This document shows, one piece after another, positions 1-64,000 of a DNA stretch of 64,000 bases (position 1 is the first letter of the stretch; each line of letters opens with the position of its first letter). The notes under the pieces were generated by a model that made no database searches, was not told the origin of the DNA, and saw only the letters and a list, made by a program, of their open reading frames with translations. A program made the position numbers and the translations under genes. This stretch comes from an uncultured Actinomycetes bacterium. GTDB lineage: Bacteria; Actinomycetota; Thermoleophilia; Gaiellales; Gaiellaceae. The DNA is taken from the NCBI GenBank assembly GCA_963825795.1, contig CAWGVD010000046.1, positions 91,329 to 155,328 on the forward strand, in the 5' to 3' direction.

Positions 1-665
1 CCCGGTTCGACGAGGGCGACGCGGTGCGCGTGCTCGGCCGGGTCGACCGCTTCCGCGACCGGCTGCAGCTCGAGATCCGCTCGCTCGAGCCGGTCGAGGA
101 TCTCGATCCGGAGACGCTCGCGCCCGCCCTGCGCCGCGACGGAGACGAGCTCGAGGGCTTTCTCGAGTTCCTCGCGGGCGAGATCTCGCACCCCGGGCTG
201 AAGGCGGCCGTCGGACGCTTCGTCGGCGACGACGCGCTGCGGGGTCGGCTGCGCGCACTGCCCGCGACCGTCGACGGCCATCACAGCTACGCGGGCGGGC
301 TGCTCGAGCACACGGTCGGCGTCTCGACGATCTGCCGCGAGGTGGCGCAGCTCCATCCCAGGCTGCGCGCCGACCTGCTCCTCGCCGCGGCGCTCCTCCA
401 CGACGTCGGCCGGACGGCCGAGCTGACGCGCGGGCCTGTCTTCAAGCCGACCGAGGAGGGCCGCCTACTCGGCCACGTCCATCTGGGCCTGCGCCTGATC
501 GAGGAGCGCGCCGCGCCGCTCGAGGCCGGAGTTCGCGCCGAGCTCCTGCACGCGGTCGGCTCGCACCACGACGCGCGCGCCGCGCGCACGGCCGAGGCCT
601 CGGTGCTCTACCACGCGAACCAGCTCGACGCGGTCGCAGCGACGCGACCCGTGCCCGAGGGCTAG
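1..665 (+). CDS. HD-domain phosphohydrolase (YhaM-like 3'-5' exoribonuclease family), 5' end outside window
   Basis: ORF 24..665. Conserved HD-domain motif (LLHDVGR) plus downstream His pair. N-terminal region resembles the OB-fold/HD architecture. The frame is open to the window start. Confidence 0.55.
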   Translation, partial: RFDEGDAVRVLGRVDRFRDRLQLEIRSLEPVEDLDPETLAPALRRDGDELEGFLEFLAGEISHPGLKAAVGRFVGDDALRGRLRALPATVDGHHSYAGGLLEHTVGVSTICREVAQLHPRLRADLLLAAALLHDVGRTAELTRGPVFKPTEEGRLLGHVHLGLRLIEERAAPLEAGVRAELLHAVGSHHDARAARTAEASVLYHANQLDAVAATRPVPEG

Positions 666-1036
666 TCGAGCTCGGCGACGAGGCCGGCGATCCGGTCGCG
701 GATCTGGCGCACGACCTCGATCGGCATCCCGGCCGGGTCCTGAAGGTTCCAGTCGAGGTAGCGCTTGCCGGGCAGCACCGGGCAGGCGTCGCCGCAACCC
801 ATGGTCACCACCAGATCGGCCCATTCGACGTCCTCGTCCGACAGTTGGTGCGGGACGCGGCCCTCGAGGTCGATCCCGAGCTCGCGCATCGCCTCGACCA
901 CCTCGGGATGAAGGTGAGCCTCTGCGTGCGAGCCGGCCGACCGCACCTCGAGCCCCGCCCGCTCCGCGAACGCCTGGGCCATCTGCGAGCGGCCCGCGTT
1001 CCCGATGCAGACGAAGAGGACCTTCTCAGCGGGCAA
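662..1036 (-). CDS. arsC: arsenate reductase, LMW-PTP (thioredoxin-coupled) type
   Basis: 124 aa. CIGNAGRSQMA P-loop of the low-molecular-weight phosphatase/ArsC family. Overlaps the arsR 3' end by 11 nt (operon). Confidence 0.8.
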   Translation of the reverse strand: MPAEKVLFVCIGNAGRSQMAQAFAERAGLEVRSAGSHAEAHLHPEVVEAMRELGIDLEGRVPHQLSDEDVEWADLVVTMGCGDACPVLPGKRYLDWNLQDPAGMPIEVVRQIRDRIAGLVAELD

Positions 1037-1403
1037 CCGTGGCCTCGGCCGTAGCGAGCACGAGCTCGGGCTGCGGCGAGCCTCCGAGCGCGAACGCGAG
1101 CGCTTCGACCGCCTCGGGCACGAGCCGGTAGAACGAGAACGTCTTCCGCTTCCGGGAGACCTCGATCAGGCCGGCCTCCCGCAGCACCTTGAGATGGTGC
1201 GAGATCGTTGGCTGTGAGAGCCCGAGCGAGCTGAACTCGCACACGCAGGCCTCGTCGCGGGATGCGAGACGGTTGACGATCGCGAGCCGCGTCGGGTCGG
1301 CGAGCGCCTTGAAGCGCGCCGAGAGGCTCTCGAACTCCTTCGGCTTCAGCGGCGGCGCCCCGGGCGCGCAACAGGTGATCGTCGCGAGCTTCTTCATTGA
1401 CAA
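1026..1403 (-). CDS. arsR: ArsR/SmtB-family metal(loid)-sensing transcriptional repressor
   Basis: 125 aa. wHTH motifs LADPTRLAIV and SQPTISHHLKVL. CVC metal-binding motif in helix 3 plus an N-terminal CC pair (CadC-like). TTG start at 1403, or ATG at 1397. Confidence 0.8.
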   Translation of the reverse strand: MSMKKLATITCCAPGAPPLKPKEFESLSARFKALADPTRLAIVNRLASRDEACVCEFSSLGLSQPTISHHLKVLREAGLIEVSRKRKTFSFYRLVPEAVEALAFALGGSPQPELVLATAEATVAR

Positions 1404-1433
1404 GCATCAATGTAACAGCTAGACGTTACATCG
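1397..1433. promoter_or_regulatory. divergent promoter region with perfect inverted-repeat operator TGTAAC-N8-GTTACA (1411..1430)
   Basis: Plus strand has TTGACA (1397..1402), a 17-nt spacer, then TAGACG, upstream of the small Cys-rich ORF. Minus strand has TTGTCG, 17 nt, then TACATT immediately upstream of the arsR start (leaderless-like). The palindrome overlaps both -10 regions. Confidence 0.5.
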
Positions 1434-1458
1434 ACAATCATCGATGGAAGGAGGCGTC

Positions 1459-1512
1459 ATGACGAGCTGTAACTGCGACTGCGGCCCGGACTGCGACTGC
1501 GACTGCTGCTAG
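1459..1512 (+). CDS. 17-aa Cys-rich peptide MTSCNCDCGPDCDCDCC (mini-metallothionein-like), divergent from arsR
   Basis: Not in the ORF track (<60 aa). ATG at 1459 is preceded by GGAAGGAGG (1446..1454). Eight Cys in CxC repeats. Coding DNA is a (GACTGC)n hexanucleotide repeat. Ends at a CTAG shared with the ychF stop on the other strand. Confidence 0.45.
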   Translation: MTSCNCDCGPDCDCDCC

Positions 1513-2430
1513 ACGTTGAAGCGGATGTTGAGGATGTCTCCGTCGGCGACGACGTAGTCCTTTCCCTCCAGCCGCTGTTGGCCGCGGCGGGCGGCCTCGG
1601 CGCGACTCCCCGCCTCGACGAGGTCGCGCCACGCAATCACCTCGCAGCGGATGAACCCGCGCGCGATGTCTGTGTGGATCGTCGCCCCCGCATCGAACGC
1701 GGTGAGGCCCTGCCCGAGCGTCCAGGCCCGCGTCTCCTTGTCCCCGCCCGTGAAGAACGTGAGCAGGCCGGCCGTCTCGAACAGGTTCGCGAGCACGCGC
1801 TCGAAGCCCGCAGGCCCGTCGCGGAACTCCGCCGCCTCCTCGGGCGAGAGCTCGGCCAGCTCGGCCTCCAGCTTGAGGTCGATGCCGCCGTCGCCGTTGA
1901 CGACCTGGACGACCGGCTTCGTCGTCAGCGGCGCGAGCTCCGGCGGGAGCTCCCGCTCGTAGGCGCTCAGCGGCCCGCCCGCCTCGACGTGCGCGAGGAT
2001 GCGCTCCAGCTCTGTCGACCTCGTCGCGTACGCGCGGGTCGCCGCCCTTCGCCATCGTCCGCACCCGCTCGAGGCGCTTCTCGACGTGGTCGCGGTCGGC
2101 GACGACGAGCTCGAGCCCGATCGTCTCGAGGTCGTGCGCAGGATCCGCGTCCGAACCGAAGCCGCGCAGCACTGCGAGCAGCGCGTCGGCCTTCCGCAGC
2201 TCCCCGAGAACGGCCGCGCTCAGACCGGGAGGGTCGACGAGCTTGACCGTGGCCGGCGTCGTCTTGGCCGAGCCCTCGACCTCGGCGATCGGCTCGAGCC
2301 GCTCGTCCGGAATCGGCGCGACGCCGACGTGCTCCTGCCCGTACGCGGTCTGCGAGACGCCCGTCAGGGCAGTGAAGAGCGTCGTCTTACCGGCCCCGGG
2401 CAGGCCGACGATCCCGACATCGAGCGGCAT
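1509..2430 (-). CDS. ychF: YchF/Obg-family GTPase, frameshifted and motif-degenerate (possible pseudogene or assembly error)
   Basis: N-terminal frame (2430 down to about 2010) has a Walker A motif (GLPGAGKTT) and the AKGGD region. The middle and C-terminus (TELERIL...LTTKPVVQVVN... to GFIRCEVI...GKDYVVADGDILNIRFNV) are in a different frame, ending at 1509. The FCTIEPN and GLGN motifs are missing. Confidence 0.5.
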
Positions 2431-2443
2431 CGCCGAGACGGTA

Positions 2444-3016
2444 CTACGGGCGGACGAGCTCTCTCTCGAGGGAAGCGAGCGCGCGGTGCTGGAGCGACTT
2501 CACGGCGCCTTCGGACTTTCCGAGGATCCCAGCCGTCTCGGCGTTCCCGAACCCGAAGAAGAACTTCAGCGTGAGCACCTGGCGCTGTTCGATCGAGAGC
2601 CGGTCGATCAGCTCCATCATCCCGAACTGGGCGATCGAGCCCAGCGCCTCCGCTTCGGCCGACGGCCCCTCGTCCCACTCCGGCACCTCGTCCTCCGCCT
2701 GCACCCTGCGCCCTGCCCGGAAATGGTCGATCGCGAGGTTGTGCGCGATCCGCAAGAGCCACGCGGAGAACGGCGCGGACTGCCAGCGGAAGCGGCCGAT
2801 CGACTCGAGCATCCGCAGAAATGTCTGCGTCGTGAGGTCCTCCGCGTCGTGGCGGTTGCCGACGGTGACGTGCAGGTAGCCGTAGATGCGGTCGAAATGG
2901 AGGAGGTAGAGCTCTTCGAGCGCCTTGCGGTCGCCTTCCTGCGCCCGCGCTACGAGGAAACGCAGGTCGACCGCTGCGCCGTGACCGGTTCTCGTCGCTG
3001 CCCCGTGCACCATCAC
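2444..3016 (-). CDS. ECF-type RNA polymerase sigma-70 family factor
   Basis: 190 aa. Region 2 and region 4 sigma-70 motifs (YLLHFDRIYGYL..., LSIEQRQVLTLKFFFGF...). No cognate anti-sigma gene downstream. Confidence 0.8.
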   Translation of the reverse strand: MMVHGAATRTGHGAAVDLRFLVARAQEGDRKALEELYLLHFDRIYGYLHVTVGNRHDAEDLTTQTFLRMLESIGRFRWQSAPFSAWLLRIAHNLAIDHFRAGRRVQAEDEVPEWDEGPSAEAEALGSIAQFGMMELIDRLSIEQRQVLTLKFFFGFGNAETAGILGKSEGAVKSLQHRALASLERELVRP

Positions 3017-3061
3017 TGAAGGTGGTGCCCGAAGAGGCGCGCCCTGTAACCAGGGACCTAG

Positions 3062-3292
3062 CTAGCCGCCGCTGAAGCCGACGCGGCCTTCGCGCGAATA
3101 CCGCTTCACGTAGACGACTCGCGCGAGCGAGATCGTGTAGCGCCCGTCCTCCGCCTCGATCTGGGCCGTCCCGCCCGAGGAGCCGCCGAGCGACTGCTCG
3201 AGGTCGTCCGCAACCGACGTCTGCACGTGCGCGCTCATCACCTGTCCGCCGTCGAAGCCGATCTCCAGCCGGATCCGGTCCTGGTCAGCCAA
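3062..3292 (-). CDS. DUF3107 family small protein (Actinobacteria-conserved)
   Basis: 76 aa, pattern IRLEIGF...TISLARVVYVKRY.... Confidence 0.5.
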   Translation of the reverse strand: MADQDRIRLEIGFDGGQVMSAHVQTSVADDLEQSLGGSSGGTAQIEAEDGRYTISLARVVYVKRYSREGRVGFSGG

Positions 3293-3689
3293 CGCTCACC
3301 AGCTCTGCGAGAACTCCGTGCACGGACTCAGGATGCACGAAAGCGACCTGCATGCCGAAGAGACCGCGACGCGGGACGTCGTCGATCACGTGCACACCCT
3401 GCCCCGCCAGGTCGGCAAGGCCACGTGGCAGATCGTCGACCGCGTAGGCGACGTGGTGCATCCCGGGGCCGCGTTTGGCGAGGAACTTGCCGACGGGCGT
3501 GTCTTCGCCGAGGGACGCGAGCAGCTCGACGCGGCTCTCACCCAGCCGGACCGCCACGGCCTCGACGCCCTGCGACTCGAGCGTGTCGCGACCCTCGACC
3601 TCTGCGCCGAACAGCCGCTGATAGGTATCGACCGCGTCGTCGAGGTCCTCGACGGCGACTCCCAGATGGTGGATCCCCTTCGCCCGCAC
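3285..3689 (-). CDS. methylmalonyl-CoA epimerase / VOC (glyoxalase) family protein
   Basis: 134 aa. IHHLGVAV and GMHHVAYAVDD motifs of the VOC family. Confidence 0.65.
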   Translation of the reverse strand: MRAKGIHHLGVAVEDLDDAVDTYQRLFGAEVEGRDTLESQGVEAVAVRLGESRVELLASLGEDTPVGKFLAKRGPGMHHVAYAVDDLPRGLADLAGQGVHVIDDVPRRGLFGMQVAFVHPESVHGVLAELVSVG

Positions 3690-3701
3690 GCGAAGAGGAT
3701 G

Positions 3702-5249
3702 CTATCCGTTGACCGGGGTTCTCCCGTCGGGCGCATCCTCGACACGCGCGAGCGGAACGACCCGGCCGACGGTCTCGCTCATGCTCGATTCGGGCTCGAC
3801 GTCGGACAGGAGCGCCATCATCTCGGCGCGGACGAGCGTCTCCTTCTCGAGGAGCGCCTCCGCGAGCCGGTCGAGCGCCGCTCGATGCTTCGTGATCAGT
3901 CGCACGGCCTCGTCGTAGGCGTCGTCGGTCAGACGTGCCTGCTCCTGGTCGCGAACGCGCTTCGTCTCCTCCGAGAGCGCGTAGTTGTCGGCGCGCATCG
4001 TCCGCGAGACGACGCCTTCGGCCATGCCGTACTCGAACACCATCGAGCGCGCGAGCTCGGTCACCTTCTCGAGATCGTTCGCGGCGCCGTTGGTGACGCG
4101 CCCGAACACGACCTGCTCCGCGGCGCGACCGGCGAGCGCGATCTTCATCCAGTCGATGAACTCCTCGCGCGTGTGCAGATAGCGGTCCTCCTCAGGGAGG
4201 TTGAACGTGTAGCCGAGCGCCTGTCCGCGCGGGACGATCGTCGCCTTCTGCACGGGGAAGCTCTGGCCCATCAGGTGCGACATGAGCGCGTGGCCGCCCT
4301 CGTGGTAGGCGAGGATCCGCTTCTCCTTCTCGGTCATGACGCGGCGCTGCTGGAGGCCGGCGATGACGCGCTCCATCGCGTTCTCGAAGTTCACGTGGTG
4401 GATGCGCTCCTGGCTCTCGCGGCCCGCGAAGATCGCCGCCTCGTTCGCGATGTTGGCGAGGTCGGCGCCGGTCAGGCCCGCGGTCTGGCGCGCGACCGCG
4501 GTCAGGTCGACGTCCGAGTCGAGCGGCTTCCCGCGCGTGTGCACCTCCAGGATCGCCTCACGACCTGCGAGATCGGGCGGCGAGACGAGGATCTGCCGGT
4601 CGAAACGCCCGGGACGGAGAAGAGCCGGGTCGAGATCCTGGAGTCGGTTCGAAGCGGCCATCACGATCACCTGGTCGCGGTTGTTGAAGCCGTCGAGCTC
4701 GACGAGCAGCTGGTTCAGTGTCTGATCCTGCTCGCGGTTGAAGCCGTGATTACTGCGGGCGGCGCCGACCGCGTCGAGCTCGTCGATGAACACGATCGCG
4801 GGCGCATCCTTGCGCGCCTGCTCGAAGAGCTTGCGGATGCGGGCTGCGCCGAGCCCGGCGAACATCTCGACGAAGGCCGAGGCGCTCTGCGAGTAGAAGC
4901 TCGCGCCGGACTCGCGGGCGACCGCCTTGGCGAGGAGCGTCTTCCCGGTCCCCGGCGGCCCGTGGAGCAGAATTCCCTTCGGCACGCGCGCGCCGAGCTT
5001 CGCGAAGCGCTTCGAGTCGCGCAGAAAGTCGACGATCTCCTCCATCTCGTCGCGCGCCTCCTCGAGCCCGGCGACCTCGTCCCACGAGACCGACGACTTG
5101 GAGGTCGGGTTGACCGACTTCGTCTTGACGCGCGGCATCACCTGCACCGTGCGCCACAGCAGGTAGATGATCATCCCGACCATCACGACCGGCAGCCAGA
5201 CCAGCGCAACAGCACCGATCGCGCTCAAGAGATGACCGATGTCCGGCAT
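3702..5249 (-). CDS. ftsH: ATP-dependent zinc metalloprotease FtsH (short form, single TM, no periplasmic domain)
   Basis: 515 aa. Walker A (GPPGTGKT) and second region of homology (AAA+ module), plus HEGGHAL zinc motif (M41 peptidase). One N-terminal TM helix. Confidence 0.85.
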
Positions 5250-5254
5250 GCGGG

Positions 5255-6364
5255 TTGCTCATCGGCATCGAAGCGGAGGACCTGAAGCGCGGGACTAGAC
5301 TCGGTCCGATGCGCGAGCTGCCCGTGCCCGACTTCCACCGGCCGGAGCGGGTGGGAGAGGTGTGGCGCGTGCCGTACGAGCAGCGCGCCCGAGACGCTCG
5401 GCTCTGGGTCGAGGAGCACGGGATTCGGCCCGCTGCAAACGATGAGCTCCGGATCTGCCTCCTCGCCGTCGACGTTCAGAACACGTTCTGCATCCCGGGC
5501 TTCGAGCTCTTCGTCGGCGGCCGGTCGGGAACGGGCGCGGTCGACGACAACCGGCGGCTCTGCGAGTTCGTCTACCGCAACCTCGGCGTGATCACGCAGA
5601 TCGTCCCCAGCCTCGATACGCATCGGGCGATGCAGATCTTCCACGCGGTCTGGCTCGTCGACGCCGACGGGAACCATCCGGAGCCGTACACGCTCATCTC
5701 GGCGGAGGACGTCGAGTCGGGCCGCTGGCGCGTCAACCCGGCCGTGTGCGCGAGTCTCGGAATCGATCGCGACTACGCGGAGCGGCAGCTCGCGCACTAC
5801 ACGCGCACGCTGGCCGAGGGCGGGAAGTACGAGCTCACGATCTGGCCGTACCACGCGCTGCTGGGCGGGATCGGGCACGCGCTCGTCTCGGCGGTCGAGG
5901 AGGCGTTCTTCTTCCACGGCGCGGCTCGTGAGACGCAGCCGTCTTTCCAGGTCAAGGGCGAGGAGACGTTGACCGAGCATTACTCGATCCTCGGCCCGGA
6001 GGTGACCATCGGCCCCGACGGCGAGGAGCTCGGCCGGCGCAACGAGCAGCTGATCGAGGAACTGCTCGGCTACGACGCGGTCGTCGTCGCGGGCCAGGCG
6101 AAGAGCCACTGCGTCGCCTGGACGATCGACGACCTGCTCGCGGGCGACGGCGAGGCACGGCAGCTCGCAGAGCGTGTCTACCTGCTCGAGGACTGCACGT
6201 CGCCGGTGGTCGTCCCGGGCGCGGTCGACTACACGGACGAGGCGGACGCGGCGTTCGAGCGCTTCGCCGCGGCCGGGATGCACGTCGTCCGCTCGACCGA
6301 CGCCGCTCGCAGAGTGGCCGGGCATCGGCACGAGCGGCATCGTCGCCGAAGCCGTTCGAGCTGA
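5255..6364 (+). CDS. isochorismatase-family cysteine hydrolase, nicotinamidase (PncA)-like
   Basis: The catalytic Asp region ([13 protein letters not shown]) and the catalytic Cys region ([14 protein letters not shown]) are present. Convergent with the NAPRTase gene, suggesting NAD salvage. True start may be at MRELPVP (about 5309). Confidence 0.5.
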
Positions 6365-7441
6365 CGAGGCTCGAGCCAGCTCGTTCGACCGGAACGGCCG
6401 GCCGACCTTCGCGGACGGGCGGCCGTCGGTCATCACGACGTCGGCCGTGAAGTCGTTCTGCCCGCGGATCAGCGACGAGCCGACGCCGTACGCGTCGACC
6501 GGCACGCCCGCCTGCTCGAACTCCTCGATCTTCTCGACCGTGAACCCGCCCGAGGCGACGATCTTCACGTGCTCGAAACCGTCCGCGTCGAGCGCGTCGC
6601 GCACCTTGCGCACGAGCCGCGCGTTGACCCCGGTCGGGCGGAAGTCGCCCATCTCGTTCAGGAGCGACCTGTCGACGAGGTTCTCCGACGTGTCGAGGCG
6701 CACGCCCCAGAGCCGCGGCCCGAGCGCACGCGCGACGTCGAGCGCCGTCTCGACCGAGTCGTTCTCGAAGTCGACGAGCACGGTCACGTTCAGGTCCTCG
6801 GGCGCCCAGTCCGCGAACTTCGTCGCCGCGAGCACCGTGTTGCCTCCGTACGCCGCGATCAGCGAGTGCGGAACCGTGCCGACGCCCTTGCCGCCCCACC
6901 AGGACGCCTGCTCGTCCGTGGTCACGCCGATCGGCGCACCGACGATCTGGCCCGCGACGTAGGCCGCGTAGCCGTCTCCGGTCTGGACGCGGTGATGATC
7001 GTGGCGCGCGGGCATGAAGATGATCTGCTTGCCCCGCGCGGCCTCGAGCACGCGGACGACGTTCGACGTGATCAGCGTCCTGCGCGCGAGCACCCCGAGG
7101 TACACGGTCTCGAGATGCGCGAAGAGCGTGTAGTCGCCCTCGATGTGCAGCACCGGCTCGAACGGCTCGATCCGGTCGCCGTCGTAGAGCGCGTGGACGG
7201 TCAGCTGCTCCCAGTCGTGCGAGCAGAGCTTGAGGATCGCGATCGCCTCGTCCATTCCGCCGAGGTACGAGCTGTTCTTCTGGAAGACCTGCATCACGAC
7301 ACGCGGATGTCGGCCGTCCTCGAGCAGCGCGTCGCGCGCGTGGTTGAAGTAGGCGTCGGTGTAGTAGCCGGCCCGCATCTTCTCGACCGGCAGGTCGAAG
7401 ACCTCGGGCTCGAGGCGCTCCCGCTTAGTTTCGGTGACCAT
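6365..7441 (-). CDS. pncB: nicotinate phosphoribosyltransferase (archaeal/Thermoplasma-like NAPRTase type)
   Basis: N-terminus has YYTDAYFNHA; the protein is recognisable to about residue 360. No in-frame stop until 5225, so the 3' end is assigned by homology only. Confidence 0.55.
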
Positions 7442-8211
7442 CCTCGAGCTCGAGGCACGCGGCGAGCGCCGCTTCGGCGACCTCGAGCTGCTCCGGCGTC
7501 GGCTCGGCCGTCGCGAGGCGGTGCTGGAGCTCGTGGCCGGGCTTCGCGAGTGCCTTCGAGAGCGGATGCTCCGGGTTCCGCACCATCCACGAGAAGATCT
7601 CCGTCGCGACCGCGACCGCTGCCAGCGACGCGAGCGCCGCGCGCGGCGAACCGGAACTGACGCGGCGCCCGGGAGGCGAGGACGTTGCCGATCATGAGCG
7701 AGCCGAGGAGCGGGCCGACGAGGTGCGAGCCGCAGCGCTCGTGCTCCTTGTCGCGCGCCTCGCCGTGCTCGTAGGTGCCGATCGCGATGTGCTCGGCGCC
7801 GTGGTAGGCGGCGAGCTCGGAGCTGCGCAGGGCGACCGCAGCCGGAGCGAGCGAGGCGATCGCGGCGACGATCTCTCGCGCGGCCGGGGACAGGCTCTTC
7901 GAGCCGCGGGCGATCTGGGTGACCGCCGCGCCGGCGATCATCGCCGTCAGCACGCGGGGCCGCTCGAACGGGAGCTTCATGCCGGAGAGCCGGCGACGCG
8001 CGCGCGGGAGCAGCGAGATCGCCTCCGCGAGACGGGCCGGCCCGCGAAAGAGCGGGTTCGTGACCTCGGACGCGCGGAAGCGCTTGAGCTCGGCCGCGAC
8101 CTCGAGCCGTCCGTCGGGCAGGCGGATCGCGCAGGCCCAGGAATTCGGGCCGTGCACGAGCACGCCGTTCGTGAGCGCCATCCCGCCGAGTCGGATCGGT
8201 TCTTCGGCCAT
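7294..8211 (-). CDS. DUF1385 (YqhQ-like) membrane-associated protein
   Basis: GGMALTNGVLVHGPNSWACAIRLPDG and YHGAEHIAIGTYEHGE...ERCGSHL match the DUF1385 signature. The C-terminal third does not look conserved. The in-frame stop at 7294 overlaps the pncB 5' end. Confidence 0.45.
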   Translation of the reverse strand: MAEEPIRLGGMALTNGVLVHGPNSWACAIRLPDGRLEVAAELKRFRASEVTNPLFRGPARLAEAISLLPRARRRLSGMKLPFERPRVLTAMIAGAAVTQIARGSKSLSPAAREIVAAIASLAPAAVALRSSELAAYHGAEHIAIGTYEHGEARDKEHERCGSHLVGPLLGSLMIGNVLASRAPRQFRFAARGARVAGSGRGRDGDLLVDGAEPGASALEGTREARPRAPAPPRDGRADAGAARGRRSGARRVPRARGWSPKLSGSASSPRSSTCRSRRCGPATTPTPTSTTRATRCSRTADIRVS

Positions 8212-8228
8212 GTCTCTGAGCGTAGCGG

Positions 8229-9502
8229 CTAGTTCATCGCCCGGGCCGCATACCGCAGGAACTCGACGCCGAGCTCCAGGTCGTCCACGCTGGCCCGCTC
8301 GTTCGCCGAGTGGACGAGCCGCGTTGCGAGCTGCGGATCCATGTAGCGCAGCGGGAAGAAGCCGTACGCGACCGTCCCGAACGCGTCGCGCATCCAGTGG
8401 CTGTCCGTGAAGCCGCTGAGGCAGATCGGTGCGAGCCCCGCCTCGGGCTCCGTCTCGGCCACCCAACCCGCGATCGCATCCCAGAGCGGCCCTTCCATCG
8501 GCGAGCGCGTCCCGCCCTGGCCCTCGAGCCACTCGAGCTCGTAGTCGCCCTCGCCGAGGAGCTCGCGAACGACCTGCTCCGCCTCGGCCTGCGTCTGGCC
8601 GGGGAGCAGCCGGCAGTCGACGGTCACCTCGCAGAGCGCGGGAATGACGTTCCGCTTCTGCGAGGCGGTCGACCATCGTCGGCGAGACGGTCATCCCGAG
8701 CAGCGGCTCGACGAGCTCGACCGCGATCGGATCGACCAGACGCGCGGCCTCGAGCACCTGGTTCGCATCCTCCGGCGGCGCACCGACCGCGGCCTCGAAG
8801 AGCGCGGACACCTCGGGCTCGAGCCGCGGCTCCGGCTTGAACTCGCCGAGGCGCTCGATCAGCTTCGCGGCCTTGACGAGCGCGTTGTCCGCGATCGACG
8901 GCATCGACGCGTGGCCGCTCCGCCCGCGAACGCGGAGCATGAACGGCGAGCTCATCTTCTCGGCCGTCGACGCGAGGTAGAACGGCTTCCCGGCGAGCTC
9001 GATCCGATCGCCGGCGCCCTCGTTGATCGAGTACTCGGCGCGAACGGCGTCCGGATGCTCCCGGCAGAGCCACGCGAGCCCGAAGTCGACGCCGACCTCC
9101 TCGTCGGCGGCCGCGATGAAGATCACGTCGCCCTTCGGCTGGAAGCCCTCGCGCGCGAGCGACGCCATCGCGACCGCGCTCGCGGCCACCTGGCCCTTCA
9201 TGTCGAGCGCGCCGCGTCCCCAGATCTCGCCGTCGCGGAGCTCGCCGGACCACGGATCGAGCTCCCACTCGGCCGGATCCGCGAGCACCGTGTCCGTGTG
9301 CGAGAGGAGCGCGAGCCGCGGCCCGTCGCCGCTGCCCGGGATGCGGGCGACGAGGTTCGCGCGCTCCGGGAACCTTGGCGTACAGCTCGCAGGCGACGCC
9401 GTTCGACTCGAGGTAGCCGCGCAGGTGCTCGGCCGCGCGGGTCTCGTTCCCGGGCGGGTTGACGGTGTCGAGGCGGATCAGCTCCGAGAGGAGCGTCGCC
9501 AC
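8229..9502 (-). CDS. M20-family metallopeptidase (ArgE/DapE/CPG2-like), split over three frames
   Basis: N-terminus LIRLDTVNPPGNE. Then ERANLVARIPGSGDGP...DPAEWELDPWSGE...GRGALDMKG...ADEEVG. C-terminus VDCRLLPGQT.... Frame switches near 9365 (CCGGG run) and near 8640. Confidence 0.6.
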
Positions 9503-9528
9503 CTCGTCGCGGAGCGAGACGGTCGCGC

Positions 9529-10332
9529 TCAGCGGCGCGTCCCGTACACGAGCACCCACTCGCGCGCGTGCTCGATCTCGCCGTTGTCCGCCAGCTCGGT
9601 GTCCGCGAAGTCGACCCAGGAGCGATGAAGCTCCTCGCGCCGTTCGTCGTCGAGCGACTCCGCGAGCGTTCGCGTCGGCCCGTAGCTCGACACGAACAGC
9701 TGCCAGTACGCCTCGCCGTTCGGAAGGCGAAGCGGCGAGATGCTCCGCTCGAGCTCGAGCTCGAACGCATCCCCGAGGAGATCGTTCACGTGCTGCTCGT
9801 CGCCCCAGTCGAACGGATAGCCGGCGCCTTCCGGCGGCGGAGCCGGTTGAAACGGCCTCATGATGCGGAAGATCGCGGCGAGGCCCTTCTCGGCGGGAGT
9901 CCAGTTCGCGAGCCCGATCCGGCCGCCGGGCTTGACGACCCGGGCCAGCTCCCGTGCGCTCGCCTCGTGGTCGGGCGCGAACATCACTCCACACGTCGAG
10001 GAGACGACGTCGAAGGCGCCGTCCTCGAACTCGAGGTTCTCGCAATCGCCGACGCGGTAGTCGATGTCGAGCCCGCCCGCGCTCGCACGCTCCTTCGCGG
10101 TCTCGATCAGTGCGGGCGCGAGGTCGACGCCGGTCACGTCGGCGCCTGCCTCGGCGGCCCGCTCGGCGACCGCGCCGGTGCCGCACGCGAGGTCGAGCCA
10201 AGTGACGCCTTCCGCGGGTGCGAGCCGATCCACGATGCGCTCGTGAATGTCGGTGATCGTCTCGGTCACGTTCTGGTAGGGCCCCGTGCCCCACATCACG
10301 CTCTGCTTCGCCTTCAGCTCTTCAAACGCCAT
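9529..10332 (-). CDS. class I SAM-dependent methyltransferase
   Basis: LDLACGTGAVAE (motif I). The ORF runs to 10428, but the likely start is MAFEEL at 10332. Confidence 0.6.
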   Translation of the reverse strand: MAFEELKAKQSVMWGTGPYQNVTETITDIHERIVDRLAPAEGVTWLDLACGTGAVAERAAEAGADVTGVDLAPALIETAKERASAGGLDIDYRVGDCENLEFEDGAFDVVSSTCGVMFAPDHEASARELARVVKPGGRIGLANWTPAEKGLAAIFRIMRPFQPAPPPEGAGYPFDWGDEQHVNDLLGDAFELELERSISPLRLPNGEAYWQLFVSSYGPTRTLAESLDDERREELHRSWVDFADTELADNGEIEHAREWVLVYGTRR

Positions 10333-10370
10333 CGTGCCCTCCCAGGCCGCTTTCCGAGCAGCATACTTCG

Positions 10371-11649
10371 GTGGCCGTGGGCGATCTGTTCTCAGATGCG
10401 GCCAACGAACGGCTGCCGGAGACCGCACCGCTCGCCCTTCGGATGCGCCCGCAGCGGCTCGACGATTTCGTGGGCCAGGAGCAGATCCTCGGCGAGCAGT
10501 CGGCCCTGCGGCTCGCGATCGCCGAGGACCGCGTCGGCTCGTCGATCCTCTACGGGCCGCCCGGGAGCGGGAAGACGACGCTCGCGCGCGTGATCGCGAA
10601 CACGACCGGCGCCTACTTCGAGGAGCTCTCGGCCGTGTCGGCGACGGTCTCGCAGGTGCGCGAGGTGATCGCGGGCGCGCGGGAGCGGCTCGGGGCGCAC
10701 GCGCAGCGGACGATCCTGTTCCTCGACGAGATCCACCGCTTCAACAAGGCGCAGCAGGACGCGCTCCTGCCGGCGGTCGAGGAGGGGGTCCTGACGCTGA
10801 TCGGCGCGACGACCGAGAACCCGTACTTCGAGGTCAACTCCGCGCTGCTGTCGCGGTCGCAGATCTACGAGCTCGAGCCGCTCTCGGACGCGGAGCTGGC
10901 GCTGATCGTGCGCCGCGGGGCCGACGAGCTCGGAACGGAGGTCTCCGACGAGATGGTCGAGCTGATCGCGCACCGGGCGGGCGGCGACGCCCGGAACGCC
11001 CTCAACATCCTCGAGCTCGCGTCCCAAACGGCCAGGTCCGAGGGACAGGCCCTCGGACAGGTCCACGTCGACGATGCCGCGCGCAAGCGGCCGCTCGTCT
11101 ACGACAAGGGCGGTGACGCGCACTACGACTTCGTCGCGCGTTCATCAAGTCGATGCGCGGCTCCGACCCGGACGCGTCCGTCTACTACCTGGCCGCGATG
11201 CTCGAGGGCGGCGAGGACGCGCGCTTCATCGCGCGCCGCATGATCGTGCTCGCCTCCGAGGACATCGGGCTCGCCGACCCGCAGGCGCTCGTCGTCGCCG
11301 TGGCCGCGGCGCAGGCAGTCGAGCACGTCGGCCTGCCCGAGGCGCGGCTCAACCTGGCCGAGGCCGCGCATCTACCTCGCGCGCGCGCCGAAGTCGAACG
11401 CGGTCATCACGGCGCTCGGGGAGGCGGCGAAGGACGTCCGCGAGCACGGCCACGTGCGTCCGCCGGACGAGCTGCGCGACACGCACTACTACGGTGCGAA
11501 AAAGCTCGGGCGCGGGAAGGGCTACATCTATCCGCACTCGGATCCGCGCGGCTTCGAGGTCGACCACCTGCCCGGAGCCGCTGAAAGGCAAGAAGTACTA
11601 TCGACCGTCGGGTTCCGGCGAGGAGAAGGGGGACGAAAATGGCGACTGA
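10371..11649 (+). CDS. rarA: replication-associated recombination protein A (AAA+ ATPase), with 3 apparent frameshifts
   Basis: GPPGSGKTT and the [11 protein letters not shown] motif. Continues in other frames: SMRGSDPDA...[11 protein letters not shown] (from about 11140), [18 protein letters not shown] (from about 11370), [15 protein letters not shown] (from about 11575). Confidence 0.7.
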
Positions 11650-12101
11650 GAAGACAGCACGCGCGACCTGGGAAGGCGACCTCGATGAGCGGCTCGGGCC
11701 GCGTCTCGACCGGGAGCGGAGCGCTCTCCGACCGACGGCGTGACCTGGTCGGCCCGCGCCGAGGACGGCCGAGGGCGTGAGCCCGGAGGAGCTGATCGCG
11801 GCCGCGCACGCGCTGTGCGTCTCGATGGCGCTCTCTCACGCGCTGGCCGATGGCGGCAACGCCGCCGACCAGGCTCGAGTCGAACGCGACGGCGACCTTC
11901 GACAAGATCGACGCCGGCTTCCGGATGACGAAGATCAAGCTCGAGATCGAGGGCGAGGTCGACGGCATCGACGAGGCGGCATTCCGCGAGGCGGCCGAGG
12001 GCGCGAAGGAGAACTGCCCGGTCTCGAAGGCGCTCAAGGGCAACGTCGAGATCTCGGTCGAAGCGAAGCTGGCTAGTCCGAGCCCCGCTCAATCCGGTTA
12101 G
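11640..12101 (+). CDS. OsmC/Ohr-family peroxiredoxin-like protein, frameshifted
   Basis: [15 protein letters not shown]..., SPEELIAAAHALCVSMAL and CPVSKALKGNVEISVEA pieces lie in different frames. ATG overlaps the rarA stop. Confidence 0.45.
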
Positions 12102-12741
12102 CCGCGAACTCTCCGAAGTCGCCGCCCATCGACCGGTAGCCCGCCGCCGCGCGCGCGACGTCGTACTCGGTCCGGCGGAACTCGAAGTCGCCGTCCCGGG
12201 TCGCCCACGCGGCGCGCACGTCGCCGTCGAGCGGCATCCCGGCGCTGCCCGGATTGACGAGGTCGGTCCCGTTCGGCCCCGGCCGGCGGAACTGCTGGTG
12301 GCTGTGGCCGAAGACGACGGTCCGGTCGTGCACGCCCGCGAGCATGCGCTCGTCGTCGTCGGAAGGCTGCGGCGGGAAGCTCTCGACGTCCGAGAGCGGC
12401 GAGCCGTGGACGTACAGCACACCGTCGAGCTCGGCCTGCGTCGGCAGCGCGTACAGCCAATCGACGAGCGCCTCGTCGTAGGAGCCCCGGAAGACGTCGT
12501 AGGTCTCCATCACCTCCGGACGGTCGAGCGGCGGTTCGCGAAGCCAGCGCTCGCCGTTCCCGCGGATCCACGTCGCGTTCGGCAGCGCCTTCAACCGCTC
12601 GAGCGTCTCGTCGGGCCACGGGCTCGGCGTCCCGTAGTCGCCGCCGAGCAGCCAGCGGTCGACCTCGAGCGTGTCCGCCTCCGCCAGGATCCGCTCGAGC
12701 GCGGGCAGGTTCCCGTGGATGTCGTACAGAACACCCAGCAT
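12073..12741 (-). CDS. metallophosphoesterase (calcineurin-like)
   Basis: 222 aa. DIHGN, GGDY, GNGE and GHSH metal-binding motifs. Confidence 0.6.
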   Translation of the reverse strand: MLGVLYDIHGNLPALERILAEADTLEVDRWLLGGDYGTPSPWPDETLERLKALPNATWIRGNGERWLREPPLDRPEVMETYDVFRGSYDEALVDWLYALPTQAELDGVLYVHGSPLSDVESFPPQPSDDDERMLAGVHDRTVVFGHSHQQFRRPGPNGTDLVNPGSAGMPLDGDVRAAWATRDGDFEFRRTEYDVARAAAGYRSMGGDFGEFAANRIERGSD

Positions 12742-12761
12742 GGGGAGATAGGCTCGCAGGT

Positions 12762-13550
12762 GTGAAGGCGATCTGCCTCGTCAAGCAGGTGCCCGCGCTC
12801 GGGTCGATCGAGTTCGACGAGGAGACGCACTCGCTGAAGCGCGAGGGCGTGCCGCTCGAGCTGAACGCCTTCGACCGGTTTGCGGTGCAGCACGGCGCCC
12901 TGCTCGCGGACGAGGTCGTGGTGATGACCATGGGCCCGCCGCAGGCCGAGGAGGCGCTGCGCGAGGCGCTCGCGCTCGGAGCCCAGCGGGCGATCCATCT
13001 CTCGGATCGCGTGTTCGCGGTCGCGGACACGCTCGGGACCTCGCGCACGCTCGCGATGGCGATCGAGAAGGAAGGCGCCGATCTCGTCCTGTGCGGCCGC
13101 AAGGCGCTCGATTCGGAGACCTGGCAGGTGCCGTCCCAGGTGGCCGCGTTCCTCGGCTGGCCGCACGTCACGAACGCGGCGGCCGTCGAGCGCTCAGGCG
13201 ACACGCTCCGGCTCACGCGCCACACGGACTTCGGCGAGGAGGTGTACGAGGCCGGCCTCCCGGTCGTCGTCTCCGTCGGCCTCCCGCCCGCGCAGGCGAC
13301 GAGCGGCAACGCAGACGGCCCGATCGAGGTCTGGCAGGCGACCGATCTCGTCGACCAGGTCTTCGAGTACGACAAGCGCTTCGGACAGACCGGATCGCCG
13401 ACACGCGTGCTCGCCGTCCGCGACTCCCGGCCCGAGCGTGCCGGGATCAGCGTCGCGAGCGCAGACGAGGCGGCCGCGAAAGTCCGCGAGCTGCTCGCGG
13501 AGCGGGCGCCCGAGGCACCGAGCTGGGAGAAGCCCGCTCACATCGCAGAA
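12762..13550 (+). CDS. etfB: electron transfer flavoprotein beta subunit
   Basis: MKAICLVKQVP start. Runs in the same open frame into etfA (no stop found). Confidence 0.65.
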
Positions 13551-14509
13551 GAGCCGGGCACGAGCTACGACTGCTGGAGCGTCTGCGAGCTCGTTGACGG
13601 GCGGCCGCGGCGGGTCTCGCTCGAGCTGATCGCCCGGAGCCGCGTGCTGGCGGGGAAGCTCGGCGGGCGCGCCGTCGCACTGCTGATCGGCCACGAGCTC
13701 GACGAGCCCGCCCGCGAGGCGGCGCTGCACGGGGCAGAGGTCGTCTACCTCGCCGACGATCCGGCCCTCGCCGAGTACCACCCGGAGCTGTGGACCGCGG
13801 TCCTCCGCAGGGTCCTCGTCGACCACTTGCCGCGCGCCCTCCTCGTCCCCGCGACCGGCCGCGGGCGGGACTACGGCCCGCGCACGGCGGGCGAACTGGA
13901 GCTCGGAATGACCGCGGACTGCGTCGGCGTCGACATCGCCAAGGCGGGGCGTCTGCTGCAGCAGAAACCGGCCTACGGCGGCAACATCGTGTCGGTCATC
14001 ATGGGCGCGACGACTCCTCAGCTCGCGACGGTGCTCCCGCGCATGTACGAGCCGCTCGAACCGCAGGACTTCAATGCGGAGGTCCATCGCCTCGACCTCG
14101 GCTCGCTGCCGGAGCCGAGGGTGAAGGTCGTCGAGCGCACGCGCGAGCTACAGCTCGTACGACCTGGACGAGCACGACGTCGTCGTCGGGCGTCGGGCAG
14201 GATGTCGATCCCGAGCTGGTGGCCGCGATCGAAGCCATGGATGCCGCCGTGGCGGGAACGCGCGAGGCATGCGAGGCCGGGCTCGTGCCACGAACGCGCC
14301 AGGTCGGGCTGCTCGGACGGCCGGTCGCGCCGAGGCTCTACGTCGGAGTCGGGGTCGGCGACGACCTCGAGCACTGGGGCGGCGTGGTCAAGGCCCGCGT
14401 CATCGCGACGATCGGCGACGAAACCCCGGACGATGCGGACGTCTCGGTCTCGGGCGACCCGCGTGAGATTCTTCCGATCCTGCTTGACTCGGTCATGCCC
14501 GCGGCCTGA
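13551..14509 (+). CDS. etfA: electron transfer flavoprotein alpha subunit (frameshift near 14160)
   Basis: VSLELIARSRVLAGKLGG..., then the C-terminus LYVGVGVGDDLEHWGGVVKARVIATIGDE in the 13790..14509 frame. Confidence 0.6.
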
Positions 14510-14521
14510 AGATGCGAGCCC

Positions 14522-14914
14522 TTGAACACTGTGGCCACGGAGGGTGGGGTCCGCGTCTTGCTCGCCGACGACGATGAGGATTTCCTCGTGTCGCTGCGCG
14601 AGCTGATCGAGGTGCAGCGAGAGCTGACAGTGGTCGCGACGGCGACGAACGGGCTGTCCGCGATCGAGCTCGTCGACGAGCTTGCGCCCGATGCGGTCGT
14701 GCTCGATCTGCACATGCCCCTCCTGGACGGGGTGACGACGATGGCCCGCCTGCGCCGCGACCATCCGCACCTGTGCCTGATCGCGCTCACCGGGGACGGC
14801 GCCCCGGCTCTGCATTCGGCGGCGAAGGAGTCCGGCGCGGACGACGTACTGCTGAAGAGCGAGTTCGTCGACGGCCTGCTCGGCCGGCTGACCGCAGCGA
14901 AAGTGCCAGCCTGA
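14522..14914 (+). CDS. single-domain response regulator (CheY-like receiver)
   Basis: 130 aa. VLLADDDE....LDLHMP receiver motifs. No output domain. Confidence 0.7.
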   Translation: MNTVATEGGVRVLLADDDEDFLVSLRELIEVQRELTVVATATNGLSAIELVDELAPDAVVLDLHMPLLDGVTTMARLRRDHPHLCLIALTGDGAPALHSAAKESGADDVLLKSEFVDGLLGRLTAAKVPA

Positions 14915-14949
14915 TTCTGAATCTCGTGACGGCTACACTTCGCCCGCGC

Positions 14950-15022
14950 GGCGAGGTAGCTCAGTTGGTAGAGCACACGGCTGAAAACCGTGGTGTCGCC
15001 GGTTCGATTCCGGCCCTCGCCA
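14950..15022 (+). tRNA. tRNA-Phe (GAA)
   Basis: GGCGAGGTAGCTCAGTTGGTAGAGCACACGGCTGAAAACCGTG...GGTTCGATTCCGGCCCTCGCCA. Cloverleaf with anticodon loop CTGAAAA. CCA not encoded. Confidence 0.9.
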
Positions 15023-15082
15023 TTTTCGGCGCGCCGCAGGCGGCCCGAAAATGTCAACGCCGCCGAAGGCGGCAAGACCGAA

Positions 15083-15131
15083 GGCTGTGCCCGCAAAAAA
15101 GGACGTTGGGGCCGGTGTCTCCGTGCCGCCA
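15083..15131 (-). terminator. rho-independent terminator (minus strand) after the 15152.. gene
   Basis: GGACGTTGG...CCAACGTCC 9-bp stem followed by TTTTTT on the minus strand. Confidence 0.5.
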
Positions 15132-15151
15132 ACGTCCTAGTGACGTGAAGC

Positions 15152-15781
15152 CTACGCCCCTCCGCCTTTCCGTGCCGACAACGCTGTCCCGTTGCCGGCG
15201 GCGAAATCCGCAAATTCCGCGAAACCGTGCTCGCCCAATCTCGCGCGCAGCACCTCGGGCGGCACGTAGATCGGCGTCTCCGGTCCGGCCGAGAACGAGA
15301 AGACGACCGCCCCGCCCGGCGCCGTGACGCGGGCCAGCTCCTCGAAGAACGGGATCATGTTCGCGAGCGAGACGAGGTCGAACGAGCCGTCCGGATACGA
15401 GAGCCGCTCCGCGTCGGCCTGCTCGAAGCGCACGCGCCCGGCGAGCTCGGGCGGAGTCAGCTTCCTGGCCTCGGCGAGCATGTCCTCCGCCAGGTCGACG
15501 CCGACCACCTCGGCCTCCGGGTAGCGCTGCGCGAGCAGAAACGCAGCGCGGCCCGTGCCGGTGCCGAGATCGAGCACACGCTTCGGGCTCGCGTCGAGCG
15601 CGTCGAGAGCCGCCTCGAGCGATGCGAACGCCTCGGGCGTCCGCCGCTGGTCCCACGCCGGCGCGATCCGGTTGAACTGCGCCCGCGTCAGCCACCGGAA
15701 GAGCGGCCACGCCCGCGGCCAGCGCACGACCTGGTTCGTCGTGAAGCGCGCGAACTTCCGGCCGAGCCGTTCGAGCATCAG
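15152..15781 (-). CDS. class I SAM-dependent methyltransferase
   Basis: VLDLGTGTGRAA motif I. Start MLERLGRKF. Confidence 0.55.
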   Translation of the reverse strand: MMLERLGRKFARFTTNQVVRWPRAWPLFRWLTRAQFNRIAPAWDQRRTPEAFASLEAALDALDASPKRVLDLGTGTGRAAFLLAQRYPEAEVVGVDLAEDMLAEARKLTPPELAGRVRFEQADAERLSYPDGSFDLVSLANMIPFFEELARVTAPGGAVVFSFSAGPETPIYVPPEVLRARLGEHGFAEFADFAAGNGTALSARKGGGA

Positions 15782-16584
15782 TCGGCCAGCCTGATCCGTA
15801 CCTCGACCCCGGGTTGTGCCGAGAAGAACGTGCCCGCCGCGCTGCCGCCGCTGATCGCGATCGCGATGTTCTCGTAGGCGTCCTCGTAGACGATGATCTC
15901 GCCGTCGCGCGCATCCGCGAACGTCCGCGCGGTGACCGCGTAGTAGCGCTCCGACGCGATCTCGAGCTCGACGCGGGTGCCCGGCTCGGGCGCGAGCTCC
16001 TCGAGATCCTTGCGCGTCAGGTTCAGCTGCATGTTCCCGAAGCGGTCGACGTAGAGGCACGAGGCGAGGATCCGCCGGTGCGTCACGTCCGGCTTGGGCA
16101 CGTCGAGCCGGACGAGGGACGCGGGCTCGATCCTCGGGCCGAGGTCTTCGAGCGCGACCCCGCCCACGAGATGCGCCGCCGCCGGCGAGAAGACGTCGCG
16201 CCCGTGGAACGTCGCCGAGACGTGGTCGAGCAGGTAGGCCGGGTTCGTGATCTCGTGCGCGGCCTCGATCCCGCCCACCTTCTCGGCCGCCGGAACGAGC
16301 AGCCCGTTGTCGGGCCCGACGAAGAGCCGGCCGTCGCCGGATCGCAGCGCCACGGAAAGGCGCCCGCCGCCGACTCCCGGGTCGACCACGGCCAGGTGCA
16401 CGCCCTTCGGCAGGTACGGGAGCGTGTTCGCGAGCACGAGCGCGCCCTGGAGCACGCCGTGCCGCTGGATTCCGTGAGTGAGGTCGAGGATCTCGACCTC
16501 GGGCGCGATCACCTTCATCACGCCGTGGCAGGTGCCGACGAAATCGTCCTCGAGTCCGAAGTCGCTCAGGAAGGTGATCAGCAC
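15778..16584 (-). CDS. SAM hydroxide adenosyltransferase / DUF62 (fluorinase-chlorinase family) protein
   Basis: 268 aa. MLITFLSDFG...VVDPGVG motifs. Confidence 0.65.
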   Translation of the reverse strand: MLITFLSDFGLEDDFVGTCHGVMKVIAPEVEILDLTHGIQRHGVLQGALVLANTLPYLPKGVHLAVVDPGVGGGRLSVALRSGDGRLFVGPDNGLLVPAAEKVGGIEAAHEITNPAYLLDHVSATFHGRDVFSPAAAHLVGGVALEDLGPRIEPASLVRLDVPKPDVTHRRILASCLYVDRFGNMQLNLTRKDLEELAPEPGTRVELEIASERYYAVTARTFADARDGEIIVYEDAYENIAIAISGGSAAGTFFSAQPGVEVRIRLAD

Positions 16585-16585
16585 G

Positions 16586-17225
16586 TCAGCGCGACGCTAA
16601 CGAACCGACGGCCGCAACGAGGCCGTCCAGATCGTGCGTCTCGGCCTCGGCGACGACCCGGAGACCGACCGACTCGGCGACGCGGGTCGTCTCGGGCCCG
16701 ATCGAGACGACCGGGATGTCGACCCCGAGTGCCGCGAACGACTTCGCCGCCGACCCCGACGCGAGCACGACGAGATCGCCCTCGGGAGGCTCGTCCGGCC
16801 GAACGAGCTGCGTCGTGTAGAGCGGGACGAAGTCGGCCCCGAGCTCGTCGATCGGCCGTCGCCGCGATCCTTCGGCCGCTGCGAAGAGGACGCGCCCCGC
16901 AGGCCGCGGGAACTCCGCGAGGAGGCCGTCCTGCGACGAGACACGCGGGACGAACGCGGGCTCGATCCCCAGCTCGCGAAGCGCCTCGGCCGTTCCTGGG
17001 CCCACTGCCGCGACCCGCGGGAGCAGCCCATTGGCGCGCCTGACGAGCTCGGCGGCGCCGTTCGGGCTCGTGACGATCACCCAGTCGTAGCCCTCGACGT
17101 CAACCGGATCATCGGTTGGCTCGATCTCGATCAACGGGCATTCGACGACCTCGTGGCCCTGCTGCTCGAGACGCTCGACGAGTGGCCCAGCCTGCGCGCG
17201 CGGACGCGTGACGACGACCTTCACG
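16586..17225 (-). CDS. hemD: uroporphyrinogen-III synthase
   Basis: C-terminal roughly 210 aa of the 16586..17563 ORF (VKVVVTRPRAQAGPLVERL...). Overlaps the hemC stop. Confidence 0.6.
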
Positions 17226-18045
17226 CGGCGAGCGCGGCCAGCTCCGACGCGAGCGCGGCCGGGTCGTCTCCGGTGCGGCGCTCGACCCAACGGCCGTCGG
17301 GGTCGGCGATGAGCGCCGTCAGCGTCTCGCCGTCGTGATGCGCCGCGATCGGAGCGAGGCAGCCTCCGCCGATCGCCGCCACGCAGGCGCGCTCGAGCTC
17401 GACCCTGCGCGCCGTCTCCGCGTCGCTCGCCGCCGCCACGAGGTGCTCCTCGCCGCGGCGAACCTGGAGCGCGAGCGCGCCCTGTCCCGCCTCCGGGAGG
17501 AGCTCGTCGGGGTCGAAGCGGTGCCCGATCTCGCTCCCGAGCCCGAGCCGGTCGAGCCCGCACGCCGCGAGCACGACCGCGTCGAGCCCGCGCTCGCCGC
17601 GCTTACGAAGCCTCGTGTCGATGTTCCCGCGCAACGGCTCGATCGACAGCGACGGCTCCAGCGCGAGCAGCTGCGCACGCCGCCGGATCGACGCGGTGCC
17701 GATCCGCATCCCGGGCTCGATCCCGGACGCCCCGCAGAGCGCGTCCCGAGGATCCTCACGCGCCAGGTACGCCCCGACCGCGAGACCGTCCAGGTCCGTC
17801 GAGGTCATGTCCTTCGCGGAATGGACCGCAACGTCGATGCGCCCGTCGAGCAGCGCCTCCTCGAGCTCCTTGACGAAGACGCCCCGCTCGCCGATCTCGC
17901 CGAACGGCTTCGTCCGGTCGCGGTCGCCGGCAGTCGTGATCGGAACGAGGGCGATCTCGATCCCGGGCCCGCGGATCGCGTTCGCCGCGAGCTCGGCCTG
18001 CGTGAGCGCGAGCCGGCTACCGCGGCTTCCGACGCGAATCAGCAT
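17221..18045 (-). CDS. hemC: porphobilinogen deaminase (hydroxymethylbilane synthase)
   Basis: 274 aa. RVGSRGSRLALTQA N-terminus and HSAKDM motif. Confidence 0.85.
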   Translation of the reverse strand: MLIRVGSRGSRLALTQAELAANAIRGPGIEIALVPITTAGDRDRTKPFGEIGERGVFVKELEEALLDGRIDVAVHSAKDMTSTDLDGLAVGAYLAREDPRDALCGASGIEPGMRIGTASIRRRAQLLALEPSLSIEPLRGNIDTRLRKRGERGLDAVVLAACGLDRLGLGSEIGHRFDPDELLPEAGQGALALQVRRGEEHLVAAASDAETARRVELERACVAAIGGGCLAPIAAHHDGETLTALIADPDGRWVERRTGDDPAALASELAALAA

Positions 18046-19250
18046 TCTCGTCGTCAGGCAGGTCGAACAGATCCCTCGCCACCTCGACGTAGCCCGTGCC
18101 CTCGGTCGCGGCCGCCTGCTTGAGCCGCACGATCGGCACGTGCAGGAGCTTGTTCACGATCTGCGTCGTCAGCGACTCGACCGTGCGCCGCTCGCTCTCG
18201 GAGAGGCCCTCGAGCCGGCTCTCCGCCTTGGCCAGCTCACCGGAGCGAATGCTCTCGGCGCGCTCGCGCAGGGACGCGATCGCCGGCACGACCTGGAGGC
18301 TCGCCTGCCAGTCGCGGAACCGCTCCGCCTCGCGCTCGACGATCCCCTCGGCGCGCTCCGCCTCGCGCCAGCGGCCGTTGAGGCTCTCGCGCACGACCGC
18401 CTGGAGGTCGTCGATGTCGTACAGGTAGCAGTCCTCGAGCCGGGCGACCGCGGGGTCGACGTCGCGCGGCACGGCCAGGTCGATCACGAACAGCGGGCGC
18501 CCCTTCCGGTCGGGCACCTGATCCCGCGACATGAATCGGCTCCGGCGAGCTCGTCGAGGAGACGACGACGTCCGCCTGGTCGAGCTCCGATCCGAGCCGG
18601 TCGAACGGAACCGCGTGCGAGTCGAACGCGTCGGCCAGCCTGGCTGCGTTCGCCTGCGTCCGGCTCGTCACGGCCCCGATCGTCGCGCCGCGCGCAGCGA
18701 GCGCCCGGGCGGCGAGCTCGCTCACCTCGCCGGCGCCGACGAGCAGCACGCGGCAGCCCGTCAGGTCGCCGAACACCTGCTGCGCCAGCGCCGCAGCCGC
18801 GGACGAGACCGACGCGGGGCTCTCGTTGATCGCCGTCTCCGTCCGCACCTTCTTGCCCACGCGCAGCGCCTCGCGGAACAACCGGTCGAGCACCGGGCCG
18901 TGCGCGCCCGCCTCGTACGCGTCGCGCACCTGGCCGAGGATCTCGCCCTCGCCCGGAACGAGCGAGTCGAGGCCGGCCGCGACCCGGAACAGGTGCAGCG
19001 CCGCAGCCTCGTCGGTCATCCGGTAGAGCTCGACCTCGTCGCCGAGCAATGCCTGCGACGCGCGCTCCTCGGCCGCCTCGGGATCCGAGTCCACGAGGTA
19101 GAGCTCGGTGCGGTTGCAGGTCGAGAGGCACACCGCCTCGCCGCTGCGGGCCATCCTGCGCGCGAGCTCCGCGGCTCCCGTCGAGATCGAGGGCGACGCG
19201 CTCGCGCACCTCGACGGGAGACAGGCGGTGCGACGTGCCGACGAGGACGA
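18017..19250 (-). CDS. hemA: glutamyl-tRNA reductase, at least 2 frameshifts
   Basis: MSLVLVGTSHR...; then CLSTCNRTELY...GEGEILGQV...LLVGAGE; then a C-terminal dimerisation part in the 18017..18532 frame. Confidence 0.7.
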
Positions 19251-19253
19251 GGC

Positions 19254-20041
19254 TCATGCGAAATGCCCCATGTGCACGCTGAGCTGCATGGCGACGACCA
19301 GCGCGAAGCCGGCCAGCGTCGTGTACGCGGCCCGCCGGCCGTGCCAGCCCGCCCCGAAGCGCAGCACGAGAAACGCGCCGTACACGGCCCACGTCAGCAC
19401 CGTGAGCACGATCAGAGGGTCGAGCTGCGAGTCGTGGCGCAGGCGCGCGAACCCGACGGCCATCCCGAGCGTGAGCACCGGCAGCGAGTAGGCGACCGTG
19501 CGGCCGAACAGCGACTCGAGGGTGACGAGCGAGGGCGCGCGGAACCGCAGCACCGTGGAGCTCCGCCGCTTCAGCTCCCGCTCCTGCCAGAGATAGAGCG
19601 CCAGCGAGCGCGGCGGCGAGCGTCAGGCCCGCGAACCCGGCCAGCACGAGGCCGACGTGAGCGATCAGGAACAGCGACGAGTAGCCGCTCCGGCCCGACG
19701 CCGCCCACGCCTCCGGCGGCGTACGAGATCGCCAGCAGCAGCGCGGCCAGCGGCATCACGACGAGCCCGAGCAGCCTGAACCGCGGCTTGCAGCCCCAGA
19801 TCAGATACGCACCGACGACGAGCCAGACGAAGAGGTTGAGCGATCCGGCCCACGTGTCCCACGGAAAGCCGTCCGCGCGCGCCGCCTGCGCGACGAGGAG
19901 CGCCGTCTGCACGAGCCAGCCGATGCGCACGCCCCAGGTCGCCAGCCTGCCCATCGAGCCGGGCCGCCGCGCATCGCCCGCGTACGCGACCGCAGCCTCG
20001 CCGTACGCGAGCAAGGCCGGCCAGAAGAGCAGCTCAGCCAC
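19254..20041 (-). CDS. CcsA/HemX-family heme-handling membrane protein (frameshift near 19560)
   Basis: Multi-TM protein with a W-rich segment (FPWDTWAGSLNLFVW). Sits directly upstream of hemA. Confidence 0.45.
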
Positions 20042-20186
20042 CGAGCTTCTCCCGCGCGGCCCGCGTCAGGTCCGCGAGCTCCTCTTCGAGCCGCGAGACC
20101 TTGAGCGCGATGATCAGCAGGTAGACGAGGAGCATCCCGAGCAATACAAGGTACGCGCCCGTCACGTACTTCTCCGCGGTCGTCAT
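20034..20186 (-). CDS. ccmD: heme exporter protein D-like small membrane protein
   Basis: 50 aa, MTTAEKYVTGAYLVLLGMLLVYLLIIALKV.... Overlaps the ccmC stop. Confidence 0.4.
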   Translation of the reverse strand: MTTAEKYVTGAYLVLLGMLLVYLLIIALKVSRLEEELADLTRAAREKLGG

Positions 20187-20923
20187 GCGAGCAGCTCCCG
20201 CAGCTCGCGCAGGCTCACGCTCGCTCGCTTGCCGGCCAGCTCGACGCGGTAGAGCGTCGCCGCCAGCGCCAGCATCCCGCCGAGGCAGACGAGGAAGCAC
20301 ACGAGCATCTGCCAGGGCAGGTTCGCTCCCTCGTGCGTGAAGACCGTCGGGTGCAGGATCGTCCCCGCGATCCGAACCGCGAGGAAGCTGACGGGAATCA
20401 GGACGACCCCGAACAGCGCGTAGACGGCGGAGTTTCGCTCCCGCCGCGGTCCGGCCTCGGTCGAGTAGCGGAGCATGAAGTACGACGAGTAGAAGAGGAA
20501 CAGGATCAGGAAGAGCACGAGCTGCCGCTCGCCCCAGGTCCACCACTCGCCCCACGAGATCTTGGCCCAGATCGAGCCTGTGACGAGCGTGAGCAGCCCG
20601 AAGATGACGCCCATGTGCACCGCGGTGTAGCTCTCGAGGTCGTAGCGGCGATCCCCGGTCCAGAGCAGGCGCAGCGCCTTCCACGCGCCCCAGCCGAAGC
20701 ACGCGTACGCCGTCAGCGCGATCGGGACGTGGAGGTAGAAGATCTTCTGGCTGAAGCCCTGGTCCGCGTCCTCGGGCGCCCAGTAGAAGGCGAGCGTGTA
20801 GCCGCCGAGGAGCAGCACCGCGGCCGCCGCAGCGAGAAGTGGGGCCCCGAAGCGCAGCGAGGGCCCCCTCCTGTGTTCATTCAGTGACGACGTACTCAAA
20901 GCTCGCCCAGGAGAGAATCGCAA
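20183..20923 (-). CDS. ccmC: heme exporter protein C
   Basis: CcmC-like multi-TM protein with a W-rich region (ISWGEWWTWGERQ). Confidence 0.7.
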   Translation of the reverse strand: MRFSPGRALSTSSLNEHRRGPSLRFGAPLLAAAAAVLLLGGYTLAFYWAPEDADQGFSQKIFYLHVPIALTAYACFGWGAWKALRLLWTGDRRYDLESYTAVHMGVIFGLLTLVTGSIWAKISWGEWWTWGERQLVLFLILFLFYSSYFMLRYSTEAGPRRERNSAVYALFGVVLIPVSFLAVRIAGTILHPTVFTHEGANLPWQMLVCFLVCLGGMLALAATLYRVELAGKRASVSLRELRELLA

Positions 20924-21518
20924 AAACGGCGTCGTACAGGCCGAGAAAGGCGAGGAAAGTGCCGGGATTCGCGGCGATGCTCGCGCCGACGCCGCCGATC
21001 ACGACCGGAATCGCGAGGGGCAGGAAGAGGAGGGGCAGCAGCAGCTCGCGTGCCCGGCTCGCAGCCGCGATCGCAGCCAGGAGCGTCCCGATCGCCGCGA
21101 TCCCGATGTCCGCCAGCGCCACCGCCGCGACGAGCTCCCAGGACAGCGGGTGGAAGAAGAGCGCGAATGCGGGCAGCGCCACGACCTCGGCCAGGACGAG
21201 GAAGAGCGTGACGCCGATCGTCTTGCCGAGCCAGATCGCGCTCCGGTCGCACGGCGCCAGCACGAGGCCGTCGAGGAGCCCCTGCTCGCGCTCGGCCGCG
21301 AAGGCGCGCGTGAGCCCGAGGAGCGCCGTGAAGACGATCGCGATCCAGAGCAGGCCGGTCTCGGCGCGCTCCGACGAGCCGCTCGGGAGCGCGAAGTGGA
21401 AGATCGTCAGCGCCGAGACGACGAACAGCAGCATCGCCGGCAGCGTGTCCCGCGACCGCAGCTCGAGCAGCAGGTCCTTGCGCGCGAGCGCCGCGACGTC
21501 TCCCGCGTAAGCGCTCAT
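20877..21518 (-). CDS. ccmB: heme exporter protein B
   Basis: 213 aa, 6-TM CcmB-like. Confidence 0.7.
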   Translation of the reverse strand: MSAYAGDVAALARKDLLLELRSRDTLPAMLLFVVSALTIFHFALPSGSSERAETGLLWIAIVFTALLGLTRAFAAEREQGLLDGLVLAPCDRSAIWLGKTIGVTLFLVLAEVVALPAFALFFHPLSWELVAAVALADIGIAAIGTLLAAIAAASRARELLLPLLFLPLAIPVVIGGVGASIAANPGTFLAFLGLYDAVFAILSWASFEYVVTE

Positions 21519-22096
21519 GCGATCGCGAGCCTTGCCGTCGCGCGCGAGGCGAGCGCCTCCGGGTCGTGGGTCGCGACGAGCGCCGTGACGCCGGTCCGCT
21601 CGGCGAGCTCGGCCTGCAGCAGGTCGGCGCCCTCGACGTCGAGCCCGTCGAACGGCTCGTCGAGGAGCAGGAGGTCGGGGTCGTGGAGAAACGTGCGGCA
21701 GAGCGCGAGCCGCTGGAGCATCCCGCGCGAGAACGTCCCGGCCCGCTCGTTCCGAACGCGCCAGAGCCCGAACCGCTCGAGCATCGCACCGGCGCGCTCA
21801 CGCCGCTCGGGCAGTCGGTAGAGGCGGCCGTAGAGGTCGAGGTTCTCCAGCGGCGTCAGCTCCCGGTAGACGAGCGGCTCGTGGGCCAGGAACCCGATCG
21901 CGCCGCGCGGCACGTCGACCTCGAGCTCGCCGCCGGTCGGCGCGAAGAGCCCCGCGCAGAGCCGCAGCAAGGTCGTCTTCCCGGACCCGTTCGGCCCGGT
22001 CACGAGCACGAACCCGCCGCGAGGCACCTCGAGATCGAGCCTCTCGAGGACGCGCTTGTCGCCGAACCGCTTGGAGAGCTTCCGGGCCCGAATCAC
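21515..22096 (-). CDS. ccmA: heme exporter ABC ATPase
   Basis: Walker A (GPNGSGKTT), ABC signature and Walker B (LLLLDEP). Confidence 0.8.
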   Translation of the reverse strand: MIRARKLSKRFGDKRVLERLDLEVPRGGFVLVTGPNGSGKTTLLRLCAGLFAPTGGELEVDVPRGAIGFLAHEPLVYRELTPLENLDLYGRLYRLPERRERAGAMLERFGLWRVRNERAGTFSRGMLQRLALCRTFLHDPDLLLLDEPFDGLDVEGADLLQAELAERTGVTALVATHDPEALASRATARLAIA

Positions 22097-22117
22097 GGCC
22101 CGAGTGTAGTTAGCAAC

Positions 22118-22960
22118 TCAGAAAATCGAATCGAGAAGGACGAACCCGAAGAACGTGACGCTGATGATCCCGTTCATCAGGAAGAACGCGGTGTCGAGCC
22201 GCCGCAGGTCGCCCGGCCGCACGAGCGCGTGCTCGTAGATCAGGAGCGCCGCGACAGCGACGACGCCGAGCCAGTAGAGAACGCCGACGTCGAGCAGGAT
22301 CCCGACCCAGATCAGCAGGCCGATGGTTGCGACGTGCAACACGCGCGCCGCCCAGAACGCGCCCCGTTCTCCGAACCCGGTCGCAACCGACTTCAGACCC
22401 TCGCGCCGGTCGAAGTCGACGTCGAGCAGCGCGTAGAAGCAGTCGAACCCGGCCACCCAGCACGCGACCGCGGCCCCGAGCAGCCAGGCCGCGAGCGGCA
22501 GATGGCCGGTGATCGCAATCCAGGCGCCCATCGGCGCCAGCCCGTCCACGGCGCCGAGCCACAGGTGCGAGATCCACGTGAACCGCTTCAGGTACGGGTA
22601 GATCACGAAGCCGGCGACGGGAATCGGCCACAGCCAGCGGACGATCGGGTCGAGCTGCCAGACGGCGAGCAGGAACACGCCCAGCGAGACCAGGCAGAAG
22701 AGCGCGACCTGCGGCTCGGTCAGCTGGCCGGAAGGAAGCTCCCGGCTCGCGGTCCGCGGGTTCCTCGCGTCGATGCTCGCGTCGATCATCCGGTTGAGCC
22801 CCATCGCGAGCGAGCGGGCGCCGATCATCGCGACCGTGATCCAGAGCAGGTCGTGCGCGGACGGAACGCCGTCCACCGCGAGGAAGGCGCCGACGTACGC
22901 GAACGGCAGCGCGAAGATCGTGTGCTCGAACTTGACGAGCGAGATGAACCGCCTCGGCCT
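22118..22960 (-). CDS. UbiA-family aromatic prenyltransferase (possibly heme O synthase-like)
   Basis: NRMIDASIDARNPRTASRELPSG (D-rich motif). In-frame N-terminus (RRFISLVKFEHTIFALPFAYVGAFLA) runs up to the mogA stop with no canonical start before GTG 22876. Confidence 0.65.
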   Translation of the reverse strand, partial: RPRRFISLVKFEHTIFALPFAYVGAFLAVDGVPSAHDLLWITVAMIGARSLAMGLNRMIDASIDARNPRTASRELPSGQLTEPQVALFCLVSLGVFLLAVWQLDPIVRWLWPIPVAGFVIYPYLKRFTWISHLWLGAVDGLAPMGAWIAITGHLPLAAWLLGAAVACWVAGFDCFYALLDVDFDRREGLKSVATGFGERGAFWAARVLHVATIGLLIWVGILLDVGVLYWLGVVAVAALLIYEHALVRPGDLRRLDTAFFLMNGIISVTFFGFVLLDSIF

Positions 22961-23440
22961 TCACGTCTGCCGGTGCGCGGTCTCCTCGCCCGCGAGCAGC
23001 TCCAGCGCGTGCCGGAGCGCCGGCTGCAGGATCGCGAACCCGTCGCGACACCCGCCGGTCGAGCCGGGCAGGTTGACGACGAGCGTCGTTCCGCGCACTC
23101 CTGCGATTCCCCGCGAAAGCAATGCATGCGGAGTCTTGTCGATCGAGTCGGCGCGCATCGCCTCTGCGATCCCCGGAACCATGCGCTCGAGGACGCTCGC
23201 CGTCGCCTCGGGCGTCACGTCGCGCGGGGCGATTCCTGTGCCGCCCGTCGTCAGGACGAGCCTCGCCTCGTCCGCCAGCTCCTCGATCGCCTCGGCGATC
23301 GCGTTTCGCTCGTCGGGCACCACGCGCCGAACGACCTCGAAGCCTTCGGCGACGAGCAGCTCCTCGAGCAGGTCGCCGCTCGCGTCCTCGCGCGTCCCCA
23401 TGTCGACGCCGTCGGAGACCGTCAGGACCGCAGCCTTCAC
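22961..23440 (-). CDS. mogA: molybdenum cofactor biosynthesis protein MogA/MoaB
   Basis: 159 aa. GGTG (TTGGTG) motif. Confidence 0.75.
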   Translation of the reverse strand: MKAAVLTVSDGVDMGTREDASGDLLEELLVAEGFEVVRRVVPDERNAIAEAIEELADEARLVLTTGGTGIAPRDVTPEATASVLERMVPGIAEAMRADSIDKTPHALLSRGIAGVRGTTLVVNLPGSTGGCRDGFAILQPALRHALELLAGEETAHRQT

Positions 23441-23883
23441 GCGGGCTCCTTCGTCTTCTCGACCAACCGAACCTCCGAGAGCTCCATGCCGTCGTCCACG
23501 GCCTTCGCCATGTCATAGACGGTGAGCGCCGCAACGGTCGCCGCGACGAGCGCCTCCATCTCGACCCCGGTCTGCGCGGTCGTCTCTGCAGACGCCGTGA
23601 TCTCGACGGCAGCCTCGGCAACCGACAGCTCGACGTCGACGTGCGTCAGAGGAAGCGGATGGCAGAGCGGAATCAGCTCGCTCGTCCGCTTCGCCGCCAT
23701 GATCCCGGCCAGCTGCGCCGCCGCGAGCGCGTCGCCCTTCGGCAGCTCCCGTAGGCGCCTCGCGGTCTCGGGAGCCATGCGCAGGCTCGCCCGGGCAACT
23801 GCTCGCCGCCGCGAGACCTCCTTCCCGCCCACGTCGACCATGTGCACGCGGCCCGACTCGTCGACGTGCGAAAAATCGCTCAC
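23437..23883 (-). CDS. moaC: cyclic pyranopterin monophosphate synthase accessory protein
   Basis: 148 aa. IPLCHPLPLT motif. GTG start abuts the otsA stop. Confidence 0.8.
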   Translation of the reverse strand: MSDFSHVDESGRVHMVDVGGKEVSRRRAVARASLRMAPETARRLRELPKGDALAAAQLAGIMAAKRTSELIPLCHPLPLTHVDVELSVAEAAVEITASAETTAQTGVEMEALVAATVAALTVYDMAKAVDDGMELSEVRLVEKTKEPA

Positions 23884-25352
23884 CGAGCCGCCTTCGCCGA
23901 CCAACGATCGAGATCCTCGAGCTGCGTCTCCAGCCAGGCGCCCACGTCGTGCGCGCGGACGTACTCGCGAATCGCCTCCAGCCGCGCGCGCCGCTCTTCG
24001 CGATCCATGTCGATCGCCGCGTGAATCGCCTGCGCCTGCTCCTCGAGGTCGAACGGGTTCACGGACAACGCCCACGGCCCCAGCTCCTCGTGCGCGCCTG
24101 CGTTCTCCGAGAGGATCAGCACGCCGTCGCGCTCGTTGACGAGCGGCGCCTCCTTCGCGATGAGGTTCAGCCCGTCGTAGATCGCGTTCACGAGGAGGAC
24201 GTCGTACTGCTTGTACGCGGCCACCGAGAGCGGGAAGTTGTCCTCGATCCGCAGGTCGACCGGAACCCAGCCGTTCCGCTGGAAGCGGTCGTTGACCATC
24301 CGCGCCGCGCGCTGGATCGCGCCCAGGTACTCGGCGTACTCCGGAATGTCCTGGCGGGACGGGTCGAGGAGCGCCAGCATCCCGACGCGGCCGTGCATCT
24401 CGGGATGGGCATCGAGGTAGAACTCGAACGCCCGGAAGCCGCGGACGACGTTCTTCGACGGGTCGGTCCGGTCGACGCGGAGGATCAGGAACTCGGGGCG
24501 GCGCGACTCGAGCTCCGCCTCGAGGCGAAGCACCGGCTCGCTCTCGGCGAGCTCCTCGAACTCGGACGGGTCGACCGAGATCGGCCGCGCGGCGACAAAG
24601 GTCCTCCCGCCGCGCCACGAGCAGATGCTCGAGTCGAAGTCGCACTCGACCTCGAGCAGGTCACGGCTCGAGCGCAGGAAGCTCCGGCGCCAGCGATTGG
24701 CGTGGAAGCCGACGACGTCGTTCGCGAGCAGCCCGTCGTGGATTGCGCGCCGGATCTGATCGGGTAGCACACGCCAGAGGTTGGGCTCCGGCCACGGGAT
24801 GTGCACGAAGTGGCCGAGGGAGGCGTCAGGCCGCGCGTCGCGGACGAACCGCGGCGCGAGATACAGGTGATAGTCGTGGAAGAAGACGGATGCGTCGGGC
24901 TGAGCGTCGAGCTCGATCAGAACGGCGTCGGCGAACGCCTGGTTGACGGGGACGTACCCGTCGTCCCAGGCGTGATGGAGCCCCCGGTCGATGTCCGGCG
25001 CGTAGGCGAGCGCCCACAGGTAGTGCTGCAAGAACCAGAGCGTCGGGTTCGCGACGACGTTGTAGTACCAGTCGTACGCAGCCGGATCGTGCGAGACGAG
25101 CCGCAGCCGGTACGAAGAGCCGTCGCGCGCGATCTCCTCGATCGCGTCGCCGCCGGCCTCCTCGGCGACCGTCCGGTCCTCGTCGGTCATCGCGCTCGCG
25201 ATCCAGGTCACGTCGTGGTGCGCGACCAGGCTGCGCAGCGCCGTCACCAGCCCGCCGCCCCCGCGGCGAGCCACACGGTTCCCGTCCTCGTCGCGCGTGA
25301 ACGAGACCGGGCCGCGGTTGGAGACGACGATCAGCTTCCGGCGGGCCGCCAT
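23880..25352 (-). CDS. otsA: trehalose-6-phosphate synthase (GT20)
   Basis: 490 aa. LIVVSNRGPV N-terminus. Confidence 0.85.
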   Translation of the reverse strand: MAARRKLIVVSNRGPVSFTRDEDGNRVARRGGGGLVTALRSLVAHHDVTWIASAMTDEDRTVAEEAGGDAIEEIARDGSSYRLRLVSHDPAAYDWYYNVVANPTLWFLQHYLWALAYAPDIDRGLHHAWDDGYVPVNQAFADAVLIELDAQPDASVFFHDYHLYLAPRFVRDARPDASLGHFVHIPWPEPNLWRVLPDQIRRAIHDGLLANDVVGFHANRWRRSFLRSSRDLLEVECDFDSSICSWRGGRTFVAARPISVDPSEFEELAESEPVLRLEAELESRRPEFLILRVDRTDPSKNVVRGFRAFEFYLDAHPEMHGRVGMLALLDPSRQDIPEYAEYLGAIQRAARMVNDRFQRNGWVPVDLRIEDNFPLSVAAYKQYDVLLVNAIYDGLNLIAKEAPLVNERDGVLILSENAGAHEELGPWALSVNPFDLEEQAQAIHAAIDMDREERRARLEAIREYVRAHDVGAWLETQLEDLDRWSAKAAR

Positions 25353-25368
25353 CGGCCCGGAGACTACG

Positions 25369-26646
25369 TCACGCAGCCGCGACGGTTTCGAGCGCCGTCT
25401 CGCCGAGATCGTTCCCGGCGAGCTGGTTGAAGAGCGCGAGCCAGTCGCGCAGCAGCCGCGGCATCAGGAACCGCTCTCGCACGTCTTCCTTTCCGCGCCG
25501 GCCCCGAACCGCCACGCCGACCGGATCGTCGAGGATCTCGCGGCAGGCGTCGGCGCACTCTTCGGACGAATCGACCAGCCAACCGGTCTCGCCGTCCTTG
25601 ATCTGGGCGCGGATGCCGCCCGCACGCCCGCCGATCGTCGGCCTCGCCTTCCAGAGCGCCTCGGTCACGGTCAGGCCGAACCCTTCACGGATCGACTTCT
25701 GGATCACAGCCGCGGAGTGCACCTGGAACGCGTTCACCTCGACGGAGCCGATGTTGTTCAGGTTGCTGAGGATGAAGATGTCCGGGTCGCCGGCGGCATG
25801 CGCAACCGTGCGGTTGTAGTAGTCCCAGCCCTCCGGGTCGTCGTGCGCCATCGAGCCGACGAGGGCGAGCTGCACGTTCGGGTGCGTCTGGCGGACCAGG
25901 CGGTACGCGTCGATCACGCCGAGCGGGTCCTTCCACGGGTCGAAGCGCGAGATCTGCGTGAGGAGCGGGCGTTCGAGGTGGATCCCGAACTGGTCGACGA
26001 CGTACGCCCCGTCCTCGGCCGACAGCGCCATGTTCTTCGGCGTCAGCGGGTCGATCGCCGGCGGCCAGATCACTGCCTGCCTGAGCGCCACATGGCGCGG
26101 CACGTACTCGGGCATGTGGAAGATCGCCGCCTCGTAGCGCTCGAGCGACGGCCCGAGGAACCCGAGCACGTCCAGGTTCGGCGTCGAGAGGTCGATGTGA
26201 CAGCGCCAGATCCAGTGCGCGTCCGAATCCGGGAAGTGGTCGATCATCGCCGCCGGCTGCGGGTCGTGGACGATGACGTAGTCGTAGTCGTCCTCGAACT
26301 CCTCTGCGTTCAGCGCGTTGTAACGCCGGAACGTCGCCTCCTGCTGCTTCGTGAGCCCGTGCGGGTCGCCCTGGAGCGCGTTGTGGATCGTCTTCGTCAC
26401 GCCGAAGAACTCGTCGGCCCCCTGGATGATCCGCCACTCCACGTCCAGTCCCACGTCCGCCATCAACGGCACGAGCGCGTAGTTGATCTCGGCGACGCCG
26501 CCGCCGAAGGCGGTTGCCGACAGGTGGACGATCCGCTTCCCCTGCAGCGGTTCGGCGAGCCGTCGGATCTCCGTCATCAGACCGCGCGACGCGAGCGACG
26601 CGTAGTCCGCCAGAGACTTATGTCCGACGTTGACGAGTTGGAGCAT
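25369..26646 (-). CDS. treT: trehalose synthase TreT-like GT4 glycosyltransferase
   Basis: 425 aa. ATAFGGGVAEINYALVPL...FFGVTKTIHNALQG matches the TreT N-terminal signature. Confidence 0.65.
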   Translation of the reverse strand: MLQLVNVGHKSLADYASLASRGLMTEIRRLAEPLQGKRIVHLSATAFGGGVAEINYALVPLMADVGLDVEWRIIQGADEFFGVTKTIHNALQGDPHGLTKQQEATFRRYNALNAEEFEDDYDYVIVHDPQPAAMIDHFPDSDAHWIWRCHIDLSTPNLDVLGFLGPSLERYEAAIFHMPEYVPRHVALRQAVIWPPAIDPLTPKNMALSAEDGAYVVDQFGIHLERPLLTQISRFDPWKDPLGVIDAYRLVRQTHPNVQLALVGSMAHDDPEGWDYYNRTVAHAAGDPDIFILSNLNNIGSVEVNAFQVHSAAVIQKSIREGFGLTVTEALWKARPTIGGRAGGIRAQIKDGETGWLVDSSEECADACREILDDPVGVAVRGRRGKEDVRERFLMPRLLRDWLALFNQLAGNDLGETALETVAAA

Positions 26647-26709
26647 CGGCGGTTCCCGAGGGGTTCAGCACGATACCCCCGCATCCTGCACGAGGAGCGC
26701 GCTTGGCGG

Positions 26710-27153
26710 CTACTCCTCCAGAAATTTCACGAAGCGGAGACGCGACCCGCTGCCATCCGCCTGCTTGCCCGCCACGAACTCGTCCGAGACCGCTCTGATG
26801 ATCGCGATCCCGAGCCCGCCCTCGGCGAGACCGTCCCCCATCGGCCGGTCCCCGGCGGCGTCGAACCCGGGGCCGTCGTCCGCAACCTCGACCACGAGCC
26901 GGTCGGGTTGGAGCTCGTACACGACCTCGACGATGCCGTCGCCCTCGTTGTAGCCGTGGCGCACGGAGTTGGTGCACGCCTCGGTCACAGCCAGCTTCAT
27001 GTCCCCGAGCGCCTCCTCGCCAAGTGGGCGCAGACCCGAAAGCCCGCTCAGCGCAAGGCGCGCGAGGCTGATGTATTCGGCCTTCGCCGGAATCGTCAGT
27101 CGAACGGTCGGACCGCCCGGATCGACCGCAGGTTGACCTTGCACAGACATCAC
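26710..27153 (-). CDS. anti-sigma regulatory factor / Ser-protein kinase (RsbW/SpoIIAB-like HATPase)
   Basis: 147 aa. E..TN..RHG and DDGPGF motifs. Confidence 0.6.
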   Translation of the reverse strand: MMSVQGQPAVDPGGPTVRLTIPAKAEYISLARLALSGLSGLRPLGEEALGDMKLAVTEACTNSVRHGYNEGDGIVEVVYELQPDRLVVEVADDGPGFDAAGDRPMGDGLAEGGLGIAIIRAVSDEFVAGKQADGSGSRLRFVKFLEE

Positions 27154-27201
27154 CTCGTACCCTCTTCGTACCCCGGGAGCGGCTTCCGTAACGTCATGCG
27201 C

Positions 27202-28420
27202 TCAGGGGCTCGTGTCCGCACTGGGTCGGGCACCGAGCTTCGCGATCAGCGTCTTGCGCTCCTGGCCCCGGACGACCGTGAGCCTGACCGTCTCGCCCGG
27301 AAGCCTCGAGCCGATGTCGCGCACGACCTGGTCTGCACTGCGCACCGGATGCCCGTTGACCGCGACGATCACGTCCCCGCCGGTGGTCACGTCCAGCCCG
27401 TTGACGCTCTGCTCGTCGTTGCCGCCCTCGATGCCGGCGTGGTCGGCCGGGCTGCCGCCTCGCACCTCACCGACCATCGCACCGCGGCTCACCGCGTAAC
27501 CGAGGTGCCGCGCGAGCGTGGGCGTCAGATCCTCGGTCGTCACTCCGAGGAAGGCGTATACGACCTTGCCCGTCGCGATCAGCTGACCCATCGACCGTTT
27601 GGCGGCGTTGATCGGAACGGCGAAGCCGACCCCTTCGGCGCCGCCCGAGTCGCTGCGGATCTGCGCGTTGATCCCGATCACGCGCCCGCGTGCGTCGAAC
27701 AGCGGGCCGCCCGAGTTCCCGTGCGTAATCGGCGCATCGGTCTGGATCGCATCGACGACCTTGTACGACGAGGTCAGTGAGCCGATCGAGCGGTGGATCG
27801 CAGAGACGACGCCGACCGCGATCGAGTCCTCGTTGCCGAACGGGCTCCCCATCGCCGCGGCGGGATCGCCCGGGCGCACCCGCGACGAGTCGCCGAGCGG
27901 CACGGTCACGAGCGGGTGCGCCGCCGGATCGACCTTGAGCAGCGCCACGTCGTCGTACCCGTCCCAGCCGACGATCTTCGCCTTGACGCGGTCTTCGTCC
28001 TTGAAGGCGATGAAGACCTCGTGCGCCTCGCTCGGGTGCGCCGACTCCGACGTCCGTGACCACGTGCGCGCTCGTCAGGATGTAGCCGCTCGGCGTGACG
28101 ACGAAGCCGGAGCCTTGCGCCTCCTGCGCGTCTGCGTTGTCGAAGAACGCGAAGACCGTGACGACGCCGGGCGAGCGGGCCGTGTAGATGCGCGACGGGG
28201 TGAAGCCCTTACCGCCGAGCGGCGTCGCGCGCACGATCGGCTCGTTCTTGCTCGCACCGAGCTCGCTCGCAGTCGTGGGCACGTAGACGGTGGTCGTCTT
28301 GCGGTCCGTCAGCCCGGTCGCCGTGGCGACAAGCAGAGCGACGACGCCTCCCAGCACCGCGGCTGCGAGCGCGACGACGGCGATCGTTGGGCCCCGGCGC
28401 ACGGGCCGAACTGTAGCCAC
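27202..28420 (-). CDS. htrA: HtrA/DegP-family trypsin-like serine protease with PDZ domain (frameshift near 27970)
   Basis: N-terminus TM...HVVTD (27467..28420 frame). Then DVALLKVD...GNSGGPL...PDZ (27202..27948 frame). Confidence 0.75.
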
Positions 28421-28456
28421 CTGGGCTCCGTCCGCTCCGTTGTCTATCTTGACAAC

Positions 28457-29889
28457 CTACTCGATCGCCGGAGAGGAGGTGCTGGATGCCGCAGGAAGCC
28501 AGAACGTGAACACGGTCCGACCGGGCTCGGAGGAGAGCTCGATCTCGCCCTGCATCGCGACGGCGAGCTCGCGCGCGATCGCGAGGCCGAGGCCGCTGCC
28601 CGACGCGCGGCCGCCGGTGTCGCCGCGGTAGAAGCGCTCGAAGACCTGGACCGCCGCGGTCTCGGAGATGCCTGGACCGTCGTCCTCGACGCTGAGCGCG
28701 ACGCGGTCGCCGTTCCGGCTCGCGCTCACGAGCACGTGCGTGCCGGCCGGCGTGTGGCGCAGGGCGTTCTCGACGAGCGCACGGCCGACCTGGAGGATCC
28801 GCTGCTGGTCGCCGAGGCCCGTGGCGCTGCCGTCGACGCCGTCCCGCGACAGGTCGTGTCCCGTCCCCTGGGCGCGCGAGTCGAACTCGTCGAGCAGGAG
28901 CTCGGTGACCTGGGCGAGGTCGACCGGGTCGCGGTCGACCCGCAGGCGGCCGGCGTCCAGTCGGGAGAGGTCGAGCAGCTCGCCGGCGAGCTTCGTCAGC
29001 CGATCGACCTGCTCGCGCATGCGCCCGAGGAACTCGCGCGTGGTCGCCTCGTCCAGATCCTCCTCGACGAGGAGCTCGAGATGACCGCCGAGCGAGAAGA
29101 GCGGCGTCCGGAGCTCGTGCGAGGCGTTGGCGATGAACTCACGGCGTGCGTGCTCGAGCCCCGCGAGGCGCTGGCGCATGCGCTCGAAGGCGCGAGCGAG
29201 CTGGCCGAGCTCGTCCGGGCTCGTATCGACGATCGGCTCGTCGAACTTCCCGTTCGCGATCCGTTCGGCCGCCTGCTCGAGACGGCGGATCCGCCGCGCG
29301 AAGAGCCGCGCGCCGCGCATAGCCGAGCAAGCAACGCGGCGACAAGAGCGAAGAGAGCCGAAATGAACAGGCGATGCTTGACGAGCGCGACGCTCCCGAG
29401 CGAGTCCTCGATCGAGTTCGAGACGAGAACGACGTAGTTGCCGTCCGCCGAGTCGGCTGCGCAGCCTCCGCGTACTTGCGGCTCGCCTCGAGTCACGACC
29501 CCGCGCGACGGAGTCGAGCGACGTGGCCGCACGCATCGCGACCGGGTCGTCGTCGATGCCGCACGACGTGCGCCGCCTCCCGCGTCGGCGACGTCGAGCA
29601 GCGAGCAAGCGGCGCGCGGTTGGCGACGTCGAAGATCGTCACGCGCGTGTTCGAGGCGGAGGCAAAGCTGGCGCGCAAGCTGCGTCCGGTGGGCGCGACC
29701 GCGTCGGCGTGCCAGCTGCGCGGCGACGCGCCTCGGCGATCGTCTGCCACCTGGTCCTTGCCGCGAGTTGACGAGCCGGTCCTCGAGCGACGGGATCACG
29801 ATCAGGTAGACGAACGGCGAGCACCGCGGCGACGACGAGCGAGAAGCGCCAGACGCAAGGCGAGCGCCGACTGTGCGGAAGTGCCTCAT
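28457..29889 (-). CDS. sensor histidine kinase (HAMP-HisKA-HATPase), N-terminal sensor in another frame
   Basis: H-box SHELRTPL, and N, D/G-box. The upstream TM/sensor piece lies in the 28996..29889 frame. Confidence 0.7.
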
Positions 29890-30584
29890 GCTTCGCGCAG
29901 CCGGTAGCCGGCGCCTCGCACGGTCAGGATCAGCTCGGGCTCGCTCGGATCCTCCTCCACTTTCTCGCGCAGGTGGCGCACGTGGACGTCGATCGTCCGC
30001 GGCTCGCGGTAGGCGGAGTCGCCCCAGATCGCCTGCAGGAGCGCGCGGCGGCTGAAGACCTTCCCGGGCTGAGCGACGAGCGTCCGCAGCAACTCGAACT
30101 CGACGTAGGTCAGCTCGAGCGAGCGTCCGTTCACCCTTGCCTCACGACGGTCGAGATCGAGCTGCAACACACCGGCTTCGAGCGGCTCCGCCTCCGGAAC
30201 GTCGCGGCGAGATGCGCCTGCCCTCCGCAGGAGAGCTCGCACACGGCTCCGGAACTCACGGATCGAGAACGGCTTCGTGATGTAGTCGTCCGCACCCAGC
30301 TCGAGCCCGAGGACGGTGTCGAACTCGTCGTCGCGGGCGGTGAGCATGATGATCGGCACCGAGCTCTCCGCCCGGAGCCGTTTGCAGACCTCGAGCCCGT
30401 CGAGCTTGGGCAGCATGATGTCGAGCACGACGAGATCGACCGCCTCCTCGGCGAAGCGCACGAGCGCCTCCTCGCCGTCCCGTGCGGACACGACGCGGAA
30501 CCCGTCGCGCTCCAGCGGATAGGTCAGGAGCTTCTGGACAGAGTCCTCGTCGTCGACGAGAAGGATGGTCGAAGAATCCGGCAT
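29886..30584 (-). CDS. OmpR/PhoB-family response regulator (MprA-like)
   Basis: ILLVDDE receiver motif plus a winged-helix C-terminus. Confidence 0.85.
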   Translation of the reverse strand: MPDSSTILLVDDEDSVQKLLTYPLERDGFRVVSARDGEEALVRFAEEAVDLVVLDIMLPKLDGLEVCKRLRAESSVPIIMLTARDDEFDTVLGLELGADDYITKPFSIREFRSRVRALLRRAGASRRDVPEAEPLEAGVLQLDLDRREARVNGRSLELTYVEFELLRTLVAQPGKVFSRRALLQAIWGDSAYREPRTIDVHVRHLREKVEEDPSEPELILTVRGAGYRLREA

Positions 30585-30700
30585 CCGGGGTAATTGTGCC
30601 GGGGCCGTCCCTACTATTGCCACGCATGGCCGCCCATCCGCCCTTCAGGGAGAGGCGCCGGGCGCGTCCGGGATCACTCGATCGCCCCGTCAACAGCCGT

Positions 30701-32508
30701 ATGTACCGGGGCACGTGGCTCCTCGTCGGCATCCCGCTGCTGATCGCCGCGTTCACGGTCTTCCACCCGCAGCCGCTGCCGGCGCCCACGCTGCAACCGG
30801 ACTTCGACGGCACGACCGCGCGGCTGACCGCGGAGCAGTTTGCGAACAACAATCCGGATCCGCGTTCCCGGCACTCCGGACGCACGCCGGGCGGCGAATT
30901 GGGTCGCCCGACGGCTCGACCAGTACGGCCTGGAGCTCGGTCACGAGCGTTTTCACGCGAAAATCCCCGGCCGCGGGAACGTCGAGCTGGAGAACCTGAT
31001 CGCGGTGCGCCAGGGCCGATCGAACCAGCTCATCGTCGTCGTCGCGCATCGCGATAACACCGGCACCAGCCCTGGAGCGAACGACAACGGGTCGGGAACG
31101 GCAGCACTGCTCGAGCTGGCCCGCTCGTACGCAACTCCGCAGGCTCCTCCGCATCCGCCGCAGCCGAATCACACGATTCTCTTCCTCTCCAGCGATGCCG
31201 GCGCTTTCGGAGGCCTCGGCGTCGAGCACTTCATCACGCACTACCGCTACCGCGATCGAGTCGTCGCGGTGGTCGACCTCGACTCGATCGCCGGCGACGG
31301 CCGTCCGCACATCGTTTTTTCCGGTGACACGCCCAAATTCGCCTCGGCCACGCTCGTCCGTACCGCCGCGGCGCGGCTGGCCGAGCAGACCGGCGTGGAG
31401 CCCACCTGGCCGCGCGCGTTCTCGCAGCTGCTCGACCTGGCCTTCCCGCTCAGCCTGTACGAGCAGGCGCCGTTCGTCGCGCACGGCGTAGCGGCCGTGG
31501 CGCTCACCTCGGCCGGCGACCGTCCGCCTCCGGCGTTCGGCGACACTCCCGACCGCCTCAACGGCGCGCGGTTGACCCGAATCGGCCGTTCGGGCCAGTC
31601 GCTACTCGAAGCGCTCGACGACGACGTCGAGCTCGCGGAGGGGACCTCGAGCTACATCTACCTCGGCGCTCGCGCCGTCCGCGGCTGGGCGATCGTGCTG
31701 ATCCTGTTCACCGCCATGCTTCCGGCCCTCGCGGTGATCGTCGACCTGTTCGCGCGCCTGCGCCGCAGGCACATTCCGCTGGCGCCCGCTCTGCGGAGTT
31801 ACCGCACGCGCCTGCTCTTCTGGCTCTTCGCGGTGCTCCTGTTCGAGCTCTTCGCGTTCCTCGGCGCGTGGGCGACCGGAGCGGCGCGTCCGCTCGCGCC
31901 GGAGCTGTCTCCCGGAACGGAGTGGCCCGTGCTCGCGCTCCTCGCGTACGGATGCCTGCTGGCGCTCGGCTGGCTCTTCGGCCGGGACCGGCTCGTCCCG
32001 CGACGGCCGCTGGGCGAAGGCGAGGAGCTCTCGGGCCAGGTCGGCGCACTGCTCGTGCTCGCCGTCCTCTCGCTGTTGATCGTCGCGATGAACCCGTACG
32101 CGGTCATCTTCGTGCTGCCGTCACTGCATGCGTGGATCTGGCTTCCCCAGGCGCGGAACCAGACCGGCTCCGATTCAGGTGGCGGCGCTCGTCGGCGGTT
32201 TCCTTGGACCGCTCCTGCTCGTGGGCTCGCTCGCAACGCGACTCGGGCTCGGCCTGGATGCCCCGTGGTACCTCGCGCAACTTGCAGCTGTCGGCTACGT
32301 CAAGCTCCCGACCCTGCTCGTCGGCGGCGCGTGGCTCGCCGTCGCGGCCCAGCTCGCGGCGATCACCGCCCGGCGCTATGCGCCGTATCCGACCGCGGCC
32401 GAACGGCCGCGCCTCGGGCCTGCGAGGCGACTGATGCGCAGGGCCGTGCTCTCCTCGAGAAGCCGCAAGCGCCCGGACGAGCAAGAGCAGCGGGCCGTCG
32501 GCCCCTAG
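30701..32508 (+). CDS. M28-family aminopeptidase with C-terminal multi-TM domain (frameshifts near 30850 and 32160)
   Basis: Signal/TM N-terminus MYRGTWLLVGIPLLIAAF. HRDNTGTSPGANDNGSGTAALLELAR M28 zinc motif. Several C-terminal TM helices. Confidence 0.6.
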
Positions 32509-33713
32509 AGGCGCAGGAACTCGACGGGCTCGCCCGCTGCCAGGTCGCCGTTTCCACGTGGAATGAGGACGAGCGCGTCCGCGCCCGCTGCCCGCGCGAT
32601 CATGTGCGATTCGCGGCCCGCGAGCGGTTCGACGACCGGGCCGTCGGACGGTCGCTGAACCCGGGCGCGTACGAGCTCGTCGCGGACCGGGTTCCGCTTC
32701 AGCTGCGAGCCGAGGACTCCGCGCTCGAACCGTGGGCCGGGATCGGCGCTGCCCTGGAGAGCCAGCAGGGCCGGGCGGACGAAGAGCTCGAAGCCGACGA
32801 GCACCGAGACCGGGTTCCCGGGCAGGCCGAAGACGAGCCGGTTTCCGGCGACGCCGAACGAGATCGGCTTGCCCGGCTTCACCGAGACGCCCCAGAACAC
32901 CTCCTCGACGCCGAGCTCGGCCAGGATCGCCCGCACGAGATCGTGCGGTCCGACCGAGACGCCGCCCGAGGTCACGAGGACGTCCGCGTCGAGCCCGCGC
33001 TCGAGAGCCTCCCGATGGGCTGCTTCCTCGTCCGCGACCGAGCTCGCCCTCTCGACCTCGGCCCCCGCCGAGGCCAGCTGCGCCTCGAGCAGTATTCCGT
33101 TCGCCTCGTAGATCTGTCCCGGAGCCAGCGCCTCGCCAGGCAGGCGCAGCTCGCTGCCCGTTACGACGACGGCGGCCCGCGGCCTCCGGGCAACCCGAAC
33201 CTCGGGGATGCCCGCAGCTGCGAGGGCGGCGAGGTGTCGCGCCTCCAGACGTGCGCCCGCTTCGACGACGGTCTCGCCGGCACCGATGTCTCCTCCCGCC
33301 GGGCGAACGTTCGCTCCCCGCTCGACGGCGTGCTCGATCTCGATCGCGTTGTCACTCTCGACAACATACTCGAAGGGGATGACGGCATCGGCTCCCTCGG
33401 GCACCACAGCGCCGGTGGCTATGCCCATCGCCTCTCCGGCTTCGAGCGAACGCGGCGCCGGCGTGCCCGCGGGGATCCGGTGAACGACCGGCAGCCGCCC
33501 CGGCGTGTCGCTCGAGCGCAACGCGAAGCCGTCCATCGCCGAGCTGTCGAACGGCGGCAGGTCGACTGCCGAGACCGCGTCATCGGCGAGCACTCGCCCG
33601 AAGGCTGCCTCGATGCCACTGCTCTCCTCCGGCAAGGGCTCGACCCGCTCCAGCACGAGCCGGAGCGCCTCTCCGATCGAAATCAGATTCCGAGTCGCGG
33701 CCAAGGCAGCCAT
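32505..33713 (-). CDS. moeA: molybdopterin molybdotransferase
   Basis: 402 aa with MoeA N, MoCF-binding (TSGGVSVG) and C-terminal domains. Confidence 0.85.
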   Translation of the reverse strand: MAALAATRNLISIGEALRLVLERVEPLPEESSGIEAAFGRVLADDAVSAVDLPPFDSSAMDGFALRSSDTPGRLPVVHRIPAGTPAPRSLEAGEAMGIATGAVVPEGADAVIPFEYVVESDNAIEIEHAVERGANVRPAGGDIGAGETVVEAGARLEARHLAALAAAGIPEVRVARRPRAAVVVTGSELRLPGEALAPGQIYEANGILLEAQLASAGAEVERASSVADEEAAHREALERGLDADVLVTSGGVSVGPHDLVRAILAELGVEEVFWGVSVKPGKPISFGVAGNRLVFGLPGNPVSVLVGFELFVRPALLALQGSADPGPRFERGVLGSQLKRNPVRDELVRARVQRPSDGPVVEPLAGRESHMIARAAGADALVLIPRGNGDLAAGEPVEFLRL

Positions 33714-33726
33714 AAGCTACTCCCGC

Positions 33727-34929
33727 ATGAGCGAGATGTTCGCCGGCCGCTATCGGCTGGAGCAGCAGCTGGGAGCGGGGTCGATGGCCGAGGTCTGGCT
33801 CGCGATCGACACGCAACTCGGTCGGCCGGTCGCGCTCAAGCTCCTGCGCACCGACGCCGATCCGGTGCGCTTCGAGCGCGAGGCGCGGGCCGTCGCCTCG
33901 CTGTCGCACCCGAACATCTGCCGCCTCTACGACTACGGAAGCGAGGGCGGGCGGCCGTTCATGGTCTTCGAGCACCTGGCCGGCGGCACGCTCGAGGAGC
34001 GCCTCGGCGAGGGCGGGCCGCTGCCGGACTCCGAGACCGCGACGATCGCGGCCGAGGTCGCGGCCGGGCTCGCGCACGCGCACGAGCACGGGCTCATCCA
34101 CCGCGACCTGAAGCCGGCGAACATCCTCTTCGACGAGGAGGGTCGCGCCAAGGTCTCTGACTTCGGCATTGCCCGGATGTCCGGCGTGGACACGCTGACG
34201 GAGGCCGGCACGCTGATCGGAACGGCCGCGTACATGTCGCCGGAGCAGGCTTCGGGAGAGGGCGCCACCCCCGCGAGCGACGTCTATTCGTTCGGCGTCA
34301 TCCTGTTCCGGCTGCTCACGGGGCGGCTCCCGTTCGAGACGCCGAGCCCCGTCGACCTGCTGCGCCGCCAGCTGTACGAGGCGCCGCCCGCGATCCACTC
34401 GCTTCGGCCGGACGCGCCGATGACGCTGGCTGCGGTGGCCGAGGAGTCGTTGGCCAAGTCGCCCGCGGATCGGCCCCCGGACGGGCGTGCGCTCGTCGGC
34501 CTGCTCTCGGGAGCGATCGTCCCAGTCGCCGGGGACGCGGCCACGCAGGTCATCCCGCCGCCTCGGTCGGGCCGACGACCCTGGCTGCTTGCCGCACTGA
34601 TCGGTTTGCCGCTGCTCTTCCTGGCCGGGATCGCGATCGCCCTCGTTGCAAACGACAACGGCTCGAACACGCCTGCGCCGGCCTCGACGCCCGGCACCAC
34701 GATCGTGACGACGACGGCTCCGCCGCCTCCAGCCGCCGCCGCCTCCACCGCCACCCCCGCCTCCGCCGCCGCCGCCTCCGCCTCCACCGCCGCCGCCACC
34801 GCCCCCTCCGCTGCCACCACCTCCACCGCCGCCTCCCGCCTCCGCTGCCACCGCCGCCGCCTCCGCCTCCACTGCCACCGCCGCCTCCCCGCACAGCCAC
34901 CTCCACAGCCGCCCCCTCCACCGCCGTAG
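33727..34929 (+). CDS. Ser/Thr protein kinase with TM helix and Ala/Thr/Pro-rich low-complexity tail
   Basis: ATP-binding Gly loop, VALK, HRDLKPANIL, DFG and SPE motifs. TM helix LLAALIGLPLLFLAGIAIALV. The tail is encoded by GCC/ACC-rich tandem repeats (34720..34929). Confidence 0.85.
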   Translation: MSEMFAGRYRLEQQLGAGSMAEVWLAIDTQLGRPVALKLLRTDADPVRFEREARAVASLSHPNICRLYDYGSEGGRPFMVFEHLAGGTLEERLGEGGPLPDSETATIAAEVAAGLAHAHEHGLIHRDLKPANILFDEEGRAKVSDFGIARMSGVDTLTEAGTLIGTAAYMSPEQASGEGATPASDVYSFGVILFRLLTGRLPFETPSPVDLLRRQLYEAPPAIHSLRPDAPMTLAAVAEESLAKSPADRPPDGRALVGLLSGAIVPVAGDAATQVIPPPRSGRRPWLLAALIGLPLLFLAGIAIALVANDNGSNTPAPASTPGTTIVTTTAPPPPAAAASTATPASAAAASASTAAATAPSAATTSTAASRLRCHRRRLRLHCHRRLPAQPPPQPPPPPP

Positions 34930-34952
34930 TTCACGCGGCTAGGCTCCGAGCC

Positions 34953-35891
34953 GTGATCTCGGTCGTCGTCCCCGTTCACGACGAGGAGCGGAGCGTCGCC
35001 CTCCTCTACGAAGAGCTGGAAGCCGCGCTGCAGCCGGGCGGAGAGCCCTGGGAAGCGGTGTTCGTCGACGACGGCTCGCAGGACGGCACGTTCGCCGCGC
35101 TGACCAGGCTCCACGCACGGACGCCGAACACGAAGGTCGTGCGCCTGCGCCGCAACTTCGGCAAGTCTGCCGCCCTCGCCGCCGGGTTCGCGCACGCCGA
35201 GGGCGAGATCGTCGTCACGATCGACGGCGACCTCCAGGACGACCCGAGCGAGATCCCGCGCCTGCTCGCAAAGCTGGACGAGGGCTTCGACCTCGTCTCG
35301 GGCTGGAAGGCGCAGCGCCGCGATCCTCTTCGGCGGCGAGTCGTGTCGCGCATCTTCAACGCCGTCACCGGCCGCGTCTCCGGCCTGCGGCTGCACGACA
35401 TGAACTGCGGGCTCAAGGCCTACCGCGCCGAGGTCGTGCAGGGCATGGCGCTCTACGGCGAGCTGCACCGCTTCATCCCGGTCCTCGCGCACTACCGCGG
35501 CTTTCGCGTCGCCGAGCTGTCCGTCAACCATCGCCCGCGGACGCACGGAAGCTCGCGCTACGGGCTCGAGCGGTACCTCCGCGGCTTCCTCGATCTCCTG
35601 ACCGTGACGTTCATGGGGCGCTACCGACACCGGCCGCTGCACCTGTTCGGCGGGCTGGGCCTCCTCCTCGGCGCCGTCGGCACGGCGATCCTCGTCTACC
35701 TGACCGTGCTCAAGGCGACCGGGCACGCGATCGGCCAGCGCCCGCTGCTCACGCTCGGCGTCCTGCTCGTCGTGGTCGGCCTGCAGTTCTTCTCCCTCGG
35801 GCTGCTCAGCGAGATGGTCACGAGCCACCACGAGGAGCGCAGCGGCGCAGCCGACCGTGAGCGGGCGCTCGTCGACGAAGTCCTGAACTGA
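34953..35891 (+). CDS. GT2 polyprenol-phosphate glycosyltransferase (Ppm1/GtrB-like)
   Basis: ISVVVPVHDEE...DDGSQDGT...DGDLQD (DXD) motifs plus C-terminal TM helices. Confidence 0.8.
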   Translation: MISVVVPVHDEERSVALLYEELEAALQPGGEPWEAVFVDDGSQDGTFAALTRLHARTPNTKVVRLRRNFGKSAALAAGFAHAEGEIVVTIDGDLQDDPSEIPRLLAKLDEGFDLVSGWKAQRRDPLRRRVVSRIFNAVTGRVSGLRLHDMNCGLKAYRAEVVQGMALYGELHRFIPVLAHYRGFRVAELSVNHRPRTHGSSRYGLERYLRGFLDLLTVTFMGRYRHRPLHLFGGLGLLLGAVGTAILVYLTVLKATGHAIGQRPLLTLGVLLVVVGLQFFSLGLLSEMVTSHHEERSGAADRERALVDEVLN

Positions 35892-35893
35892 CG

Positions 35894-36961
35894 TTGCGCG
35901 TCCTCTACTTCGGCACCTACGAGCGGAACTACCCGCGGAACGCGCAGGTGATCTCCGCGCTGCGCAGCGCAGGGGTCGAGGTGACCGAGCACCACGAGCC
36001 CGTGTTCGAGGCGCGGCGCGACAACTGGGCCGTCCGCTGGACGGTCGCGTTCCGACTCTTCCTCGCGGAGCTGCGGCTGCGCTTCTCGAACCACGACGCG
36101 TTCGACGTCGTCCTCGTCGGCTATCCCGGGCACTTCGACGTGCCGCACGCGCGGCGCGTGGCCGGGAAGCGACCGCTCGTCTTCAACCCGCTGATCTCGC
36201 TCCACGACACGCTCGTCGGCGATCGAAGTCGGTTCCGGGCGGGATTGTTCACGGCACGCGTCCTCTCGGTCGTCGACCGCCGGGCGCTGCGGCTCCCCGA
36301 CCTCGTCGTCGCCGACACCGACGCGAACGCCGACTTCCTCGCCGAGCTCGGCGAGCTGCCCCGCGAGCGCGTGCAGGTCTGCCTGGTCGGCGCTGAGGAC
36401 CGCCTCTTCCATGCCGGCTGGCGTCCCGACGAGCCGTTCCGCGTCCTCTTCGTCGGCAAGCTGATCCCGTTGCACGGAATGGAGACGATCCTCGAGGCTG
36501 CGCGGCTCGCTCCCGAGCTCGAGGTGCGCGTGATCGGCTCCGGGCAGCTCAACGGGGCGATGGAGGACCGGCCGCCGAACGTCGAGTGGATCGAGTGGAT
36601 CGCGTACGACGACCTCCCGCGGGAGTACTGGGGCGCCGGCTGCGCGCTGGGAATCTTCGGGACGTCCGACAAGGCCTTGCGCGTGATCCCGAACAAGGCG
36701 TACCACGCGCTCGCCTGCGGAGCGCCGCTGATCACCGCGGACACGCCCGCCGCGCGCGAGCTGCTGCGCGACGGGGAGAACGCGCTGCTCGTTCCGCCCG
36801 GCGACCCTGCTGCGCTGGCGGAGGCGATGCGGCGCCTCGCGGCGGATCCCGAGCTGGGCCGCGCGCTGAGCCGCGGCGGTCTGGCCGTCTACGAGGAGCA
36901 GGCGAGCGAAGAGGTGCTCGGCGCCCGCTGGCGGTCGCTGCTCGAAGAGCTCCTCGTGTGA
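35894..36961 (+). CDS. glycosyltransferase (GT4-like / group 1)
   Basis: 355 aa. C-terminal group-1 GT fold motifs. Confidence 0.6.
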   Translation: MRVLYFGTYERNYPRNAQVISALRSAGVEVTEHHEPVFEARRDNWAVRWTVAFRLFLAELRLRFSNHDAFDVVLVGYPGHFDVPHARRVAGKRPLVFNPLISLHDTLVGDRSRFRAGLFTARVLSVVDRRALRLPDLVVADTDANADFLAELGELPRERVQVCLVGAEDRLFHAGWRPDEPFRVLFVGKLIPLHGMETILEAARLAPELEVRVIGSGQLNGAMEDRPPNVEWIEWIAYDDLPREYWGAGCALGIFGTSDKALRVIPNKAYHALACGAPLITADTPAARELLRDGENALLVPPGDPAALAEAMRRLAADPELGRALSRGGLAVYEEQASEEVLGARWRSLLEELLV

Positions 36962-38391
36962 GACCGCGGCCGAAGGTCCTGCTCTGGACCGCGACGGCCG
37001 CGTACGCCGCTGGATTTGGCGCGCTCTCGATCCTCCAGTACCGGGCGTACAACACGGGGCGCTTCGACCTCGGGAACATGGCGCAGGCGGTCTGGGCGAC
37101 GGCGCACGGCCACCCGCTCGAGATCACGAACCTCCAGGGCGATCAGGCCTCGCGGCTCGGTTCTCACGTCGACCCGATCCTCGCCGCGTTCGCGCCGCTG
37201 TGGTGGATCTGGCCGAGCGCGGCGATGCTGGTCGCGGCGCAGGCGGTGGCGATCGCGCTCGGCGCGCTGCCCGTCTTCTGGCTGGCCAGGAAGCACCTCG
37301 GCTCCGAGCACGCCGCTCTCGGGTTTGCGCTCGCGTACCTGCTGTACCCGGCCGTGCAGTGGCTGACGCTGAACGAGTTCCACCCGGTGGCGCTCGCGTG
37401 CCCGCTTCTGCTCTATGCCTTCTGGTACCTCGACGAGGACCGGCTCGCGGCGTTCGCGATCTTCGCCGTGCTCGCCGCGCTGACGAAGGAGGAGATCCCG
37501 CTCGTCATCGCGGGCATGGGCGTCTGGTACGCGGTCTCGCGGCGGCGGTGGCGGGTCGGCGGAGCGATCGCGGTGCTCGGCGTGTGCCTGACCGCGATCT
37601 CGGTGCAGATCGTGATGCCGCACTTCAACGAGGGCGCGTCGTCGAGCTTCTACCAACGCTACGGCGCGCTCGGGCACTCTCCCGGCGGAATCCTCGCGAC
37701 CCTGTTCACCGATCCGGGCAAGGTCCTGTCGACGGTCTTCGACGGCGAGGGCGTTCACTACCTCCTCGAGCTCTTCGTGCCGCTCCTGCTCCTCGTCGTC
37801 GCCGCCCCGGTCGTGCTCGTCGCTGCGATTCCGGAGCTCGGCCTGAACCTGCTTTCCGCGACCCACACGCAGAGCTCGATCCACCACCACTACACGGCCG
37901 GGTTGATTCCGCCGCTGATCGTCGCCACCGTGCTCGGCGCGGCGCGGGTGACGAGGTCGCGCCCAGACCTGCGCGTGCCGCTCGCAATGACGCTGGTCGT
38001 CGTGATGGTCGGCGCGAACTACGTGCTCGGTGCGGTGCCGGTCTGGCGCGGTCTCCCCGGCGGGCAGACGTACCAGGCGTACGCGGCGCACGTCGCGACA
38101 CACGACCGGATCACGGATCGTGCACTCCGGCTGATCCCGAACGGCGCCGTCGTCAGCGCCACGAACTCGCTCGGATCGCACCTTTCGGGACGGAGGCGGT
38201 TCCTCAGCTTCCCGTACATCCGCGACGCGCAGTGGGTTGCCGCAGACGAGACCCAGCCGGGCTATGCGGACCGCTGGGATCCGCCGGCGACCGCCGAGGC
38301 GCTGTCTCGGCTGCGGCGCAACCCGTCCTGGCGGCTCGTCTTCTCCGACGACGGCGTGCTCGTCTTCAAGCGAAAAACGAGCAGCAGGTAG
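36958..38391 (+). CDS. DUF2079 multi-TM membrane protein
   Basis: Real part of the 36586..38391 ORF, starting at GTG 36958 (RPKVLLWTATAAYAAG...). About 11 TM helices. Confidence 0.6.
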   Translation: MRPRPKVLLWTATAAYAAGFGALSILQYRAYNTGRFDLGNMAQAVWATAHGHPLEITNLQGDQASRLGSHVDPILAAFAPLWWIWPSAAMLVAAQAVAIALGALPVFWLARKHLGSEHAALGFALAYLLYPAVQWLTLNEFHPVALACPLLLYAFWYLDEDRLAAFAIFAVLAALTKEEIPLVIAGMGVWYAVSRRRWRVGGAIAVLGVCLTAISVQIVMPHFNEGASSSFYQRYGALGHSPGGILATLFTDPGKVLSTVFDGEGVHYLLELFVPLLLLVVAAPVVLVAAIPELGLNLLSATHTQSSIHHHYTAGLIPPLIVATVLGAARVTRSRPDLRVPLAMTLVVVMVGANYVLGAVPVWRGLPGGQTYQAYAAHVATHDRITDRALRLIPNGAVVSATNSLGSHLSGRRRFLSFPYIRDAQWVAADETQPGYADRWDPPATAEALSRLRRNPSWRLVFSDDGVLVFKRKTSSR

Positions 38392-39540
38392 AGCGCGAGC
38401 AACAGCGCGTCGCGCGCCACGACGAGCCACGAGATTCCCTCGAGCTGGAACAGGTGGCTGTAGTGGAAGAACCAGATCTGCGCGAGGACGAGCGCCGCGG
38501 CGACGAGAGCGATCGCCGCAACCCCGGTCGCGCCGGGTAGGAGCAGCACGAGCGGGATCAGCCAGACGACGTACTGCGGCGAGACGAAGCGGTTGAAGAC
38601 GAGGAACGCGGTGACCGCTGCGGCCGATGCGAGAACGAGGCGCTCGGGCCCGCGGGAGCCGCGCGCGTAGAGCCACCAGACCGCGGCGACGGCGGCCGCC
38701 TGGAGGAGCGTCGTGATCGTGGCGAGCGCGTCCGGGAGCGAGCCGGCGAGATCTCTCGTCGCCGCTCCTGTGGCGCCGTGCACGACCGTCGCCGCGTACA
38801 GGCCGAGCTGGTCGCCCGCGAGCAGGATGCTCGCGCCGAGGCTCTCGATCTGCAGGCCGCGCGCGGATTGGGAGTGGAAGCTGTCCCAGAGCCCGCCGGG
38901 CGAGAGGATGGCGAACGGCAGGACGACGAGCACGGCGACGGCCGCGAACACGCCGAGCGCGCGCAGGGTGCGGCTGCGACCTGCGACCTGCCAGACGTAG
39001 ATCGCCGCGAGCGGGACGATGACCAGGGGATAGAGCTTCGCCGTCGCAGCGAGCCCGAGCAGGCCGAAGCCGAGCAGCTCGCGCCGGCGCAGGACCGCGG
39101 CGAGCGCTCCGACCGTGAGCGCCGCCGGGAAGAGGTCGTACGTGTTGAGCGAGATCGGGCCGACGGCGATCGGCGAGAGCGCGAACAGGCCAGCCGCGAC
39201 GTACAGACGGTGCTTCGAGGCGCCGAGCGTCACGAGCGTGAGCACGACGGCGAAGAGCGCCGCGATCCCGCACAGCGCCATCAGCGTCTTGAAGGCCGGG
39301 TTGTAGGCGCCGGCGGGCAGAACGGCCGGCGGCATGAACACGGCAAACGCTCCCGGCGGGTACTCGACGAAGACGTCGCGGTACGGGAGATCGCCGCGCA
39401 GGAAGCCGTCGGCGTAGATGCCGTAGATGTGGACGTCGCGGTACCGCTCGGCGCGGAAGAGGCCGCCGTCAGGGACCGCGCAGGCGAGGAGGAAGAGCGG
39501 CGCGGCGAGCGCCGTGACGCGCGCGGCCAGCCTCGTGCCG
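38262..39540 (-). CDS. DUF2029/GT87-like membrane glycosyltransferase
   Basis: Multi-TM protein (LFLLACAVPDGGLF...). The low-complexity N-terminus of the ORF is probably not translated. 3' end uncertain; convergent overlap with the DUF2079 gene. Confidence 0.5.
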
Positions 39541-39550
39541 GCGTCGGCGG

Positions 39551-41724
39551 CTATGGCTGCGGAGGCGGCGGTGGCGGCTCGGCCGGTGGCGGCTCGGCCG
39601 GAGGCGGCGGGTGCTGGACGGGCGGCGGCGGAGTCGCGTGCGTGGGCGGAGGACCGGCCGGAGGCTGTGGGCTGGTCGGCGGCGGCTGCGCGGCCGGAGG
39701 CTGGTAGTAGTACGAGCTCGGCGGCGGCGGGCCTCCGTAGCTGCCCGGCGTCCACGAGTGCCAGATCGGCTCGGAGAGCGCCGTCGGGAACTCGCGCACC
39801 GGAGTCGGCCCGATCGCCTCGTCCATGAAGAGCTTCCAGATCGTGGCCGGGAACGTCCCGCCCGCGACCGCGATCCCGTGCACGTTCTCCATCGGAATCT
39901 CCGCCTGCGGATAGCCGACCCAGACCGCGGCCGTCAGCGTCGGCGTGATCCCGTCGAACCAGGCGTCAGCGTGATTCTCGGTCGTCCCCGTCTTCCCGCC
40001 TGCGGGCCGGCCGATGTTCGCGCCGACGCCGGTCCCGGCCTGGATGTTCTCCTCGAGGATCTTCGTCACCTCGGCCGCGACCCAGTCCGCGATCACGCGA
40101 TGGCGTTTCGGCCTGCCCCAGTTCCTGTCTTCGCCCCCACCGGCGAAGGCGACCTTGGTGATCGCCATCGGCTCGGAGTAGATGCCCCCGGCGGCGAGCG
40201 TGGCGTACGCCGAGGCCATGTCGAGCGGTGAGACGCCGATCGAGCCGAGGCCGAGCGACGGCACGTACGCCCCTTCCCTCGTCTTCAGCGACGAACGGAT
40301 GCCCATCCTGTTCGCCATCGCGGCCACCTTCTCCGCACCGAGATCGAGCGTCAGGCGCGCGTAGACGGTGTTGTCCGAGAGCAGCGTCGCGTGCGTGATC
40401 GACGTCGAGCCGACGTACGTGTGCGAGTAGGTCGAGACGTCCCAGGGCTGCACTGTTCGGGTCCGGCTGGTAGTGGAGCGGCGCAGACACGTACGTCGTC
40501 GTGTCGGGGTCGATGCCCTGGGAGACGGCCTGGGTCAGGACGAAGGTCTTGAACGTCGAGCCGGCCTGGCGGCGTGCCTGTGCAGCGAGGTTGAACTGGT
40601 TTCCGGCCCGTCCGGGAGTGACCGCCGTCATCGTCTTGATCGCCCCCGTGCGCGGGTCGATGGCCACGAGCGCCGAAGCCGGGTCGGTGTCGTAGTAGAG
40701 CGTGTCCTTGATCGCCTTCGTCGCTGCGCGCTGCATGCGCGGGTCGATCGTCGTGTACACCTTGAGCCCACCCGAGCGGACCGTCGCCACGCCGTACTTC
40801 TTGATCAGCTCGTCGCGGACGTAGCTGAAGAAGTAGGGCTCGCGGATCCGGCTGTAGATCCTCCCCGGGCGCAGGTGGAGGTCGGTGACCTTGATGCCGT
40901 CCTGGTAGTTGCCGTAGCTGATCTGGCCGTTGTCGTACAGCGCCTTCAGCACGTCGTTCCGCCGCTTGATGGCGCGCTCGGGGTCCTTGAACGGGTCGTA
41001 GATCGACGGCGCCTGCGGCAGCCCCGCGAGGAGAGCCGACTGCAGGAGCGAGAGCTTGCTCGCGCGGCGCGAGAAGTACGTCTGCGCGGCGGCCTCGACG
41101 CCGTAGGCGTGGTTGCCGTAGTAGACCGGTGTTCATGTAGTTGGCGAGGATCCAGTTCTTCCCGTGCTTGTCGCTGAGCTTGATGGCGAGGCAGGCCTCG
41201 ACGAGCTTGCGGTGCAGCGTGCGCTCCTGGTGGCGGATGTAGAGGTTGCGGACGAGCTGCTGCGTGATCGTGGAACCGCCCTCGACCGTGCGGCCGGCAC
41301 GGACGTCGTTGTAGGCCGCGCGCGCGATGCCCTGGAAGTCGATGCCGCCGTGCTGGTAGAAGCGCCTGTCCTCGATTGCGACCGTCGCCTTGCCCATCCA
41401 GGGGCTCATCTCGCTCAGGCTCACGGGCTGACGGTTCTTCTCGGCGGGAATCGAGCCGAGCAGGGTGTCGTCGGATGCGTAGACGAACGAGTTGGAGCCG
41501 ATCGTCGCCGGCCGGAGGTCCTGCAGATTGCAGTCGGCCTGGATCGAGCGCGCGCCGCTGAAGCCGACCGTGGCGAACACGGCGAGGATCCCGAGGAGCA
41601 CGACCAGAAGGGCGCCGAGCTTGCGGCGTCGTCGTGCTCGCCGGCCGTTCCGGCGCTGGCGCCGATGGTTCGGCACGTACGGCCGCGCGCGGCCGGGTCG
41701 ACCGTTGCCGGGCGGCGGGCTCAC
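39551..41724 (-). CDS. ponA: class A penicillin-binding protein (GT51 transglycosylase + transpeptidase), at least 2 frameshifts, Pro-rich C-terminal tail
   Basis: GT51 motifs (EDRRFYQHGGID, GGSTITQQL). Transpeptidase STFK, SxN-like and KTGT motifs lie in two further frames. Confidence 0.75.
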
Positions 41725-42443
41725 AGCAGGCTCTGCTCGCGCAACCGGCGTGCGACACGCCGGCGCAGGTCGCTCTGCACGCTTTCGAGCCCGGAGGCGT
41801 CAGGCGCCCACGAGCGAACCGTGACCGTCGCGGTCCCGTTGAGCCCCGTGACGAGCACGTCAGCGCGGGGATCGCCGGCTGTCTCGCTCTTCAGCAGGTC
41901 GACCACCGCATCGAGATCCTTGTCGAGCGGTACCTGGATCGACACCTGAGCGAGCTTCTCCCGACTGACGATGGTGGAGTTCAGAATCGTATCCGAGGCC
42001 AGCTTCTCGTTCGGGATCACGAGGCGCTCGTTGTCGTGCGTCTTGATGAACGTGTACGTGAGCCCGATCTCCTCGACGACGCCCTGGACGTCGTCGACCG
42101 TGACCGTGTCCCCGAGGCGCAGCGGCTGGGTGAACGCGATCACGATGCCGGCGACGAAGTTCGCCAGCGGGCGCTGGGCGGCGAGGCCGATGACGAGGCC
42201 GACGATGGCGGACGAGGCCAGGAGGCCTGCTGCGACTGCGCGGACCTGCGGGACGACGAGGAGCGCGGAGAGGACTCCGACGAAGATGATCGCCGTCATC
42301 AGGCTGCGGCGCAGGACCCCGTAGCGCGTCGCGGCGGCCGCGGGCAGCTCGCGCTTGGACATGCGCCAGTCGACGATCTTCGCGAGGACGATCGCGCCGA
42401 CGACGATCACGGTCACGAACAGCCAGCGTTCCCAGATCTCCAT
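41721..42443 (-). CDS. mscS: small-conductance mechanosensitive channel
   Basis: 240 aa. 3 TM helices plus an MscS beta-domain. Confidence 0.8.
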   Translation of the reverse strand: MEIWERWLFVTVIVVGAIVLAKIVDWRMSKRELPAAAATRYGVLRRSLMTAIIFVGVLSALLVVPQVRAVAAGLLASSAIVGLVIGLAAQRPLANFVAGIVIAFTQPLRLGDTVTVDDVQGVVEEIGLTYTFIKTHDNERLVIPNEKLASDTILNSTIVSREKLAQVSIQVPLDKDLDAVVDLLKSETAGDPRADVLVTGLNGTATVTVRSWAPDASGLESVQSDLRRRVARRLREQSLL

Positions 42444-42617
42444 GGGCGCTCTATTCGACGGGCAGGCGGGCGATCCTCAGCGGCCGGGGCCTCGTGCGTG
42501 AGTTGGCGCTGAATCGGCACATCGGCGCCGCAGATTCGGCGATACGCTCGCAGCGGGTGGCGGGTGGAACTTCTACTTCCCCACCCGGGTGGGGGCGTGG
42601 GGGTTTGCTACGGCCGG

Positions 42618-43010
42618 CTAGAGAGGCTTGCGGCCCGAGAAGCCCTCGTCCAGGCCGTGCCAGAAGCCGATCTCGTCCTCGCCCAGGCGCCAGCAGAGCA
42701 GCACATCGCGCCCGTCGCGGGTCGCGGGGAAGTCGACGAGGCCGTCGTCGAGGTCCTTCACCAGTGCGCCCACCTCGTGGATCCGCGCGACACACCGGGC
42801 GATGCCGGCGACCTCCTCGTCGAGCTGCGCCTGCACCTCCTCCAGCTCGTGCGGCTCGACGTTTCCGCCGTTGCCCGCGATCCGCGCCGTCACCGCCGAC
42901 TGCCGCTCCTGGAGCTCGACGAGCGCGCGCCGGTGCCCGACCAGCTCCTCCGTGAGCGGACGCACCTCCAGGAGCGCCTCGTTCGCCTCCTCAACCGTGA
43001 AGTACCGCTG
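42618..43010 (-). CDS. DUF2203-family protein
   Basis: RYFTVEEANEALLEVRPL conserved N-terminus. Confidence 0.45.
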   Translation of the reverse strand, partial: QRYFTVEEANEALLEVRPLTEELVGHRRALVELQERQSAVTARIAGNGGNVEPHELEEVQAQLDEEVAGIARCVARIHEVGALVKDLDDGLVDFPATRDGRDVLLCWRLGEDEIGFWHGLDEGFSGRKPL

Positions 43011-43036
43011 CTCCACGCCCGTATGATCCGGCCGTT

Positions 43037-44288
43037 GTGAGCGCGGGTCAACGGCTTCGGGAGCCACGCGCCGAGGCGAGCGACCTGCCCGCTCGCGTCG
43101 CCACGCGCAATCCGGCTGTCGAGATCTTCATCTGGAGCCGCCTGGCGATCTGGCTGGCGGCGCTCTTCGCGTTGTTCGCCTTCGAGCCGAGCCGAAACCC
43201 CGACGCAGCCCGCTGGGACGATCCCACCGTCACGCACGATCTCGGTGCAGTCACCGACGTCTGGGCGCGCTGGGACAGCGTCTGGTTCCTTCGGATCGCC
43301 GAGCACGGCTACGAGCACCTCTCCAGCTCGGCCACGGCCTTCTTCCCGCTCTACCCGGCGGCCGTCGGCCTGCTCGGACGAGTCCTGCTCGGCCACTACG
43401 TGCTCGCCGGGATCGTCGTCTCGCTGGCGACGGGCCTTGCGACGTTCGTGCTCCTCTACCGCCTCGCCGAGGACAAGATCGGAGCCGACGGCGCACGTCG
43501 GGCGGTGCTCTACCTCGCGCTGTTCCCGATGGCGCTCTTCCTCCAGGCCGTCTACAGCGAGTCGCTCTACCTCATGCTCACGGTCGTCGCGTTCCTGGCC
43601 GCAGAACGACGGCGCTTCCTCGGAGCAGGGCTCGCGTGCGGGCTCGCTCTGCTCACACGCCCGGTTGCCGTCGCGCTGCTCCCGGCGCTCGCGATCTTCG
43701 CGTGGCGCTCCGCTCGACCGCGGAGGAACCTCGCCCAGCTTGCGGTCGCACCGCTCGTTTTCGCCGCGTACCCGCTCCTGCTCTGGGCCCAGCGAGGCGA
43801 TCCCTGGACGTTCCTGCACGCCGAGGGGTACTGGTCGCGCAAGCTCTCGCCGGCCGGGCCGCTCGGAGGCGTCTGGGACGGCCTGCGGGCCGGCTGGGCG
43901 GGCATCCGCCAGGTCGCATCGGGCTCACACGTGCACTCGTATTGGCCCGAGGTCCAGGGAACCGGATCCGATGCGGGTCGCCGCGGTCAACCTCGAGTGC
44001 CTCGCAGCACTCGGTCTCTTCACGCTCCTGGCGATCGTCGCCTGGCGCCGCTTCGGCGCTCCCTACGGGCTCTTCTCGGCACTGAGCCTCGCGATCCCGC
44101 TCAGCATGCCGAGCGACCGTTGGCCGCTTCTCTCACTGCCTCGCCTCGGGCTCGGAATCTTCCCGCTCTTCCTCGCCCTGGCCGTAATCGGCGGCCGGCC
44201 GCGCGTCCACACGGCAATCGTCTCGGTCAGCGCGCTCTTCCTCGGCGTGGCAATCGTCCAGTGGGCCCTCTGGCAATGGGTCGCGTGA
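43037..44288 (+). CDS. PIG-V-like (GT76) mannosyltransferase family membrane protein, frameshift near 43965
   Basis: WDSVWFLRIAEHGY motif. Multi-TM. C-terminus continues in the 43245..44288 frame. Confidence 0.45.
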
Positions 44289-44298
44289 CCCGCTCCGC

Positions 44299-44946
44299 AT
44301 GAACTGGCGCCTCGGCGGCTGGTGCGCGCTCATCGTCTTCATGTCGGCGGTCGCGTACGCATCCCGATTCACGAGCGGCACGCCGCCCAACGACGTGGCC
44401 TACAAGTGGAGCTCGAGCATCCTCGGGCTCATCCAGTACGGGGTGATCCTCGGGATCCTCTACCTGATCACGCTCGGGCTCGATCGCCGGCGTTTCCTCG
44501 CCTTCCGGCGACCGACGTCGTGGAAGCGAGCGGCCGGAATCGCGGTTCTCATCCTGATCGCCGTCTTCGTCGTCGGCGGAATCGTCGACCAGTTCGGGAA
44601 CCCCCAGAAAGAGCAAGGCCTGATCCCGCAGAACTGGGACTCGAGCAAGATCGCCCCGTTCGCGGCCTTCGCCTTCGTCGTCATAGTCGTCGCGCCGATC
44701 GTCGAGGAGCTCCAGTTCCGCGGCGTCGGCTACGGACTCCTCGAGCGGTTCGGACCGACCGCCGCGGTTCTGCTCGTCGGGCTCGCGTTCGCGCTCGTCC
44801 ACGGGCTGATCGCGGGCTTCCCGGTCATCCTGGTGTTCGGGACCGGCCTCGCCTACCTCCGCTCGAGGACGGACAGCATCTACCCGTGCATGCTGCTCCA
44901 CGCGTCCTTCAACGCCTTCGGGCTGATCGTCGGGATCGCGAGCTAG
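44299..44946 (+). CDS. CPBP-family intramembrane metalloprotease (CAAX protease/Abi)
   Basis: EELQFRG and FALVH motifs. Confidence 0.75.
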   Translation: MNWRLGGWCALIVFMSAVAYASRFTSGTPPNDVAYKWSSSILGLIQYGVILGILYLITLGLDRRRFLAFRRPTSWKRAAGIAVLILIAVFVVGGIVDQFGNPQKEQGLIPQNWDSSKIAPFAAFAFVVIVVAPIVEELQFRGVGYGLLERFGPTAAVLLVGLAFALVHGLIAGFPVILVFGTGLAYLRSRTDSIYPCMLLHASFNAFGLIVGIAS

Positions 44947-44955
44947 CCTTTTGGC

Positions 44956-46302
44956 AATGCGGCGCATCGCCCCAGTCTGTCGCCGTCTTCTTCGTCTGGG
45001 CCGCGCCCGCGCACGCGAAGCCGATCGTCAACGTGCAGGCGAGCGCGACGCTCGGAGCCGCGCCGCTCACGGTGACATTGACGGCGAGCGGGGACTCCGC
45101 GACGTACCACTGGGATCTCGGTGACGGCTCCGTCGCCGACGGGCCGGTCGTGCAGCACCAGTACGGGCCGGGACGATTCACGGCGACGGTGACCGCGACG
45201 GATGCGGGCGGCGAGACCGCCCAGGCGAGCGTCGTCATCACGTCCGCTCAGCTCTCGCTCAACGGCCCGAAGGTCGGCACGTACGGGCGCCGATCGGCTT
45301 TCCGCGGACGAATGGTCCCGGCCCTCAAAGGGGCCCCGATCACGCTCTATTCGGGCGATTCGCCCGTGCGCACGACCAAGCTGGACAAGAAGGGGCGGTT
45401 CGCCGTCCGCGTGCGCCAGAGCGCTCCCGCCACCTACACGGCCCGCTTCGAGACGGTCCCGTCGAACCCGGTCGCCGTCGCGGTTCGCCCGGGGCTGGAC
45501 GTCGCCGTGCCCCACTCGGGAATGCTCGGCCGGCCGCTCGTCGTTCGCGCCGTCCTCAGGCCGAGGAGCTCGGGGACGCTGCACGTGCGCGTCTGGAGGT
45601 CGGGCCACGAGCTGCCCACGAAGGACTTCGGCGGCCGCGCGGTCGTCCACCTGAGCACGAAACGCATCGCGAGCTACGTCGTCCGCATCACCGCGACCCC
45701 GACCGGCGCCTTCGTCGGCCGCGCAGAAGACGGTCCGCACGAACGTCTTCCTGCCCTACCTCGCAGATGGCGCTCACGGGCCGAGCGTGCGCATCCTCGA
45801 GCGCCGGCTCGCCCAGCTCCACTACCTGCTGCGCGGGGTCGACAGCTTCTACTCGTACGACACCGCCGACGCGGTGCTCGCCTTCCAGAAGGTGAACGGC
45901 CTGGCGCGGACCGGTCGCGTCACGCCGAGCGTCTGGCGCCGGCTCCAGACCGCGCACGCGCCGCGGCCGCGGTACCGCTACGGGCACCACATCGAGGTCG
46001 ACAAGTCGAAGCAGGTGCTGTTCGAGGTCAACCACGGACGCGTCGTCCGGGTCGTGCACGTGTCGACCGGCGCGACGGGCAACACGCCGGTCGGCCTCTG
46101 GCACATCTACAGCAAGGTCCCGGGAACGCTCCCGACTGGGATGTTCGACTCGAACTTCTTCCTGCGCGGCTTCGCGATCCACGGCTACCCGTCCGTGCCC
46201 ACGTATCCCGCCTCCCACGGCTGCGTCCGCACGCCGATCTGGGCGGCGCCGATCCTCTTCGCCTCGAGCTACTACGGCGAGCCGATTTACATCTACTACT
46301 AG
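44956..46302 (+). CDS. secreted PKD-domain + L,D-transpeptidase (YkuD) protein, frameshifts near 44975 and 45750
   Basis: Signal peptide MRRIAP/SVAVFFVWAAPAHA-KP is split by a 1-nt shift. PKD motif WDLGDGS. Catalytic SHGCVR. Confidence 0.6.
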
Positions 46303-46733
46303 CGTCGCCGCGCTGCTGGGCGGGCTCCTGGCCGCGGCTGTCCTCGTCGTCCTGCTGGTACCGCACGGGAAGAGCCATCCGGTCGCCTGGCGCGATGCCT
46401 CGGCGCAGGTCGCACCGGTGCTGACCTCGGACTTGACGCAAGCGCCTGTTCCGAACGCCCGCCCAGTTCGCGGAGTTCTTCGGCTCGGGCAAGCAGGCAC
46501 CGGTCGACTTCTCGACCCGCCAGCTCCTGCTCGTCTCGCCGGGCCCGCGCTCGAGCACCGGCTACTCGGTGCGGATCCTGAGCGTGACCGAGCGGGACGA
46601 CGCGATCACGGTCAAGGTGCGCGAGCGGACGCCGACGCTGGCCGACCACGTCGAGGCGCGGGTCACCTACCCGTACCGGCTGCTCAGCCTGCCCGCGGGC
46701 AAGGCCGTCTACGTCGACTGGGCCGGCCGCTGA
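46300..46733 (+). CDS. small TM-anchored protein, frameshifted
   Basis: TM N-terminus (AALLGGLLAAAVLVVLLV). The conserved-looking C-terminus (QFAEFFGSGKQAPVDFSTRQLLLVSPGPRSSTGYSVRILSV...AVYVDWAGR) is in another frame. Confidence 0.3.
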
Positions 46734-47272
46734 CCGACGTGCCGCTCTGAAACGAGCCGCTGGTCTACGCTCGGCTCTAGCTCTTCTTCGCCGACCGCGA
46801 ACTGGTCGGGCGAGACGTCGTCGAGGAAGCGCTTGAACTCGTCGATCATCTCCTCCTCGTTCACCTCTTCGCCCTCGAACTCGATCGCCGACTCCTCGAT
46901 CACGTCGTCGGCGGCGAAGATCGGCGCCTCGGCCCGGACGGCGAGCGCGATCGCGTCGGACGGCCGCGAGTCGATCTCGACCTCGGAGCCGTTCTGCTGC
47001 ACGGTGATCGACGCGTAGAAGGTGCTCTCCTTGAGCTCGGTGACCGTGATGCGGATCACCTGCGCGTCGAGCTGCTCGAGCATGTCGGTGACGAGGTCGT
47101 GCGTCATCGGCCGCGGCGTCGAGGCGCCCTGGAGCTTCATCAGGATCGCGGCGGCCTCGGGGTGGCCGATCCAGATCGGGAGGAACCGGTTTCCGTCGGC
47201 CGTCTTCAGCAAGACGATGGGCTGCTTGCTGCCCAGGTCGAAACTGACCCCGTAGATGACCATTTCCTGCAT
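46709..47272 (-). CDS. bifunctional nuclease (DUF151/BFN) family protein
   Basis: 187 aa. FLPIWIG...PRPMTHDL motifs. Confidence 0.65.
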   Translation of the reverse strand: MQEMVIYGVSFDLGSKQPIVLLKTADGNRFLPIWIGHPEAAAILMKLQGASTPRPMTHDLVTDMLEQLDAQVIRITVTELKESTFYASITVQQNGSEVEIDSRPSDAIALAVRAEAPIFAADDVIEESAIEFEGEEVNEEEMIDEFKRFLDDVSPDQFAVGEEELEPSVDQRLVSERHVGQRPAQST

Positions 47273-47359
47273 GCCTGACCTCGATTCATCTTAGCGCCGG
47301 CCCCCGGCCCGTCCGTCCCCTCAAGGGGTATCCGCGGCGTGGCTAGAATCCGACGCCCC

Positions 47360-47433
47360 GGGCGATTAGCTCAGTTGGTTAGAGCGCCGCTCTGATAAGG
47401 CGGAGGTCCGTGGTTCGAATCCACGATCGCCCA
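47360..47433 (+). tRNA. tRNA-Ile (GAU)
   Basis: GGGCGATTAGCTCAGTTGGTTAGAGCGCCGCTCTGATAAGGCGGAGGTCCGTGGTTCGAATCCACGATCGCCCA with anticodon loop CTGATAA. Confidence 0.9.
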
Positions 47434-47699
47434 CTCTCCGCGCGGAGTCCGGCGCGCTCCGCGCGCCATGACGACTCTCGGAGCGCGGATTGGCGACTGC
47501 TGCGGGTAGGCATGGCGCAGCGACTTAGTGCAGGACCTGCGTGCGGTGCAGGTAGTCGTCCACCGTCAGCAGAAACGCCTCGTCCCGAGCGATCTCGCTC
47601 AGCGTTCCCTTCGTGAAGTCGTCCAGGTCCGGCGTCCCCGCCAGCTCGACGAGGAACGTCCCCAGCCGGCCCTCCTGGGACATCGCGGCCATGTGCGAG

Positions 47700-48656
47700 A
47701 AGATCTGTCCGCGCCTCGGCGTCCTGCGAGATCGCCTCCAGCGACTCGAGATCCTCGAGCCACTCGACGAACATCAGCGGGCCGCCGCTTCCAGGGCCTC
47801 GGCGAGCTCCTCGAGCTGAACCTCGCTCTCGACCGGGATCTCGAGCCCGCGCTGCACTGACCCGGACGCGGAACCCCGTCAGGCGCTCGGCTGCGATCTT
47901 GACGCGCTCCGCGAGCTGCGGATCGGCAGGTGGCCGCCGCCGGCGCTTCGTCGCAGCGCCCGACCAGCGCGCCTCGCGCTCCGCAGCGCGCACGGAGAGC
48001 CCCTGGCGAACGATCTTGCGCGCGAGCCGGCGCCTGCCCTCGTTGTCCGGCACCGCGAGCACCGCGCGCGCATGACCCTCGGTCAGCTCGCCGCGCTCGA
48101 CCATCGCGAGGATGTCGTCCGAGAGCTCGAGCAGGCGCAGACGGTTCGAGACGGCCGGCTTCGACGCGCCGACGCGCTCGGCGATGTCGCCCAGCGAGAG
48201 GTCGAACTCGTCGACGAGCACGGCGAAGGCGCGCGCCTCTTCGATCGGCGTCAGCTCCTCACGCGCGACGTTCTCGACGAGCCCGAGCAGGAGCGCGTCG
48301 CGATCGGCCGCGTCCCGGACGAGCGCGGGCAGCGTCTCCAGGTTCGCCTCGCGCGCCGCCCGCCAGCGCCGCTCGCCCGCGACGAGCTCGTAGCCCCCGG
48401 CGGCGCGTGGGCGCAGGACGACCGGCTGGATGATCCCCTGCGCCCGGATCGACTCCGCGAGCGCGAGAGTCGTCTCGTGCTCGAAGCGCTTCCGCGGCTG
48501 CTTCGGGTTCGGATGGATCTGGTCGATCGGGACGTGCGCCAGCTCGGCGCCGCCGGCGCCGCCGATCAGGACCTCGAGCCCGCGGCCCAGTCCTCGCCTT
48601 GCTGCGCTCTCGGTTGAACTCGGATTGAGTCGACCGGTCATTTCAGACGGAGGCAC
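47700..48656 (-). CDS. parB: chromosome partitioning protein ParB
   Basis: GLGRGL N-terminal box, the ParB-box/HTH region, and a C-terminal dimerisation region (LMFVEWLEDLESLEAI). The ORF continues open to 47379. An internal ATG at 48641 sits right after the parA stop. Confidence 0.8.
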
Positions 48657-48702
48657 GGGCTAAGCCCGTCCCTCCTGACACCGGCGCCGCAAGCGGCGCC
48701 TC
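48632..48702. repeat. 72-nt two-hairpin intergenic repeat, copy A (parA|parB junction)
   Basis: GACCGGTCATTTC...GGAGGcACGGGCtaaGCCCGTcCCTCC...GGCGCCGcaagCGGCGCC. About 90% identical to copy B at 55250..55320, with compensatory stem substitutions. Confidence 0.7.
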
Positions 48703-49467
48703 AGAGGAACGGTCGACAAGCTCCATCGCCACCTTCCAGTAGGCCTCCGCGCCGGCCGAGCGCGGGTCGTAGGTGATCACGGGCTCGCCGTGGCTCGGCG
48801 CCTCTGCGATCCGGACGGAGCGAGGGACGCGCGCGCGAAAGAGCAGCGGGCCGAAGTGGCGCTCGAGCTCCGCGGCCACGTCGGCGGACAGCTTCGTCCG
48901 CGCGTCGACCATCGTCAGGATCACTCCGGCGAGCGCGAGGCTGGGATTGAGCCGCGTCCGGATCGCGCCGAGCGAGGTGACGAGCTGCGAGAGGCCCTCG
49001 AGCGCGTAGTACTCGGCCTGCACCGGGACGAGCACGCGACTCGCGGCCGCGAGCGCGTTGACGGTGAGCGGGCCGAGCGAGGGCGGGCAGTCGACGAACA
49101 CGAATGCGTGCGTCTCCGTCGCCGGGGCGAGCGTCTCCGCGAGGAAGCGCTCGCCGTCGCCGCGGCGCGCAAGGTCCGCGGCCGTTCCGGCGAGGTCCGG
49201 CTTGGACGGGATCAGGTCGAGGTTCTCGAAGCGCGTCGGCCTCGCGAGCTCGCTCGGCGGGGCGCCGTCGAGCAGGTCGCAGCTGGACGTCCCGTTCGCC
49301 TGCTCGCCGAGCCCCGACGTCGCGTTCGCCTGCGGGTCGAGATCGACGAGCAGCACCCGTTCGCCCGCCTTCGCGAGGCAGGCTGCGAGGTTGACGGCAG
49401 TGGTCGTCTTGCCAACCCCGCCCTTCTGGTTGGCGACGGCGTAGATCCGCCCGGGCACGCAGCCCAT
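48643..49467 (-). CDS. parA: chromosome partitioning ATPase ParA/Soj
   Basis: KGGVGKTT deviant Walker A. The last ~20 aa (EAPLAAPVSGGTGLARASV) and the stop are encoded by repeat copy A. Confidence 0.85.
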   Translation of the reverse strand: MGCVPGRIYAVANQKGGVGKTTTAVNLAACLAKAGERVLLVDLDPQANATSGLGEQANGTSSCDLLDGAPPSELARPTRFENLDLIPSKPDLAGTAADLARRGDGERFLAETLAPATETHAFVFVDCPPSLGPLTVNALAAASRVLVPVQAEYYALEGLSQLVTSLGAIRTRLNPSLALAGVILTMVDARTKLSADVAAELERHFGPLLFRARVPRSVRIAEAPSHGEPVITYDPRSAGAEAYWKVAMELVDRSSEAPLAAPVSGGTGLARASV

Positions 49468-49472
49468 TCTGA

Positions 49473-50075
49473 TCAGGCGAGAGGACGTTTCCGGGCCAGG
49501 CCGGGCCGTCTCGGGAAACCCGCTGGAGTGGGGGCGATTTTGCGCGCAACGGCCAAACCGCCCCGCTCCTCCACGGTCGAGCCGCCGAGCTGTTCCGACA
49601 CCCGCGAGAGCGCGTCGAGGTCGGCGGACGGACCGAGCCAGAGCACGGCCGCGCCTCCCTCGCGAACGAGCGGCAGGACCCACTCCAGTGCGACCGCGGG
49701 CGGGGCGAGCGCCTTCGCGACCGCCACACCGAACCGATCCGTCTCGTGCTCCTCGGCGCGCGACCGAGTCACGGTCACGTTCGGGAAGTCCGCCGCTGCG
49801 CGCTCGAGGAACGCGGTCTTGCGCGCGTTCGAGTCGAGCAGCGTCACCTCGCGGTCGGGCAGGCTCGCCGCCAGGACGAGCCCCGGCGACCCGTTTCCCG
49901 AGCCCACGTCGACGATCGGCCCGTCGAAGCCGCGCACGACCTCGACTCCGCGCAGCGCATCGTCGACGAGCATCGCCCAGGCCTCGTCGCGATCCTCGAT
50001 CGCGGTCAGCCCGGGCGTGGCCAGAACCGCGTCGAGCCAAGCGCTCGAGCCGCGGATCCGTCAACCGGCGCGGCG
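49473..50075 (-). CDS. rsmG: 16S rRNA (guanine527-N7)-methyltransferase, frameshift near 50045
   Basis: VDVGSGNGSPGL motif. The N-terminus (LTAIEDRDEAWAMLVDDAL) and the extreme N-terminus (TDPRLERLA) lie in different frames. Confidence 0.7.
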
Positions 50076-50752
50076 TAATCACGACGTAGCGATTGGGCTC
50101 CGTGCCCTCGCTACCGGTCTCGACCCCGTCGAACGCCTTCAGCCGCAGGTGCACGGTCTTCCGCTCGACCGCGGTCATCGGCTCGAGGTCGACCGACGAG
50201 TGGGTCGCGAGCGCCTCTTCGGCGCTCCGCACCGCGAGCGACTCGAGAGCCGCGCGGCGCCGTTCCCTGTAGCCGGCGGCGTCGACGACGACCTCCTTGC
50301 GGTCGTCCGGACGGGAGCGCCAGACGATCGCGTTCGCGAGGTACTGGATCGCGTCGATCGTCTGCCCGTGCTTGCCGATCAGGAGGCCGAGGTTCGAGCC
50401 GGAGCACGAGGCCGTGACCGTCTCGTCGTCCTCGAGGATGTCGATCCGGCAGCGCACGCCGATCCCGACGGTGATGCGTTCGAGCAGGTCGCGCACCTCA
50501 GCGGCAAGCTCGCTGTCGCCGTCCGTCGACTCCTGCGCAACCTCTGCGTCGACCAGCGCGACGACCCGCGCAGGCGCGTAGCCCACGCCGAGCAGCCCGC
50601 GCTCGCCTTCGGACACGACCTGGAAGCGAACGGCGCCCTTGTCGAGCCCCGGATGGAGCTTCTCGAGCTCGCGGAGCGCAGCCCACTTCGCCTCGCCGAC
50701 GGTCTCGCCGGTCGCCTCGACCTGGCTGAGGTCCTCCATCATCGCCTTGCCT
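50062..50752 (-). CDS. Jag/KhpB R3H-domain RNA-binding protein
   Basis: MMEDLSQVEATGETVGEAK...KH-like, then R3H (ERKTVHLRL), ending at YVVITPRR. No in-frame stop found. Confidence 0.6.
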
Positions 50753-51548
50753 TCTTCTTCTTCCGCCGCACGCGGCGCGGCTGCGCAGGCGGAGCGGCCG
50801 GCTTGGCCTCGGTGGTCTCCGCGGCGCCGTCGCTGCTCTCCGGCTCGGACTTCGGCGGCGTCCTGGACGACCGCTTCGGCGCCGGCTTCGCCTTCGGCAT
50901 CAGCTGCCGCGTGACGAGGCCCTGGCCGACCGTCCAGAGGTTCGTCGTCACCCAGTAGATGACGAGCCCGACGGGGAAGTTGACGATCACCGGGACGAAC
51001 GCGACCGGGAGGATCATCATCATCGTCCGCTGCGTCTTGTCCATCGTCGTGGACATGAAGTACGTCGACGCGAGCTGGCTGCCGACGTAGATCGCGAGCA
51101 GCAGGTAGCCAGACCAGTGCGCGTTCGCGTGGGCCGTGATGTCCGGGACGAGGCCGCCGAACCAGGACAGGCTTCCGGCCGGCGGGTGCTTCGAGAACTG
51201 GCGCAGCACGAGGTAGAGCGCGATGAAGACGGGGAACTGGACGAGGAGCGGCAGGCACGGAGCAGCCGGGTTGACCCGGTTGTCCCGGTAGAACTTCATC
51301 AGCTCCTGGTTCCGCTTCTCCTTGTCGTGCTTGTAGCGCTGCTGGATCGCCTTCATCTCCGGCATGTGCGCCTGCATCGCCTGCATCGAGTGGATCTGCT
51401 TGACCGCGAGCGGCACCATCAGCAGCCGCACCATCACGGTCAGCGCCACGATCGCCCAGGCCCACGGGAGGCCGATCGTCCCGTGTAGCCACTCGAGGAT
51501 GTTGCGTAGGAGGTCTTCGAGCGGGGTGAGGATCGAGAACAGGATCAT
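50739..51548 (-). CDS. yidC: membrane protein insertase YidC (short Gram-positive-like form)
   Basis: 5-TM 60-kDa inner membrane protein core with a basic C-terminal tail. Start at MILFSIL preferred. Confidence 0.8.
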   Translation of the reverse strand: MILFSILTPLEDLLRNILEWLHGTIGLPWAWAIVALTVMVRLLMVPLAVKQIHSMQAMQAHMPEMKAIQQRYKHDKEKRNQELMKFYRDNRVNPAAPCLPLLVQFPVFIALYLVLRQFSKHPPAGSLSWFGGLVPDITAHANAHWSGYLLLAIYVGSQLASTYFMSTTMDKTQRTMMMILPVAFVPVIVNFPVGLVIYWVTTNLWTVGQGLVTRQLMPKAKPAPKRSSRTPPKSEPESSDGAAETTEAKPAAPPAQPRRVRRKKKKARR

Positions 51549-51793
51549 TTGAACAGCCTCTGCTGCTCGACGTGGTCGACCCCGCCGAGGCTCCACGGGT
51601 TACAGCGGAGCAGTCGCCAGCCGGCGAGGATCACCCCGCGCACGAGCCCGTAGCGGCGCAGCGCGTCGATCGCGTACTGCGAGCAGGACGGGTGGTACTT
51701 GCAGCCGCCCGGGAAGAGGACGCCGAGCGTGTAGCGGTACGCGTAGACGAGGCCGATCCCGAGATACGAGGGCAGACGCAGGATCGGAGTCAC
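51545..51793 (-). CDS. yidD: membrane protein insertion efficiency factor YidD
   Basis: 82 aa. CKYHPSCSQYA motif. Confidence 0.8.
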   Translation of the reverse strand: MTPILRLPSYLGIGLVYAYRYTLGVLFPGGCKYHPSCSQYAIDALRRYGLVRGVILAGWRLLRCNPWSLGGVDHVEQQRLFK

Positions 51794-52134
51794 GCTGCAG
51801 CCTTCCCGAGCACCTCGTCGACCCGCTCGCCGAGCCAGTCGAAGCCCTTCGCCTCCGTGCCCTCGACGAGCCCGGGCCGCACGATCAGCACGTAGTCGTG
51901 CGCCGGCGGAAGCGTCTCGAGCCGCGCGCGCCAGAGCTCGCGCAGCTGGCGCTTGATCTTCGAGCGGACGACTGCGCCGCCGGCTCCCTTCGGCACCGCG
52001 ATCCCGAGCCGTGGGTCGTCGCCGTCCTCACGCGGAAACCAGTACAGAACGATGAACCGCGTCGAGGCGGACCGCCCGTGCCGATAGACGGCATCGAAAT
52101 CCCTGGAACGGGAGAGGCGGTTCCTGCGCTGCAA
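51790..52134 (-). CDS. rnpA: RNase P protein component
   Basis: 114 aa, RnpA fold motifs. 10 nt downstream of rpmH. Confidence 0.8.
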   Translation of the reverse strand: MQRRNRLSRSRDFDAVYRHGRSASTRFIVLYWFPREDGDDPRLGIAVPKGAGGAVVRSKIKRQLRELWRARLETLPPAHDYVLIVRPGLVEGTEAKGFDWLGERVDEVLGKAAA

Positions 52135-52143
52135 GTTTGTCGT

Positions 52144-52278
52144 TTAGGCGGCGAGCCGCTTGCGACCTCGAGCACGGCGTCGCTTCAGGATCGCGCGGCC
52201 GGCACGCGTCGACATGCGCGCGCGGAATCCGTGCTTCCGCTTCCTGCGGCGTACGTTCGGCTGGTAGGTGCGCTTCAC
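52144..52278 (-). CDS. rpmH: 50S ribosomal protein L34
   Basis: Not in the ORF track. GTG start. [44 protein letters not shown]. Confidence 0.9.
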
Positions 52279-52596
52279 GGTGAGAGGTGAGAGAAAAAGA
52301 GGAACGAGCGCCCTTTTCGCACGGGCGTCGGGCCAGTATAGACAAGCCCTCTGTACCCGCGTTATCCACAGCTCAGCAGGTGTTTACAGCTTTGAAAAAT
52401 CGCTGCGCGGAGGCGGCTAGGGGACGCTAAGCACGGCGGCCGGATTGTGTTGTCCACACCTGTGGACATCCATGTGGAGCAAAAGAAATCTCCTGCAAAT
52501 CTCGATATATTTGCCCACGGCGACCCTCCTTGTGACCCCTGGAGGACGCTGTTATGCTCGCCACTCCTTCCCCCTGAGCGAGGAGTTCACCCGGCG
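52279..52596. promoter_or_regulatory. oriC part 1 / dnaA promoter region with DnaA boxes and an AT-rich stretch
   Basis: TTATCCACA (52362..52370), TTGTCCACA (52443..52451), inverted TGTGGACA (52454..52461), CCACATGG-type boxes, and AT-rich 52471..52520 (AAAAGAAATCTCCTGCAAATCTCGATATATTTG). Lowest GC in the window. Confidence 0.7.
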
Positions 52597-53943
52597 TTGG
52601 CGCGCCAGCAAGAGTTGACAGCAGACAGCCTCTGGACTGAGGTATCGGACCGGCTCAAGGGAGCGCTCAACGACACGACGTTCGGCACCTGGTTCGGCGA
52701 TGTCTCCGCCCGGGAGTTGAACGAGCGCGCGTTCGTGCTCTCGGTCCCGAACGACTTCACCCGGGACTGGATCGAGGGGCATTTTCTCGACCTGATCGGC
52801 GCCGCTGTCCGCGACGCGACCGGCGACCAGAGGGAGATCAGCCTCTTCGTCGAGCGCGAGGTCGAGCCCTCCGGCCCGGTCGAGGACGCGCCGAAGCAGA
52901 CGGCCCGCCGCGCGTTCGAGATGAGCCAGAAGTACACGTTCGACTCGTTCGTGATCGGCTCGTCGAACCGGTTCGCGCACGCGGCCGCGCTCGCGGTCGC
53001 CGAGGCGCCGGCCCAGGCGTACAACCCGCTCTTCATCTACGGCGGCACGGGCCTCGGGAAGACGCATCTGCTGCAGGCGATCGGCCAGTACGTCGGCGCC
53101 CATTCGCGCGCGCTCTCGGTCCGCTACATCACGAGCGAGACGTTCATGAACGACTTCATCAACTCGCTCCGCGACAAGCGCATCGAGGGCTTCAAGCAGC
53201 GCTACCGCACCTACGACCTGCTCCTGATCGACGACATCCAGTTCCTCGAGCACAAGGAGCGGATCCAGGAGGAGTTCTTCCACACCTTCAACTCGCTGTA
53301 CGAGGCCGGCCGGCAGATCGTGATCTCCTCCGACCGCCCGCCGCGCGAGATCTCGACGCTCGAGGAGCGCCTGCGGTCACGGTTCGAGTGGGGGTTGATC
53401 ACGGACATCCAGCCGCCCGACCTCGAGACACGCATCGCGATCCTCCGCAAGAAGGTGAAGACGGACGGGATCCACGTCCCCGATCCTCAGGTGCTGACCT
53501 TCATCGCCGGCCGCGTGTCGACGAACATCCGCGAGCTGGAGGGCGCGCTCACGCGGGTCGTAGCCTTCTCGAGCCTGACCGCGCGGCCGATGACCGTCGA
53601 GCTCGCCCAGGACGTGCTCAAGGACGTGTTCCCACAGGGCCAGGCGCCCGAGGTCTCGATCGAGCGCATCCAGACGGCGGTCTCGGATCGCTTCGGCCTC
53701 TCGATGGAGGAGCTCTGCGGCGACCGGCGCTCGCAGAACATCGTCTATCCGCGGCAGGTCGCGATGTACCTCTCACGCGAGCTCACGGACGCGTCACTGC
53801 CGAAGATCGGCCGTGAGTTCGGAGGCCGCGACCACACGACCGTGATCCACGCAACCTCGAAGATCGCGCGCATGATCCGCGAGGACAGGTCTGTCTACAA
53901 CCTTGTGCAAGAACTGACCGCGAGGGTCAAGCAAACCCGCTAG
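52597..53943 (+). CDS. dnaA: chromosomal replication initiator protein DnaA
   Basis: The track ORF starts at 52447 inside the DnaA boxes. A conserved N-terminus ([10 protein letters not shown]) argues for the TTG at 52597. AAA+ Walker A and the C-terminal DnaA-box-binding domain (MYLSRELT) are present. Confidence 0.9.
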
Positions 53944-54097
53944 ATCTGGGGAAACCTGGACACCGCCCCGCACGACATGTTCAAAACCGCCGCTTCCCCA
54001 CAAGACACGTCCCCAGGGCAAACCTGCTGCCCGCCTCAGCGAATACCATCTTCCCCAGAGTCCACACCCCTTACTGCTACTACGACCTTTCTTTTAA
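53944..54097. promoter_or_regulatory. dnaA-dnaN intergenic region with DnaA-box-like sites and AT-rich element (oriC part 2 / DUE candidate)
   Basis: TTCCCCACA, GAGTCCACA and TGGACA sites. AT-rich CTTTCTTTTAAATGACTGAGATAGAAACTG. Confidence 0.5.
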
Positions 54098-55231
54098 ATG
54101 ACTGAGATAGAAACTGCTGTTGGATCGGCCGTGAAGGTCACCTGCCCCAAGGACGAGCTCACCCGCGCGCTGGCGGTTGTCGGACGAGCGGTCTCGACGC
54201 GTGCGAGCGTTCAGGTGCTCGGCGGGGTTCTCCTGCGCGGCGGCGAGGGATCGCTCGAGTTGGCCGCCACCGATATGGAGCTCTCGCTGCGCCTGTCGGT
54301 CGAGGCGCAGGTCGAAGGTCAGGGTGCGGTCGTCGCGCCCGGGCGGCTTCTGGTCGACCTCGCGCGACTGCTGCCTGACAACGAAGTGGTGCTCGAGCAT
54401 CGCACGGAGCAAGGTGTGCTCGAGATCACGTGCGGGCCGGCCGCATACAAGCTGAACACGTACAGCGCCGAGGACTTCCCGAAGCTGCCCGAAGTCGAGG
54501 GCGCTCAGACCTTCACCGTCGACAACGCCGCCTTCCTGGACACGGTTTCGAAGGTCGCCCGCGCCGCGTCGCGTGACGAGTCGCGCCCGGTGCTGACCGG
54601 GGTGATGGTCCACTTCGAGGGCTCGAACCTCGTCATGGCCGCGACCGACTCGTACCGGATGTCGGTCAAGACGACCGAGCTCGAGGAGGCCGCAGGCGCC
54701 GAGCTCGAGGCGATCGTCCCCGCGCGCGCGCTGACCGAGCTCTCGCGGATCGCACAGGACGCCGCCGAGCTCCGGATCGGCGTCCAGGAGAACCACGTCG
54801 TGTTCGGCGCCGGAGACGTCTGGCTGACGACGCGGCGGATCGACGGTCAGTTCCCGAACCACAAGCAGCTGATTCCCGAGACCTTCGAGCACGAGATCGC
54901 GCTGCCCCGAGAGGAGTTCCTCGAGGTCGTGCGGCGTGTGTCCGTGATGGCCCAGCGGAACTCGCCGCTCCGGCTGCGGTTCGCCGAGGGTGAGGTGACG
55001 ATCTCGGCGCAGACGCAGGACGTGGGCGAGGCGAAGGAGTCGCTGCCGGTGCCGTTCTCGGGAGAGCCGCTCGAGATCGGGTTCAACCCGGAGTTCCTGC
55101 GGGACGGGCTCGAGTCGGTGGACACGGACGAGATCGCGCTGCGGCTGATCAGCTCGCTCCGCCCGGGCCTCCTGCGCTCCGAGGCCGAGAACTTCTCGTA
55201 CCTGATCATGCCGATCCGATTGGCGGGCTAG
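54098..55231 (+). CDS. dnaN: DNA polymerase III beta sliding clamp
   Basis: 377 aa, intact three-domain clamp. Confidence 0.9.
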   Translation: MTEIETAVGSAVKVTCPKDELTRALAVVGRAVSTRASVQVLGGVLLRGGEGSLELAATDMELSLRLSVEAQVEGQGAVVAPGRLLVDLARLLPDNEVVLEHRTEQGVLEITCGPAAYKLNTYSAEDFPKLPEVEGAQTFTVDNAAFLDTVSKVARAASRDESRPVLTGVMVHFEGSNLVMAATDSYRMSVKTTELEEAAGAELEAIVPARALTELSRIAQDAAELRIGVQENHVVFGAGDVWLTTRRIDGQFPNHKQLIPETFEHEIALPREEFLEVVRRVSVMAQRNSPLRLRFAEGEVTISAQTQDVGEAKESLPVPFSGEPLEIGFNPEFLRDGLESVDTDEIALRLISSLRPGLLRSEAENFSYLIMPIRLAG

Positions 55232-55249
55232 GTTGTCCGTCAGCGGGCC

Positions 55250-55320
55250 GACCGGTCATTTCCGACGGACGCACGGGCGGAGCCCGTCCGTCCTGAGATC
55301 GGCGCCGCAAGCGGCGCCTC
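55250..55320. repeat. 72-nt two-hairpin intergenic repeat, copy B (dnaN|recF junction)
   Basis: GGACGcACGGGCggaGCCCGTcCGTCC hairpin and GGCGCCGcaagCGGCGCC hairpin. See copy A. Confidence 0.7.
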
Positions 55321-55326
55321 GGCCGC

Positions 55327-56382
55327 CTGATCGTCCGGGAAGTCACGCTCCGCGACTACCGCTCGTACGCGTCGCTCGAGCTGGAGCTGTCCTCTGGGCT
55401 CTTGCTGGCCGTCGGCCGGAACGGCGCGGGCAAGACGAATCTGCTCGAGGCGATCCACGTCGGGACGCAGGGCTTCTCGCCGCGAAGCCGGAACGATGCC
55501 CAGCTCGTTCGCTTCGGCGCGGAGGCCGCGAGAATCGAGCTGGCCGGCTCTCGGGCCGGCTCTCAGCTGGAGATCGAGATCACGCTCCGCCCGGGCGATG
55601 CGAGGAAGGCTCGATTGAACGGCGCAACCCTGCGCGCGGCCGAACAGCTTCGCTCCGAGGTCTCGACGCTCGTGTTCACGCCCGACCGCCTCGTCGTCGT
55701 CAAGGGAGGGCCGGCTGCCCGGCGGGCGTACTTCGACCGCGCTCTGGGGCGCCTGTTTCCCGCCCGGGCCGGCGTGCCGGCCGAGTACGGCGCGGCCGTG
55801 GCGCAACGGAACGCCGCGCTCCGTCGGGTTGCGATCGGCGCCTCGTCGCGAGACGCCGTCTCGCCGTGGACCGCTCGGGTCGCCGATCTCGGCTCGGCTC
55901 TCGTGGAGGCTCGCCGGGAAACGATCGCGCTCCTCGCCCCGCTGTTCGCCGAGTGCGCCCTCGAGCTCGGCCTCCCAGGCGGTGAGCTGCGCTACGACGC
56001 CGACCCGCCGACGGCCGAAGCGCTCGAGGCCCGTCTCGACGACGACCTCGACCGCGGAACGACCGGCCTGGGGCCGCACCTGCACGACGTCGAGATCCGC
56101 GCCGACGACCGTGACCTGCGCCGCTTCGGCTCGCAGGGCGAGCAGCGCCTCGCCGTGCTGTCGCTGATCCTCGCCGAAGCCGCGCTCCTGGCCGAGCGGG
56201 GCCCGGCGCCGCCGCTTCTCCTGCTCGACGACGTCTTGTCCGAGCTCGACGAAGGCAGGCGGGCTGCGCTCGCCGAGCGGCTGGCCGGGCCGGGGCAGAC
56301 GCTGATCACGGCCACTGCCGCGTCAGCCCTGCCTGCGGAGCCGGCGCAGCTCGTCGAGGTGACGCCCGGAGCCGCGAGATGA
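55327..56382 (+). CDS. recF: DNA replication and repair protein RecF
   Basis: GRNGAGKTNLLEAI Walker A. The N-terminus LIVREVTLRDYRSY lies upstream of the track start. No ATG/GTG/TTG between the in-frame stop (55294) and this region. Confidence 0.8.
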   Translation: MIVREVTLRDYRSYASLELELSSGLLLAVGRNGAGKTNLLEAIHVGTQGFSPRSRNDAQLVRFGAEAARIELAGSRAGSQLEIEITLRPGDARKARLNGATLRAAEQLRSEVSTLVFTPDRLVVVKGGPAARRAYFDRALGRLFPARAGVPAEYGAAVAQRNAALRRVAIGASSRDAVSPWTARVADLGSALVEARRETIALLAPLFAECALELGLPGGELRYDADPPTAEALEARLDDDLDRGTTGLGPHLHDVEIRADDRDLRRFGSQGEQRLAVLSLILAEAALLAERGPAPPLLLLDDVLSELDEGRRAALAERLAGPGQTLITATAASALPAEPAQLVEVTPGAAR

Positions 56383-56831
56383 AGCCGGACCGCATCGGCG
56401 CCGACGTTCAGCGCGAGCTCGCGCGCTTCGGACCGGCCGAGGGCATGAGCGAGATCGTGCGCGCCTGGCCCGGCGCCGTCGGAGATCAGATCGCGCGCAA
56501 CGCCTGGCCGGCACGGCTGGCCCGCGACCGAACGCTCCACGTCGCGACCTCCTCGTCTGCGTGGGCGTTCGAGCTCGCGCAGCTCGAGCCGAAGCTGCTC
56601 GAACGCGCTGCGAGAAGCGCTCGGTGAGACGGCGCCCGCGGCGCTGCGGTTCGCTCCCGGTAAGCTCCCCGAGCGCTCCTCGGAGGAGATCGAGAGCCGT
56701 CCGAGGCGGGGTCGAGAGCCGACGGCCGAGGAGCGCGAGCTGGCCGCTGCGCTGGCGGCTGGAATCGAGGATGAGAACCTGCGGAAAATTGTTGCGAAGG
56801 CGGCGCTTGCGAGCCTCTCCAAGCCCGACTG
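56379..56831 (+). CDS. DUF721 (DciA-like) protein, frameshift near 56600
   Basis: N-terminus in 56379..56627. The conserved C-terminus (LREALGETAPAALRFAPGKL...ENLRKIVAKAALASL) is in another frame. Standard recF–DUF721–gyrB synteny. Confidence 0.55.
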
Positions 56832-56862
56832 ACGGCCGGTGGATCTGGTACACTGTGCTTAG

Positions 56863-59301
<2,439 letters not shown>

Positions 59302-59318
59302 TGGTGGGGGAGGTCTGA

Positions 59319-61844
59319 ATGTCTTCGGTTGAGCCACTCGGCCCCGGCCGGATCGAGCCGCGCGAGCTGGAGCAGGAGATGCGCTCGAGCTTCCTCGACT
59401 ACGCGATGAGCGTGATCGTGTCGCGCGCGCTGCCGGACGTCCGCGACGGCCTCAAGCCGGTGCATCGGCGCGTTCTCTTCGCGATGCACGAAGCCGGCCT
59501 TCAGCCGAATCGGCCGCGCCTCAAGTGCGCGCGCGTCGTCGGAGACGTGATGGGCTCGTACCACCCCCACGGCGACGTCGCGATCTACGACACGCTCGTC
59601 CGCATGGCGCAGCCGTTCTCGATGCGCTACCCGCTCGTCGACGGGCAAGGGAACTTCGGAAACATCGACGACTACCCCGCTGCGGCGATGCGGTACACCG
59701 AGTGCCGGCTCACGCGGCTGGCGACCGAGCTGCTCCGCGACATCGACGCCGACACCGTCGACTTCGTCCCCAACTACGACGAGTCGCGCCGGCAGCCGAG
59801 CGTGCTCCCGTCGCGCTACCCGAACCTGCTCGTCAACGGGTCGCAGGGCATTGCCGTCGGCATGGCGACGAACATCCCGCCGCACAATCTCGGCGAGGTG
59901 GTCGACGCGCTCGTCGCGCTGATCGACGACCCCGAGATCGACGTCGACCGCCTGACGCGTCACGTCAAGGGCCCCGACTTCCCGACGGGCGGGATCATCG
60001 TCGGCCGCGAGGGGATCCGCGAGGCGTACCGCTCGGGCCGCGGTCGAATCGTCATGCGCGCCCGCGCTCACGTCGAGGAACTGCGCGGCGGCAAGACCGC
60101 CATCATCGTGAGCGAGCTGCCCTACGGGGTGAAGAAGGGCGGCGACTCGGGCGTGATCAAGAAGATCGCCGATCTCGTCAACGAGAAGGTGATCTCGGAG
60201 ATCTCCGACGTCAAGGATCTCTCCGACAAGACCGGCATGCGCATCCAGATCGACCTGAAGCGCGAGGCGATCCCTCAGGTCGTCCTGAACAAGCTCTACA
60301 AGCACACGGCGCTGCAGGCGACCTGGGGCTACAACGCGGTCGCTCTCGTCGACGGGGTGCCGCGGACGCTCGCGTTGCGCGACCTGCTCGGCCACTACCT
60401 CGACTTCCAGCGCGAGGTCGTCACCCGCCGGCTGAAGTACGAGCTGCGCAAGGCCGAGGCCCGAGCCCACGTTCTCCTCGGCTACCTGATCGCGCTCGAC
60501 AACCTCGACGCGGTGATCGCGCTCATCCGGAGTGCCGCCGACGCCGACGCGGCGCGCGAGGGCCTGATGAAGGAGTTCGAGCTCTCCGAGATCCAGGCCC
60601 AGGCGATCCTCGACCTCCGTCTGCGCGCACTGACGGCGCTCGAGCGCAAGCGGGTCGAGGACGAGCACAAGGATCTCGTGGAGCGGATCGGCGAGCTGCG
60701 GACGATCCTGGGCGACGAGTCGAGGATCGGAGCGCTCATCCGCGAGGAGCTGCTCGAGATCAAGACCATCTACGGCAAGAACGACGACCGGCGCACGGAG
60801 ATCATCGCGGCCGAAGGCGAGTTCTCACTCGAGGACATGATCGCCGAGGAAGACATGGTGATCGCGATCACGCGCTCGAACTACATCAAGCGCCTTCCGG
60901 TCACGACCTACCGCGAGCAGCGCCGCGGCGGGCAGGGCGTCATGGGGATGGATCTCAAGGAGGACGACTACATCGAGCACCTGTTCGTCGCCTCCACGCA
61001 CGACTACGTCCTCTTCTTCACGAACGTCGGCAAGGTCTACCGGCTCAAGGTGCACGAGCTCCCGCTCGGCTCGCGCCAGTCGAAGGGCCGCGCGATCCAG
61101 AACCTGCTCCCGTTCCGCCAGGACGAGCAGGTGCGTGCCGTGATCCAGACGCGCGACTTCGAGGAGTCGAAGTACCTCGTCTTCGCGACGAAGAACGGAA
61201 TCGTCAAGAAGACCGAGCTCGCCGCGTACAACACGCCGCTCAAGGCCGACGGGATCATCGCGATCAAGATGCGCGAGGAGGACGACGAGCTCGTCTCGGT
61301 TCGTCACTCGACCGGCGAGGACGACATCCTCATGGTCTCGCGGAAGGGCCAGGCGATCCGCTTCAGCGAGAAGGAGGCGCGGCCGATGGGCCGCGACACC
61401 GGCCGGCGTCAAGGGCATGGGCCTGCGCAAGGGCGACGAGGTCATCTCGGCCGACGTGATCGGCGTCAACGAGGGCGATCTGCTCGTCGTGACCGAGAAC
61501 GGCTACGGGAAGCGGACGAAGCTCGCCGACTATCCGCGCAAGGGCCGCGGCGGCCTGGGCGTGAAGACCGTCCAGCTGACCGAGGCGCGCGGCCACCTGG
61601 TCGGAGCCCGCATCGTGCGCGACGACTACCAGGTGATGCTGATCTCGAACGGCGGCACCGTGATCAAGATCCCGGTCAACGACGTCAGGCGGCTCGGCCG
61701 GTCGACGCAGGGCGTGATCGTGATGCGCCTGCGCGAGGGCGAGCAGGTTTCCGCGCTCGCTCCGGTGGTCGAGGCGGACGAGGCCGCAGGTCGCCGGAAG
61801 ACGGCTCCGAGCCGGCCGCGGCGCCCGCCGGCGACACGGCCTGA
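59319..61844 (+). CDS. gyrA: DNA gyrase subunit A (frame excursions near 61390 and 61790)
   Basis: Active-site region (AAMRYTE) and QRDR (HPHGD). The C-terminal beta-pinwheel repeats continue in the 61417.. frame ([14 protein letters not shown]...) before returning to an acidic tail ending at 61844. Confidence 0.9.
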
Positions 61845-61947
61845 AGCCCCGCTATTTCGGCGGCTTCCGGGCCGAAACCCTTCACAAAACGTGTTGAGAG
61901 CGATATATCTTCGCGCCGAGGGGTCGAGTCCTCGCCGGGAGAGAGGT

Positions 61948-62259
61948 ATGGCCGCCAGCAGACAAGTAGACCTTCTAGAGCCGATCGATCTTTCGGAGCA
62001 CCTCGACAAGATCCAGCTCTACCTCGGTCAGGTTTGCCAGATCGCGGGCATCTCGAAGATGCAGCTCGACTACTGGACGAACAAGGCCCAGATCCCGACG
62101 CAGGGCCGGAAGCAGCGGATCTACGACATGGACGCGGTCGAGACCGTGATGCTGATCAAGCAGGCGAAGGACAAGGGCCTGAACCTCGGCGCGGCGATCG
62201 AAGCAGCGCGCCGCTTCCGCGAGCTGAACGGCAAGCCGGAGGCCGAGCCTACGCCCTGA
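61948..62259 (+). CDS. small MerR-like HTH protein
   Basis: 104 aa. ATG preceded by GGGAGAGAGG. ISKMQLDYWTNKAQIP...ETVMLIKQAKDKGLNL helix-turn-helix. Confidence 0.5.
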   Translation: MAASRQVDLLEPIDLSEHLDKIQLYLGQVCQIAGISKMQLDYWTNKAQIPTQGRKQRIYDMDAVETVMLIKQAKDKGLNLGAAIEAARRFRELNGKPEAEPTP

Positions 62260-62261
62260 GG

Positions 62262-63140
62262 CGTTGCGCGGCCTCCTCCGGGCGGCAGCGAGTTGACGTA
62301 GATCCCGGCGCCGAACTCGAGGCCCGCGAAGACGGTCAGCCGCGGCACGAGCTCGAAGTGCCAGTGCGCGCCCGTGTGCAGCCAGGCGTTGAGCGGGACC
62401 GGCGCCTTCGGCTTCGCGTAGCCGGCGGATCGCATCGCGAAGGAGGAGGGCCGCGTCGACGAGGTCCTCCTCGGTCGGCTCGGCCGCGTGCCGGCTCGGT
62501 GCGAGCAGATGCTCGTACGGGGCGCGGCCGGCCGGCGCGCGCGAGCGCGACGACGTCTCCGCGGACGCGCGATCTCGAGGCGCTCTTCCCGCAGGACGTC
62601 GCAGACGCCGCAGCTGCCCTGTTCGGAGCCTGCGGCAGCTCCTCGAGCACGGCCGGCGGCGGCTCGCGCAGCCAGAAGAGCTGCGAGTGGCTGTGCGGCA
62701 GGCTCGAGCCGGCGACCCGGCCCTCGTTGAGCACGACCTGGACGTAGCGCGAACCCCTCGGCCGAGCGCAGCCTGGCGGCGCGCGTGCCAGGGCCGTGCG
62801 CGACCGCTTCGACTTCTCGTCTCCTCCAGCTCGGCCAACGAGCGCGCGTGGCGCGGCGTGTGGACGACGACCTCCTGCCGCTCGAGCGCCGGATAGAGGT
62901 TCGGGACGACGCGGACCTGCCACCCGGGCGTGTCCGGTCGCGCGATCTGGCCGGACGCGACCGCGTAGGTCTCCGGCGGCGTGCGGTCCTCGCGTCCCTC
63001 GCAGAACGGGCACTCGTCGAGCTCGGCCTGCGTCGGCTCGGGGATCGTGGGGCGGTCGACTCCGGGCCGACGCGCCCGGGCAGGCGCGATCGCGACCGTT
63101 CGTCCGGAGATCGGGTCTCGCCTGAAGGTCCGGCGTCAGG
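62262..63140 (-). CDS. GalT-family (galactose-1-phosphate uridylyltransferase / HIT-like) protein, frameshifted
   Basis: Active-site HSHSQ (HxHxQ) in the long ORF. C-terminal half ([15 protein letters not shown]) is in the 62121..62435 frame. Confidence 0.45.
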
Positions 63141-63913
63141 TCGTCGTCCCGCCGGCTGCGCCGGGTCGCCTCGAGGAACGGCGTGAAGAGGTCGATCGGC
63201 ACCGGGAGGATGATCGTCGAGGAGCGCTCGGAGCTGATCTCGAGCATCGTCTGCAGGAAGCGGAGCTGGAGGGACATCGGGTTCTCGGAGAGCACCTGGG
63301 CGGCGTCCTTCAGCCGCTCGGAGGCCTGGAACTCGCCCTCGGCGGCGATCACCTTCGCGCGCCGCTCGCGCTCGGCCTCGGCCTGGCGCGCCATCGCCCG
63401 CTGCATCCCGGTCGGGATCTCGACGTCCTTGACCTCGACGATCGAGACCTTGATGCCCCAGGGCGACGTGGCCTGGTCGATGATCTCCTGCAGGATCGCG
63501 TTGATCTTGTCGCGCTCGGACAGGAGCTCGTCGAGCGTGTGCTGGCCGAGGACGCTTCGCAGCGTCGTCTGCGAGATCTGCGACGTCGCGACCATGAAGT
63601 TCTCGATCTGCACGATCGCCTTCTCCGGGTCGATGATCCGGAAGTAGGCGACGGCGTTCACGCGGACCGGGACGTTGTCCTTCGTGATCACCTCCTGCGG
63701 CGGGACGTTCAGCGTCACCGTCCGCAGGTCGACGCGGACCATCTTGTCGACGATCGGGATCAGGAGGAAGAGGCCCGGGCCCTTGGGCGGCGACTTCAGC
63801 CGGCCGAGCCGGAAGATGACGCCGCGCTCGTACTCGCGCGCCACGCGCACGGACGCGGCGAGGAGGATCAACAGGAAGACCGCGATTGCTGCGACTGCGA
63901 TCAGGGCGCCCAC
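63140..63913 (-). CDS. SPFH/band-7 (stomatin-like) protein
   Basis: N-terminal TM then SPFH domain ([16 protein letters not shown]...[15 protein letters not shown]...). 3' end approximate. Confidence 0.65.
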
Positions 63914-63933
63914 GAAGCGCGAATCCTATGTGA

Positions 63934-64000
63934 CGGGAACCGGCTGCTCGGCCGGCTCGACTTCGAGCACGAGCTCGTCGTCGATCGAGTCGACGCGAAC
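63934..64000 (-). CDS. NfeD-like protein C-terminus (partial; continues beyond window)
   Basis: VRVDSIDDELVLEVEPAEQPVPVT* immediately upstream of the SPFH gene. Confidence 0.3.

What the first reader, a model, noticed from the sequence alone, without database searches (positions are those of the whole stretch)
1397..1512. Divergent ArsR/SmtB sensor and 17-aa eight-Cys peptide (mini-metallothionein candidate) sharing one palindromic operator
A 17-codon ORF (MTSCNCDCGPDCDCDCC; 8 Cys) has a strong SD (GGAAGGAGG) and a near-consensus -35 (TTGACA). It is transcribed divergently from a CadC/ArsR-like repressor. That repressor has a CVC metal site and an N-terminal CC pair, and sits next to arsC. 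A perfect TGTAAC-N8-GTTACA palindrome overlaps the -10 regions of both promoters, which is the SmtB–SmtA regulatory logic. This peptide is well below half the length of characterised bacterial metallothioneins (about 55 aa) and is invisible to standard ORF callers (<60 aa). It cannot be a leader peptide: nothing lies downstream, and it ends at a CTAG shared with the convergent ychF stop. Its DNA is a (GACTGC)n hexamer repeat, so copy number could also vary.
Basis: partly seen in the sequence, partly recalled or inferred. Interest (0 to 1): 0.8.

Follow-up and report, generated by a model that had tools for sequence, protein, structure and literature searches.

The report
Tiny cysteine-rich peptide gene beside ArsR
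A 17-codon gene for a peptide that is about 40% cysteine sits back-to-back with an arsenic/metal-sensing repressor, and the same arrangement recurs in some twenty related soil actinobacteria, so it is probably a real, unannotated family of ultra-short metal(loid)-binding peptides.

Summary
The micro-ORF is real: 1459..1512 (+) encodes MTSCNCDCGPDCDCDCC. It has 7 Cys, not 8, and GGAAGGAGG lies 4 nt upstream.

It is conserved. Cys-rich micro-ORFs of 14-23 aa, each with a Shine-Dalgarno, occupy the same divergent slot beside ArsR orthologues in 20 Gaiellaceae/Thermoleophilia MAG and soil contigs. Substitutions are mostly synonymous. Only two other such ORFs occur in 723 kb, and both lie in ArsR-linked loci, one of them right after arsM.

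Convergent genes or hairpins follow it, so it is a standalone gene and not a leader peptide.

It is two flanking CATYGA-N6-TCRATG palindromes at 1395-1412 and 1429-1446. That motif lies just upstream of this ArsR subfamily in most of the 96 of 160 loci that carry it.

In relatives the same slot holds arsI/cadI or arsM. The repressor best matches the As(III) sensor CgArsR and is co-operonic with arsC.

Best reading: an ArsR-derepressed thiol peptide that binds As(III) or soft metals, following SmtB/SmtA logic but arsenic-linked and three times shorter than known bacterial metallothioneins. Expression and binding are untested.

The parts
1459..1512 (+). Micro-ORF encoding MTSCNCDCGPDCDCDCC* (17 aa, 7 Cys). 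It belongs to a family with the consensus M-x(1-6)-CC[DE]C..D.CCG.GCC*.
   Evidence: Translation. Twenty positional homologues. Strain variants carry synonymous changes.
1446..1454 (+). Shine-Dalgarno GGAAGGAGG, 4 nt upstream of the ATG.
   Evidence: Sequence. A GGAG-containing SD (most often AAGGAGG) precedes the start by a few nt in all 21 family members.
1395..1412 (.). Operator candidate O1, CATTGAcaagcaTCAATG (6-6-6 palindrome). It overlaps the arsR start codon and the -35 of the micro-ORF promoter.
   Evidence: The arms are conserved and the spacer is free across relatives and strains.
1429..1446 (.). Operator candidate O2, CATCGAcaatcaTCGATG (6-6-6 palindrome). It lies between the -10 and the SD of the micro-ORF.
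   Evidence: It is conserved directly in front of whichever effector gene fills the slot: micro-ORF, arsI/cadI or arsM.
1411..1430 (.). It bridges O1 and O2 and covers the -10 region. It is lineage-specific.
   Evidence: Unique in the window. It is perfect only in the window, L001 and near-identical strain contigs. It is degraded or absent in the other relatives.
1397..1425 (+). Putative micro-ORF promoter: -35 TTGACA (1397-1402), 17-nt spacer, -10 TAGACG (1420-1425).
   Evidence: TTGACR-17/18-TA[GC]nnT recurs in the long-spacing class of relatives. The window's -10 is imperfect and the consensus scan did not report it.
1026..1397 (-). arsR: an ArsR/SmtB metalloregulator (123 aa) with N-terminal Cys9-Cys10 and Cys51-Val-Cys53.
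   Evidence: PF01022, NF033788. Best PDB match is 6j0e, CgArsR, with the CC pair aligned. The four Cys are invariant across the aligned orthologues.
662..1036 (-). arsC: a LMW-phosphatase-type arsenate reductase. It overlaps the arsR stop, so the two are probably co-transcribed.
   Evidence: PF01451 E=3e-21. Partial matches to the arsenate reductase models TIGR02689 and TIGR02691 fall below their cutoffs.
1509..2430 (-). Convergent ychF, the 3' boundary of the micro-ORF unit. Its stop overlaps the micro-ORF stop in CTAG. It carries a 1-nt insertion near 2013 in this window.
   Evidence: ychF is intact (306 aa) in contigs that encode the identical ArsR.

Best explanation
The micro-ORF is a real, translated, monocistronic gene for a 17-aa Asp/Cys-rich peptide. 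It is the effector half of a divergent arsR/effector module.

Proposed mechanism (inferred):
1. ArsR dimers bind two CATYGA-N6-TCRATG operators. O1 covers the micro-ORF -35 and the arsR start. O2 sits between the -10 and the SD.
2. This represses both the arsR-arsC operon and the micro-ORF.
3. As(III) or a similar thiophilic ion binds the repressor's Cys9/Cys10/Cys51/Cys53 site and releases it from DNA.
4. The peptide is then made. Its three Cys pairs or CxC runs bind As(III), about 2 per peptide at three thiolates each, or soft metals.
5. The bound peptide acts as a sacrificial thiol buffer or hand-off ligand. This would matter most while ArsC is producing As(III).

Shown here: the ORF, the SD, positional conservation, purifying selection, the ArsR family assignment, operator-motif conservation, and ars enzymes in the homologous slot.

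Inferred only: translation, repression by ArsR, the identity of the inducer, and metal(loid) binding.
For: 1. Positional conservation. A scan for SD-preceded Cys-rich micro-ORFs covered 723.5 kb from 160 ArsR loci. It found 22 such ORFs, and 20 lie in the 200-nt divergent slot next to arsR. The window has exactly one in 64 kb. Among the 21 loci with ArsR identity of at least 51% and usable upstream sequence, 19 have the micro-ORF. The other two carry arsI/cadI (L009) or arsM (L089) in the same slot behind the same operators.
2. Coding selection. All 21 members have a GGAG-containing SD just upstream of the start and are 39% Cys overall (147 of 375 residues). pS greatly exceeds pN: 0.21 vs 0.03 for L003/L087, and 0.67 vs 0.03 for L005/L091. 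Contigs encoding a 100% identical ArsR differ in the micro-ORF by 3 synonymous changes and one D-to-G change. Length differences between relatives are whole codons or CxC units.
3. Standalone gene. Downstream lies a convergent ychF in 13 loci and the window, often with overlapping stops. Elsewhere a different convergent gene and/or a strong hairpin follows.
4. Independent ars linkage in other architectures. L047 has arsM followed by a micro-ORF with its own SD. L043 has arsR-orf58-micro-ORF followed by a hairpin. In L128 the micro-ORF stops 2 nt before the arsI/cadI start.
5. Regulator. It matches the ArsR/SmtB family. Its best solved relative is the As(III) sensor CgArsR, with the N-terminal CC aligned. 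CC and CxC are invariant across the aligned orthologues. arsC overlaps the arsR stop.
6. Operator. ATYGA-N6-TCRAT occurs in 96 of 160 loci, including Streptomyces and Mycobacterium, almost always in the roughly 150 nt before arsR. Two copies occur in the window against 0.43 expected. Strain variants change only the spacer bases.
7. Established chemistry. As(III) is bound by three thiolates in ArsR sites (PMC11868830). Vicinal Cys pairs are the As(III) sites of ArsD (PMC12607644).
Against: - There is no expression, proteomic or binding evidence of any kind.
- The window's -10 (TAGACG) is imperfect and the consensus scan finds no promoter.
- The peptides are low-complexity, so the family alignment shows shared composition and position rather than provable homology.
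- The inducer is unknown. The CC + CxC arrangement also resembles the Cd/Pb site of CadC-type sensors, and Listeria and S. aureus CadC-like structures are also among the PDB hits.
- A free 14-23-aa peptide may be short-lived in vivo.
- In L128 the micro-ORF is translationally coupled to arsI/cadI, which also fits an upstream-ORF role.
- The peptide could not be searched against the large protein databases because the minimum query is 40 aa. Distribution outside ArsR-anchored loci is therefore unknown.
Confidence: 0.6

Rival explanations
1. The peptide is a dedicated metallochaperone or feedback modulator rather than a bulk sink. It would capture As(III) or MAs(III) and pass it to a partner (ArsM, ArsI/CadI, an efflux pump or ArsR itself). 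Alternatively it would buffer the inducer so that ArsR re-represses.
For: Micro-ORFs sit directly next to arsM (L047) and arsI/cadI (L128). ArsI/CadI, ArsM and ArsO-like proteins in the same ArsR-controlled slot carry analogous CC...CC tails. This suggests the peptide is a free-standing version of such a tail. ArsD uses vicinal Cys pairs for hand-off (PMC12607644).
Against: Most Gaiellaceae loci, including the window, have no arsM, arsI or pump adjacent. Only arsR-arsC is present. No partner can be named. Sequence data do not separate this reading from sequestration.
Confidence: 0.2
2. It is a Cd/Zn/Pb/Cu metallothionein in the strict sense, and arsenic is incidental. The repressor would be a CadC/CmtR-like divalent-metal sensor.
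For: The four-Cys arrangement, an N-terminal pair plus CxC in helix 3, resembles the CadC alpha3N site, and CadC-type structures are among the PDB hits. NCBIfam describes the ArsI/CadI family as heavy-metal resistance. The NCBIfam partial match to the Rv2640c family links the regulator to the M. tuberculosis locus that, from my own knowledge, neighbours cadI.
Against: arsC overlaps arsR. arsM fills the slot in L089 and L047. The top structural relative is an As(III) sensor with the CC pair aligned. No metal efflux ATPase or CDF gene is seen next to the module in the loci inspected.
Confidence: 0.15
3. It is a cysteine-responsive leader or attenuator sORF, like the mycobacterial polycysteine sORFs. 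Ribosome stalling at Cys codons would sense thiol depletion and control a downstream gene.
For: It has consecutive Cys codons and comes from an actinobacterium. In L128 the sORF stop lies 2 nt before arsI/cadI. The precedent is 10.1101/834739.
Against: Nothing lies downstream on the same strand in the window or in the 18 slot loci with enough downstream sequence to judge. The ORF runs into convergent ychF or other genes, or into a terminator-like hairpin. It is SD-led, not leaderless. In L047 it lies after arsM, not before it. The mRNA region has no unusual structure (z = -0.29) and no Rfam match.
Confidence: 0.06
4. It is not a functional gene. It would be a fortuitous ORF in a (GACTGC)n repeat, a by-product of a bidirectional promoter or an antisense transcript into ychF, or an assembly artefact.
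For: The DNA is a hexamer repeat. The transcript would run antisense into ychF with no terminator. One public contig (L162) has a frameshifted copy.
Against: The ORF, SD and frame are conserved across loci whose ArsR is only about 50% identical and whose DNA sequences differ. pS greatly exceeds pN. The neighbour is not always ychF. Independent short- and long-read assemblies agree. L162 also lacks the separate arsC call seen in the other four contigs shown, which fits indel errors in that assembly.
Confidence: 0.05

Closest known systems
SmtB/SmtA (cyanobacterial ArsR-family repressor with divergent metallothionein)
   Same: An ArsR/SmtB-family repressor is transcribed divergently from a small Cys-rich effector. 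The operators lie in the shared intergenic region, and derepression by the bound ion is the expected logic (PMC12193353).
   Different: SmtA is 56 aa, contains His and has a defined Zn-cluster fold (PMC12193353). Here the peptide is 14-23 aa, lacks His and has no Pfam Metallothio_Pro or NCBIfam hit. The genetic context is arsenic (arsC, arsM, arsI), not zinc.
MymT and PmtA (other bacterial metallothioneins)
   Same: They are small, Cys-rich, cytoplasmic, metal-induced sequestering proteins.
   Different: They are 53-70 aa (PMC12193353 gives 70 aa for PmtA; 53 aa for MymT is from my own knowledge). MymT is a Cu(I) protein. The family scans detected no similarity.
Polycysteine leaderless sORF attenuators of mycobacteria (10.1101/834739)
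   Same: They are actinobacterial unannotated sORFs with consecutive Cys codons that are conserved by position.
   Different: Those are leaderless, are the first ORF of Cys-metabolism operons and act in cis on downstream genes. This one is SD-led, ArsR-linked and usually has nothing downstream.
ArsD As(III) metallochaperone
   Same: It relies on vicinal Cys pairs as As(III) ligands and is encoded in ars loci under ArsR control (PMC12607644).
   Different: ArsD is a folded protein of about 120 aa that partners the ArsA ATPase (size from my own knowledge). No arsA or arsD is seen here, and the peptide is too short to fold without a ligand.
Cys-rich C-terminal tails of ArsI/CadI, ArsM and ArsO-like proteins
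   Same: They have the same composition (CC...CC, often C-terminal CC). They lie in the same ArsR-controlled divergent slot in Streptomyces, Mycobacterium and other actinobacterial loci.
   Different: Those are appendages of enzymes. Here the Cys-rich segment is a free-standing gene. A common origin is possible but was not tested.
Phytochelatins, synthetic (Glu-Cys)n peptides and the 25-aa Neurospora Cu-metallothionein (all from my own knowledge)
   Same: They are short acidic-residue/Cys repeat peptides that bind As(III), Cd or Cu through thiolates. (Asp-Cys)n is an alpha-linked analogue of (gamma-Glu-Cys)n.
   Different: Phytochelatins are made enzymatically, not ribosomally. The synthetic versions are engineered. 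Neurospora MT is eukaryotic and Cu-regulated.

Membership tests
Bacterial metallothionein BmtA/SmtA (Pfam PF02069) | Sequence match to the family profile, with the conserved Cys/His pattern of the Zn4 cluster | tested here: not met
   The 22-aa extended form gave no Pfam-A hit at E<=1 and no relevant NCBIfam hit at E<=10. No member contains His.
Bacterial metallothionein BmtA/SmtA (Pfam PF02069) | Length of about 50-60 aa with a folded zinc-finger-like core | tested here: not met
   The window peptide is 17 aa and family members are 14-23 aa.
Bacterial metallothionein BmtA/SmtA (Pfam PF02069) | Controlled by a divergently transcribed ArsR/SmtB repressor | tested here: met
   The gene arrangement is present and conserved in 20 loci. 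Actual repression cannot be tested here.
Metallothionein in the generic sense | Low molecular weight, about 30% or more Cys in CxC/CC motifs, few or no aromatic residues or His | tested here: met
   The window peptide has 7 Cys in 17 aa, and the family has 147 in 375 (39%). Motifs are CxC and CC. Among the 21 slot members the only aromatic residue is Phe, in L008; the two ars-operon members outside the slot add Phe (L043) and Tyr (L047).
Metallothionein in the generic sense | Forms metal-thiolate clusters; is induced by metals and protects against them | not testable with these tools
   This needs a binding assay on the synthetic peptide and in vivo induction and tolerance assays.
Polycysteine leaderless sORF attenuators (10.1101/834739) | Leaderless mRNA, with the transcript starting at the AUG/GUG | tested here: not met
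   A conserved GGAG-containing SD lies just upstream of the start in all 21 members, and O2 lies upstream of that. No TSS data are available.
Polycysteine leaderless sORF attenuators (10.1101/834739) | First ORF of a polycistronic operon whose downstream genes it regulates | tested here: not met
   A convergent gene or a hairpin follows in the window and in the 18 slot loci with enough downstream sequence. The only exception is L128, where arsI/cadI follows.
Polycysteine leaderless sORF attenuators (10.1101/834739) | At least two consecutive Cys codons | tested here: met
   A C-terminal CC is present in the window and in nearly all members.
ArsR/SmtB metalloregulators (the divergent repressor) | Winged-helix HTH_5 domain; match to NF033788 above its cutoff | tested here: met
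   PF01022 E=1.1e-15. NF033788 scores 85 bits against a cutoff of 55.
CgArsR-type (type 3) As(III) sensor | N-terminal vicinal Cys15-Cys16 plus Cys55 from the partner subunit (PMC11868830) | tested here: inconclusive
   The N-terminal CC aligns with CgArsR Cys15/16 in the 6j0e alignment. CgArsR Cys55 falls in an insertion absent here, and the window protein has Cys51-x-Cys53 a few residues away instead. The four Cys are invariant across the aligned orthologues.
R773-type (type 1) ArsR | Cys32-x-Cys34-x-x-Cys37 in helix 3 (PMC11868830) | tested here: not met
   The CVC is present (EACVCEFSSL) but there is no third Cys at +3.
Rv2640c-family ArsR-like regulators (NF041413) | Score above the equivalog cutoff | tested here: not met
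   It scores 67.4 bits against a cutoff of 155, so it is related but not an equivalog.

The most novel reading that the evidence does not exclude
Gaiellales and some other soil actinobacteria may encode a previously unrecognised family of the shortest known gene-encoded metal(loid)-binding peptides. These would be 14-23-aa ribosomal '(Asp/Gly-Cys)n...CC' analogues of phytochelatins. ArsR would switch them on to bind As(III), as a third arsenic-defence strategy alongside efflux and methylation. The family may have arisen by liberation of the Cys-rich tails of ArsI/ArsM enzymes.
Probability: 0.45. Interest if true: 0.8.

Novelty: new variant of a known kind. Interest (0 to 1): 0.72.

Why it matters
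Three points would follow if this holds up.

- **Bacterial metallothioneins.** Few families are known, and those are 53-70 aa. This would add a new, far shorter family to the very short list of bacterial thiol-rich sequestration proteins.
- **Arsenic biology.** It would be a sequestration-type arsenic response encoded inside ars regulons. It occurs in Gaiellaceae, which recur in the soil metagenome contigs retrieved here.
- **Genome annotation.** It is a clean case where genome annotation misses a conserved gene.

The peptides are short enough to synthesise directly for binding studies. The ArsR-operator pair defined here (CATYGA-N6-TCRATG) could also serve as a biosensor part.

Tried and rejected
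- **Large protein database search with the peptide alignment.** The representative-library search and structure prediction need at least 30 aa. I therefore could not ask directly whether anyone has deposited or named such peptides.
- **Pfam-A and NCBIfam scans of the 22-aa extended form.** No relevant hit.
- **Rfam scan of 1200-1800 at E<=1.** Nothing.
- **RNA folding of 1428-1560.** No better than shuffles, z = -0.29. This rejects an RNA-element reading.
- **Consensus promoter/terminator scan of 1000-2000.** Zero sites. Promoter calls rest on comparative conservation only.
- **Look-up of the ArsR with the TTG start at 1403.** Not on record. The ATG start at 1397 is the one gene callers and orthologues agree on.
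- **The upstream in-frame ATG at 1444 (MEGGV...).** Rejected as the start, because it is part of the O2 palindrome and is out of frame in several relatives.
- **Ten literature searches.** None found a description of ArsR-linked 14-23-aa Cys peptides, and none found the published operator of CgArsR. Absence applies to the held library only.
- **Common origin with ArsI/ArsM tails.** Considered, but the low-complexity sequence makes it untestable here.
Full report

Positions 1459..1512 (+) translate to MTSCNCDCGPDCDCDCC*. The other sequence features are as described:
- GGAAGGAGG lies at 1446-1454, 4 nt before the ATG.
- TTGACA lies at 1397-1402 and overlaps the arsR start codon (CAT 1395-1397).
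- TGTAAC-N8-GTTACA at 1411-1430 is perfect and unique in the window, with 0 matches in 100 shuffles.
- The micro-ORF TAG and the stop of convergent ychF share CTAG at 1509-1512.
- The coding DNA is a period-6 array at 1472-1506, 5.8 copies, 72% matches.

The divergent gene 1026..1397 (-) is an ArsR/SmtB regulator (PF01022 E=1e-15; NF033788 85 bits against a cutoff of 55). It overlaps a LMW-phosphatase-type arsC at 662..1036. A consensus scan found no sigma-70 promoter or intrinsic terminator in 1000-2000.

**2. Is it more than chance? Comparative evidence.**

I used the ArsR protein to fetch 80 loci from species-representative genomes and 80 from metagenomes. The nearest relatives are Gaiellaceae, Gaiella and Thermoleophilia MAGs.

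A blind scan for Cys-rich micro-ORFs found one in the same divergent position in L001-L008, L081-L087, L090-L092, L094 and L128. Requiring a Shine-Dalgarno as well gave these counts:

| Sequence scanned | SD-preceded Cys-rich micro-ORFs | Where they lie |
|---|---|---|
| 723.5 kb of 160 loci, both strands | 22 | 20 in the 200-nt slot divergent from arsR; the other 2 (L043, L047) sit in ArsR-linked loci |
| The 64-kb window | 1 | The ORF under study |

Twenty-one loci have ArsR identity of at least 51% and usable upstream sequence. Nineteen of them carry the micro-ORF. The other two have a full-length gene in the same place (below).

The peptides are 14-23 aa with 5-10 Cys. The consensus is M-x(1-6)-CC[DE]C..D.CCG.GCC*, and Cys makes up 147 of 375 residues.

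**3. Is it coding?**

- All 21 members have a GGAG-containing SD (most often AAGGAGG) a few nt before an ATG, GTG or TTG start.
- The upstream in-frame ATG at 1444 belongs to a palindrome and is out of frame in several relatives, so it is not the start.
- For the two equal-length close pairs, synonymous change far exceeds non-synonymous change. L003/L087 give pS 0.21 and pN 0.03. L005/L091 give pS 0.67 and pN 0.03.
- Eighteen public contigs encode an ArsR identical to the window's. In four of the five examined, the micro-ORF differs from the window by three synonymous changes and one Asp-to-Gly change. In the operators only spacer bases vary. The fifth contig has a 1-nt insertion, and it also lacks the separate arsC call seen in the other four, which fits indel errors.
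- No gene was called at the micro-ORF in any of those five contigs. This confirms that annotation pipelines miss it.
- Differences between relatives are whole codons or CxC units. For example, L001 has CDCNCDCGPDCDCDCCDCC where the window has CNCDCGPDCDCDCC.

**4. Leader peptide or standalone gene?**

What follows the micro-ORF:

| Downstream context | Loci |
|---|---|
| Convergent ychF, often with overlapping stops | The window and 13 loci |
| A different convergent gene and/or a strong hairpin (for example -41 kcal/mol in L086, -32 in L094) | L006, L007, L086, L094 |

The mRNA region has no unusual fold (z = -0.29) and no Rfam match.

The mycobacterial polycysteine sORFs are leaderless and head Cys-metabolism operons (10.1101/834739). 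Neither property holds here. I therefore reject the attenuator model for the window. One caveat remains: in L128 the micro-ORF stops 2 nt before the GTG of arsI/cadI.

**5. What controls it?**

It is perfect only in the window, L001 and the near-identical strains.

What is conserved is a pair of 6-6-6 palindromes, CATYGA-N6-TCRATG:
- O1 at 1395-1412 includes the arsR ATG and the TTGACA.
- O2 at 1429-1446 abuts the SD.

The window has exactly these two matches, against 0.43 expected. The core ATYGA-N6-TCRAT occurs in 96 of the 160 loci, including Streptomyces, Mycobacterium and Nocardia. It is almost always within about 150 nt upstream of arsR.

Two spacing classes exist, measured start to start: 33-38 bp and 22-25 bp. 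In the long class, TTGACR-17/18-TA[GC]nnT is conserved. In the window that -10 is the imperfect TAGACG.

The geometry puts O1 over the -35 and spacer, and O2 over the start-site region. That suits repression of both divergent units. This step is inferred, not shown.

**6. What does the context say about function?**

Behind the same operators and SD position, relatives carry known arsenic genes:
- L009 carries an ArsI/CadI VOC enzyme (NF041414, 166.7 bits against a cutoff of 116).
- L089 carries an arsenite methyltransferase (NF008823, 300 bits against a cutoff of 263).

In more distant actinobacterial loci the slot is again ArsI/CadI, ArsM or an ArsO-like flavoprotein. Many of these end in Cys-rich tails such as ...CC-x(8-20)-CC.

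Micro-ORFs also occur in other ArsR-linked layouts:
- Directly after arsM with its own SD (L047, MPDLCECEYCTCETCDASC).
- In an arsR-orf58-micro-ORF-hairpin operon (L043, MTLQLFCCDDDCGCGDDCC).

The repressor's best solved relative is the As(III) sensor CgArsR (6j0e), with the N-terminal Cys pair aligned. Cys9, Cys10, Cys51 and Cys53 are invariant across the aligned orthologues.

Known As(III) sites use three thiolates (PMC11868830). ArsD uses vicinal Cys pairs (PMC12607644).

The four-Cys layout also resembles CadC-type Cd/Pb sites, and CadC-like structures are among the hits. The inducer is therefore not settled.

**7. Best explanation and rivals.**

Most likely (about 0.6) this is an ArsR-derepressed, standalone thiol-rich micropeptide. 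It would bind As(III), or possibly Cd or other soft ions, as a buffer or hand-off ligand alongside ArsC. I put the narrower claim, that it is a real, translated, ArsR-linked gene, at about 0.85.

| Rival | Confidence |
|---|---|
| Chaperone or feedback modulator rather than a sink | 0.2 |
| Divalent-metal metallothionein | 0.15 |
| Cys-sensing leader peptide | 0.06 |
| Non-functional ORF or assembly artefact | 0.05 |

**8. Comparison with known systems.**

It works like SmtB/SmtA but fails the membership tests for that family:
- It has no profile match.
- It contains no His.
- It is one third the length. Known bacterial metallothioneins are 53-70 aa (PMC12193353).

It is not a polycysteine attenuator either. 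The closest chemical analogues are ArsD's Cys pairs, the Cys tails of ArsI and ArsM, and phytochelatin-like (acidic residue-Cys)n peptides. The last comparison rests on my own knowledge.

Ten full-text searches found no description of such peptides. The peptide itself could not be searched in the large protein databases.

I rate it a new variant of a known kind, with interest 0.72.

Noticed in passing
window 1509-2430 (about 2013): ychF is split into two reading frames by a single extra base near 2013, relative to the 92%-identical orthologue in L001. Public contigs encoding the identical ArsR have an intact 306-aa ychF. This is either an assembly indel or a strain-specific pseudogene.
   Followed up: partly
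window 662-665 and 1509-1512: Two separate pairs of convergent genes (HD-domain gene/arsC and micro-ORF/ychF) end in overlapping stop codons sharing the tetranucleotide CTAG. Tail-to-tail stop overlap therefore occurs at least twice in this stretch.
   Followed up: no
window 1418-1427 and 1508-1517: An exact 10-nt direct repeat, GCTAGACGTT, occurs once at the centre of the intergenic palindrome and once at the micro-ORF/ychF stop. A third TGTAAC half-site lies inside the micro-ORF at 1468-1473. No explanation; it may be coincidence.
   Followed up: no
L010-L160 (for example L014, L036, L134, L013, L051): ArsI/CadI, ArsM and ArsO-like flavoprotein genes divergent from this ArsR subfamily very often end in Cys-rich tails (CC...CC, GCxCGS, SSGCC). 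These tails look like tethered versions of the free micro-peptides.
   Followed up: partly
L128 about 465-525 (minus strand): The micro-ORF MDCDCPCGPCPCDCDCGCC stops 2 nt before the GTG start of an arsI/cadI gene that has no evident SD of its own. This suggests translational coupling.
   Followed up: partly
L043 2973-3560: The arsR N-terminus appears frameshifted (MKTLSILPP in one frame, ACCTPLAAP... in another). A 58-codon Cys-containing ORF (MTRPDATDRDQCTHEVGCCDQGD...) lies between arsR and the micro-ORF. Its function is unknown.
   Followed up: no
L162 2844-4070 and the micro-ORF region: This long contig, which encodes the identical ArsR, has a 1-nt insertion in the micro-ORF and no separate arsC call. 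Both point to indel errors in that assembly.
   Followed up: partly
L003, L004, L005, L009 downstream of arsR-arsC: In several relatives a membrane-protein-like ORF, ending ...AGVALISAG, lies next to arsR-arsC on the opposite strand. In the window the neighbour is an HD-domain gene instead. No arsenite pump was identified next to the module in the window.
   Followed up: no

Follow-up and report, generated by a model that had tools for sequence, protein, structure and literature searches.

The 64-kb stretch of DNA analysed here (the window) is very probably a low-accuracy consensus of the origin region of an uncultured Gaiellales-like soil actinobacterium, in which intact genes have been interrupted by spurious bases derived from long-read consensus. 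The frame breaks do exist in the sequence as given, but they are a sequencing or assembly artefact and not biology. The extra bases, their polarity with respect to related genomes and the undiminished selective constraint on the genes that carry them are directly observed; the errors probably stem from a Nanopore-only metagenome assembly of the Flye/Medaka type, with low or uneven coverage or strain mixtures.

Extent of the broken reading frames

The coding frame has a GC3 of about 0.9 and the window as a whole a G+C content of 70%, so out-of-frame readings frequently stay open. A codon-usage Viterbi scan with frameshift states, applied to the whole 64 kb, called 49 frame changes. The cleanest relatives gave 4 (L082) and 6 (L001) changes per about 21.5–22.4 kb and the remaining relatives 9–15; in L001, the sole relative with segments listed, around half of the six lie at gene junctions. 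The calls at 7442, 20187, 38116, 39552, 39673 and 56359 in the window lie at gene junctions or within low-complexity tails and were discarded as false positives. Two candidate broken genes, DUF2079 and GT87, were likewise rejected, as tblastn shows both to be uninterrupted, and a proline-rich tail at 34.73–34.93 kb matches in several frames by tblastn, hence no frame was called there.

When the intact proteins called in L081, L082, L084, L085 and L001 were used as tblastn queries, they were split over two to four frames per gene on the window. Of the roughly 60 genes, 27 or more require at least one frame change (Table 1), and the window carries some 60–70 stray extra bases. Zones free of insertions comprise gyrB, dnaA, dnaN, otsA, treT and ftsH. 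Protein domains point to the same breaks: Pfam domains run continuously over the junctions in rarA (bridged by AAA_assoc_2 and MgsA_C), the M20 peptidase, OsmC, DciA/DUF721 and DUF1385, and in ychF the junction separates MMR_HSR1 from the YchF-GTPase_C domain that follows, the two occupying different frames. The C-terminal blades of GyrA are distributed as four in one frame and two in the next, versus six in one ORF of the relative; the 128 codons between 61401 and 61784–61791 are displaced into another frame. The match of the ubiA-family protein begins only at residue 5.

Table 1. Genes of the window affected by indels (positions within the 64-kb window)
Gene	Coordinates	Strand	Indels	Frames, breaks and evidence
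ychF	1509..2430	-	extra T at 2015	gap vs L084
369-aa ORF / pncB (convergent 3' ends)	5258..6430	+ / -	extra G 6302; indel cluster 6330-6378	
DUF1385 gene	7442..8214	-	frame change near 7641	Pfam DUF1385 across junction
M20 peptidase	8229..9526	-	extra A 8672; one extra base ~9365-9373	tblastn, Pfam, gaps
rarA/mgsA	10371..11649	+	one base missing 11136; extra A 11370; extra base 11576	tblastn: four segments, frames +3/+2/+3/+1, breaks at the same three positions
OsmC-like gene	11640..12076	+	at least 4 single-base insertions: 11673-11690, 11737, 11769, 11852	gaps, Pfam, tblastn
EtfB-EtfA fusion gene	12762..14509	+	extra bases 14143, 14187 (EtfA part), 14508 (stop)	tblastn with L081 and L082 C-termini: frames +3/+1/+2
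hemA (glutamyl-tRNA reductase)	18017..19257	-	extra bases 18535, 19180	gaps vs both L081 and L082; tblastn: frames -2/-3/-1 vs 412-413-aa relatives, breaks near 18533, 19176
ccsA-like cytochrome c assembly gene	19254..20041	-	extra bases 19602, ~19693-19699	tblastn: three frames, breaks 19697 and 19602
ubiA-family gene	22118..22960	-	extra G 22957, shifting first codons	gap vs L081 and L082
htrA	27202..28420	-	two bases missing 28048	tblastn: frames -1/-2; gaps
Sensor histidine kinase	28457..29889	-	two extra bases 29316-29328; 12 or more extra bases densely clustered 29453-29854	
M28 peptidase	30701..32505	+	extra T 30859; extra base 32162	gaps; tblastn: frames +2/+3/+1 vs 601-aa relatives, breaks 30860, 32162
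PBP1A	39551..41724	-	extra bases ~40450-40456 and 41126	gaps; tblastn: frames -2/-3/-1 vs 727-aa L085 protein, breaks 41127, 40454
PIG-V-like or PMT-like membrane glycosyltransferase	43037..44288	+	frame change ~43955-43965	five independent homologues (403-418 aa) divided over frames +2/+3
PKD/L,D-transpeptidase gene	44957..46302	+	extra base 44979 (signal peptide); extra G 45723	gaps, tblastn
PrcB_C-domain gene	46328..46733	+	extra G 46442	gaps, tblastn
82-aa ORF and parB	47525..48599	-	extra T 47706 (82-aa ORF); extra T 47853 (parB)	
parA	48701..49467	-	extra bases 48705, 48708	TGA stop out of frame
jag end / rsmG N-terminus	49473..50739	-	extra bases 50071, 50040	gaps, tblastn
dciA (DUF721)	56360..56832	+	net +1 base 56603-56608	gap vs L001; Pfam DciA across junction
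gyrA	59319..61844	+	extra G 61401; two extra bases 61784-61791	
galT-like gene	62249..63060	-	~17 single extra bases	
SPFH/band-7 gene	63125..63913	-	extra bases 63157, 63125, displacing last codons	tblastn

The preliminary description had put the number of genes with frame changes at 15 or more, between positions 1509 and 61844. Every gene that it listed is affected, but both figures understate the damage, which continues to about 63157. It had also reported that four genes lack an in-frame stop. Three of them, pncB, parB and jag, have lost their stops through indels at the 3' end, so that the pncB ORF continues to 5225 and ParB is deprived of its C-terminus as well. The fourth, etfB, does not belong with them: in this lineage EtfB and EtfA are genuinely fused, as a single protein of 581 aa in L082, and etfB lacks an in-frame stop because of it. 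The giant ORFs at 48643–51492 and 5225–7441 are by-products of lost stops at 70% G+C.

Kind and placement of the indels

Gaps were counted with affine costs and as isolated events only; megablast scoring was set aside, as it introduced paired gaps in diverged stretches, which inflated the counts and gave a seemingly near-uniform base usage. On this basis, isolated 1-bp gaps comprised 36 insertions in the window versus 7 in the opposite direction. At least five of these seven fall where the reading frame of the relative, L084 or L081, is broken and are the relatives' own errors. Within coding sequence, 71 of the 78 gaps were not multiples of three (the Viterbi coding mask omits the worst-hit coding stretches). 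Nearly all events move the frame in the same way, by +1 (or −2).

The isolated insertions consisted of 13 G, 9 C, 8 T and 6 A in a genome of 70% G+C. Twenty-two of the 36 (61%) touch no identical base, the corresponding share of singletons in a simulation of random insertions being 49–55%, and just one lies in a run of five or more; no association with homopolymers, the classical Nanopore/454/Ion signature, was found among these 36 insertions. None of the motifs examined around them (GCGC/CGCG, (GC)3, CCGG, GATC, GGCC and TCGA) was enriched, and no positional bias was seen. A weak excess of CCGG near the insertions (p of about 0.02–0.05, uncorrected) was taken as nothing. The earlier statement that several shifts map to short G/C runs is accurate for a few sites, e.g., 9365–9373, but elsewhere the events concern any base, mostly lie outside homopolymers and are motif-free.

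The events are strongly clustered (index of dispersion of 3.6), with dense zones of less than a kilobase around galT, the N-terminus of the sensor kinase and rarA-OsmC, at 62.3–63.2, 29.3–29.9 and 11.1–11.9 kb, respectively. Substitution divergence is not elevated in these hot zones, which are therefore unlike raw single reads. In the mechanism that we propose, the consensus would add about one spurious base per kb, overwhelmingly as single bases of any nucleotide and mostly without an identical neighbour. Each insertion would shift the true reading frame by +1 and, with the wrong frames open at 70% G+C, stops would vanish and ORFs would look fused.

Polarity and selective constraint

The relatives used for comparison share 88–97% nucleotide identity with the window. 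A look-up of identical proteins for the trehalose-6-phosphate synthase of the window gave no hit, and its FtsH had a best match of 99%. In the alignments, the breaks coincide with bases found in the window alone and missing from the relatives. At gyrA position 61401 the window departs from all 27 relatives compared, the extra T at 47706 is missing from seven of seven relatives and that at 47853 from four of four, and L081 and L082 concur against the window at shared gap sites. In the sensor histidine kinase the pattern of insertions is the same against L081 as against L082. The lesions are private to the window with the exception of that at about 7641, common to L084. Comparison with a close relative had been proposed in the preliminary description, and intact ORFs were found in the relatives at all breaks tested.

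Deleting the extra bases restores a normal reading of the genes, with no stop codons. The pN/pS ratios of the broken genes are then 0.10–0.22, versus 0.08–0.16 for intact ones; that of gyrA is 0.06, and 0.03 in the displaced segment. Even the sensor histidine kinase, which on projection has 25 bases inserted and 8 missing, has a pN/pS of 0.22, and the corrected GalT-like protein of 265 aa is 91% identical to its L001 counterpart. Neither relaxed selection nor nonsense substitutions nor larger deletions, the marks of pseudogenes, were found in the broken genes. Since the corrected genes are free of stops, their pN/pS resembles that of unbroken neighbours and the window is the outlier, the breaks represent sequence errors and not pseudogenes.

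Origin of the spurious bases

Genome decay, in which the lineage would be gathering frameshifts and many of the genes would be true pseudogenes, is very unlikely. The breaks are indeed present in the sequence, that in DUF1385 is common to an independent sister assembly, and the window resembles decaying genomes of the Mycobacterium leprae type in having many frameshifted genes per unit length. In M. leprae and recent obligate symbionts, however, essential genes are spared and decay is accompanied by nonsense mutations, larger deletions, relaxed dN/dS and lesions shared among strains, and the window shows none of these hallmarks. Essential single-copy genes (gyrA, hemA, PBP1A, parA/parB, dciA) are affected, no nonsense substitutions occur, pN/pS values of 0.03–0.22 equal those of intact genes, and galT has received 17 insertions without an excess of amino-acid change. 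Moreover, bacterial mutation is generally deletion-biased, whereas the spectrum here consists nearly of insertions only. The earlier judgement that real pseudogenisation is implausible is thus borne out by the intact ORFs of the relatives, the undiminished purifying selection and the position of the window as an outlier against up to 27 relatives.

The common direction of nearly all events would suit a correct DNA sequence whose frames are restored during expression, by ribosomal +1 frameshifting, transcriptional slippage or RNA editing. A +1 change inside a conserved gene recalls programmed frameshifting of the prfB type, which takes place at a single, motif-defined site conserved across orthologues. 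The window, in contrast, has dozens of sites that share no slippery or stimulatory motif and are private to one sequence: they are not kept in orthologues at 88–97% identity, the sister assembly is broken at others, and up to 17 events fall within one gene of 0.8 kb. We consider restoration during expression to be extremely improbable. Scarcely any credence is given to its strongest form, in which the extra bases are truly in the DNA at about one per kb, gyrA, hemA and PBP1A included, and normal proteins arise through a correction step such as RNA editing that removes insertions or widespread ribosomal bypass, or to a milder form in which only the sites at about 7641, about 9370 and 11136 are real or are modified-base hot spots.

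The preferred reading, consensus error from long reads, draws on what is known of the sister assemblies. The nearest public relatives are Nanopore-only and were assembled with Flye and one Medaka round, and MAGs of the MFD long-read catalogue were inspected for 'Nanopore-associated sequencing errors' (PMC12313526). L084 contains at least five single-base insertions of its own, which disrupt ychF, the M20 neighbour and the ETF genes in that assembly at sites that differ from those of the window. Three sites are broken in both assemblies. Around 7641 in DUF1385 the two sequences are identical and align without gaps; at about 9365–9373 in the M20 gene L084 is broken in a different manner; and at 11136 in rarA the window is one base short while L084 has an extra T. 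Such shared sites fit error hot spots, and a few of these events could be real.

The textbook signature of long reads is homopolymer-length error, mostly deletions, and the resulting protein truncation is gauged by length-ratio tests of the IDEEL type. The window resembles lightly polished Nanopore/PacBio assemblies in that conserved and essential genes are split, stops are lost, ORFs are fused and the relatives are intact, but it differs from classical long-read errors in that about 90% of its events are single-base insertions, of any base, mostly off-run and strongly clustered. The attribution to an uncorrected long-read consensus, made in the preliminary description, agrees with consensus indel errors and with the Nanopore-only sisters, though the pattern is not the textbook homopolymer one. 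An artefact of another source (different chemistry, a low-coverage hybrid, a strain-merged consensus or post-assembly corruption) would suit the context-free placement, near-even base usage, absence of a homopolymer link and tight clustering; we regard it as unlikely, as Nanopore-only L084 has isolated single-base insertions of the same type.

The frame breaks are an ordinary data-quality artefact and no biological discovery. The clustered, context-free insertions, seen also in L084, are mildly useful for benchmarking metagenome consensus tools on high-G+C genomes. For the organism itself the finding serves as a quality flag only: some 27 genes would be mis-annotated, and gene calls, pseudogene counts, completeness estimates and 'fusion proteins' derived from this contig are wrong until it is polished.

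Disrupted reading frames in the origin region

The window covers the replication-origin region, with rnpA, yidD, yidC, jag, rsmG, parA and parB on the minus strand and dnaA, dnaN, recF, dciA, gyrB and gyrA on the plus strand, together with a haem and cytochrome c maturation cluster, trehalose genes and cell-envelope genes. It has 70% G+C over 64 kb and a coding-frame GC3 of about 0.9, so that every one of the six frames contains open reading frames hundreds of codons long, which makes plain ORF lists misleading. The relatives were Gaiellaceae and Gaiellales MAGs from a gyrB-based scan with one genome per species, the closest being OY969109.1 (MFD10007.bin.1.148; GyrB identity 97%), and syntenic DNA from four public relatives jointly spans the whole window.

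A codon-usage Viterbi model that permits frame changes predicted 49 of them in the window. Applied to five relatives (about 21.5–22.4 kb each), the same model gave 4 in L082, 6 in L001, 9 each in L081 and L085, and 15 in L084, the sister assembly; about half of those in L001, the only relative with segments listed, lie at gene junctions. When intact proteins called in the relatives were searched against the window with tblastn, the frame splits coincided exactly with the Viterbi-predicted positions. Pfam domains span the junctions in rarA, M20, OsmC, DciA and DUF1385, the two domains of ychF lie in different frames, and the gyrA C-terminal blades are divided four and two between successive frames, while the relative has six within one ORF. 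The PIG-V-like gene is without a counterpart in the relatives' syntenic DNA and was therefore tested on homologues from the full library search, five of which (403–418 aa) divide between two frames. The frame breaks reported in the preliminary description were thus recovered in all the genes it named, and at least a dozen more genes are affected. A 399-aa protein and PBP1A both end in proline-rich C-terminal tails of low complexity that cross-match in several frames, which makes frame and indel calls unreliable there.

Missing stops had also been reported for pncB, parB, jag and etfB. The first three, and likewise parA, have lost their stops because of indels at the 3' ends. The lack of a stop in etfB is no error, since EtfB and EtfA are naturally fused in this lineage (581-aa ORF in L082); Pfam places two ETF domains and ETF_alpha within one ORF, and the lineage encodes the pair as a single fused ORF rather than as two genes.

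Locations of frame breaks, indels and other features (window positions unless prefixed by L, which denotes a DNA segment of a public relative with its own coordinates; frames are tblastn frames along the gene)
Feature	Position	Observation
Syntenic L084	1–14.5 kb	96.7% identity
Syntenic L081 + L082	13.8–35.4 kb	88–93% identity
Syntenic L085 + L001 (one 2.99-Mb chromosome)	31.7–64 kb	89–95% identity
hemA		-2/-3/-1
PBP1A		-2/-3/-1
ccsA		-1/-2/-3
M28 peptidase		+2/+3/+1
htrA		-1/-2
rarA		+3/+2/+3/+1
M20		-2/-3, additional upstream break
PKD-LDT		+3/+1, first codons also displaced
PrcB_C, parB, 82-aa ORF		two frames apiece
gyrA		+3/+1/+3
ETF (fused ORF)	12762–14509	+3/+1/+2
OsmC		at least 4 frame changes
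PIG-V-like / PMT_2 gene	43108–44286	+2 and +3, divided at 43955–43965
Proline-rich tails	34730–34930; 39540–39750	399-aa protein; PBP1A
Window as outlier	61401 (gyrA); 47706; 47853	27/27; 7/7; 4/4 relatives
Window deletions	11136; 28048	1 base; 2 bases
Hot zones	11.1–11.9; 29.3–29.9; 62.3–63.2 kb	
Event-free genes		gyrB, dnaA, dnaN, otsA, treT, ftsH, GT87
Breaks in L084	1656, 5630, 6063, 7537	relative's own
Break in L081	26837	relative's own
DUF1385	~7641	window and L084 identical
M20	~9370 (9365–9373)	one extra base each in window and L084, few nucleotides apart
rarA	11136	window minus one base, L084 plus one
Frame error in L083	L083 4786–6897	response regulator + histidine kinase fused, 703 aa
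Frame errors in L081	L081 8202–8735, 18726–19533	HATPase_c_2 ORF over-long, SAM_HAT gene uncalled
Frame errors in L084	L084 4103–4120, 8893–9619	rarA and 369-aa ORF each in two pieces
gyrA intein	L001 12776–14017	site = window 59696, codon ~126
~75-nt repeat	48625–48700; 55245–55320	after parA; after dnaN
~75-nt repeat in relatives	L001 8349–8423, 22322–22387; L002 1364–1533	
Cytochrome c stretch	L084 2421–3209	missing at window 12053–12083

Extra bases and coding constraint

In base-level alignments the breaks coincide with bases that are present in the window and missing from the relatives. Among isolated events, scored with affine gap costs, 36 single-base insertions in the window stand against 7 gaps in the opposite direction, at least 5 of which fall at frame breaks in the relative itself; window deletions are few. 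Of the 78 gaps within coding sequence, 71 have a length that three does not divide. The inserted bases are G (13), C (9), T (8) and A (6); 22 of the 36 have no identical neighbour, just one is part of a five-base run, and a random-insertion simulation gives 49–55% singletons. No flanking motif was enriched at the insertions. The earlier remark that shifts map to short G/C runs therefore holds for a few sites, such as 9365–9373, and not for the rest. The events are clustered (index of dispersion 3.6; 27 empty 1-kb bins versus 16 expected).

When the window is projected onto the relatives' reading frames, the extra bases drop out and no stop codons remain. The pN/pS ratio is then 0.10–0.22 in broken genes versus 0.08–0.16 in intact ones; gyrA has 0.06 overall, and the 128 codons that are out of frame in the window have 0.03, with one amino-acid difference. 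galT contains 17 extra bases within 0.8 kb, and its corrected protein (265 aa) is 91% identical to the relative's and retains the HSHSQ motif. Real decay would be expected to raise pN/pS, to introduce nonsense changes and larger deletions, and to spare essential genes, and none of this was observed. If programmed frameshifting or editing were at work, the sites would have to be conserved and defined by a motif; no such sites were observed either. As the signs of both processes are missing, the breaks are errors in the sequence and not a biological feature, and the intact constraint supports the original reading of an artefact rather than pseudogenisation.

Likely source of the errors

The relatives used here come from the long-read set of Microflora Danica, a collection of metagenomes sequenced by Nanopore only, with Flye as the assembler and a single Medaka polishing round; its authors checked their assemblies for Nanopore-associated errors (PMC12313526). 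The contigs of L084 are named in the Flye style, and its accession falls in an ENA batch shared with the MFD10007 assembly. L084 also has its own isolated single-base insertions (at least five), which break its genes, indicating that the same error type arises in that pipeline at lower density. We infer that the window errors stem from long-read consensus, although the insertions do not fit the classical homopolymer error signature. The hot zones show no increase in substitution divergence, which speaks against their being made up of raw single reads; more specifically, the cause may be coverage that was low or uneven, a consensus across mixed strains or some other process.

Three breaks common to the window and L084, two independent assemblies (in DUF1385, M20 and rarA), all adjoin short alternating GC stretches. 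The chance expectation of same-spot breaks, roughly estimated from the observed error densities, is about 0.1, so these sites are probably error hot spots, possibly systematic ones of the consensus; the DUF1385 break could possibly be a real lesion.

Inserted elements and gene content among relatives

The gyrA gene of the closest relative is interrupted by a 1.24-kb intein (Pfam LAGLIDADG_3 and Intein_splicing), and several other relatives have an insert at the same point; the gyrA gene of the window is without it. An intergenic repeat of about 75 nt, present in two copies in the window (90% identity) and missing from the parA-parB junction of L085, contains two strong G+C-rich stem-loops (about -40 kcal/mol) and looks like a REP-like or MITE-like element, or a terminator module. 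Between its OsmC and metallophosphoesterase genes, L084 has a stretch of about 790 nt that contains a cytochrome c gene (135 aa) and is missing from the window. OY969109.1 is without the PIG-V-like / PMT_2 membrane glycosyltransferase gene at the syntenic site, between the Rce1-like gene and DUF2203, and the presence or absence of this gene is a real difference in gene content between close relatives.

What the first reader, a model, noticed from the sequence alone, without database searches (positions are those of the whole stretch)
48632..48702. 72-nt two-hairpin repeat forms the parA 3' end, parA stop and parB start
A 72-nt element with two GC-rich hairpins (a 5+6-bp interrupted stem and a perfect 7-bp stem with a CAAG loop) occurs here and again at 55250..55320, at about 90% identity. 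The two differences in the first stem are compensatory (GGAGG/CCTCC here versus GGACG/CGTCC in copy B), which argues for selection on structure. Read on the minus strand, this copy encodes ParA's last ~20 residues (…EAPLAAPVSGGTGLARASV) and its TGA. The parB ATG follows 1 nt later. The element therefore appears to have been captured into, or inserted at, the parA|parB junction.
Basis: seen in the sequence. Interest (0 to 1): 0.65.

Follow-up and report, generated by a model that had tools for sequence, protein, structure and literature searches.

The report
Dispersed hairpin repeat splitting parA–parB
The 72-nt repeat is real: it is one copy of a previously undescribed ~90-nt, two-hairpin interspersed repeat family found across soil Gaiellaceae genomes, and it sits in the old parA/parB overlap, giving ParA a 20-residue tail and ParB a new start codon.

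Summary
The window holds two copies, 90% identical, at 48632-48702 and 55250-55320. ParA reads through copy A to a TGA inside it, and the ParB ATG follows 1 nt later.

The repeat belongs to a large family. Nearly all hits are in Gaiellaceae/Gaiellales MAGs.

A full element is about 90 nt: a ~16-nt left extension, an almost invariant 20-nt box, a 12-bp hairpin, a 7-bp hairpin and a TYRG end. Both hairpins covary strongly: 97% of cells are paired and 12 of 19 pairs show double changes. Non-Watson-Crick pairs are almost all G·U/G·T on one strand, whichever way the neighbouring genes run. Selection therefore does not act on the host mRNA.

Close relatives carry empty sites at both window loci: a 17-nt parA/parB overlap and a dnaN/recF CTGA overlap. 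In filled sites the old junction is duplicated (about 12-17 nt). The ParA tail occurs in 7 of 120 homologue clusters.

The closest known kinds are REP/BIME, MIRU and RPE. It fails the defining tests of the tagged REP, MITE and MIRU families, and no Rfam family matches. How it moves is unresolved, and no transposase was found.

The parts
48615..48704 (-). Copy A, full element of about 90 nt: left extension, box, hairpin 1, hairpin 2 and TCAG end. The box-first orientation lies on the + strand. The better-folding strand is the minus strand, which is also the parAB sense strand.
   Evidence: Boundaries come from the family position-weight profile: conservation fades beyond -16 from the box and beyond +4 after hairpin 2. 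An empty-site allele exists in L001, L005 and L006.
48632..48651 (-). Conserved 20-nt box GACCGGTCATTTCAGACGGA. On the minus strand it reads TCCGTCTGAAATGACCGGTC and holds the parA stop (48645-48643) and the parB ATG (48641-48639).
   Evidence: The box is near-invariant in related copies found by a profile search that did not require it.
48649..48675 (-). Hairpin 1: 5+6 bp around a C·C mismatch, 3-nt loop.
   Evidence: Eight of 12 pairs show double compensatory changes across the family.
48683..48700 (-). Hairpin 2: perfect 7-bp stem. The loop is CAAG on the + strand and CUUG on the minus strand.
   Evidence: 99.2% of cells are paired and 4 of 7 pairs show double changes.
48701..48704 (-). Terminal TCAG (CTGA on the minus strand). 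In most co-oriented family copies this TRA is the stop codon of the upstream gene. Here it is out of frame for parA.
   Evidence: The window has two extra T's here (48705, 48708) relative to the empty allele.
48643..49467 (-). parA (274 aa). The last 21 codons (SSEAPLAAPVSGGTGLARASV) are encoded by the element and the duplicated junction.
   Evidence: An identical protein, P0001, is seen in independent JGI data.
47379..48641 (-). parB ORF as it stands. The start ATG at 48641 (or GTG at 48656) lies inside the element. The new N-terminus MTGRLNPSSTESAA replaces MSTVPE of the empty allele. ParB homology ends near 47775, and an extra G at about 47852 shifts the frame.
48607..48619 (-). parB-side, diverged copy of the old parA/parB overlap (GTTCAACCGAGAG on the minus strand).
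   Evidence: Comparison with the empty allele TTGTCGACCGTCCCTGAG. This is inferred, not a clean repeat.
48700..48719 (-). parA-side copy of the old overlap (TTGTCGACCGTTCCTCTGAG on the minus strand), with two extra T's that put the old TGA out of frame.
55229..55322 (-). Copy B, full element, lying between dnaN and recF. It has the same orientation on the + strand as copy A, so it is antisense to its host operon on the better-folding strand. Box 55250-55269, hairpin 1 55267-55293, hairpin 2 55301-55318.
   Evidence: The site is empty in L005 and L008 and filled in L002 and L094.
55219..55231 (+). Left copy of the duplicated dnaN/recF junction (ATTGGCGGGCTAG). It is recoded but still encodes dnaN's ...LAG and a stop (TAG 55229-55231).
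   Evidence: the empty allele has TCTGGCCGGCTGA.
55319..55330 (+). Right copy of the duplicated junction (TCGGCCGCCTGA). It keeps the CTGA where the conserved RecF N-terminus begins (55327).

Best explanation
The flagged sequence is one copy of a non-autonomous, interspersed, structured repeat of about 90 nt that is spread through Gaiellaceae/Gaiellales (Thermoleophilia, Actinomycetota) genomes.

Each unit has five parts: a loosely conserved ~16-nt extension (TGAgTTCgAtCGkgTC), an almost invariant 20-nt box, a ~12-bp hairpin, a 7-bp hairpin with a CAAG/CUUG loop, and a TYRG end. Units lie at gene junctions in either orientation. Each end carries a stop codon reading inwards.

Shown: at parA|parB the unit sits where relatives have a 17-nt parA/parB overlap, and the overlap region is present on both sides of the unit. 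Two extra bases put the old parA TGA out of frame. ParA therefore reads through both hairpins to the TGA in the box. The only canonical in-frame starts upstream of the conserved ParB N-terminal motif lie inside the element (ATG 48641, GTG 48656).

Inferred, about 0.6: ribosomes finishing parA at the box TGA re-initiate at the ATG 1 nt downstream. This would restore the translational coupling that the original overlap gave. The ParA tail would then be a tolerated by-product.

Inferred, about 0.4: the family spreads, or once spread, through a single-stranded intermediate of the minus-strand sense. An unidentified trans-acting enzyme would recognise it by box sequence plus hairpin shape and integrate it at staggered breaks near stop codons. 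That would account for the 9-18-nt flanking duplications seen at some loci.

The confidence of 0.8 refers to the identity of the feature (a family member inserted at the junction). The two inferred steps carry the lower figures given above.
For: Family size and host range:
Nearly all are Gaiellaceae/Gaiellales MAGs, with at least 7-8 copies in single genomes.

Structure:
- 97.1% of cells are paired, 12 of 19 pairs have double changes (167 cells), 0 of 500 shuffles reach this, and slid controls give 28-47%.
- RNAalifold finds the same two hairpins independently.

Strand specificity:
- Hairpin 2 has 39 A·C against 1 G·T on the + strand.
- Hairpin 1 has 4 G·U when the + strand is folded and 92 when the minus strand is folded.
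- The minus-sense strand folds better in 115 of 121 copies.
- This holds in 97% of copies in both (+,+) and (-,-) gene contexts.

Insertion:
- The parA/parB site is empty in L001 (99% identical flanks), L005 and L006. The dnaN/recF site is empty in L005 and L008. The two loci assort independently.
- 101 of 120 ParA clusters lack the tail and 7 carry it.
- Direct repeats whose right copy starts at +3/+4 occur at L122 (16 nt), L018 (15-18), L062 (10) and L081 (9). The dnaN/recF junction has a 13-nt duplication.

Context:
- 38 copies are (+,+), 31 (-,-), 13 convergent and 8 divergent.
- The upstream stop is the element's own terminal TRA in 20 of 31 (-,-) copies.

Long-term retention:
- Orthologous cores are as conserved as, or more conserved than, the coding flanks, for example 0.87 against 0.75/0.81.
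Against: - No mobilising gene was found. Genes lying between inverted copies are ordinary, and viral contigs have no copies.
- Most copies show no detectable flanking duplication. Only 14 of 121 exceed the 99th percentile of the control, and half of those are tandem arrays.
- Within-genome copies are no more alike than between-genome copies (0.79 against 0.77). Nothing points to recent activity, so the family could be a relic or domesticated.
- The filled and empty parAB alleles differ in a complex way despite 99% identical flanks. This fits allele exchange or an old event better than a fresh insertion.
- Translational re-coupling at TGA-A-ATG is untested.
- The box was fixed by the search pattern, so its conservation is partly built in. 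A profile search did recover near-identical variants.
Confidence: 0.8

Rival explanations
1. A cis-acting RNA element of the host operon mRNAs (stabiliser, processing site, attenuator or translational regulator), selected because it controls the parA:parB and dnaN:recF expression ratios.
For: - Strong covariation in both hairpins.
- Most copies lie between co-oriented genes.
- Hairpin 2 starts 2-3 nt after the upstream stop codon in 20 of 31 co-oriented copies, a layout known to affect translation for E. coli REPs (own knowledge).
- Orthologous copies are conserved at least as well as the coding flanks.
Against: - Copies occur in both orientations relative to host transcription (38 against 31).
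- The wobble signature favours the same element strand in both groups, 97% each. In half the loci the host mRNA therefore carries the A·C-mismatched version.
- Copy A and copy B in the window are themselves in opposite orientation relative to their operons.
- No Rfam match and no terminator-like U tract.
Confidence: 0.12
2. A REP/REPIN-like or IS200/IS605-derived element, moved as single-stranded DNA by a HUH tyrosine transposase (RAYT or TnpA-like) that binds the hairpins on one strand and cuts next to the conserved box.
For: - Strand-specific G·T-tolerant hairpins that do not depend on host transcription.
- A conserved unpaired sequence beside the hairpins.
- No long terminal inverted repeats.
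- Nested insertions into hairpin 1 and mosaic subfamilies resembling BIMEs.
- Long persistence at orthologous sites, as described for REPIN populations.
Against: - HUH peel-and-paste leaves no target duplication (own knowledge), yet 9-18-nt duplications flank several copies.
- No Y1 transposase gene was seen next to any copy in about 1 Mb of flanks. This was checked only by inspecting selected ORFs.
- Orientation bias relative to GC skew is weak (56 against 73, p = 0.04).
- The family does not fit the GTAG or CGTC tagged-REP definitions.
Confidence: 0.25
3. A retroposed small structured RNA (a bacterial SINE-like element) inserted by target-primed reverse transcription.
For: - Flanking duplications are variable and long (9-18 nt), with one fixed element end (TYRG) and one end of variable length, 10-23 nt.
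- The element's terminal TRAG overlaps target sequence at several junctions, which looks like microhomology.
- The G·U signature is strand-specific, as expected for an RNA stage.
Against: - No conserved promoter lies upstream of the element in either orientation.
- No reverse transcriptase is linked to it.
- Only about six loci show duplications.
- A 0.9-kb cargo-carrying block bounded by element ends fits DNA transposition better.
- No bacterial precedent is known to me (own knowledge).
Confidence: 0.08
4. A protein-binding DNA site tied to the replication origin or to chromosome partitioning (for example a parS-like or DnaA-related site), given its position next to parAB and dnaA-dnaN-recF.
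For: - Both window copies lie within 4 kb of dnaA.
- The 20-nt box is conserved at the sequence level.
Against: - Copies are spread over a complete 2.99-Mb chromosome, from 43 kb to 2.0 Mb.
- They sit beside unrelated genes.
- Close relatives lack one or both origin-proximal copies.
- By eye, the box does not resemble the parS consensus recalled from own knowledge.
Confidence: 0.05
5. A chance local duplication limited to this genome region.
For: Only two copies occur in the 64-kb window.
Against: 143 copies were found across dozens of genomes.
Confidence: 0.01

Closest known systems
REP / BIME elements of Enterobacteria and REPINs of Pseudomonas (RAYT-associated)
   Same: - Short GC-rich imperfect palindromes dispersed at gene junctions, mostly between co-oriented or convergent genes.
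- An orientation defined by stem mismatches.
- Mosaic and nested combinations of modules.
- Long persistence in a lineage.
- Hairpins immediately after stop codons.
   Different: - The unit is about 90 nt, with two different hairpins and a 20-nt invariant single-stranded box. It is not a 20-40-nt palindrome with a GTAG or CGTC tag.
- Stems are 12 and 7 bp. CGTC REPs have 8-9-bp stems that start with A/T pairs and end in a CCA tail (PMC3733652).
- The tagged-REP survey does not mention Actinobacteria at all (PMC3733652).
- No RAYT was found.
- Several copies carry 9-18-nt flanking duplications.
MIRU (mycobacterial interspersed repetitive units)
   Same: - An actinobacterial host.
- Units of 40-100 nt in intercistronic regions of operons, often in tandem arrays. 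Arrays of 98-105-nt period occur here.
- Insertion at gene boundaries that keeps neighbouring genes expressed through stop/start proximity (PMC12548453).
   Different: - MIRUs are described as carrying an internal ORF coupled at -4 spacing to the downstream start. Here the box ATG is in frame with the downstream gene in only 10 of 31 co-oriented copies, which is chance level.
- The upstream gene usually stops at the element edge.
- Strongly covarying hairpins and the conserved box have no MIRU counterpart that I know of.
- Sequence relatedness was not tested.
RPE (Rickettsia palindromic elements)
   Same: A palindromic repeat that ends up inside coding sequence and adds a peptide segment to an essential protein without destroying it. 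This matches the ParA tail, the ParB N-terminus, and L111, where a fragment encodes a protein's N-terminus.
   Different: RPEs typically insert in frame within genes. This family is mainly intergenic, and coding capture is the exception: the parAB site, L031 and L111. The host phylum and the sequence are unrelated.
MITEs such as Correia/NEMIS or ERIC
   Same: Non-autonomous units of about 100 nt, dispersed, transcribed as part of operons. Presence/absence polymorphism between strains.
   Different: No terminal inverted repeats beyond CTGAG/CTYAG (4-5 nt). No fixed-length target duplication. No parent insertion sequence seen.

Membership tests
Tagged REP super-families (GTAG / CGTC; PMC3733652) | A single 20-40-bp palindromic unit with an unpaired GTAG or CGTC tag at one end. 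For CGTC: 8-9-bp stem with A/T in the first two positions, 4-5-nt loop, CCA tail. | tested here: not met
   The unit is about 90 nt with two distinct hairpins (12 bp with a 3-nt loop, 7 bp with a 4-nt loop) plus a 20-nt box. Stems start with G-C pairs. A CGTC string does follow hairpin 1 on the minus strand, but the other CGTC features are absent.
REP/REPIN-RAYT system | A cognate RAYT (Y1/HUH) gene flanked by inverted copies of the repeat. | tested here: inconclusive
   Three gene-sized intervals between inverted copies hold an NlpC/P60-like protein, an FAD oxidoreductase and a LysM protein. None of these ORFs reads as a transposase by inspection of the translated sequence; no family search was run on them. 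Whole genomes could not be searched.
REP/REPIN-RAYT and IS200/IS605-derived elements | Insertion without target-site duplication. | tested here: not met
   Direct repeats of 9-18 nt flank L122, L018, L062 and L081. The dnaN/recF junction is duplicated over 13 nt and the parA/parB junction over about 12-17 nt. Most copies show none, which may reflect age.
IS200/IS605-derived elements | Orientation bias relative to replication (lagging-strand template). | tested here: inconclusive
   The GC skew of the 8-kb blocks, taken in element orientation, is positive in 56 and negative in 73 (p = 0.04).
MITE | Terminal inverted repeats of about 10 nt or more, and a fixed-length target duplication. | tested here: not met
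   The ends share only CTGAG/CTYAG. Where duplications are present they vary from 9 to 18 nt.
MIRU | An internal ORF whose stop overlaps the start of the downstream gene (-4 spacing), with insertion at start codons (PMC12548453). | tested here: not met
   The box ATG is in frame with the downstream gene in 10 of 31 co-oriented copies. Downstream starts lie 11-92 nt beyond it. Copy B has no start codon in the open frame between the dnaN stop and the recF start (sequence read directly).
MIRU | Sequence similarity to the MIRU consensus. | not tested
Any Rfam 15 RNA family | A covariance-model match at or near the gathering score. | tested here: not met
   Only two tRNAs reach the gathering score in the window. 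The best hit over copy A has E = 1.9 and 18 bits against a threshold of 50.
Intrinsic terminator | A GC-rich hairpin followed by a U tract. | tested here: not met
   No terminator-like site at either copy. The elements sit between overlapping or coupled genes.

The most novel reading that the evidence does not exclude
The family is moved by a mechanism with no described bacterial counterpart. A strand-specific single-stranded (RNA or ssDNA) intermediate, recognised by a 20-nt box plus two shape-conserved hairpins, would integrate at staggered or target-primed breaks next to stop codons. This would leave long duplications of variable length (9-18 nt) that can pull overlapping genes apart without breaking either. 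Alternatively, each copy is kept by per-locus selection for a DNA-level function on one strand, independent of transcription.
Probability: 0.15. Interest if true: 0.8.

Novelty: new member of a known kind. Interest (0 to 1): 0.5.

Why it matters
- It documents an apparently undescribed structured repeat family in Gaiellales. This is an abundant, barely cultured soil actinobacterial order for which I found no repeat literature.
- It shows how such an element can sit inside the overlap of two essential, translationally coupled genes (parA/parB, dnaN/recF) while leaving both ORFs open, by duplicating the junction.
- The ParA tail and the new ParB start will mislead annotation and phylogenetic comparison of these marker genes.
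- The strand-specific wobble signature does not depend on host transcription. Combined with the long flanking duplications, it gives a concrete, testable lead on how REP-like elements without a known transposase move.

Tried and rejected
- **Rfam:** gathering thresholds on the whole window and permissive E-values on copy A gave nothing relevant.
- **Promoter and terminator scans** at both copies found nothing.
- **Viral contigs:** the box has 0 hits.
- **Transposase search:** I looked between inverted copies and next to partial copies (L021, L110, L107, L025, L111). Only ordinary genes are there.
- **MIRU-like coupled mini-ORFs** are not systematic.
- **Origin clustering** is rejected: copies are spread over a complete chromosome.
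- **Replication-strand bias** is weak.
- **Recent burst or concerted evolution** is rejected: within-genome and between-genome identity are 0.79 and 0.77, and copy-specific stem states are kept in orthologues.
- **Short TNA-type target duplication and hammerhead-like core motifs:** checked by eye only; neither fits.
- **A 3-bp third hairpin inside the box** (GTC/GAC) cannot be evaluated, because the box was fixed by the search pattern.
- **More empty/filled pairs between distant genomes** were too diverged to define exact boundaries.

Full report
**1. Observation**

The window contains exactly two matches to the element, at 48632-48702 and 55250-55320, both on the + strand (0 expected by chance). 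They differ at 7 of 71 positions.

Each copy folds into two hairpins. The first is a 5+6-bp stem interrupted by a C·C mismatch. The second is a perfect 7-bp stem with a CAAG loop. Energy z-scores run from -2.6 to -4.5.

On the minus strand the ParA frame continues past the conserved end of the protein (...AYWKVAMELVDR) through the element as SSEAPLAAPVSGGTGLARASV, stopping at TGA 48645-48643. The other long minus-strand ORF, which ends at 48701, is arginine-rich nonsense.

ParB (MTGRLNPSSTESAARRGLGRGLE...) starts at ATG 48641-48639. The only other canonical in-frame start upstream of the conserved RGLGRGLE motif is GTG 48656, which also lies inside the element.

Copy B lies between the dnaN stop (TAG 55229-55231) and the conserved RecF N-terminus, which begins at about 55327.

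**2. Relatives show empty and filled sites**

Of the 120 best ParA homologue clusters, 101 end one residue after ELV(E/D)R. Seven carry a 15-21-residue tail related to the window's.

L001 has flanks 98-99% identical to the window. L005 and L006 are more distant. In all three, parA ends ...CGTCCCTGA and overlaps parB (TTG start, MSTVPERRGLGRGLE) by 17 nt, with no element present.

L002, L003, L004, L007, L008 and L094 have the element at the same place and in the same orientation.

At dnaN/recF, L005 and L008 are empty: the dnaN TGA overlaps the recF region as CTGA. The window, L002 and L094 are filled. L008 is filled at parAB but empty at dnaN/recF, so the two loci vary independently.

In filled dnaN/recF alleles the 13-nt junction is present twice. 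The left copy is recoded but still encodes ...LAG-stop. The right copy keeps the nucleotides of the empty allele.

At parAB the old overlap is recognisable on both sides of the element, with extra changes. Two inserted T's shift the old TGA out of frame. A short deletion and a 7-nt insertion keep parB in frame with the new ATG.

This difference is complex even though the flanks are 99% identical. The two alleles therefore look old and exchanged by recombination, rather than freshly made. That reading is an inference.

**3. The family**

Almost all are from Gaiellaceae, Gaiellales or 'uncultured Actinomycetes' soil MAGs. Two hits, L077 and L091, look like chance matches.

The sequence held here contains 143 box matches. 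The window is therefore very probably from a Gaiellaceae genome (inference).

The family profile gives this consensus on the + orientation: TGAgTTCgAtCGkgTC | GACCGGTCATTTCMGACGGA | 12-bp hairpin | TCCTGA + 3-5 nt | GGCRYCG-CAAG-CGRYGCC | TYRG, about 90 nt in all.

Other forms also occur:
- near-identical box variants;
- a box-less two-hairpin subfamily;
- nested composites with an extra module inside hairpin 1;
- tandem arrays of 98-105-nt period.

A complete 2.99-Mb chromosome has copies at about 43, 71, 544, 764, 1100, 1944 and 2010 kb. There is no clustering at the origin. Viral contigs have none.

**4. Structure and strand**

On 118 distinct copies, 97.1% of cells form standard pairs. Twelve of 19 pairs have changes on both sides (167 cells). 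No shuffle out of 500 reaches any observed measure, and slid controls give 28-47% pairing. RNAalifold recovers the same two helices independently.

The non-Watson-Crick pairs are strikingly one-sided:
- Hairpin 2 has 39 A·C against 1 G·T on the + strand.
- Hairpin 1 has 4 G·U when the + strand is folded and 92 when the minus-sense strand is folded.
- The minus-sense strand folds better in 115 of 121 copies.

Copies occur in both orientations relative to their neighbours: 38 (+,+), 31 (-,-), 13 convergent and 8 divergent. The asymmetry is the same, 97%, in both co-oriented groups.

The folded molecule under selection is therefore not the host mRNA. It is tied to the element itself: single-stranded DNA, or an RNA of its own. 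The window shows this directly. Copy A is sense to parAB on the better-folding strand, and copy B is antisense to dnaN-recF.

**5. Relation to genes**

In co-oriented (-,-) copies, the upstream gene's stop is the element's terminal CTRA, 2-3 nt before hairpin 2, in 20 of 31 cases. Read-through into the element is confined to the parAB copies and L031.

The box ATG is in frame with the downstream gene in 10 of 31 cases, which is chance level. Real starts lie 11-92 nt further on, often after an AGGAGG within the extension.

In (+,+) copies, the upstream stop lies 16-42 nt before the box. In about half of them the first in-frame start of the downstream gene lies within about 17 nt of the end of hairpin 2.

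The window's ParA tail and ParB start are therefore a special outcome at one locus, not the family's normal layout. The tails vary in sequence and length among carriers, which argues that the peptide itself is not the selected product.

My best guess for the local consequence: a ribosome translating parA melts both hairpins, stops at the box TGA and re-initiates at the ATG 1 nt away. This would replace the coupling that the 17-nt overlap once provided. It is inferred, at about 0.6.

**6. Mobility**

Evidence for insertion:
- empty and filled alleles at two loci in close relatives;
- seven further candidate empty sites among the loci held here, including window 7408-7439 for the L101 copy;
- direct repeats whose right copy starts exactly 3-4 nt after hairpin 2 at four independent loci (16, 15-18, 10 and 9 nt);
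- a 0.92-kb block in L001 that is absent from the window. It is bounded by a half element on one side and a variant full element on the other, lies between ~15-nt direct repeats, and carries a small secreted-protein gene.

Evidence against current activity:
- within-genome copies are no more alike than between-genome copies (0.79 against 0.77);
- orthologous copies keep their own stem states and are conserved at least as well as the coding flanks.

No transposase was found in the flanks inspected. Orientation relative to GC skew is only weakly biased.

The mechanism is therefore unresolved. Hairpins with a strand-specific mismatch pattern and a conserved single-stranded box recall REP/RAYT and IS200/IS605 logic. 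Long duplications of variable length do not fit that logic.

**7. Comparison with known systems**

The element works like REP/BIME, MIRU, RPE or ERIC-type intergenic repeats. It fails the defining features of several families:
- tagged REPs (unit size, stem and loop rules);
- MITEs (no TIRs, no fixed duplication);
- MIRUs as described (no systematic coupled ORF).

It matches no Rfam family. Searches of the held literature found no description of repeats in Gaiellales or Thermoleophilia, and no relevant use of the box sequence.

I file it as a new member of a known kind. Its unusual mix of mechanistic signatures could justify more if confirmed.

**8. Caveats**

- The window and L001 differ by several single-base indels, so frames in this assembly need care. 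The ParA tail itself is backed by independent assemblies (P0001, L002-L004, L007, L094).
- Gene contexts were called with a GC3/open-frame heuristic, not a gene finder.
- Family copies share ancestry, so the shuffle statistics overstate independence.
- The genome scan was truncated, so copy numbers are lower bounds.

Noticed in passing
window ~47852 (parB 3' part), ORF 47379-48656: The window has one extra G relative to the near-identical L001. The last ~25 codons of ParB (RGLEIPVESEVQLEELAEALEAAAR in L001) are frameshifted, and the ORF runs on over the next small ORF and the tRNA-Ile gene. This is either an assembly error or a real lesion.
   Followed up: partly
window 50070, 50039, 49632, 50882 (rsmG / jag region): There are further single-base indels between the window and L001 at 98.4% identity. 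The 949-aa ORF 48643-51492 is an artefact of open frames across jag, rsmG and parA. L001's own ParA call is fused to rsmG. Both assemblies look indel-prone.
   Followed up: partly
window 55327-55402 (recF start): The conserved RecF N-terminus (LIVREVTLRDYRSY) has no ATG, GTG or TTG. The first canonical start (TTG 55402) would remove it. In empty alleles the dnaN TGA overlaps a CTG as CTGA, which suggests a non-canonical CTG or ATC start.
   Followed up: no
L001 7521-8443 versus window 47326|47318: A 0.92-kb block next to tRNA-Ile is present in L001 and absent from the window. One end is a half element (CTAAGG-hairpin 2-TCAGG). The other is a complete variant element ending ...GTCTGAAATGAACGGTCGA. 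The block lies between ~15-nt direct repeats. Its cargo is a 170-202-aa secreted CLIPPER/DUF11-like protein, with no transposase.
   Followed up: partly
L111 2052-3101: A truncated element (box plus the 5' arm of hairpin 1) encodes the first residues (MKLDRSFQTDAQAS) of a protein that reads like a TolB-type beta-propeller (judged from the sequence only, no search run). This is a second kind of coding capture.
   Followed up: no
L069 262-593; also L014, L019, L050, L073, L104, L108, L118: Tandem arrays of 2-4 units with 98-105-nt periods. The spacer repeats the flanking junction sequence. L069 and L122 are orthologous sites carrying 4 copies and 1 copy respectively.
   Followed up: partly
L021 4603-4666, L087 4097-4154, L093 5888-5947, L079 6275-6338, L086 6314-6378; composites L020, L035, L044, L056, L057, L106: A box-less subfamily (ACGGCCG...CGGCCTCTT hairpin plus the same hairpin 2), and composites in which an extra hairpin module sits inside hairpin 1, sometimes inverted.
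   Followed up: no
window 7408-7439: This is an empty site corresponding to the element present between the orthologous genes in L101 (flanks about 80% identical).
   Followed up: partly
window 14950-15022 and 47360-47433: Two tRNA genes. The second (tRNA-Ile by comparison with L001) lies just downstream of the parB region.
   Followed up: no

What the first reader, a model, noticed from the sequence alone, without database searches (positions are those of the whole stretch)
55250..55320. Second copy of the two-hairpin repeat occupies the dnaN|recF junction; recF has no canonical start
This copy has the same orientation as copy A but sits in a plus-strand operon, so relative to the mRNA it is inverted. 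That fits a DNA-level REP/MITE-like element or a palindromic structural element. Its second hairpin (GGCGCCGcaagCGGCGCC) lies immediately upstream of the conserved RecF N-terminus (LIVREVTLRDYRSY). The in-frame stop at 55294 lies inside the element. No ATG/GTG/TTG exists between that stop and the conserved residues. So recF initiation here is either non-canonical (CTG/ATC), structurally regulated, or disrupted.
Basis: partly seen in the sequence, partly recalled or inferred. Interest (0 to 1): 0.6.

Follow-up and report, generated by a model that had tools for sequence, protein, structure and literature searches.

The report
Repeat insertion at CTG-started recF junction
A roughly 90-base two-hairpin repeat, one of a previously undescribed dispersed family in soil Gaiellaceae, sits between dnaN and recF, but recF's missing ATG/GTG/TTG start is older than the insertion: across the whole bacterial family recF begins at a conserved CTG next to the dnaN stop codon.

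Summary
Positions 55249-55320 are a 90%-identical, same-orientation copy of 48631-48702, and no ATG/GTG/TTG precedes the conserved RecF N-terminus.

The interpretation needs re-ordering.

1. The repeat belongs to a dispersed, strongly co-varying two-hairpin family. It gave at least 119 hits in Gaiellaceae MAGs, lies in both orientations, matches no Rfam family and has no linked transposase. It is present or absent at this junction among strains with at least 98% identical RecF.

2. The missing start is not caused by the repeat. In 77 distinct dnaN|recF junctions (63-100% RecF identity) codon 1 is CTG in 76 and GTG in 1. None has a Shine-Dalgarno-like motif. In 64 the dnaN stop lies within 30 nt, and in 27 of those it overlaps as CTGA. 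I infer that recF starts at CUG by reinitiation after dnaN.

3. Where the repeat is inserted, six lineages carry a 30-36-codon relay ORF. It starts 0-4 nt after the dnaN stop and ends on the TGA overlapping the CTG, the logic described for MIRUs.

4. The window is one G short at 55321 compared with three close assemblies, and it has other private indels. This is probably an assembly error. It breaks the relay ORF and creates the in-frame TGA at 55294.

The parts
54098..55231 (+). dnaN (sliding clamp), stop TAG at 55229-55231
   Evidence: Pfam DNA_pol3_beta domains 1-3; ORF list
55233..55235 (+). TTG lying 1 nt after the dnaN stop. In L207, L205 and L124 it starts the 32-codon relay ORF. In the window as given, the same ORF misses its stop and runs on to 55985.
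55235..55322 (-). Copy B of the two-hairpin repeat (full covariance-model match). The strand that shows selection for pairing is the minus strand, which is antisense to the dnaN-recF mRNA.
   Evidence: 93.5 bits, E 5e-29; strand asymmetry
55249..55320 (.). 72-nt core shared with copy A at 90% identity
55250..55257 (.). Conserved 8-bp palindrome GACCGGTC at one end of the core
   Evidence: at least 90% conserved columns in alignment A1
55267..55293 (.). Hairpin 1 (12 bp, with one mismatch); the stem co-varies across the family
55294..55296 (+). TGA inside the conserved TCCTGA motif. It is in the recF frame only in the window as given.
   Evidence: frame differs in L124, L205 and L207
55301..55318 (.). 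Hairpin 2 (7 bp; the loop is CAAG on the plus strand and CUUG on the folding strand)
55321..55322 (.). GG run that is GGG in L207, L205 and L124; probable 1-nt deletion or assembly error in the window
55323..55330 (+). Relic of the ancestral dnaN end plus stop (CCGCCTGA). The TGA at 55328-55330 overlaps the recF CTG and is the stop of the relay ORF in relatives.
   Evidence: empty-site alignment
55327..56382 (+). recF, proposed start CTG at 55327-55329 (351 codons)
   Evidence: Pfam SMC_N from residue 3; solved RecF 5Z67 residue 5 aligns to residue 3; CTG in 76 of 77 junctions
55402..55404 (+). Internal TTG (codon 26) that gene callers use as the start (326-aa calls); not the real start
48617..48704 (-). 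Copy A of the repeat at parA|parB, sense to the parAB mRNA. The ParA ORF reads through it to TGA 48645-48643, and the parB ATG 48641-48639 lies in its tail.
   Evidence: 99.6 bits

Best explanation
Two independent things meet at 55232-55330.

(1) The recF start (inferred from comparison). In Gaiellaceae recF has no ATG/GTG/TTG start. It begins at a conserved CUG with no Shine-Dalgarno sequence, placed on or next to the dnaN stop; the ancestral form is GGCTGATC, a -4 'CTGA' overlap. The likely mechanism is that ribosomes finishing dnaN reinitiate at the weak CUG. That would give a small, fixed fraction of DnaN output, which suits a protein that is needed at about 50 copies per cell and is toxic when over-made in E. 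coli.

(2) The repeat (shown). A member of a dispersed, about 87-100-nt, two-hairpin repeat family, non-autonomous as far as these data show, is inserted exactly in that junction. The insertion duplicated the junction. The left copy kept the dnaN end (RLAG*, now with a TAG stop) and the right copy kept CTGATC.

(3) The relay ORF (inferred). The insertion moved the dnaN stop 95-96 nt away from the CUG. In most lineages that carry it, the gap is bridged by a short relay ORF that starts 0-4 nt after the dnaN stop, runs through both hairpins and stops at the TGA overlapping the CUG. This would re-create the coupling, as proposed for mycobacterial MIRUs.

(4) The window itself. It lacks one G (55321) that L207, L205 and L124 have. 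With that G restored, the window has the same relay ORF (TTG 55233 to TGA). As given, the relay ORF overshoots, and a TGA (55294) falls in the recF frame.
For: CTG as the start:
- 77 distinct junctions: CTG 76, GTG 1.
- Invariant Leu codons 8, 17 and 27 use mainly CTC with CTT/CTG/CTA/TTG mixed in, so the CTG invariance is at nucleotide level.
- Codon 2 varies (ATC 71, GTC 4, ATA 2, ATT 1, CTC 1).
- Codons 3-30 show synonymous change with invariant R12, S13, Y14, L17, G24 and G30, so the region is translated.
- An in-frame stop lies 1-3 codons before the CTG in 19 of 79 junctions, including TAG-CTG directly.
- The first canonical codon downstream is at scattered positions (codons 19-43).
- Pfam SMC_N matches from residue 3, and solved RecF 5Z67 residue 5 aligns to residue 3.
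- PGAP annotates MIVE... (start at the CTG) in several MAGs.

Coupling:
- Stop-to-start distance is -4 in 27 junctions, 0 in 5, 1-30 nt in 32, and over 90 nt in 13.
- 0 of 77 have GGAG/GAGG/AGGA at -20..-4.
- The only GTG start (L149) has a 140-nt spacer that is not the element.

The element family:
- At least 119 genome stretches, all Gaiellaceae/Gaiellales MAGs, with 5-7 copies in some MAGs.
- 97.7% of cells are paired; 8 of 12 pairs in hairpin 1 show double changes; 96 double-change cells against 12.7 in shuffles, 0 of 500 shuffles reaching the observed value.
- No Rfam match.
- Neighbouring genes are unrelated housekeeping genes.
- Co-directional contexts split 37 to 27 between the two orientations.

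Insertion:
- Empty sites (L125, L204, L206, L208-L210, L001 and others) read ATCCGCCTGGCCGGCTGATCGTCC.
- Filled sites keep a relic of the dnaN end to the right of the element (L143 CCATCCGCCTGGCCGGCTGATC; L012 TGGCCGGCTGATC).

Relay ORF:
- Present in L207/L205/L124, L002, L060, L137, L143 and L148.
- 2-4.5% of shuffles give one.
- Two different frames cross the core, so translation rather than the peptide is what is kept.

Literature:
- RecF at about 50 molecules per cell; a 14-fold excess is toxic; RecF binds DnaN (PMC10287930).
- CUG initiates at 0.02-3% of AUG in E. coli (10.1101/063800).
- NTGA coupling, loss of coupling with distance, and the MIRU relay (PMC12548453).
Against: - There are no expression data: CUG initiation, reinitiation and relay translation are all inferred.
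- In the window as given the relay ORF is out of frame.
- L012 has no relay ORF. L155/L157 have only a loose one, starting 23 nt after the stop. L003 has none but has an in-frame ATG 25 codons upstream.
- Family-wide, chains of coupled ORFs across the element are only modestly enriched: 42% and 59% observed against 25% and 39% in shuffles.
- The strand under selection for pairing is antisense to the dnaN-recF mRNA, which the relay idea does not explain.
- The filled allele's dnaN end differs at 5 of 15 positions from the empty allele in otherwise near-identical strains. A simple recent insertion with target duplication therefore cannot be the whole history.
- Junction lineages are not phylogenetically independent.
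Confidence: 0.7

Rival explanations
1. recF really starts at the internal TTG 55402 (the 326-aa product called by Prodigal-type gene finders), and the upstream 25 codons are untranslated.
For: More than 100 close homologues in the protein collection are called at 326-337 aa.
Against: Codons 1-25 are conserved as protein with synonymous variation. They align to the N-terminal strand of the SMC_N/RecF fold. Codon 26 is a canonical start in only 40 of 79 junctions, and the first canonical codon is scattered from 19 to 67.
Confidence: 0.05
2. A sequencing or assembly error hides a normal GTG/ATG start in this window.
For: The window does carry private 1-nt indels (56605, 47706-8, 47851, 55321).
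Against: 76 of 77 independent junctions from Illumina and long-read assemblies have CTG and no canonical start. L207 has the same allele with CTG.
Confidence: 0.02
3. The start is ATC 55330 (as PGAP chose in L002) rather than CTG.
For: ATC is a table-11 initiator, and PGAP annotated it in GCA_036395295.
Against: Codon 2 is GTC or CTC in 5 of 79 junctions, while codon 1 is CTG or GTG in all. In most junctions ATC is explained by the A being needed for the overlapping TGA. Other PGAP records start at the CTG position (MIVE...).
Confidence: 0.08
4. The insertion has disabled recF expression in this strain: coupling is lost, the relay ORF is broken, and recF is on the way to becoming a pseudogene.
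For: As given, the stop-to-start distance is 95 nt with two stable hairpins (-57 kcal/mol). The relay ORF overshoots to 55985, and coupling falls off with distance (PMC12548453).
Against: The recF ORF is intact and 97-100% identical to relatives. The same allele with an intact relay ORF is present in L207, L205 and L124. The window has other indels in essential genes (dciA, parB) that look like errors.
Confidence: 0.12
5. The two-hairpin element is a dedicated cis-regulatory RNA (attenuator or riboswitch-like) for recF or parB.
For: Strong covariation and a closed multi-branch fold; it is positioned right at start codons in both window copies.
Against: There are more than 119 copies next to unrelated genes, in both orientations. 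It is absent from the same junctions in strains with at least 98% identity. At recF the selected strand is antisense to the mRNA. No Rfam family matches.
Confidence: 0.05
6. DnaN-RecF fusion by stop-codon readthrough or frameshifting replaces independent initiation.
For: In the window the dnaN frame stays open after the TAG for 32 codons up to the TGA overlapping the CTG. In L124, L205 and L207 dnaN and recF are in the same frame (gap 96).
Against: Frame relations differ between junction classes (gaps of -4, 0, 1, 3, 7, 10, 11, 13, 14, 21-23 nt), so no single recoding event fits.
Confidence: 0.02

Closest known systems
MIRUs (mycobacterial interspersed repetitive units)
   Same: Short (about 50-100 bp) repeats in Actinomycetota that sit in junctions between operon genes and are sometimes in tandem arrays. 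They carry or are spanned by a small ORF whose ends abut the neighbours' stop and start (-4 spacing), so that insertion does not break translational coupling (review PMC12548453). Here, relay ORFs are seen at dnaN|recF in six lineages and tandem arrays have a period of about 100-105 nt.
   Different: The host family is different. The element lies in both orientations relative to the genes (37 to 27). It has two strongly co-varying hairpins with one-strand G.U tolerance. The relay ORF is not a fixed reading frame of the element, since two frames are used. Sequence similarity to MIRU was not tested.
REP/BIME and REPIN elements (RAYT-mobilised), ERIC, Correia/NEMIS-type MITEs
   Same: GC-rich, structured, extragenic repeats that often lie directly after stop codons, are non-autonomous, and vary in presence between strains.
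   Different: No GTAG-type REP head, no terminal inverted repeats, two unlike hairpins plus a conserved GACCGGTC palindrome, and low copy number (at least 5-7 per MAG found with a strict pattern). A subset has flanking direct repeats of about 20-35 nt instead of short fixed duplications. No RAYT or transposase was found nearby.
NTGA stop/start overlaps and termination-reinitiation coupling
   Same: A -4 overlap with no Shine-Dalgarno sequence, the commonest coupled arrangement in prokaryotes (PMC12548453).
   Different: N is C. The downstream start is the near-cognate CUG, conserved across a bacterial family, and it is kept even where the overlap has drifted to 0-23 nt.
Conserved non-canonical starts such as infC AUU and pcnB AUU in E. 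coli (from my own knowledge, not checked here)
   Same: A weak initiator codon is conserved in orthologues of one gene, holding expression low.
   Different: The codon differs (CUG), the gene differs (recF), and the mechanism proposed here is coupling to dnaN rather than IF3 autoregulation.

Membership tests
MIRU-like intergenic repeat with relay ORF | Short repeat units at junctions between co-directional genes, sometimes in tandem arrays | tested here: met
   64 of 119 copies lie between co-directional genes. Tandem arrays occur in L005, L032, L039, L063, L101 and L103. Both window copies sit at operon junctions.
MIRU-like intergenic repeat with relay ORF | A small ORF across the unit whose start abuts the upstream stop and whose stop overlaps the downstream start | tested here: met
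   Met at dnaN|recF in L207/L205/L124, L002, L060, L137, L143 and L148, against a 2-4.5% chance expectation. Family-wide the support is only suggestive. Not met in the window as given, which is 1 nt short.
MIRU-like intergenic repeat with relay ORF | One fixed orientation relative to the flanking genes | tested here: not met
   37 against 27 in co-directional contexts; the two window copies are opposite.
MIRU-like intergenic repeat with relay ORF | Sequence homology to the mycobacterial MIRU consensus | not tested
   No MIRU reference sequence was available in the tools.
REP / REPIN (RAYT-associated) | 20-40-nt imperfect palindrome with a conserved GTAG-type 5' head, usually hundreds of copies, often in inverted pairs | tested here: not met
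   The consensus has two unlike hairpins and no such head. Arrays are direct, not inverted. Only 5-7 hits per MAG, which is a lower bound.
REP / REPIN (RAYT-associated) | A cognate RAYT (Y1 transposase) gene flanked by the repeats | tested here: inconclusive
   No transposase-like family appears among recurrent neighbours in 119 loci of 8 kb. Whole genomes could not be scanned.
MITE (DDE-transposon derivative) | Terminal inverted repeats | tested here: not met
   The ends CTGAGGCRCCGC... and ...GACCGGTCGA are not inverted copies of each other.
MITE (DDE-transposon derivative) | Short target-site duplication of fixed length | tested here: inconclusive
   Locus-specific direct repeats of about 20-35 nt in at least 10 of 100 copies, against 1 expected. 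At dnaN|recF the junction is duplicated but the two copies have diverged.
Rfam RNA families | Score at or above a family's gathering threshold | tested here: not met
   Only two tRNAs in the window. The best hit over 55150-55420 has E = 2.9.
Translationally coupled gene pair (NTGA, reinitiation) | Stop and start overlapping or within a few nt, with no Shine-Dalgarno sequence | tested here: met
   Met in relatives: -4 in 27, 0 in 5 and 1-30 nt in 32 of 77 junctions; SD-like motif in 0 of 77. In the window itself the distance is 95 nt.
Translationally coupled gene pair (NTGA, reinitiation) | Downstream translation depends on upstream translation | not testable with these tools
   Needs reporter or ribosome-profiling experiments.
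Gene with a conserved near-cognate start codon | The same non-ATG/GTG/TTG codon at the N-terminus across orthologues, with upstream stops excluding other starts | tested here: met
   CTG in 76 of 77 junctions; an in-frame stop 1-3 codons upstream in 19 of 79; synonymous variation elsewhere.

The most novel reading that the evidence does not exclude
The two-hairpin element may be a new kind of small mobile element that targets stop/start junctions. Three features fit this. Its own TGA serves as the upstream gene's stop in 24 of 49 cases. It appears to move through a single-stranded (RNA or ssDNA) intermediate of one defined strand. It duplicates about 20-30 nt of target, so that overlapping gene ends are both preserved and a relay ORF can keep translational coupling. 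On this reading it would be a genomic parasite adapted to the tightest spaces in operons. Together with a family-wide CUG-initiated recF, it would also give a natural test bed for reinitiation at near-cognate codons.
Probability: 0.2. Interest if true: 0.7.

Novelty: new variant of a known kind. Interest (0 to 1): 0.55.

Why it matters
Three consequences follow.

1. Annotation. Most public gene calls for Gaiellaceae recF are truncated by about 25 residues because gene finders do not accept CTG. The rule 'CTG at or next to the dnaN stop' fixes them.

2. Translation biology. This is a near-cognate CUG start conserved over a whole bacterial family, with no Shine-Dalgarno sequence, sitting on the stop codon of the protein that RecF binds (DnaN). 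It is a clean natural case for testing reinitiation at weak codons and fixed-ratio expression of a dosage-toxic protein.

3. Genome evolution. An undescribed structured repeat family in abundant but barely cultured soil Actinomycetota inserts into overlapping gene junctions and is tolerated, apparently through junction duplication and relay ORFs. That would extend the MIRU principle beyond mycobacteria.

Tried and rejected
- Rfam, at gathering and at E-value thresholds: no family matches the element.
- Sigma-70 promoter and intrinsic terminator scans of both copies: nothing.
- A conserved micro-ORF starting at the ATG in the element tail: rejected, because that ATG is often ACG, CTG or CCG.
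- A linked transposase or integrase: the recurrent neighbours are ABC, SDR, MFS, response-regulator and similar genes.
- General use of CTGA overlaps in these genomes: apart from recF only about 5 candidates, against 31 ATGA, 45 GTGA and 9 TTGA, so CTG use is specific to recF.
- The idea that the dnaN-frame ORF after the TAG in the window is conserved: rejected, since it is not open in L002.
- A single simple history for the junction: neither 'one ancient insertion with losses' nor 'recent insertion with a perfect target duplication' fits all alleles.
- Literature: no paper on Gaiellales repeats and none on a recF CTG start.
- My crude codon-score gene finder missed parA, so I replaced it with local frame scoring.

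Full report
**1. What is in the window**

The region is the origin neighbourhood of a 70% GC actinobacterial genome.
- On the minus strand lie parA and parB (ParB_N/HTH_ParB).
- On the plus strand lie dnaA 52447-53943, dnaN 54098-55231, a RecF-homologous frame ending at 56382, a DciA gene and gyrB.
- The cumulative GC skew has its minimum at 52-54 kb, and DnaA boxes lie at 52362, 52450 and 52461.

The repeat is real. 48631-48702 and 55249-55320 are 72 nt long, 90% identical and on the same strand. A covariance model of the family finds only these two copies in the 64 kb. Both hairpins exist. One difference between the two copies is a compensatory G:C to C:G change in hairpin 1. Copy A lies in the minus-strand parA|parB junction and copy B in the plus-strand dnaN|recF junction, so they are inverted relative to their mRNAs. 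They also lie on opposite sides of the origin.

In the recF frame there is a TGA at 55294-55296, and no ATG/GTG/TTG occurs before TTG 55402.

**2. The repeat is a member of a dispersed family**

Every hit was in a Gaiellaceae, Gaiellales, Thermoleophilia or 'Actinomycetota' MAG. Some MAGs had 5-7 hits, and some hits were tandem arrays with a period of about 100-105 nt.

The conserved unit runs from about 13 nt left of the 72-nt core to 2 nt right of it.

I aligned 80 copies (A1) and counted pairs.
- 97.7% of cells are paired.
- Eight of the twelve pairs in hairpin 1 show changes on both sides.
- There are 96 double-change cells against 12.7 in shuffles (0 of 500 shuffles reach the observed value).
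- Slid registers drop to 30-56% pairing.

Pairing is selected on one strand only. On the window's plus strand the variable pair of hairpin 2 is A-T 62, G-C 30, A.C 33 and G.T 0. Hairpin 1 has 63 A.C/C.A pairs against 2 G.T. On the reverse strand these mismatches become G.U wobbles, and there the hairpin 2 loop reads CUUG. The folding strand is therefore the window's minus strand. That strand is sense to parAB at copy A and antisense to dnaN-recF at copy B.

Further properties of the family:
- No Rfam family matches.
- Neither copy contains a promoter-like or terminator-like site.
- Between co-directional genes the element occurs in both orientations (37 and 27). It also occurs between convergent genes (10) and divergent genes (6).
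- Recurrent neighbours are ordinary housekeeping families, with no transposase or integrase.
- When a gene lies upstream on the folding strand, it ends with the element's own TGA (5'-CTGAGG) in 24 of 49 cases, and somewhere inside the element in about 34 of 49.
- A subset of copies has locus-specific direct repeats of about 20-35 nt flanking the core: 10 of 100 exceed the 99th percentile of mismatched-flank controls.

However, the family meets neither the REP definition nor the MITE definition (no GTAG head, no terminal inverted repeats).

**3. The missing start codon is older than the insertion**

Protein searches showed that almost all RecF homologues with 63-100% identity are called at 326-337 aa. 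In other words, gene finders everywhere fall back on an internal start. I collected dnaN|recF junctions from genomes and metagenomes.

Codon usage in the junctions:
- Of 77 distinct junctions that include the dnaN end, codon 1 of the conserved N-terminus is CTG in 76 and GTG in 1.
- Invariant leucines at codons 8, 17 and 27 use mostly CTC with a mixture of other codons.
- Codon 2 varies: ATC 71, GTC 4, ATA 2, ATT 1 and CTC 1.
- Codons 3-30 show synonymous variation under strict amino-acid conservation.

Evidence that translation begins at the CTG and not elsewhere:
- In-frame stops lie 1-3 codons upstream of the CTG in 19 of 79 junctions, including TAG-CTG directly.
- The first canonical codon downstream is scattered between codons 19 and 67.
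- The Pfam SMC_N match starts at residue 3, and residue 5 of the solved RecF 5Z67 aligns with residue 3.
- PGAP has already annotated the CTG (MIVE...) or the ATC as the start in some MAG records.

Distances from the dnaN stop to the CTG:

| Stop-to-start distance | Junctions |
|---|---|
| -4 (GGCTGATC, a 'CTGA' overlap) | 27 |
| 0 | 5 |
| 1-30 nt | 32 |
| over 90 nt | 13 |

No junction has GGAG, GAGG or AGGA at -20..-4. The one GTG start (L149) has a 140-nt spacer that is not the element. CTGA overlaps are not a general habit of these genomes.

My inference is that recF initiates at CUG by reinitiation of ribosomes that terminate on dnaN. This fits three published results.
- CUG works at 0.02-3% of AUG in E. 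coli (10.1101/063800).
- E. coli RecF is present at about 50 molecules per cell, a roughly 14-fold excess is toxic, and RecF binds DnaN (PMC10287930).
- NTGA overlaps are the commonest coupled arrangement (PMC12548453).

**4. What the insertion did**

Empty sites read ATGCCGATCCGCCTGGCCGGCTGATCGTCC. They include strains whose RecF is 98-99% identical to the window's (L125, L204, L206, L208-L210).

Filled sites are the window, L207, L205, L124, L002, L060, L137, L003/L004, L012, L143, L148, L155/L157 and a partial copy in L136. All have the element in the same orientation. To the right of the element they keep a relic of the dnaN end. The relic is longest in L143 (CCATCCGCCTGGCCGGCTGATC). To the left a functional dnaN end is kept.

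So the junction was duplicated, which let both overlapping gene ends survive. The history is not simple. The filled allele's dnaN end (CGATTGGCGGGCTAG) is shared with distant lineages, yet it differs at 5 of 15 positions from the empty allele in otherwise near-identical strains. This suggests allele exchange or repeated loss, and I could not resolve which.

**5. The relay ORF**

In filled junctions a short ORF starts 0-4 nt after the dnaN stop and ends exactly at the TGA that overlaps the CTG.

| Lineage | Start codon and offset after dnaN stop | Length (codons) |
|---|---|---|
| L207, L205, L124 | TTG, +1 | 32 |
| L002 | TTG, +1 (a different frame through the core) | 32 |
| L060, L137 | ATG, +0 | 36 |
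| L143 | ATG, +3 | 33 |
| L148 | GTG, +4 | 30 |

Shuffled spacers give such an ORF in 2-4.5% of trials. The peptides differ between lineages because two reading frames are used, so what is conserved is translation across the element and not a product.

The exceptions are as follows. L003 has a second element nested inside the first and uses an in-frame ATG 25 codons upstream instead. L012 has no relay ORF. L155/L157 have a loose one, starting 23 nt after the stop.

This is the arrangement described for mycobacterial MIRUs (PMC12548453). A family-wide test for chains of coupled ORFs across the element was only modestly positive, at 42% and 59% observed against 25% and 39% in shuffles.

**6. The window itself**

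Compared with four or five independent assemblies of close strains, the window has private 1-nt indels.
- One splits dciA (56605).
- One splits the 82-aa gene downstream of parB (47706-8).
- One alters the parB 3' end (47851).
- One G is missing at 55321: the window reads CTCGGCCGC, while L207, L205 and L124 read CTCGGGCCG.

With that G restored, the window has the same relay ORF (TTG 55233 to the TGA overlapping the CTG), and the TGA at 55294 is no longer in the recF frame. As given, the relay ORF overshoots to 55985. I consider an assembly error more likely than a real mutation (about 60:40), but this needs the reads.

**7. Copy A**

At parA|parB the element is sense to the mRNA. The ParA ORF reads through it for 24 extra codons to TGA 48645-48643, and the parB ATG 48641-48639 lies 1 nt further on, in the element's tail. 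Relatives without the element have parA and parB overlapping by 17 nt. Coupling is again preserved, this time by a different route. This copy is present only in the window, in L052 and, in decayed form, in L001.

**8. Verdict**

It is a dispersed DNA-level repeat and recF has a non-canonical start. The start is CTG, it is ancestral, and it is unrelated to the element. recF is not disrupted by design.
- The element is a new variant of known kinds of structured intergenic repeat and is closest in logic to MIRUs.
- The family-wide CUG start of recF coupled to dnaN is, as far as the searchable literature shows, undescribed, although PGAP annotations imply it.
- The mechanistic steps (reinitiation at CUG, relay translation, and a single-strand intermediate of the element) are inferences.

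Noticed in passing
window 48617-48704 (minus strand): Copy A reshapes both neighbouring genes. ParA gains a 24-codon tail read through the element, ending at TGA 48645-48643. parB starts at ATG 48641-48639 (or the in-frame GTG 48656) inside the element. Close strains without the element have parA and parB overlapping by 17 nt.
   Followed up: partly
window 56605; 47706-47708; 47851; 50039; 50070; 55321: The window has private single-base indels relative to 4-5 independent assemblies of 94-99% identical strains. They split dciA and the 82-aa gene downstream of parB, and extend parB to a 420-aa ORF. This looks like assembly error.
   Followed up: yes
L003 8520-8675, L009, L109: A composite version of the element with extra hairpins (GGCCACGCCGGCAAAGCCGGCATGGCC and GGCATCGCAAGCGATGCC) nested in hairpin 1. 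In L003 it supplies an in-frame ATG 25 codons upstream of the recF CTG.
   Followed up: partly
L005, L032, L039, L063, L101, L103, L113, L119: Tandem arrays of the element with periods of about 100-155 nt. Several lie at contig ends, so assemblies appear to break there.
   Followed up: partly
family-wide: In 24 of 49 cases with a gene upstream on the folding strand, that gene's stop codon is the TGA of the element's 5'-CTGAGG end.
   Followed up: partly
L149 about 940-1090: This is the only junction with a canonical GTG at recF codon 1. It also has a 140-nt spacer that is not the element, which is consistent with a stronger start being needed once coupling is lost.
   Followed up: no
L163, L174, L175, L178, L180-L182, L185, L186, L190, L192, L195, L203 (junctions with 21-23-nt spacers): The dnaN stop codon sits in the loop of a small conserved hairpin, CCGGC-TGAAA-GCCGG, just upstream of the recF CTG.
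   Followed up: no
window 34711-34940 and 39545-39637: Low-complexity GCC/GGC triplet-rich tracts, seen as overlapping direct repeats with 9-25-nt spacing.
   Followed up: no
L003 12884-16645: gyrA in this relative carries an intein (Intein_splicing plus LAGLIDADG domains, 1253 aa).
   Followed up: no
protein P0081: A RecF whose first 30 or so residues (MVVRALECRGFRNL...) come from a different RecF lineage, while the rest is identical to P0048. It is probably a chimeric contig or a recombinant.
   Followed up: no
L001 5077-5165, 5528-5615, 5646-5712: Three element copies or fragments cluster around rnpA and rpmH in this relative, next to the origin region. L001 also lacks a called dnaA between 5775 and 7542.
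   Followed up: no
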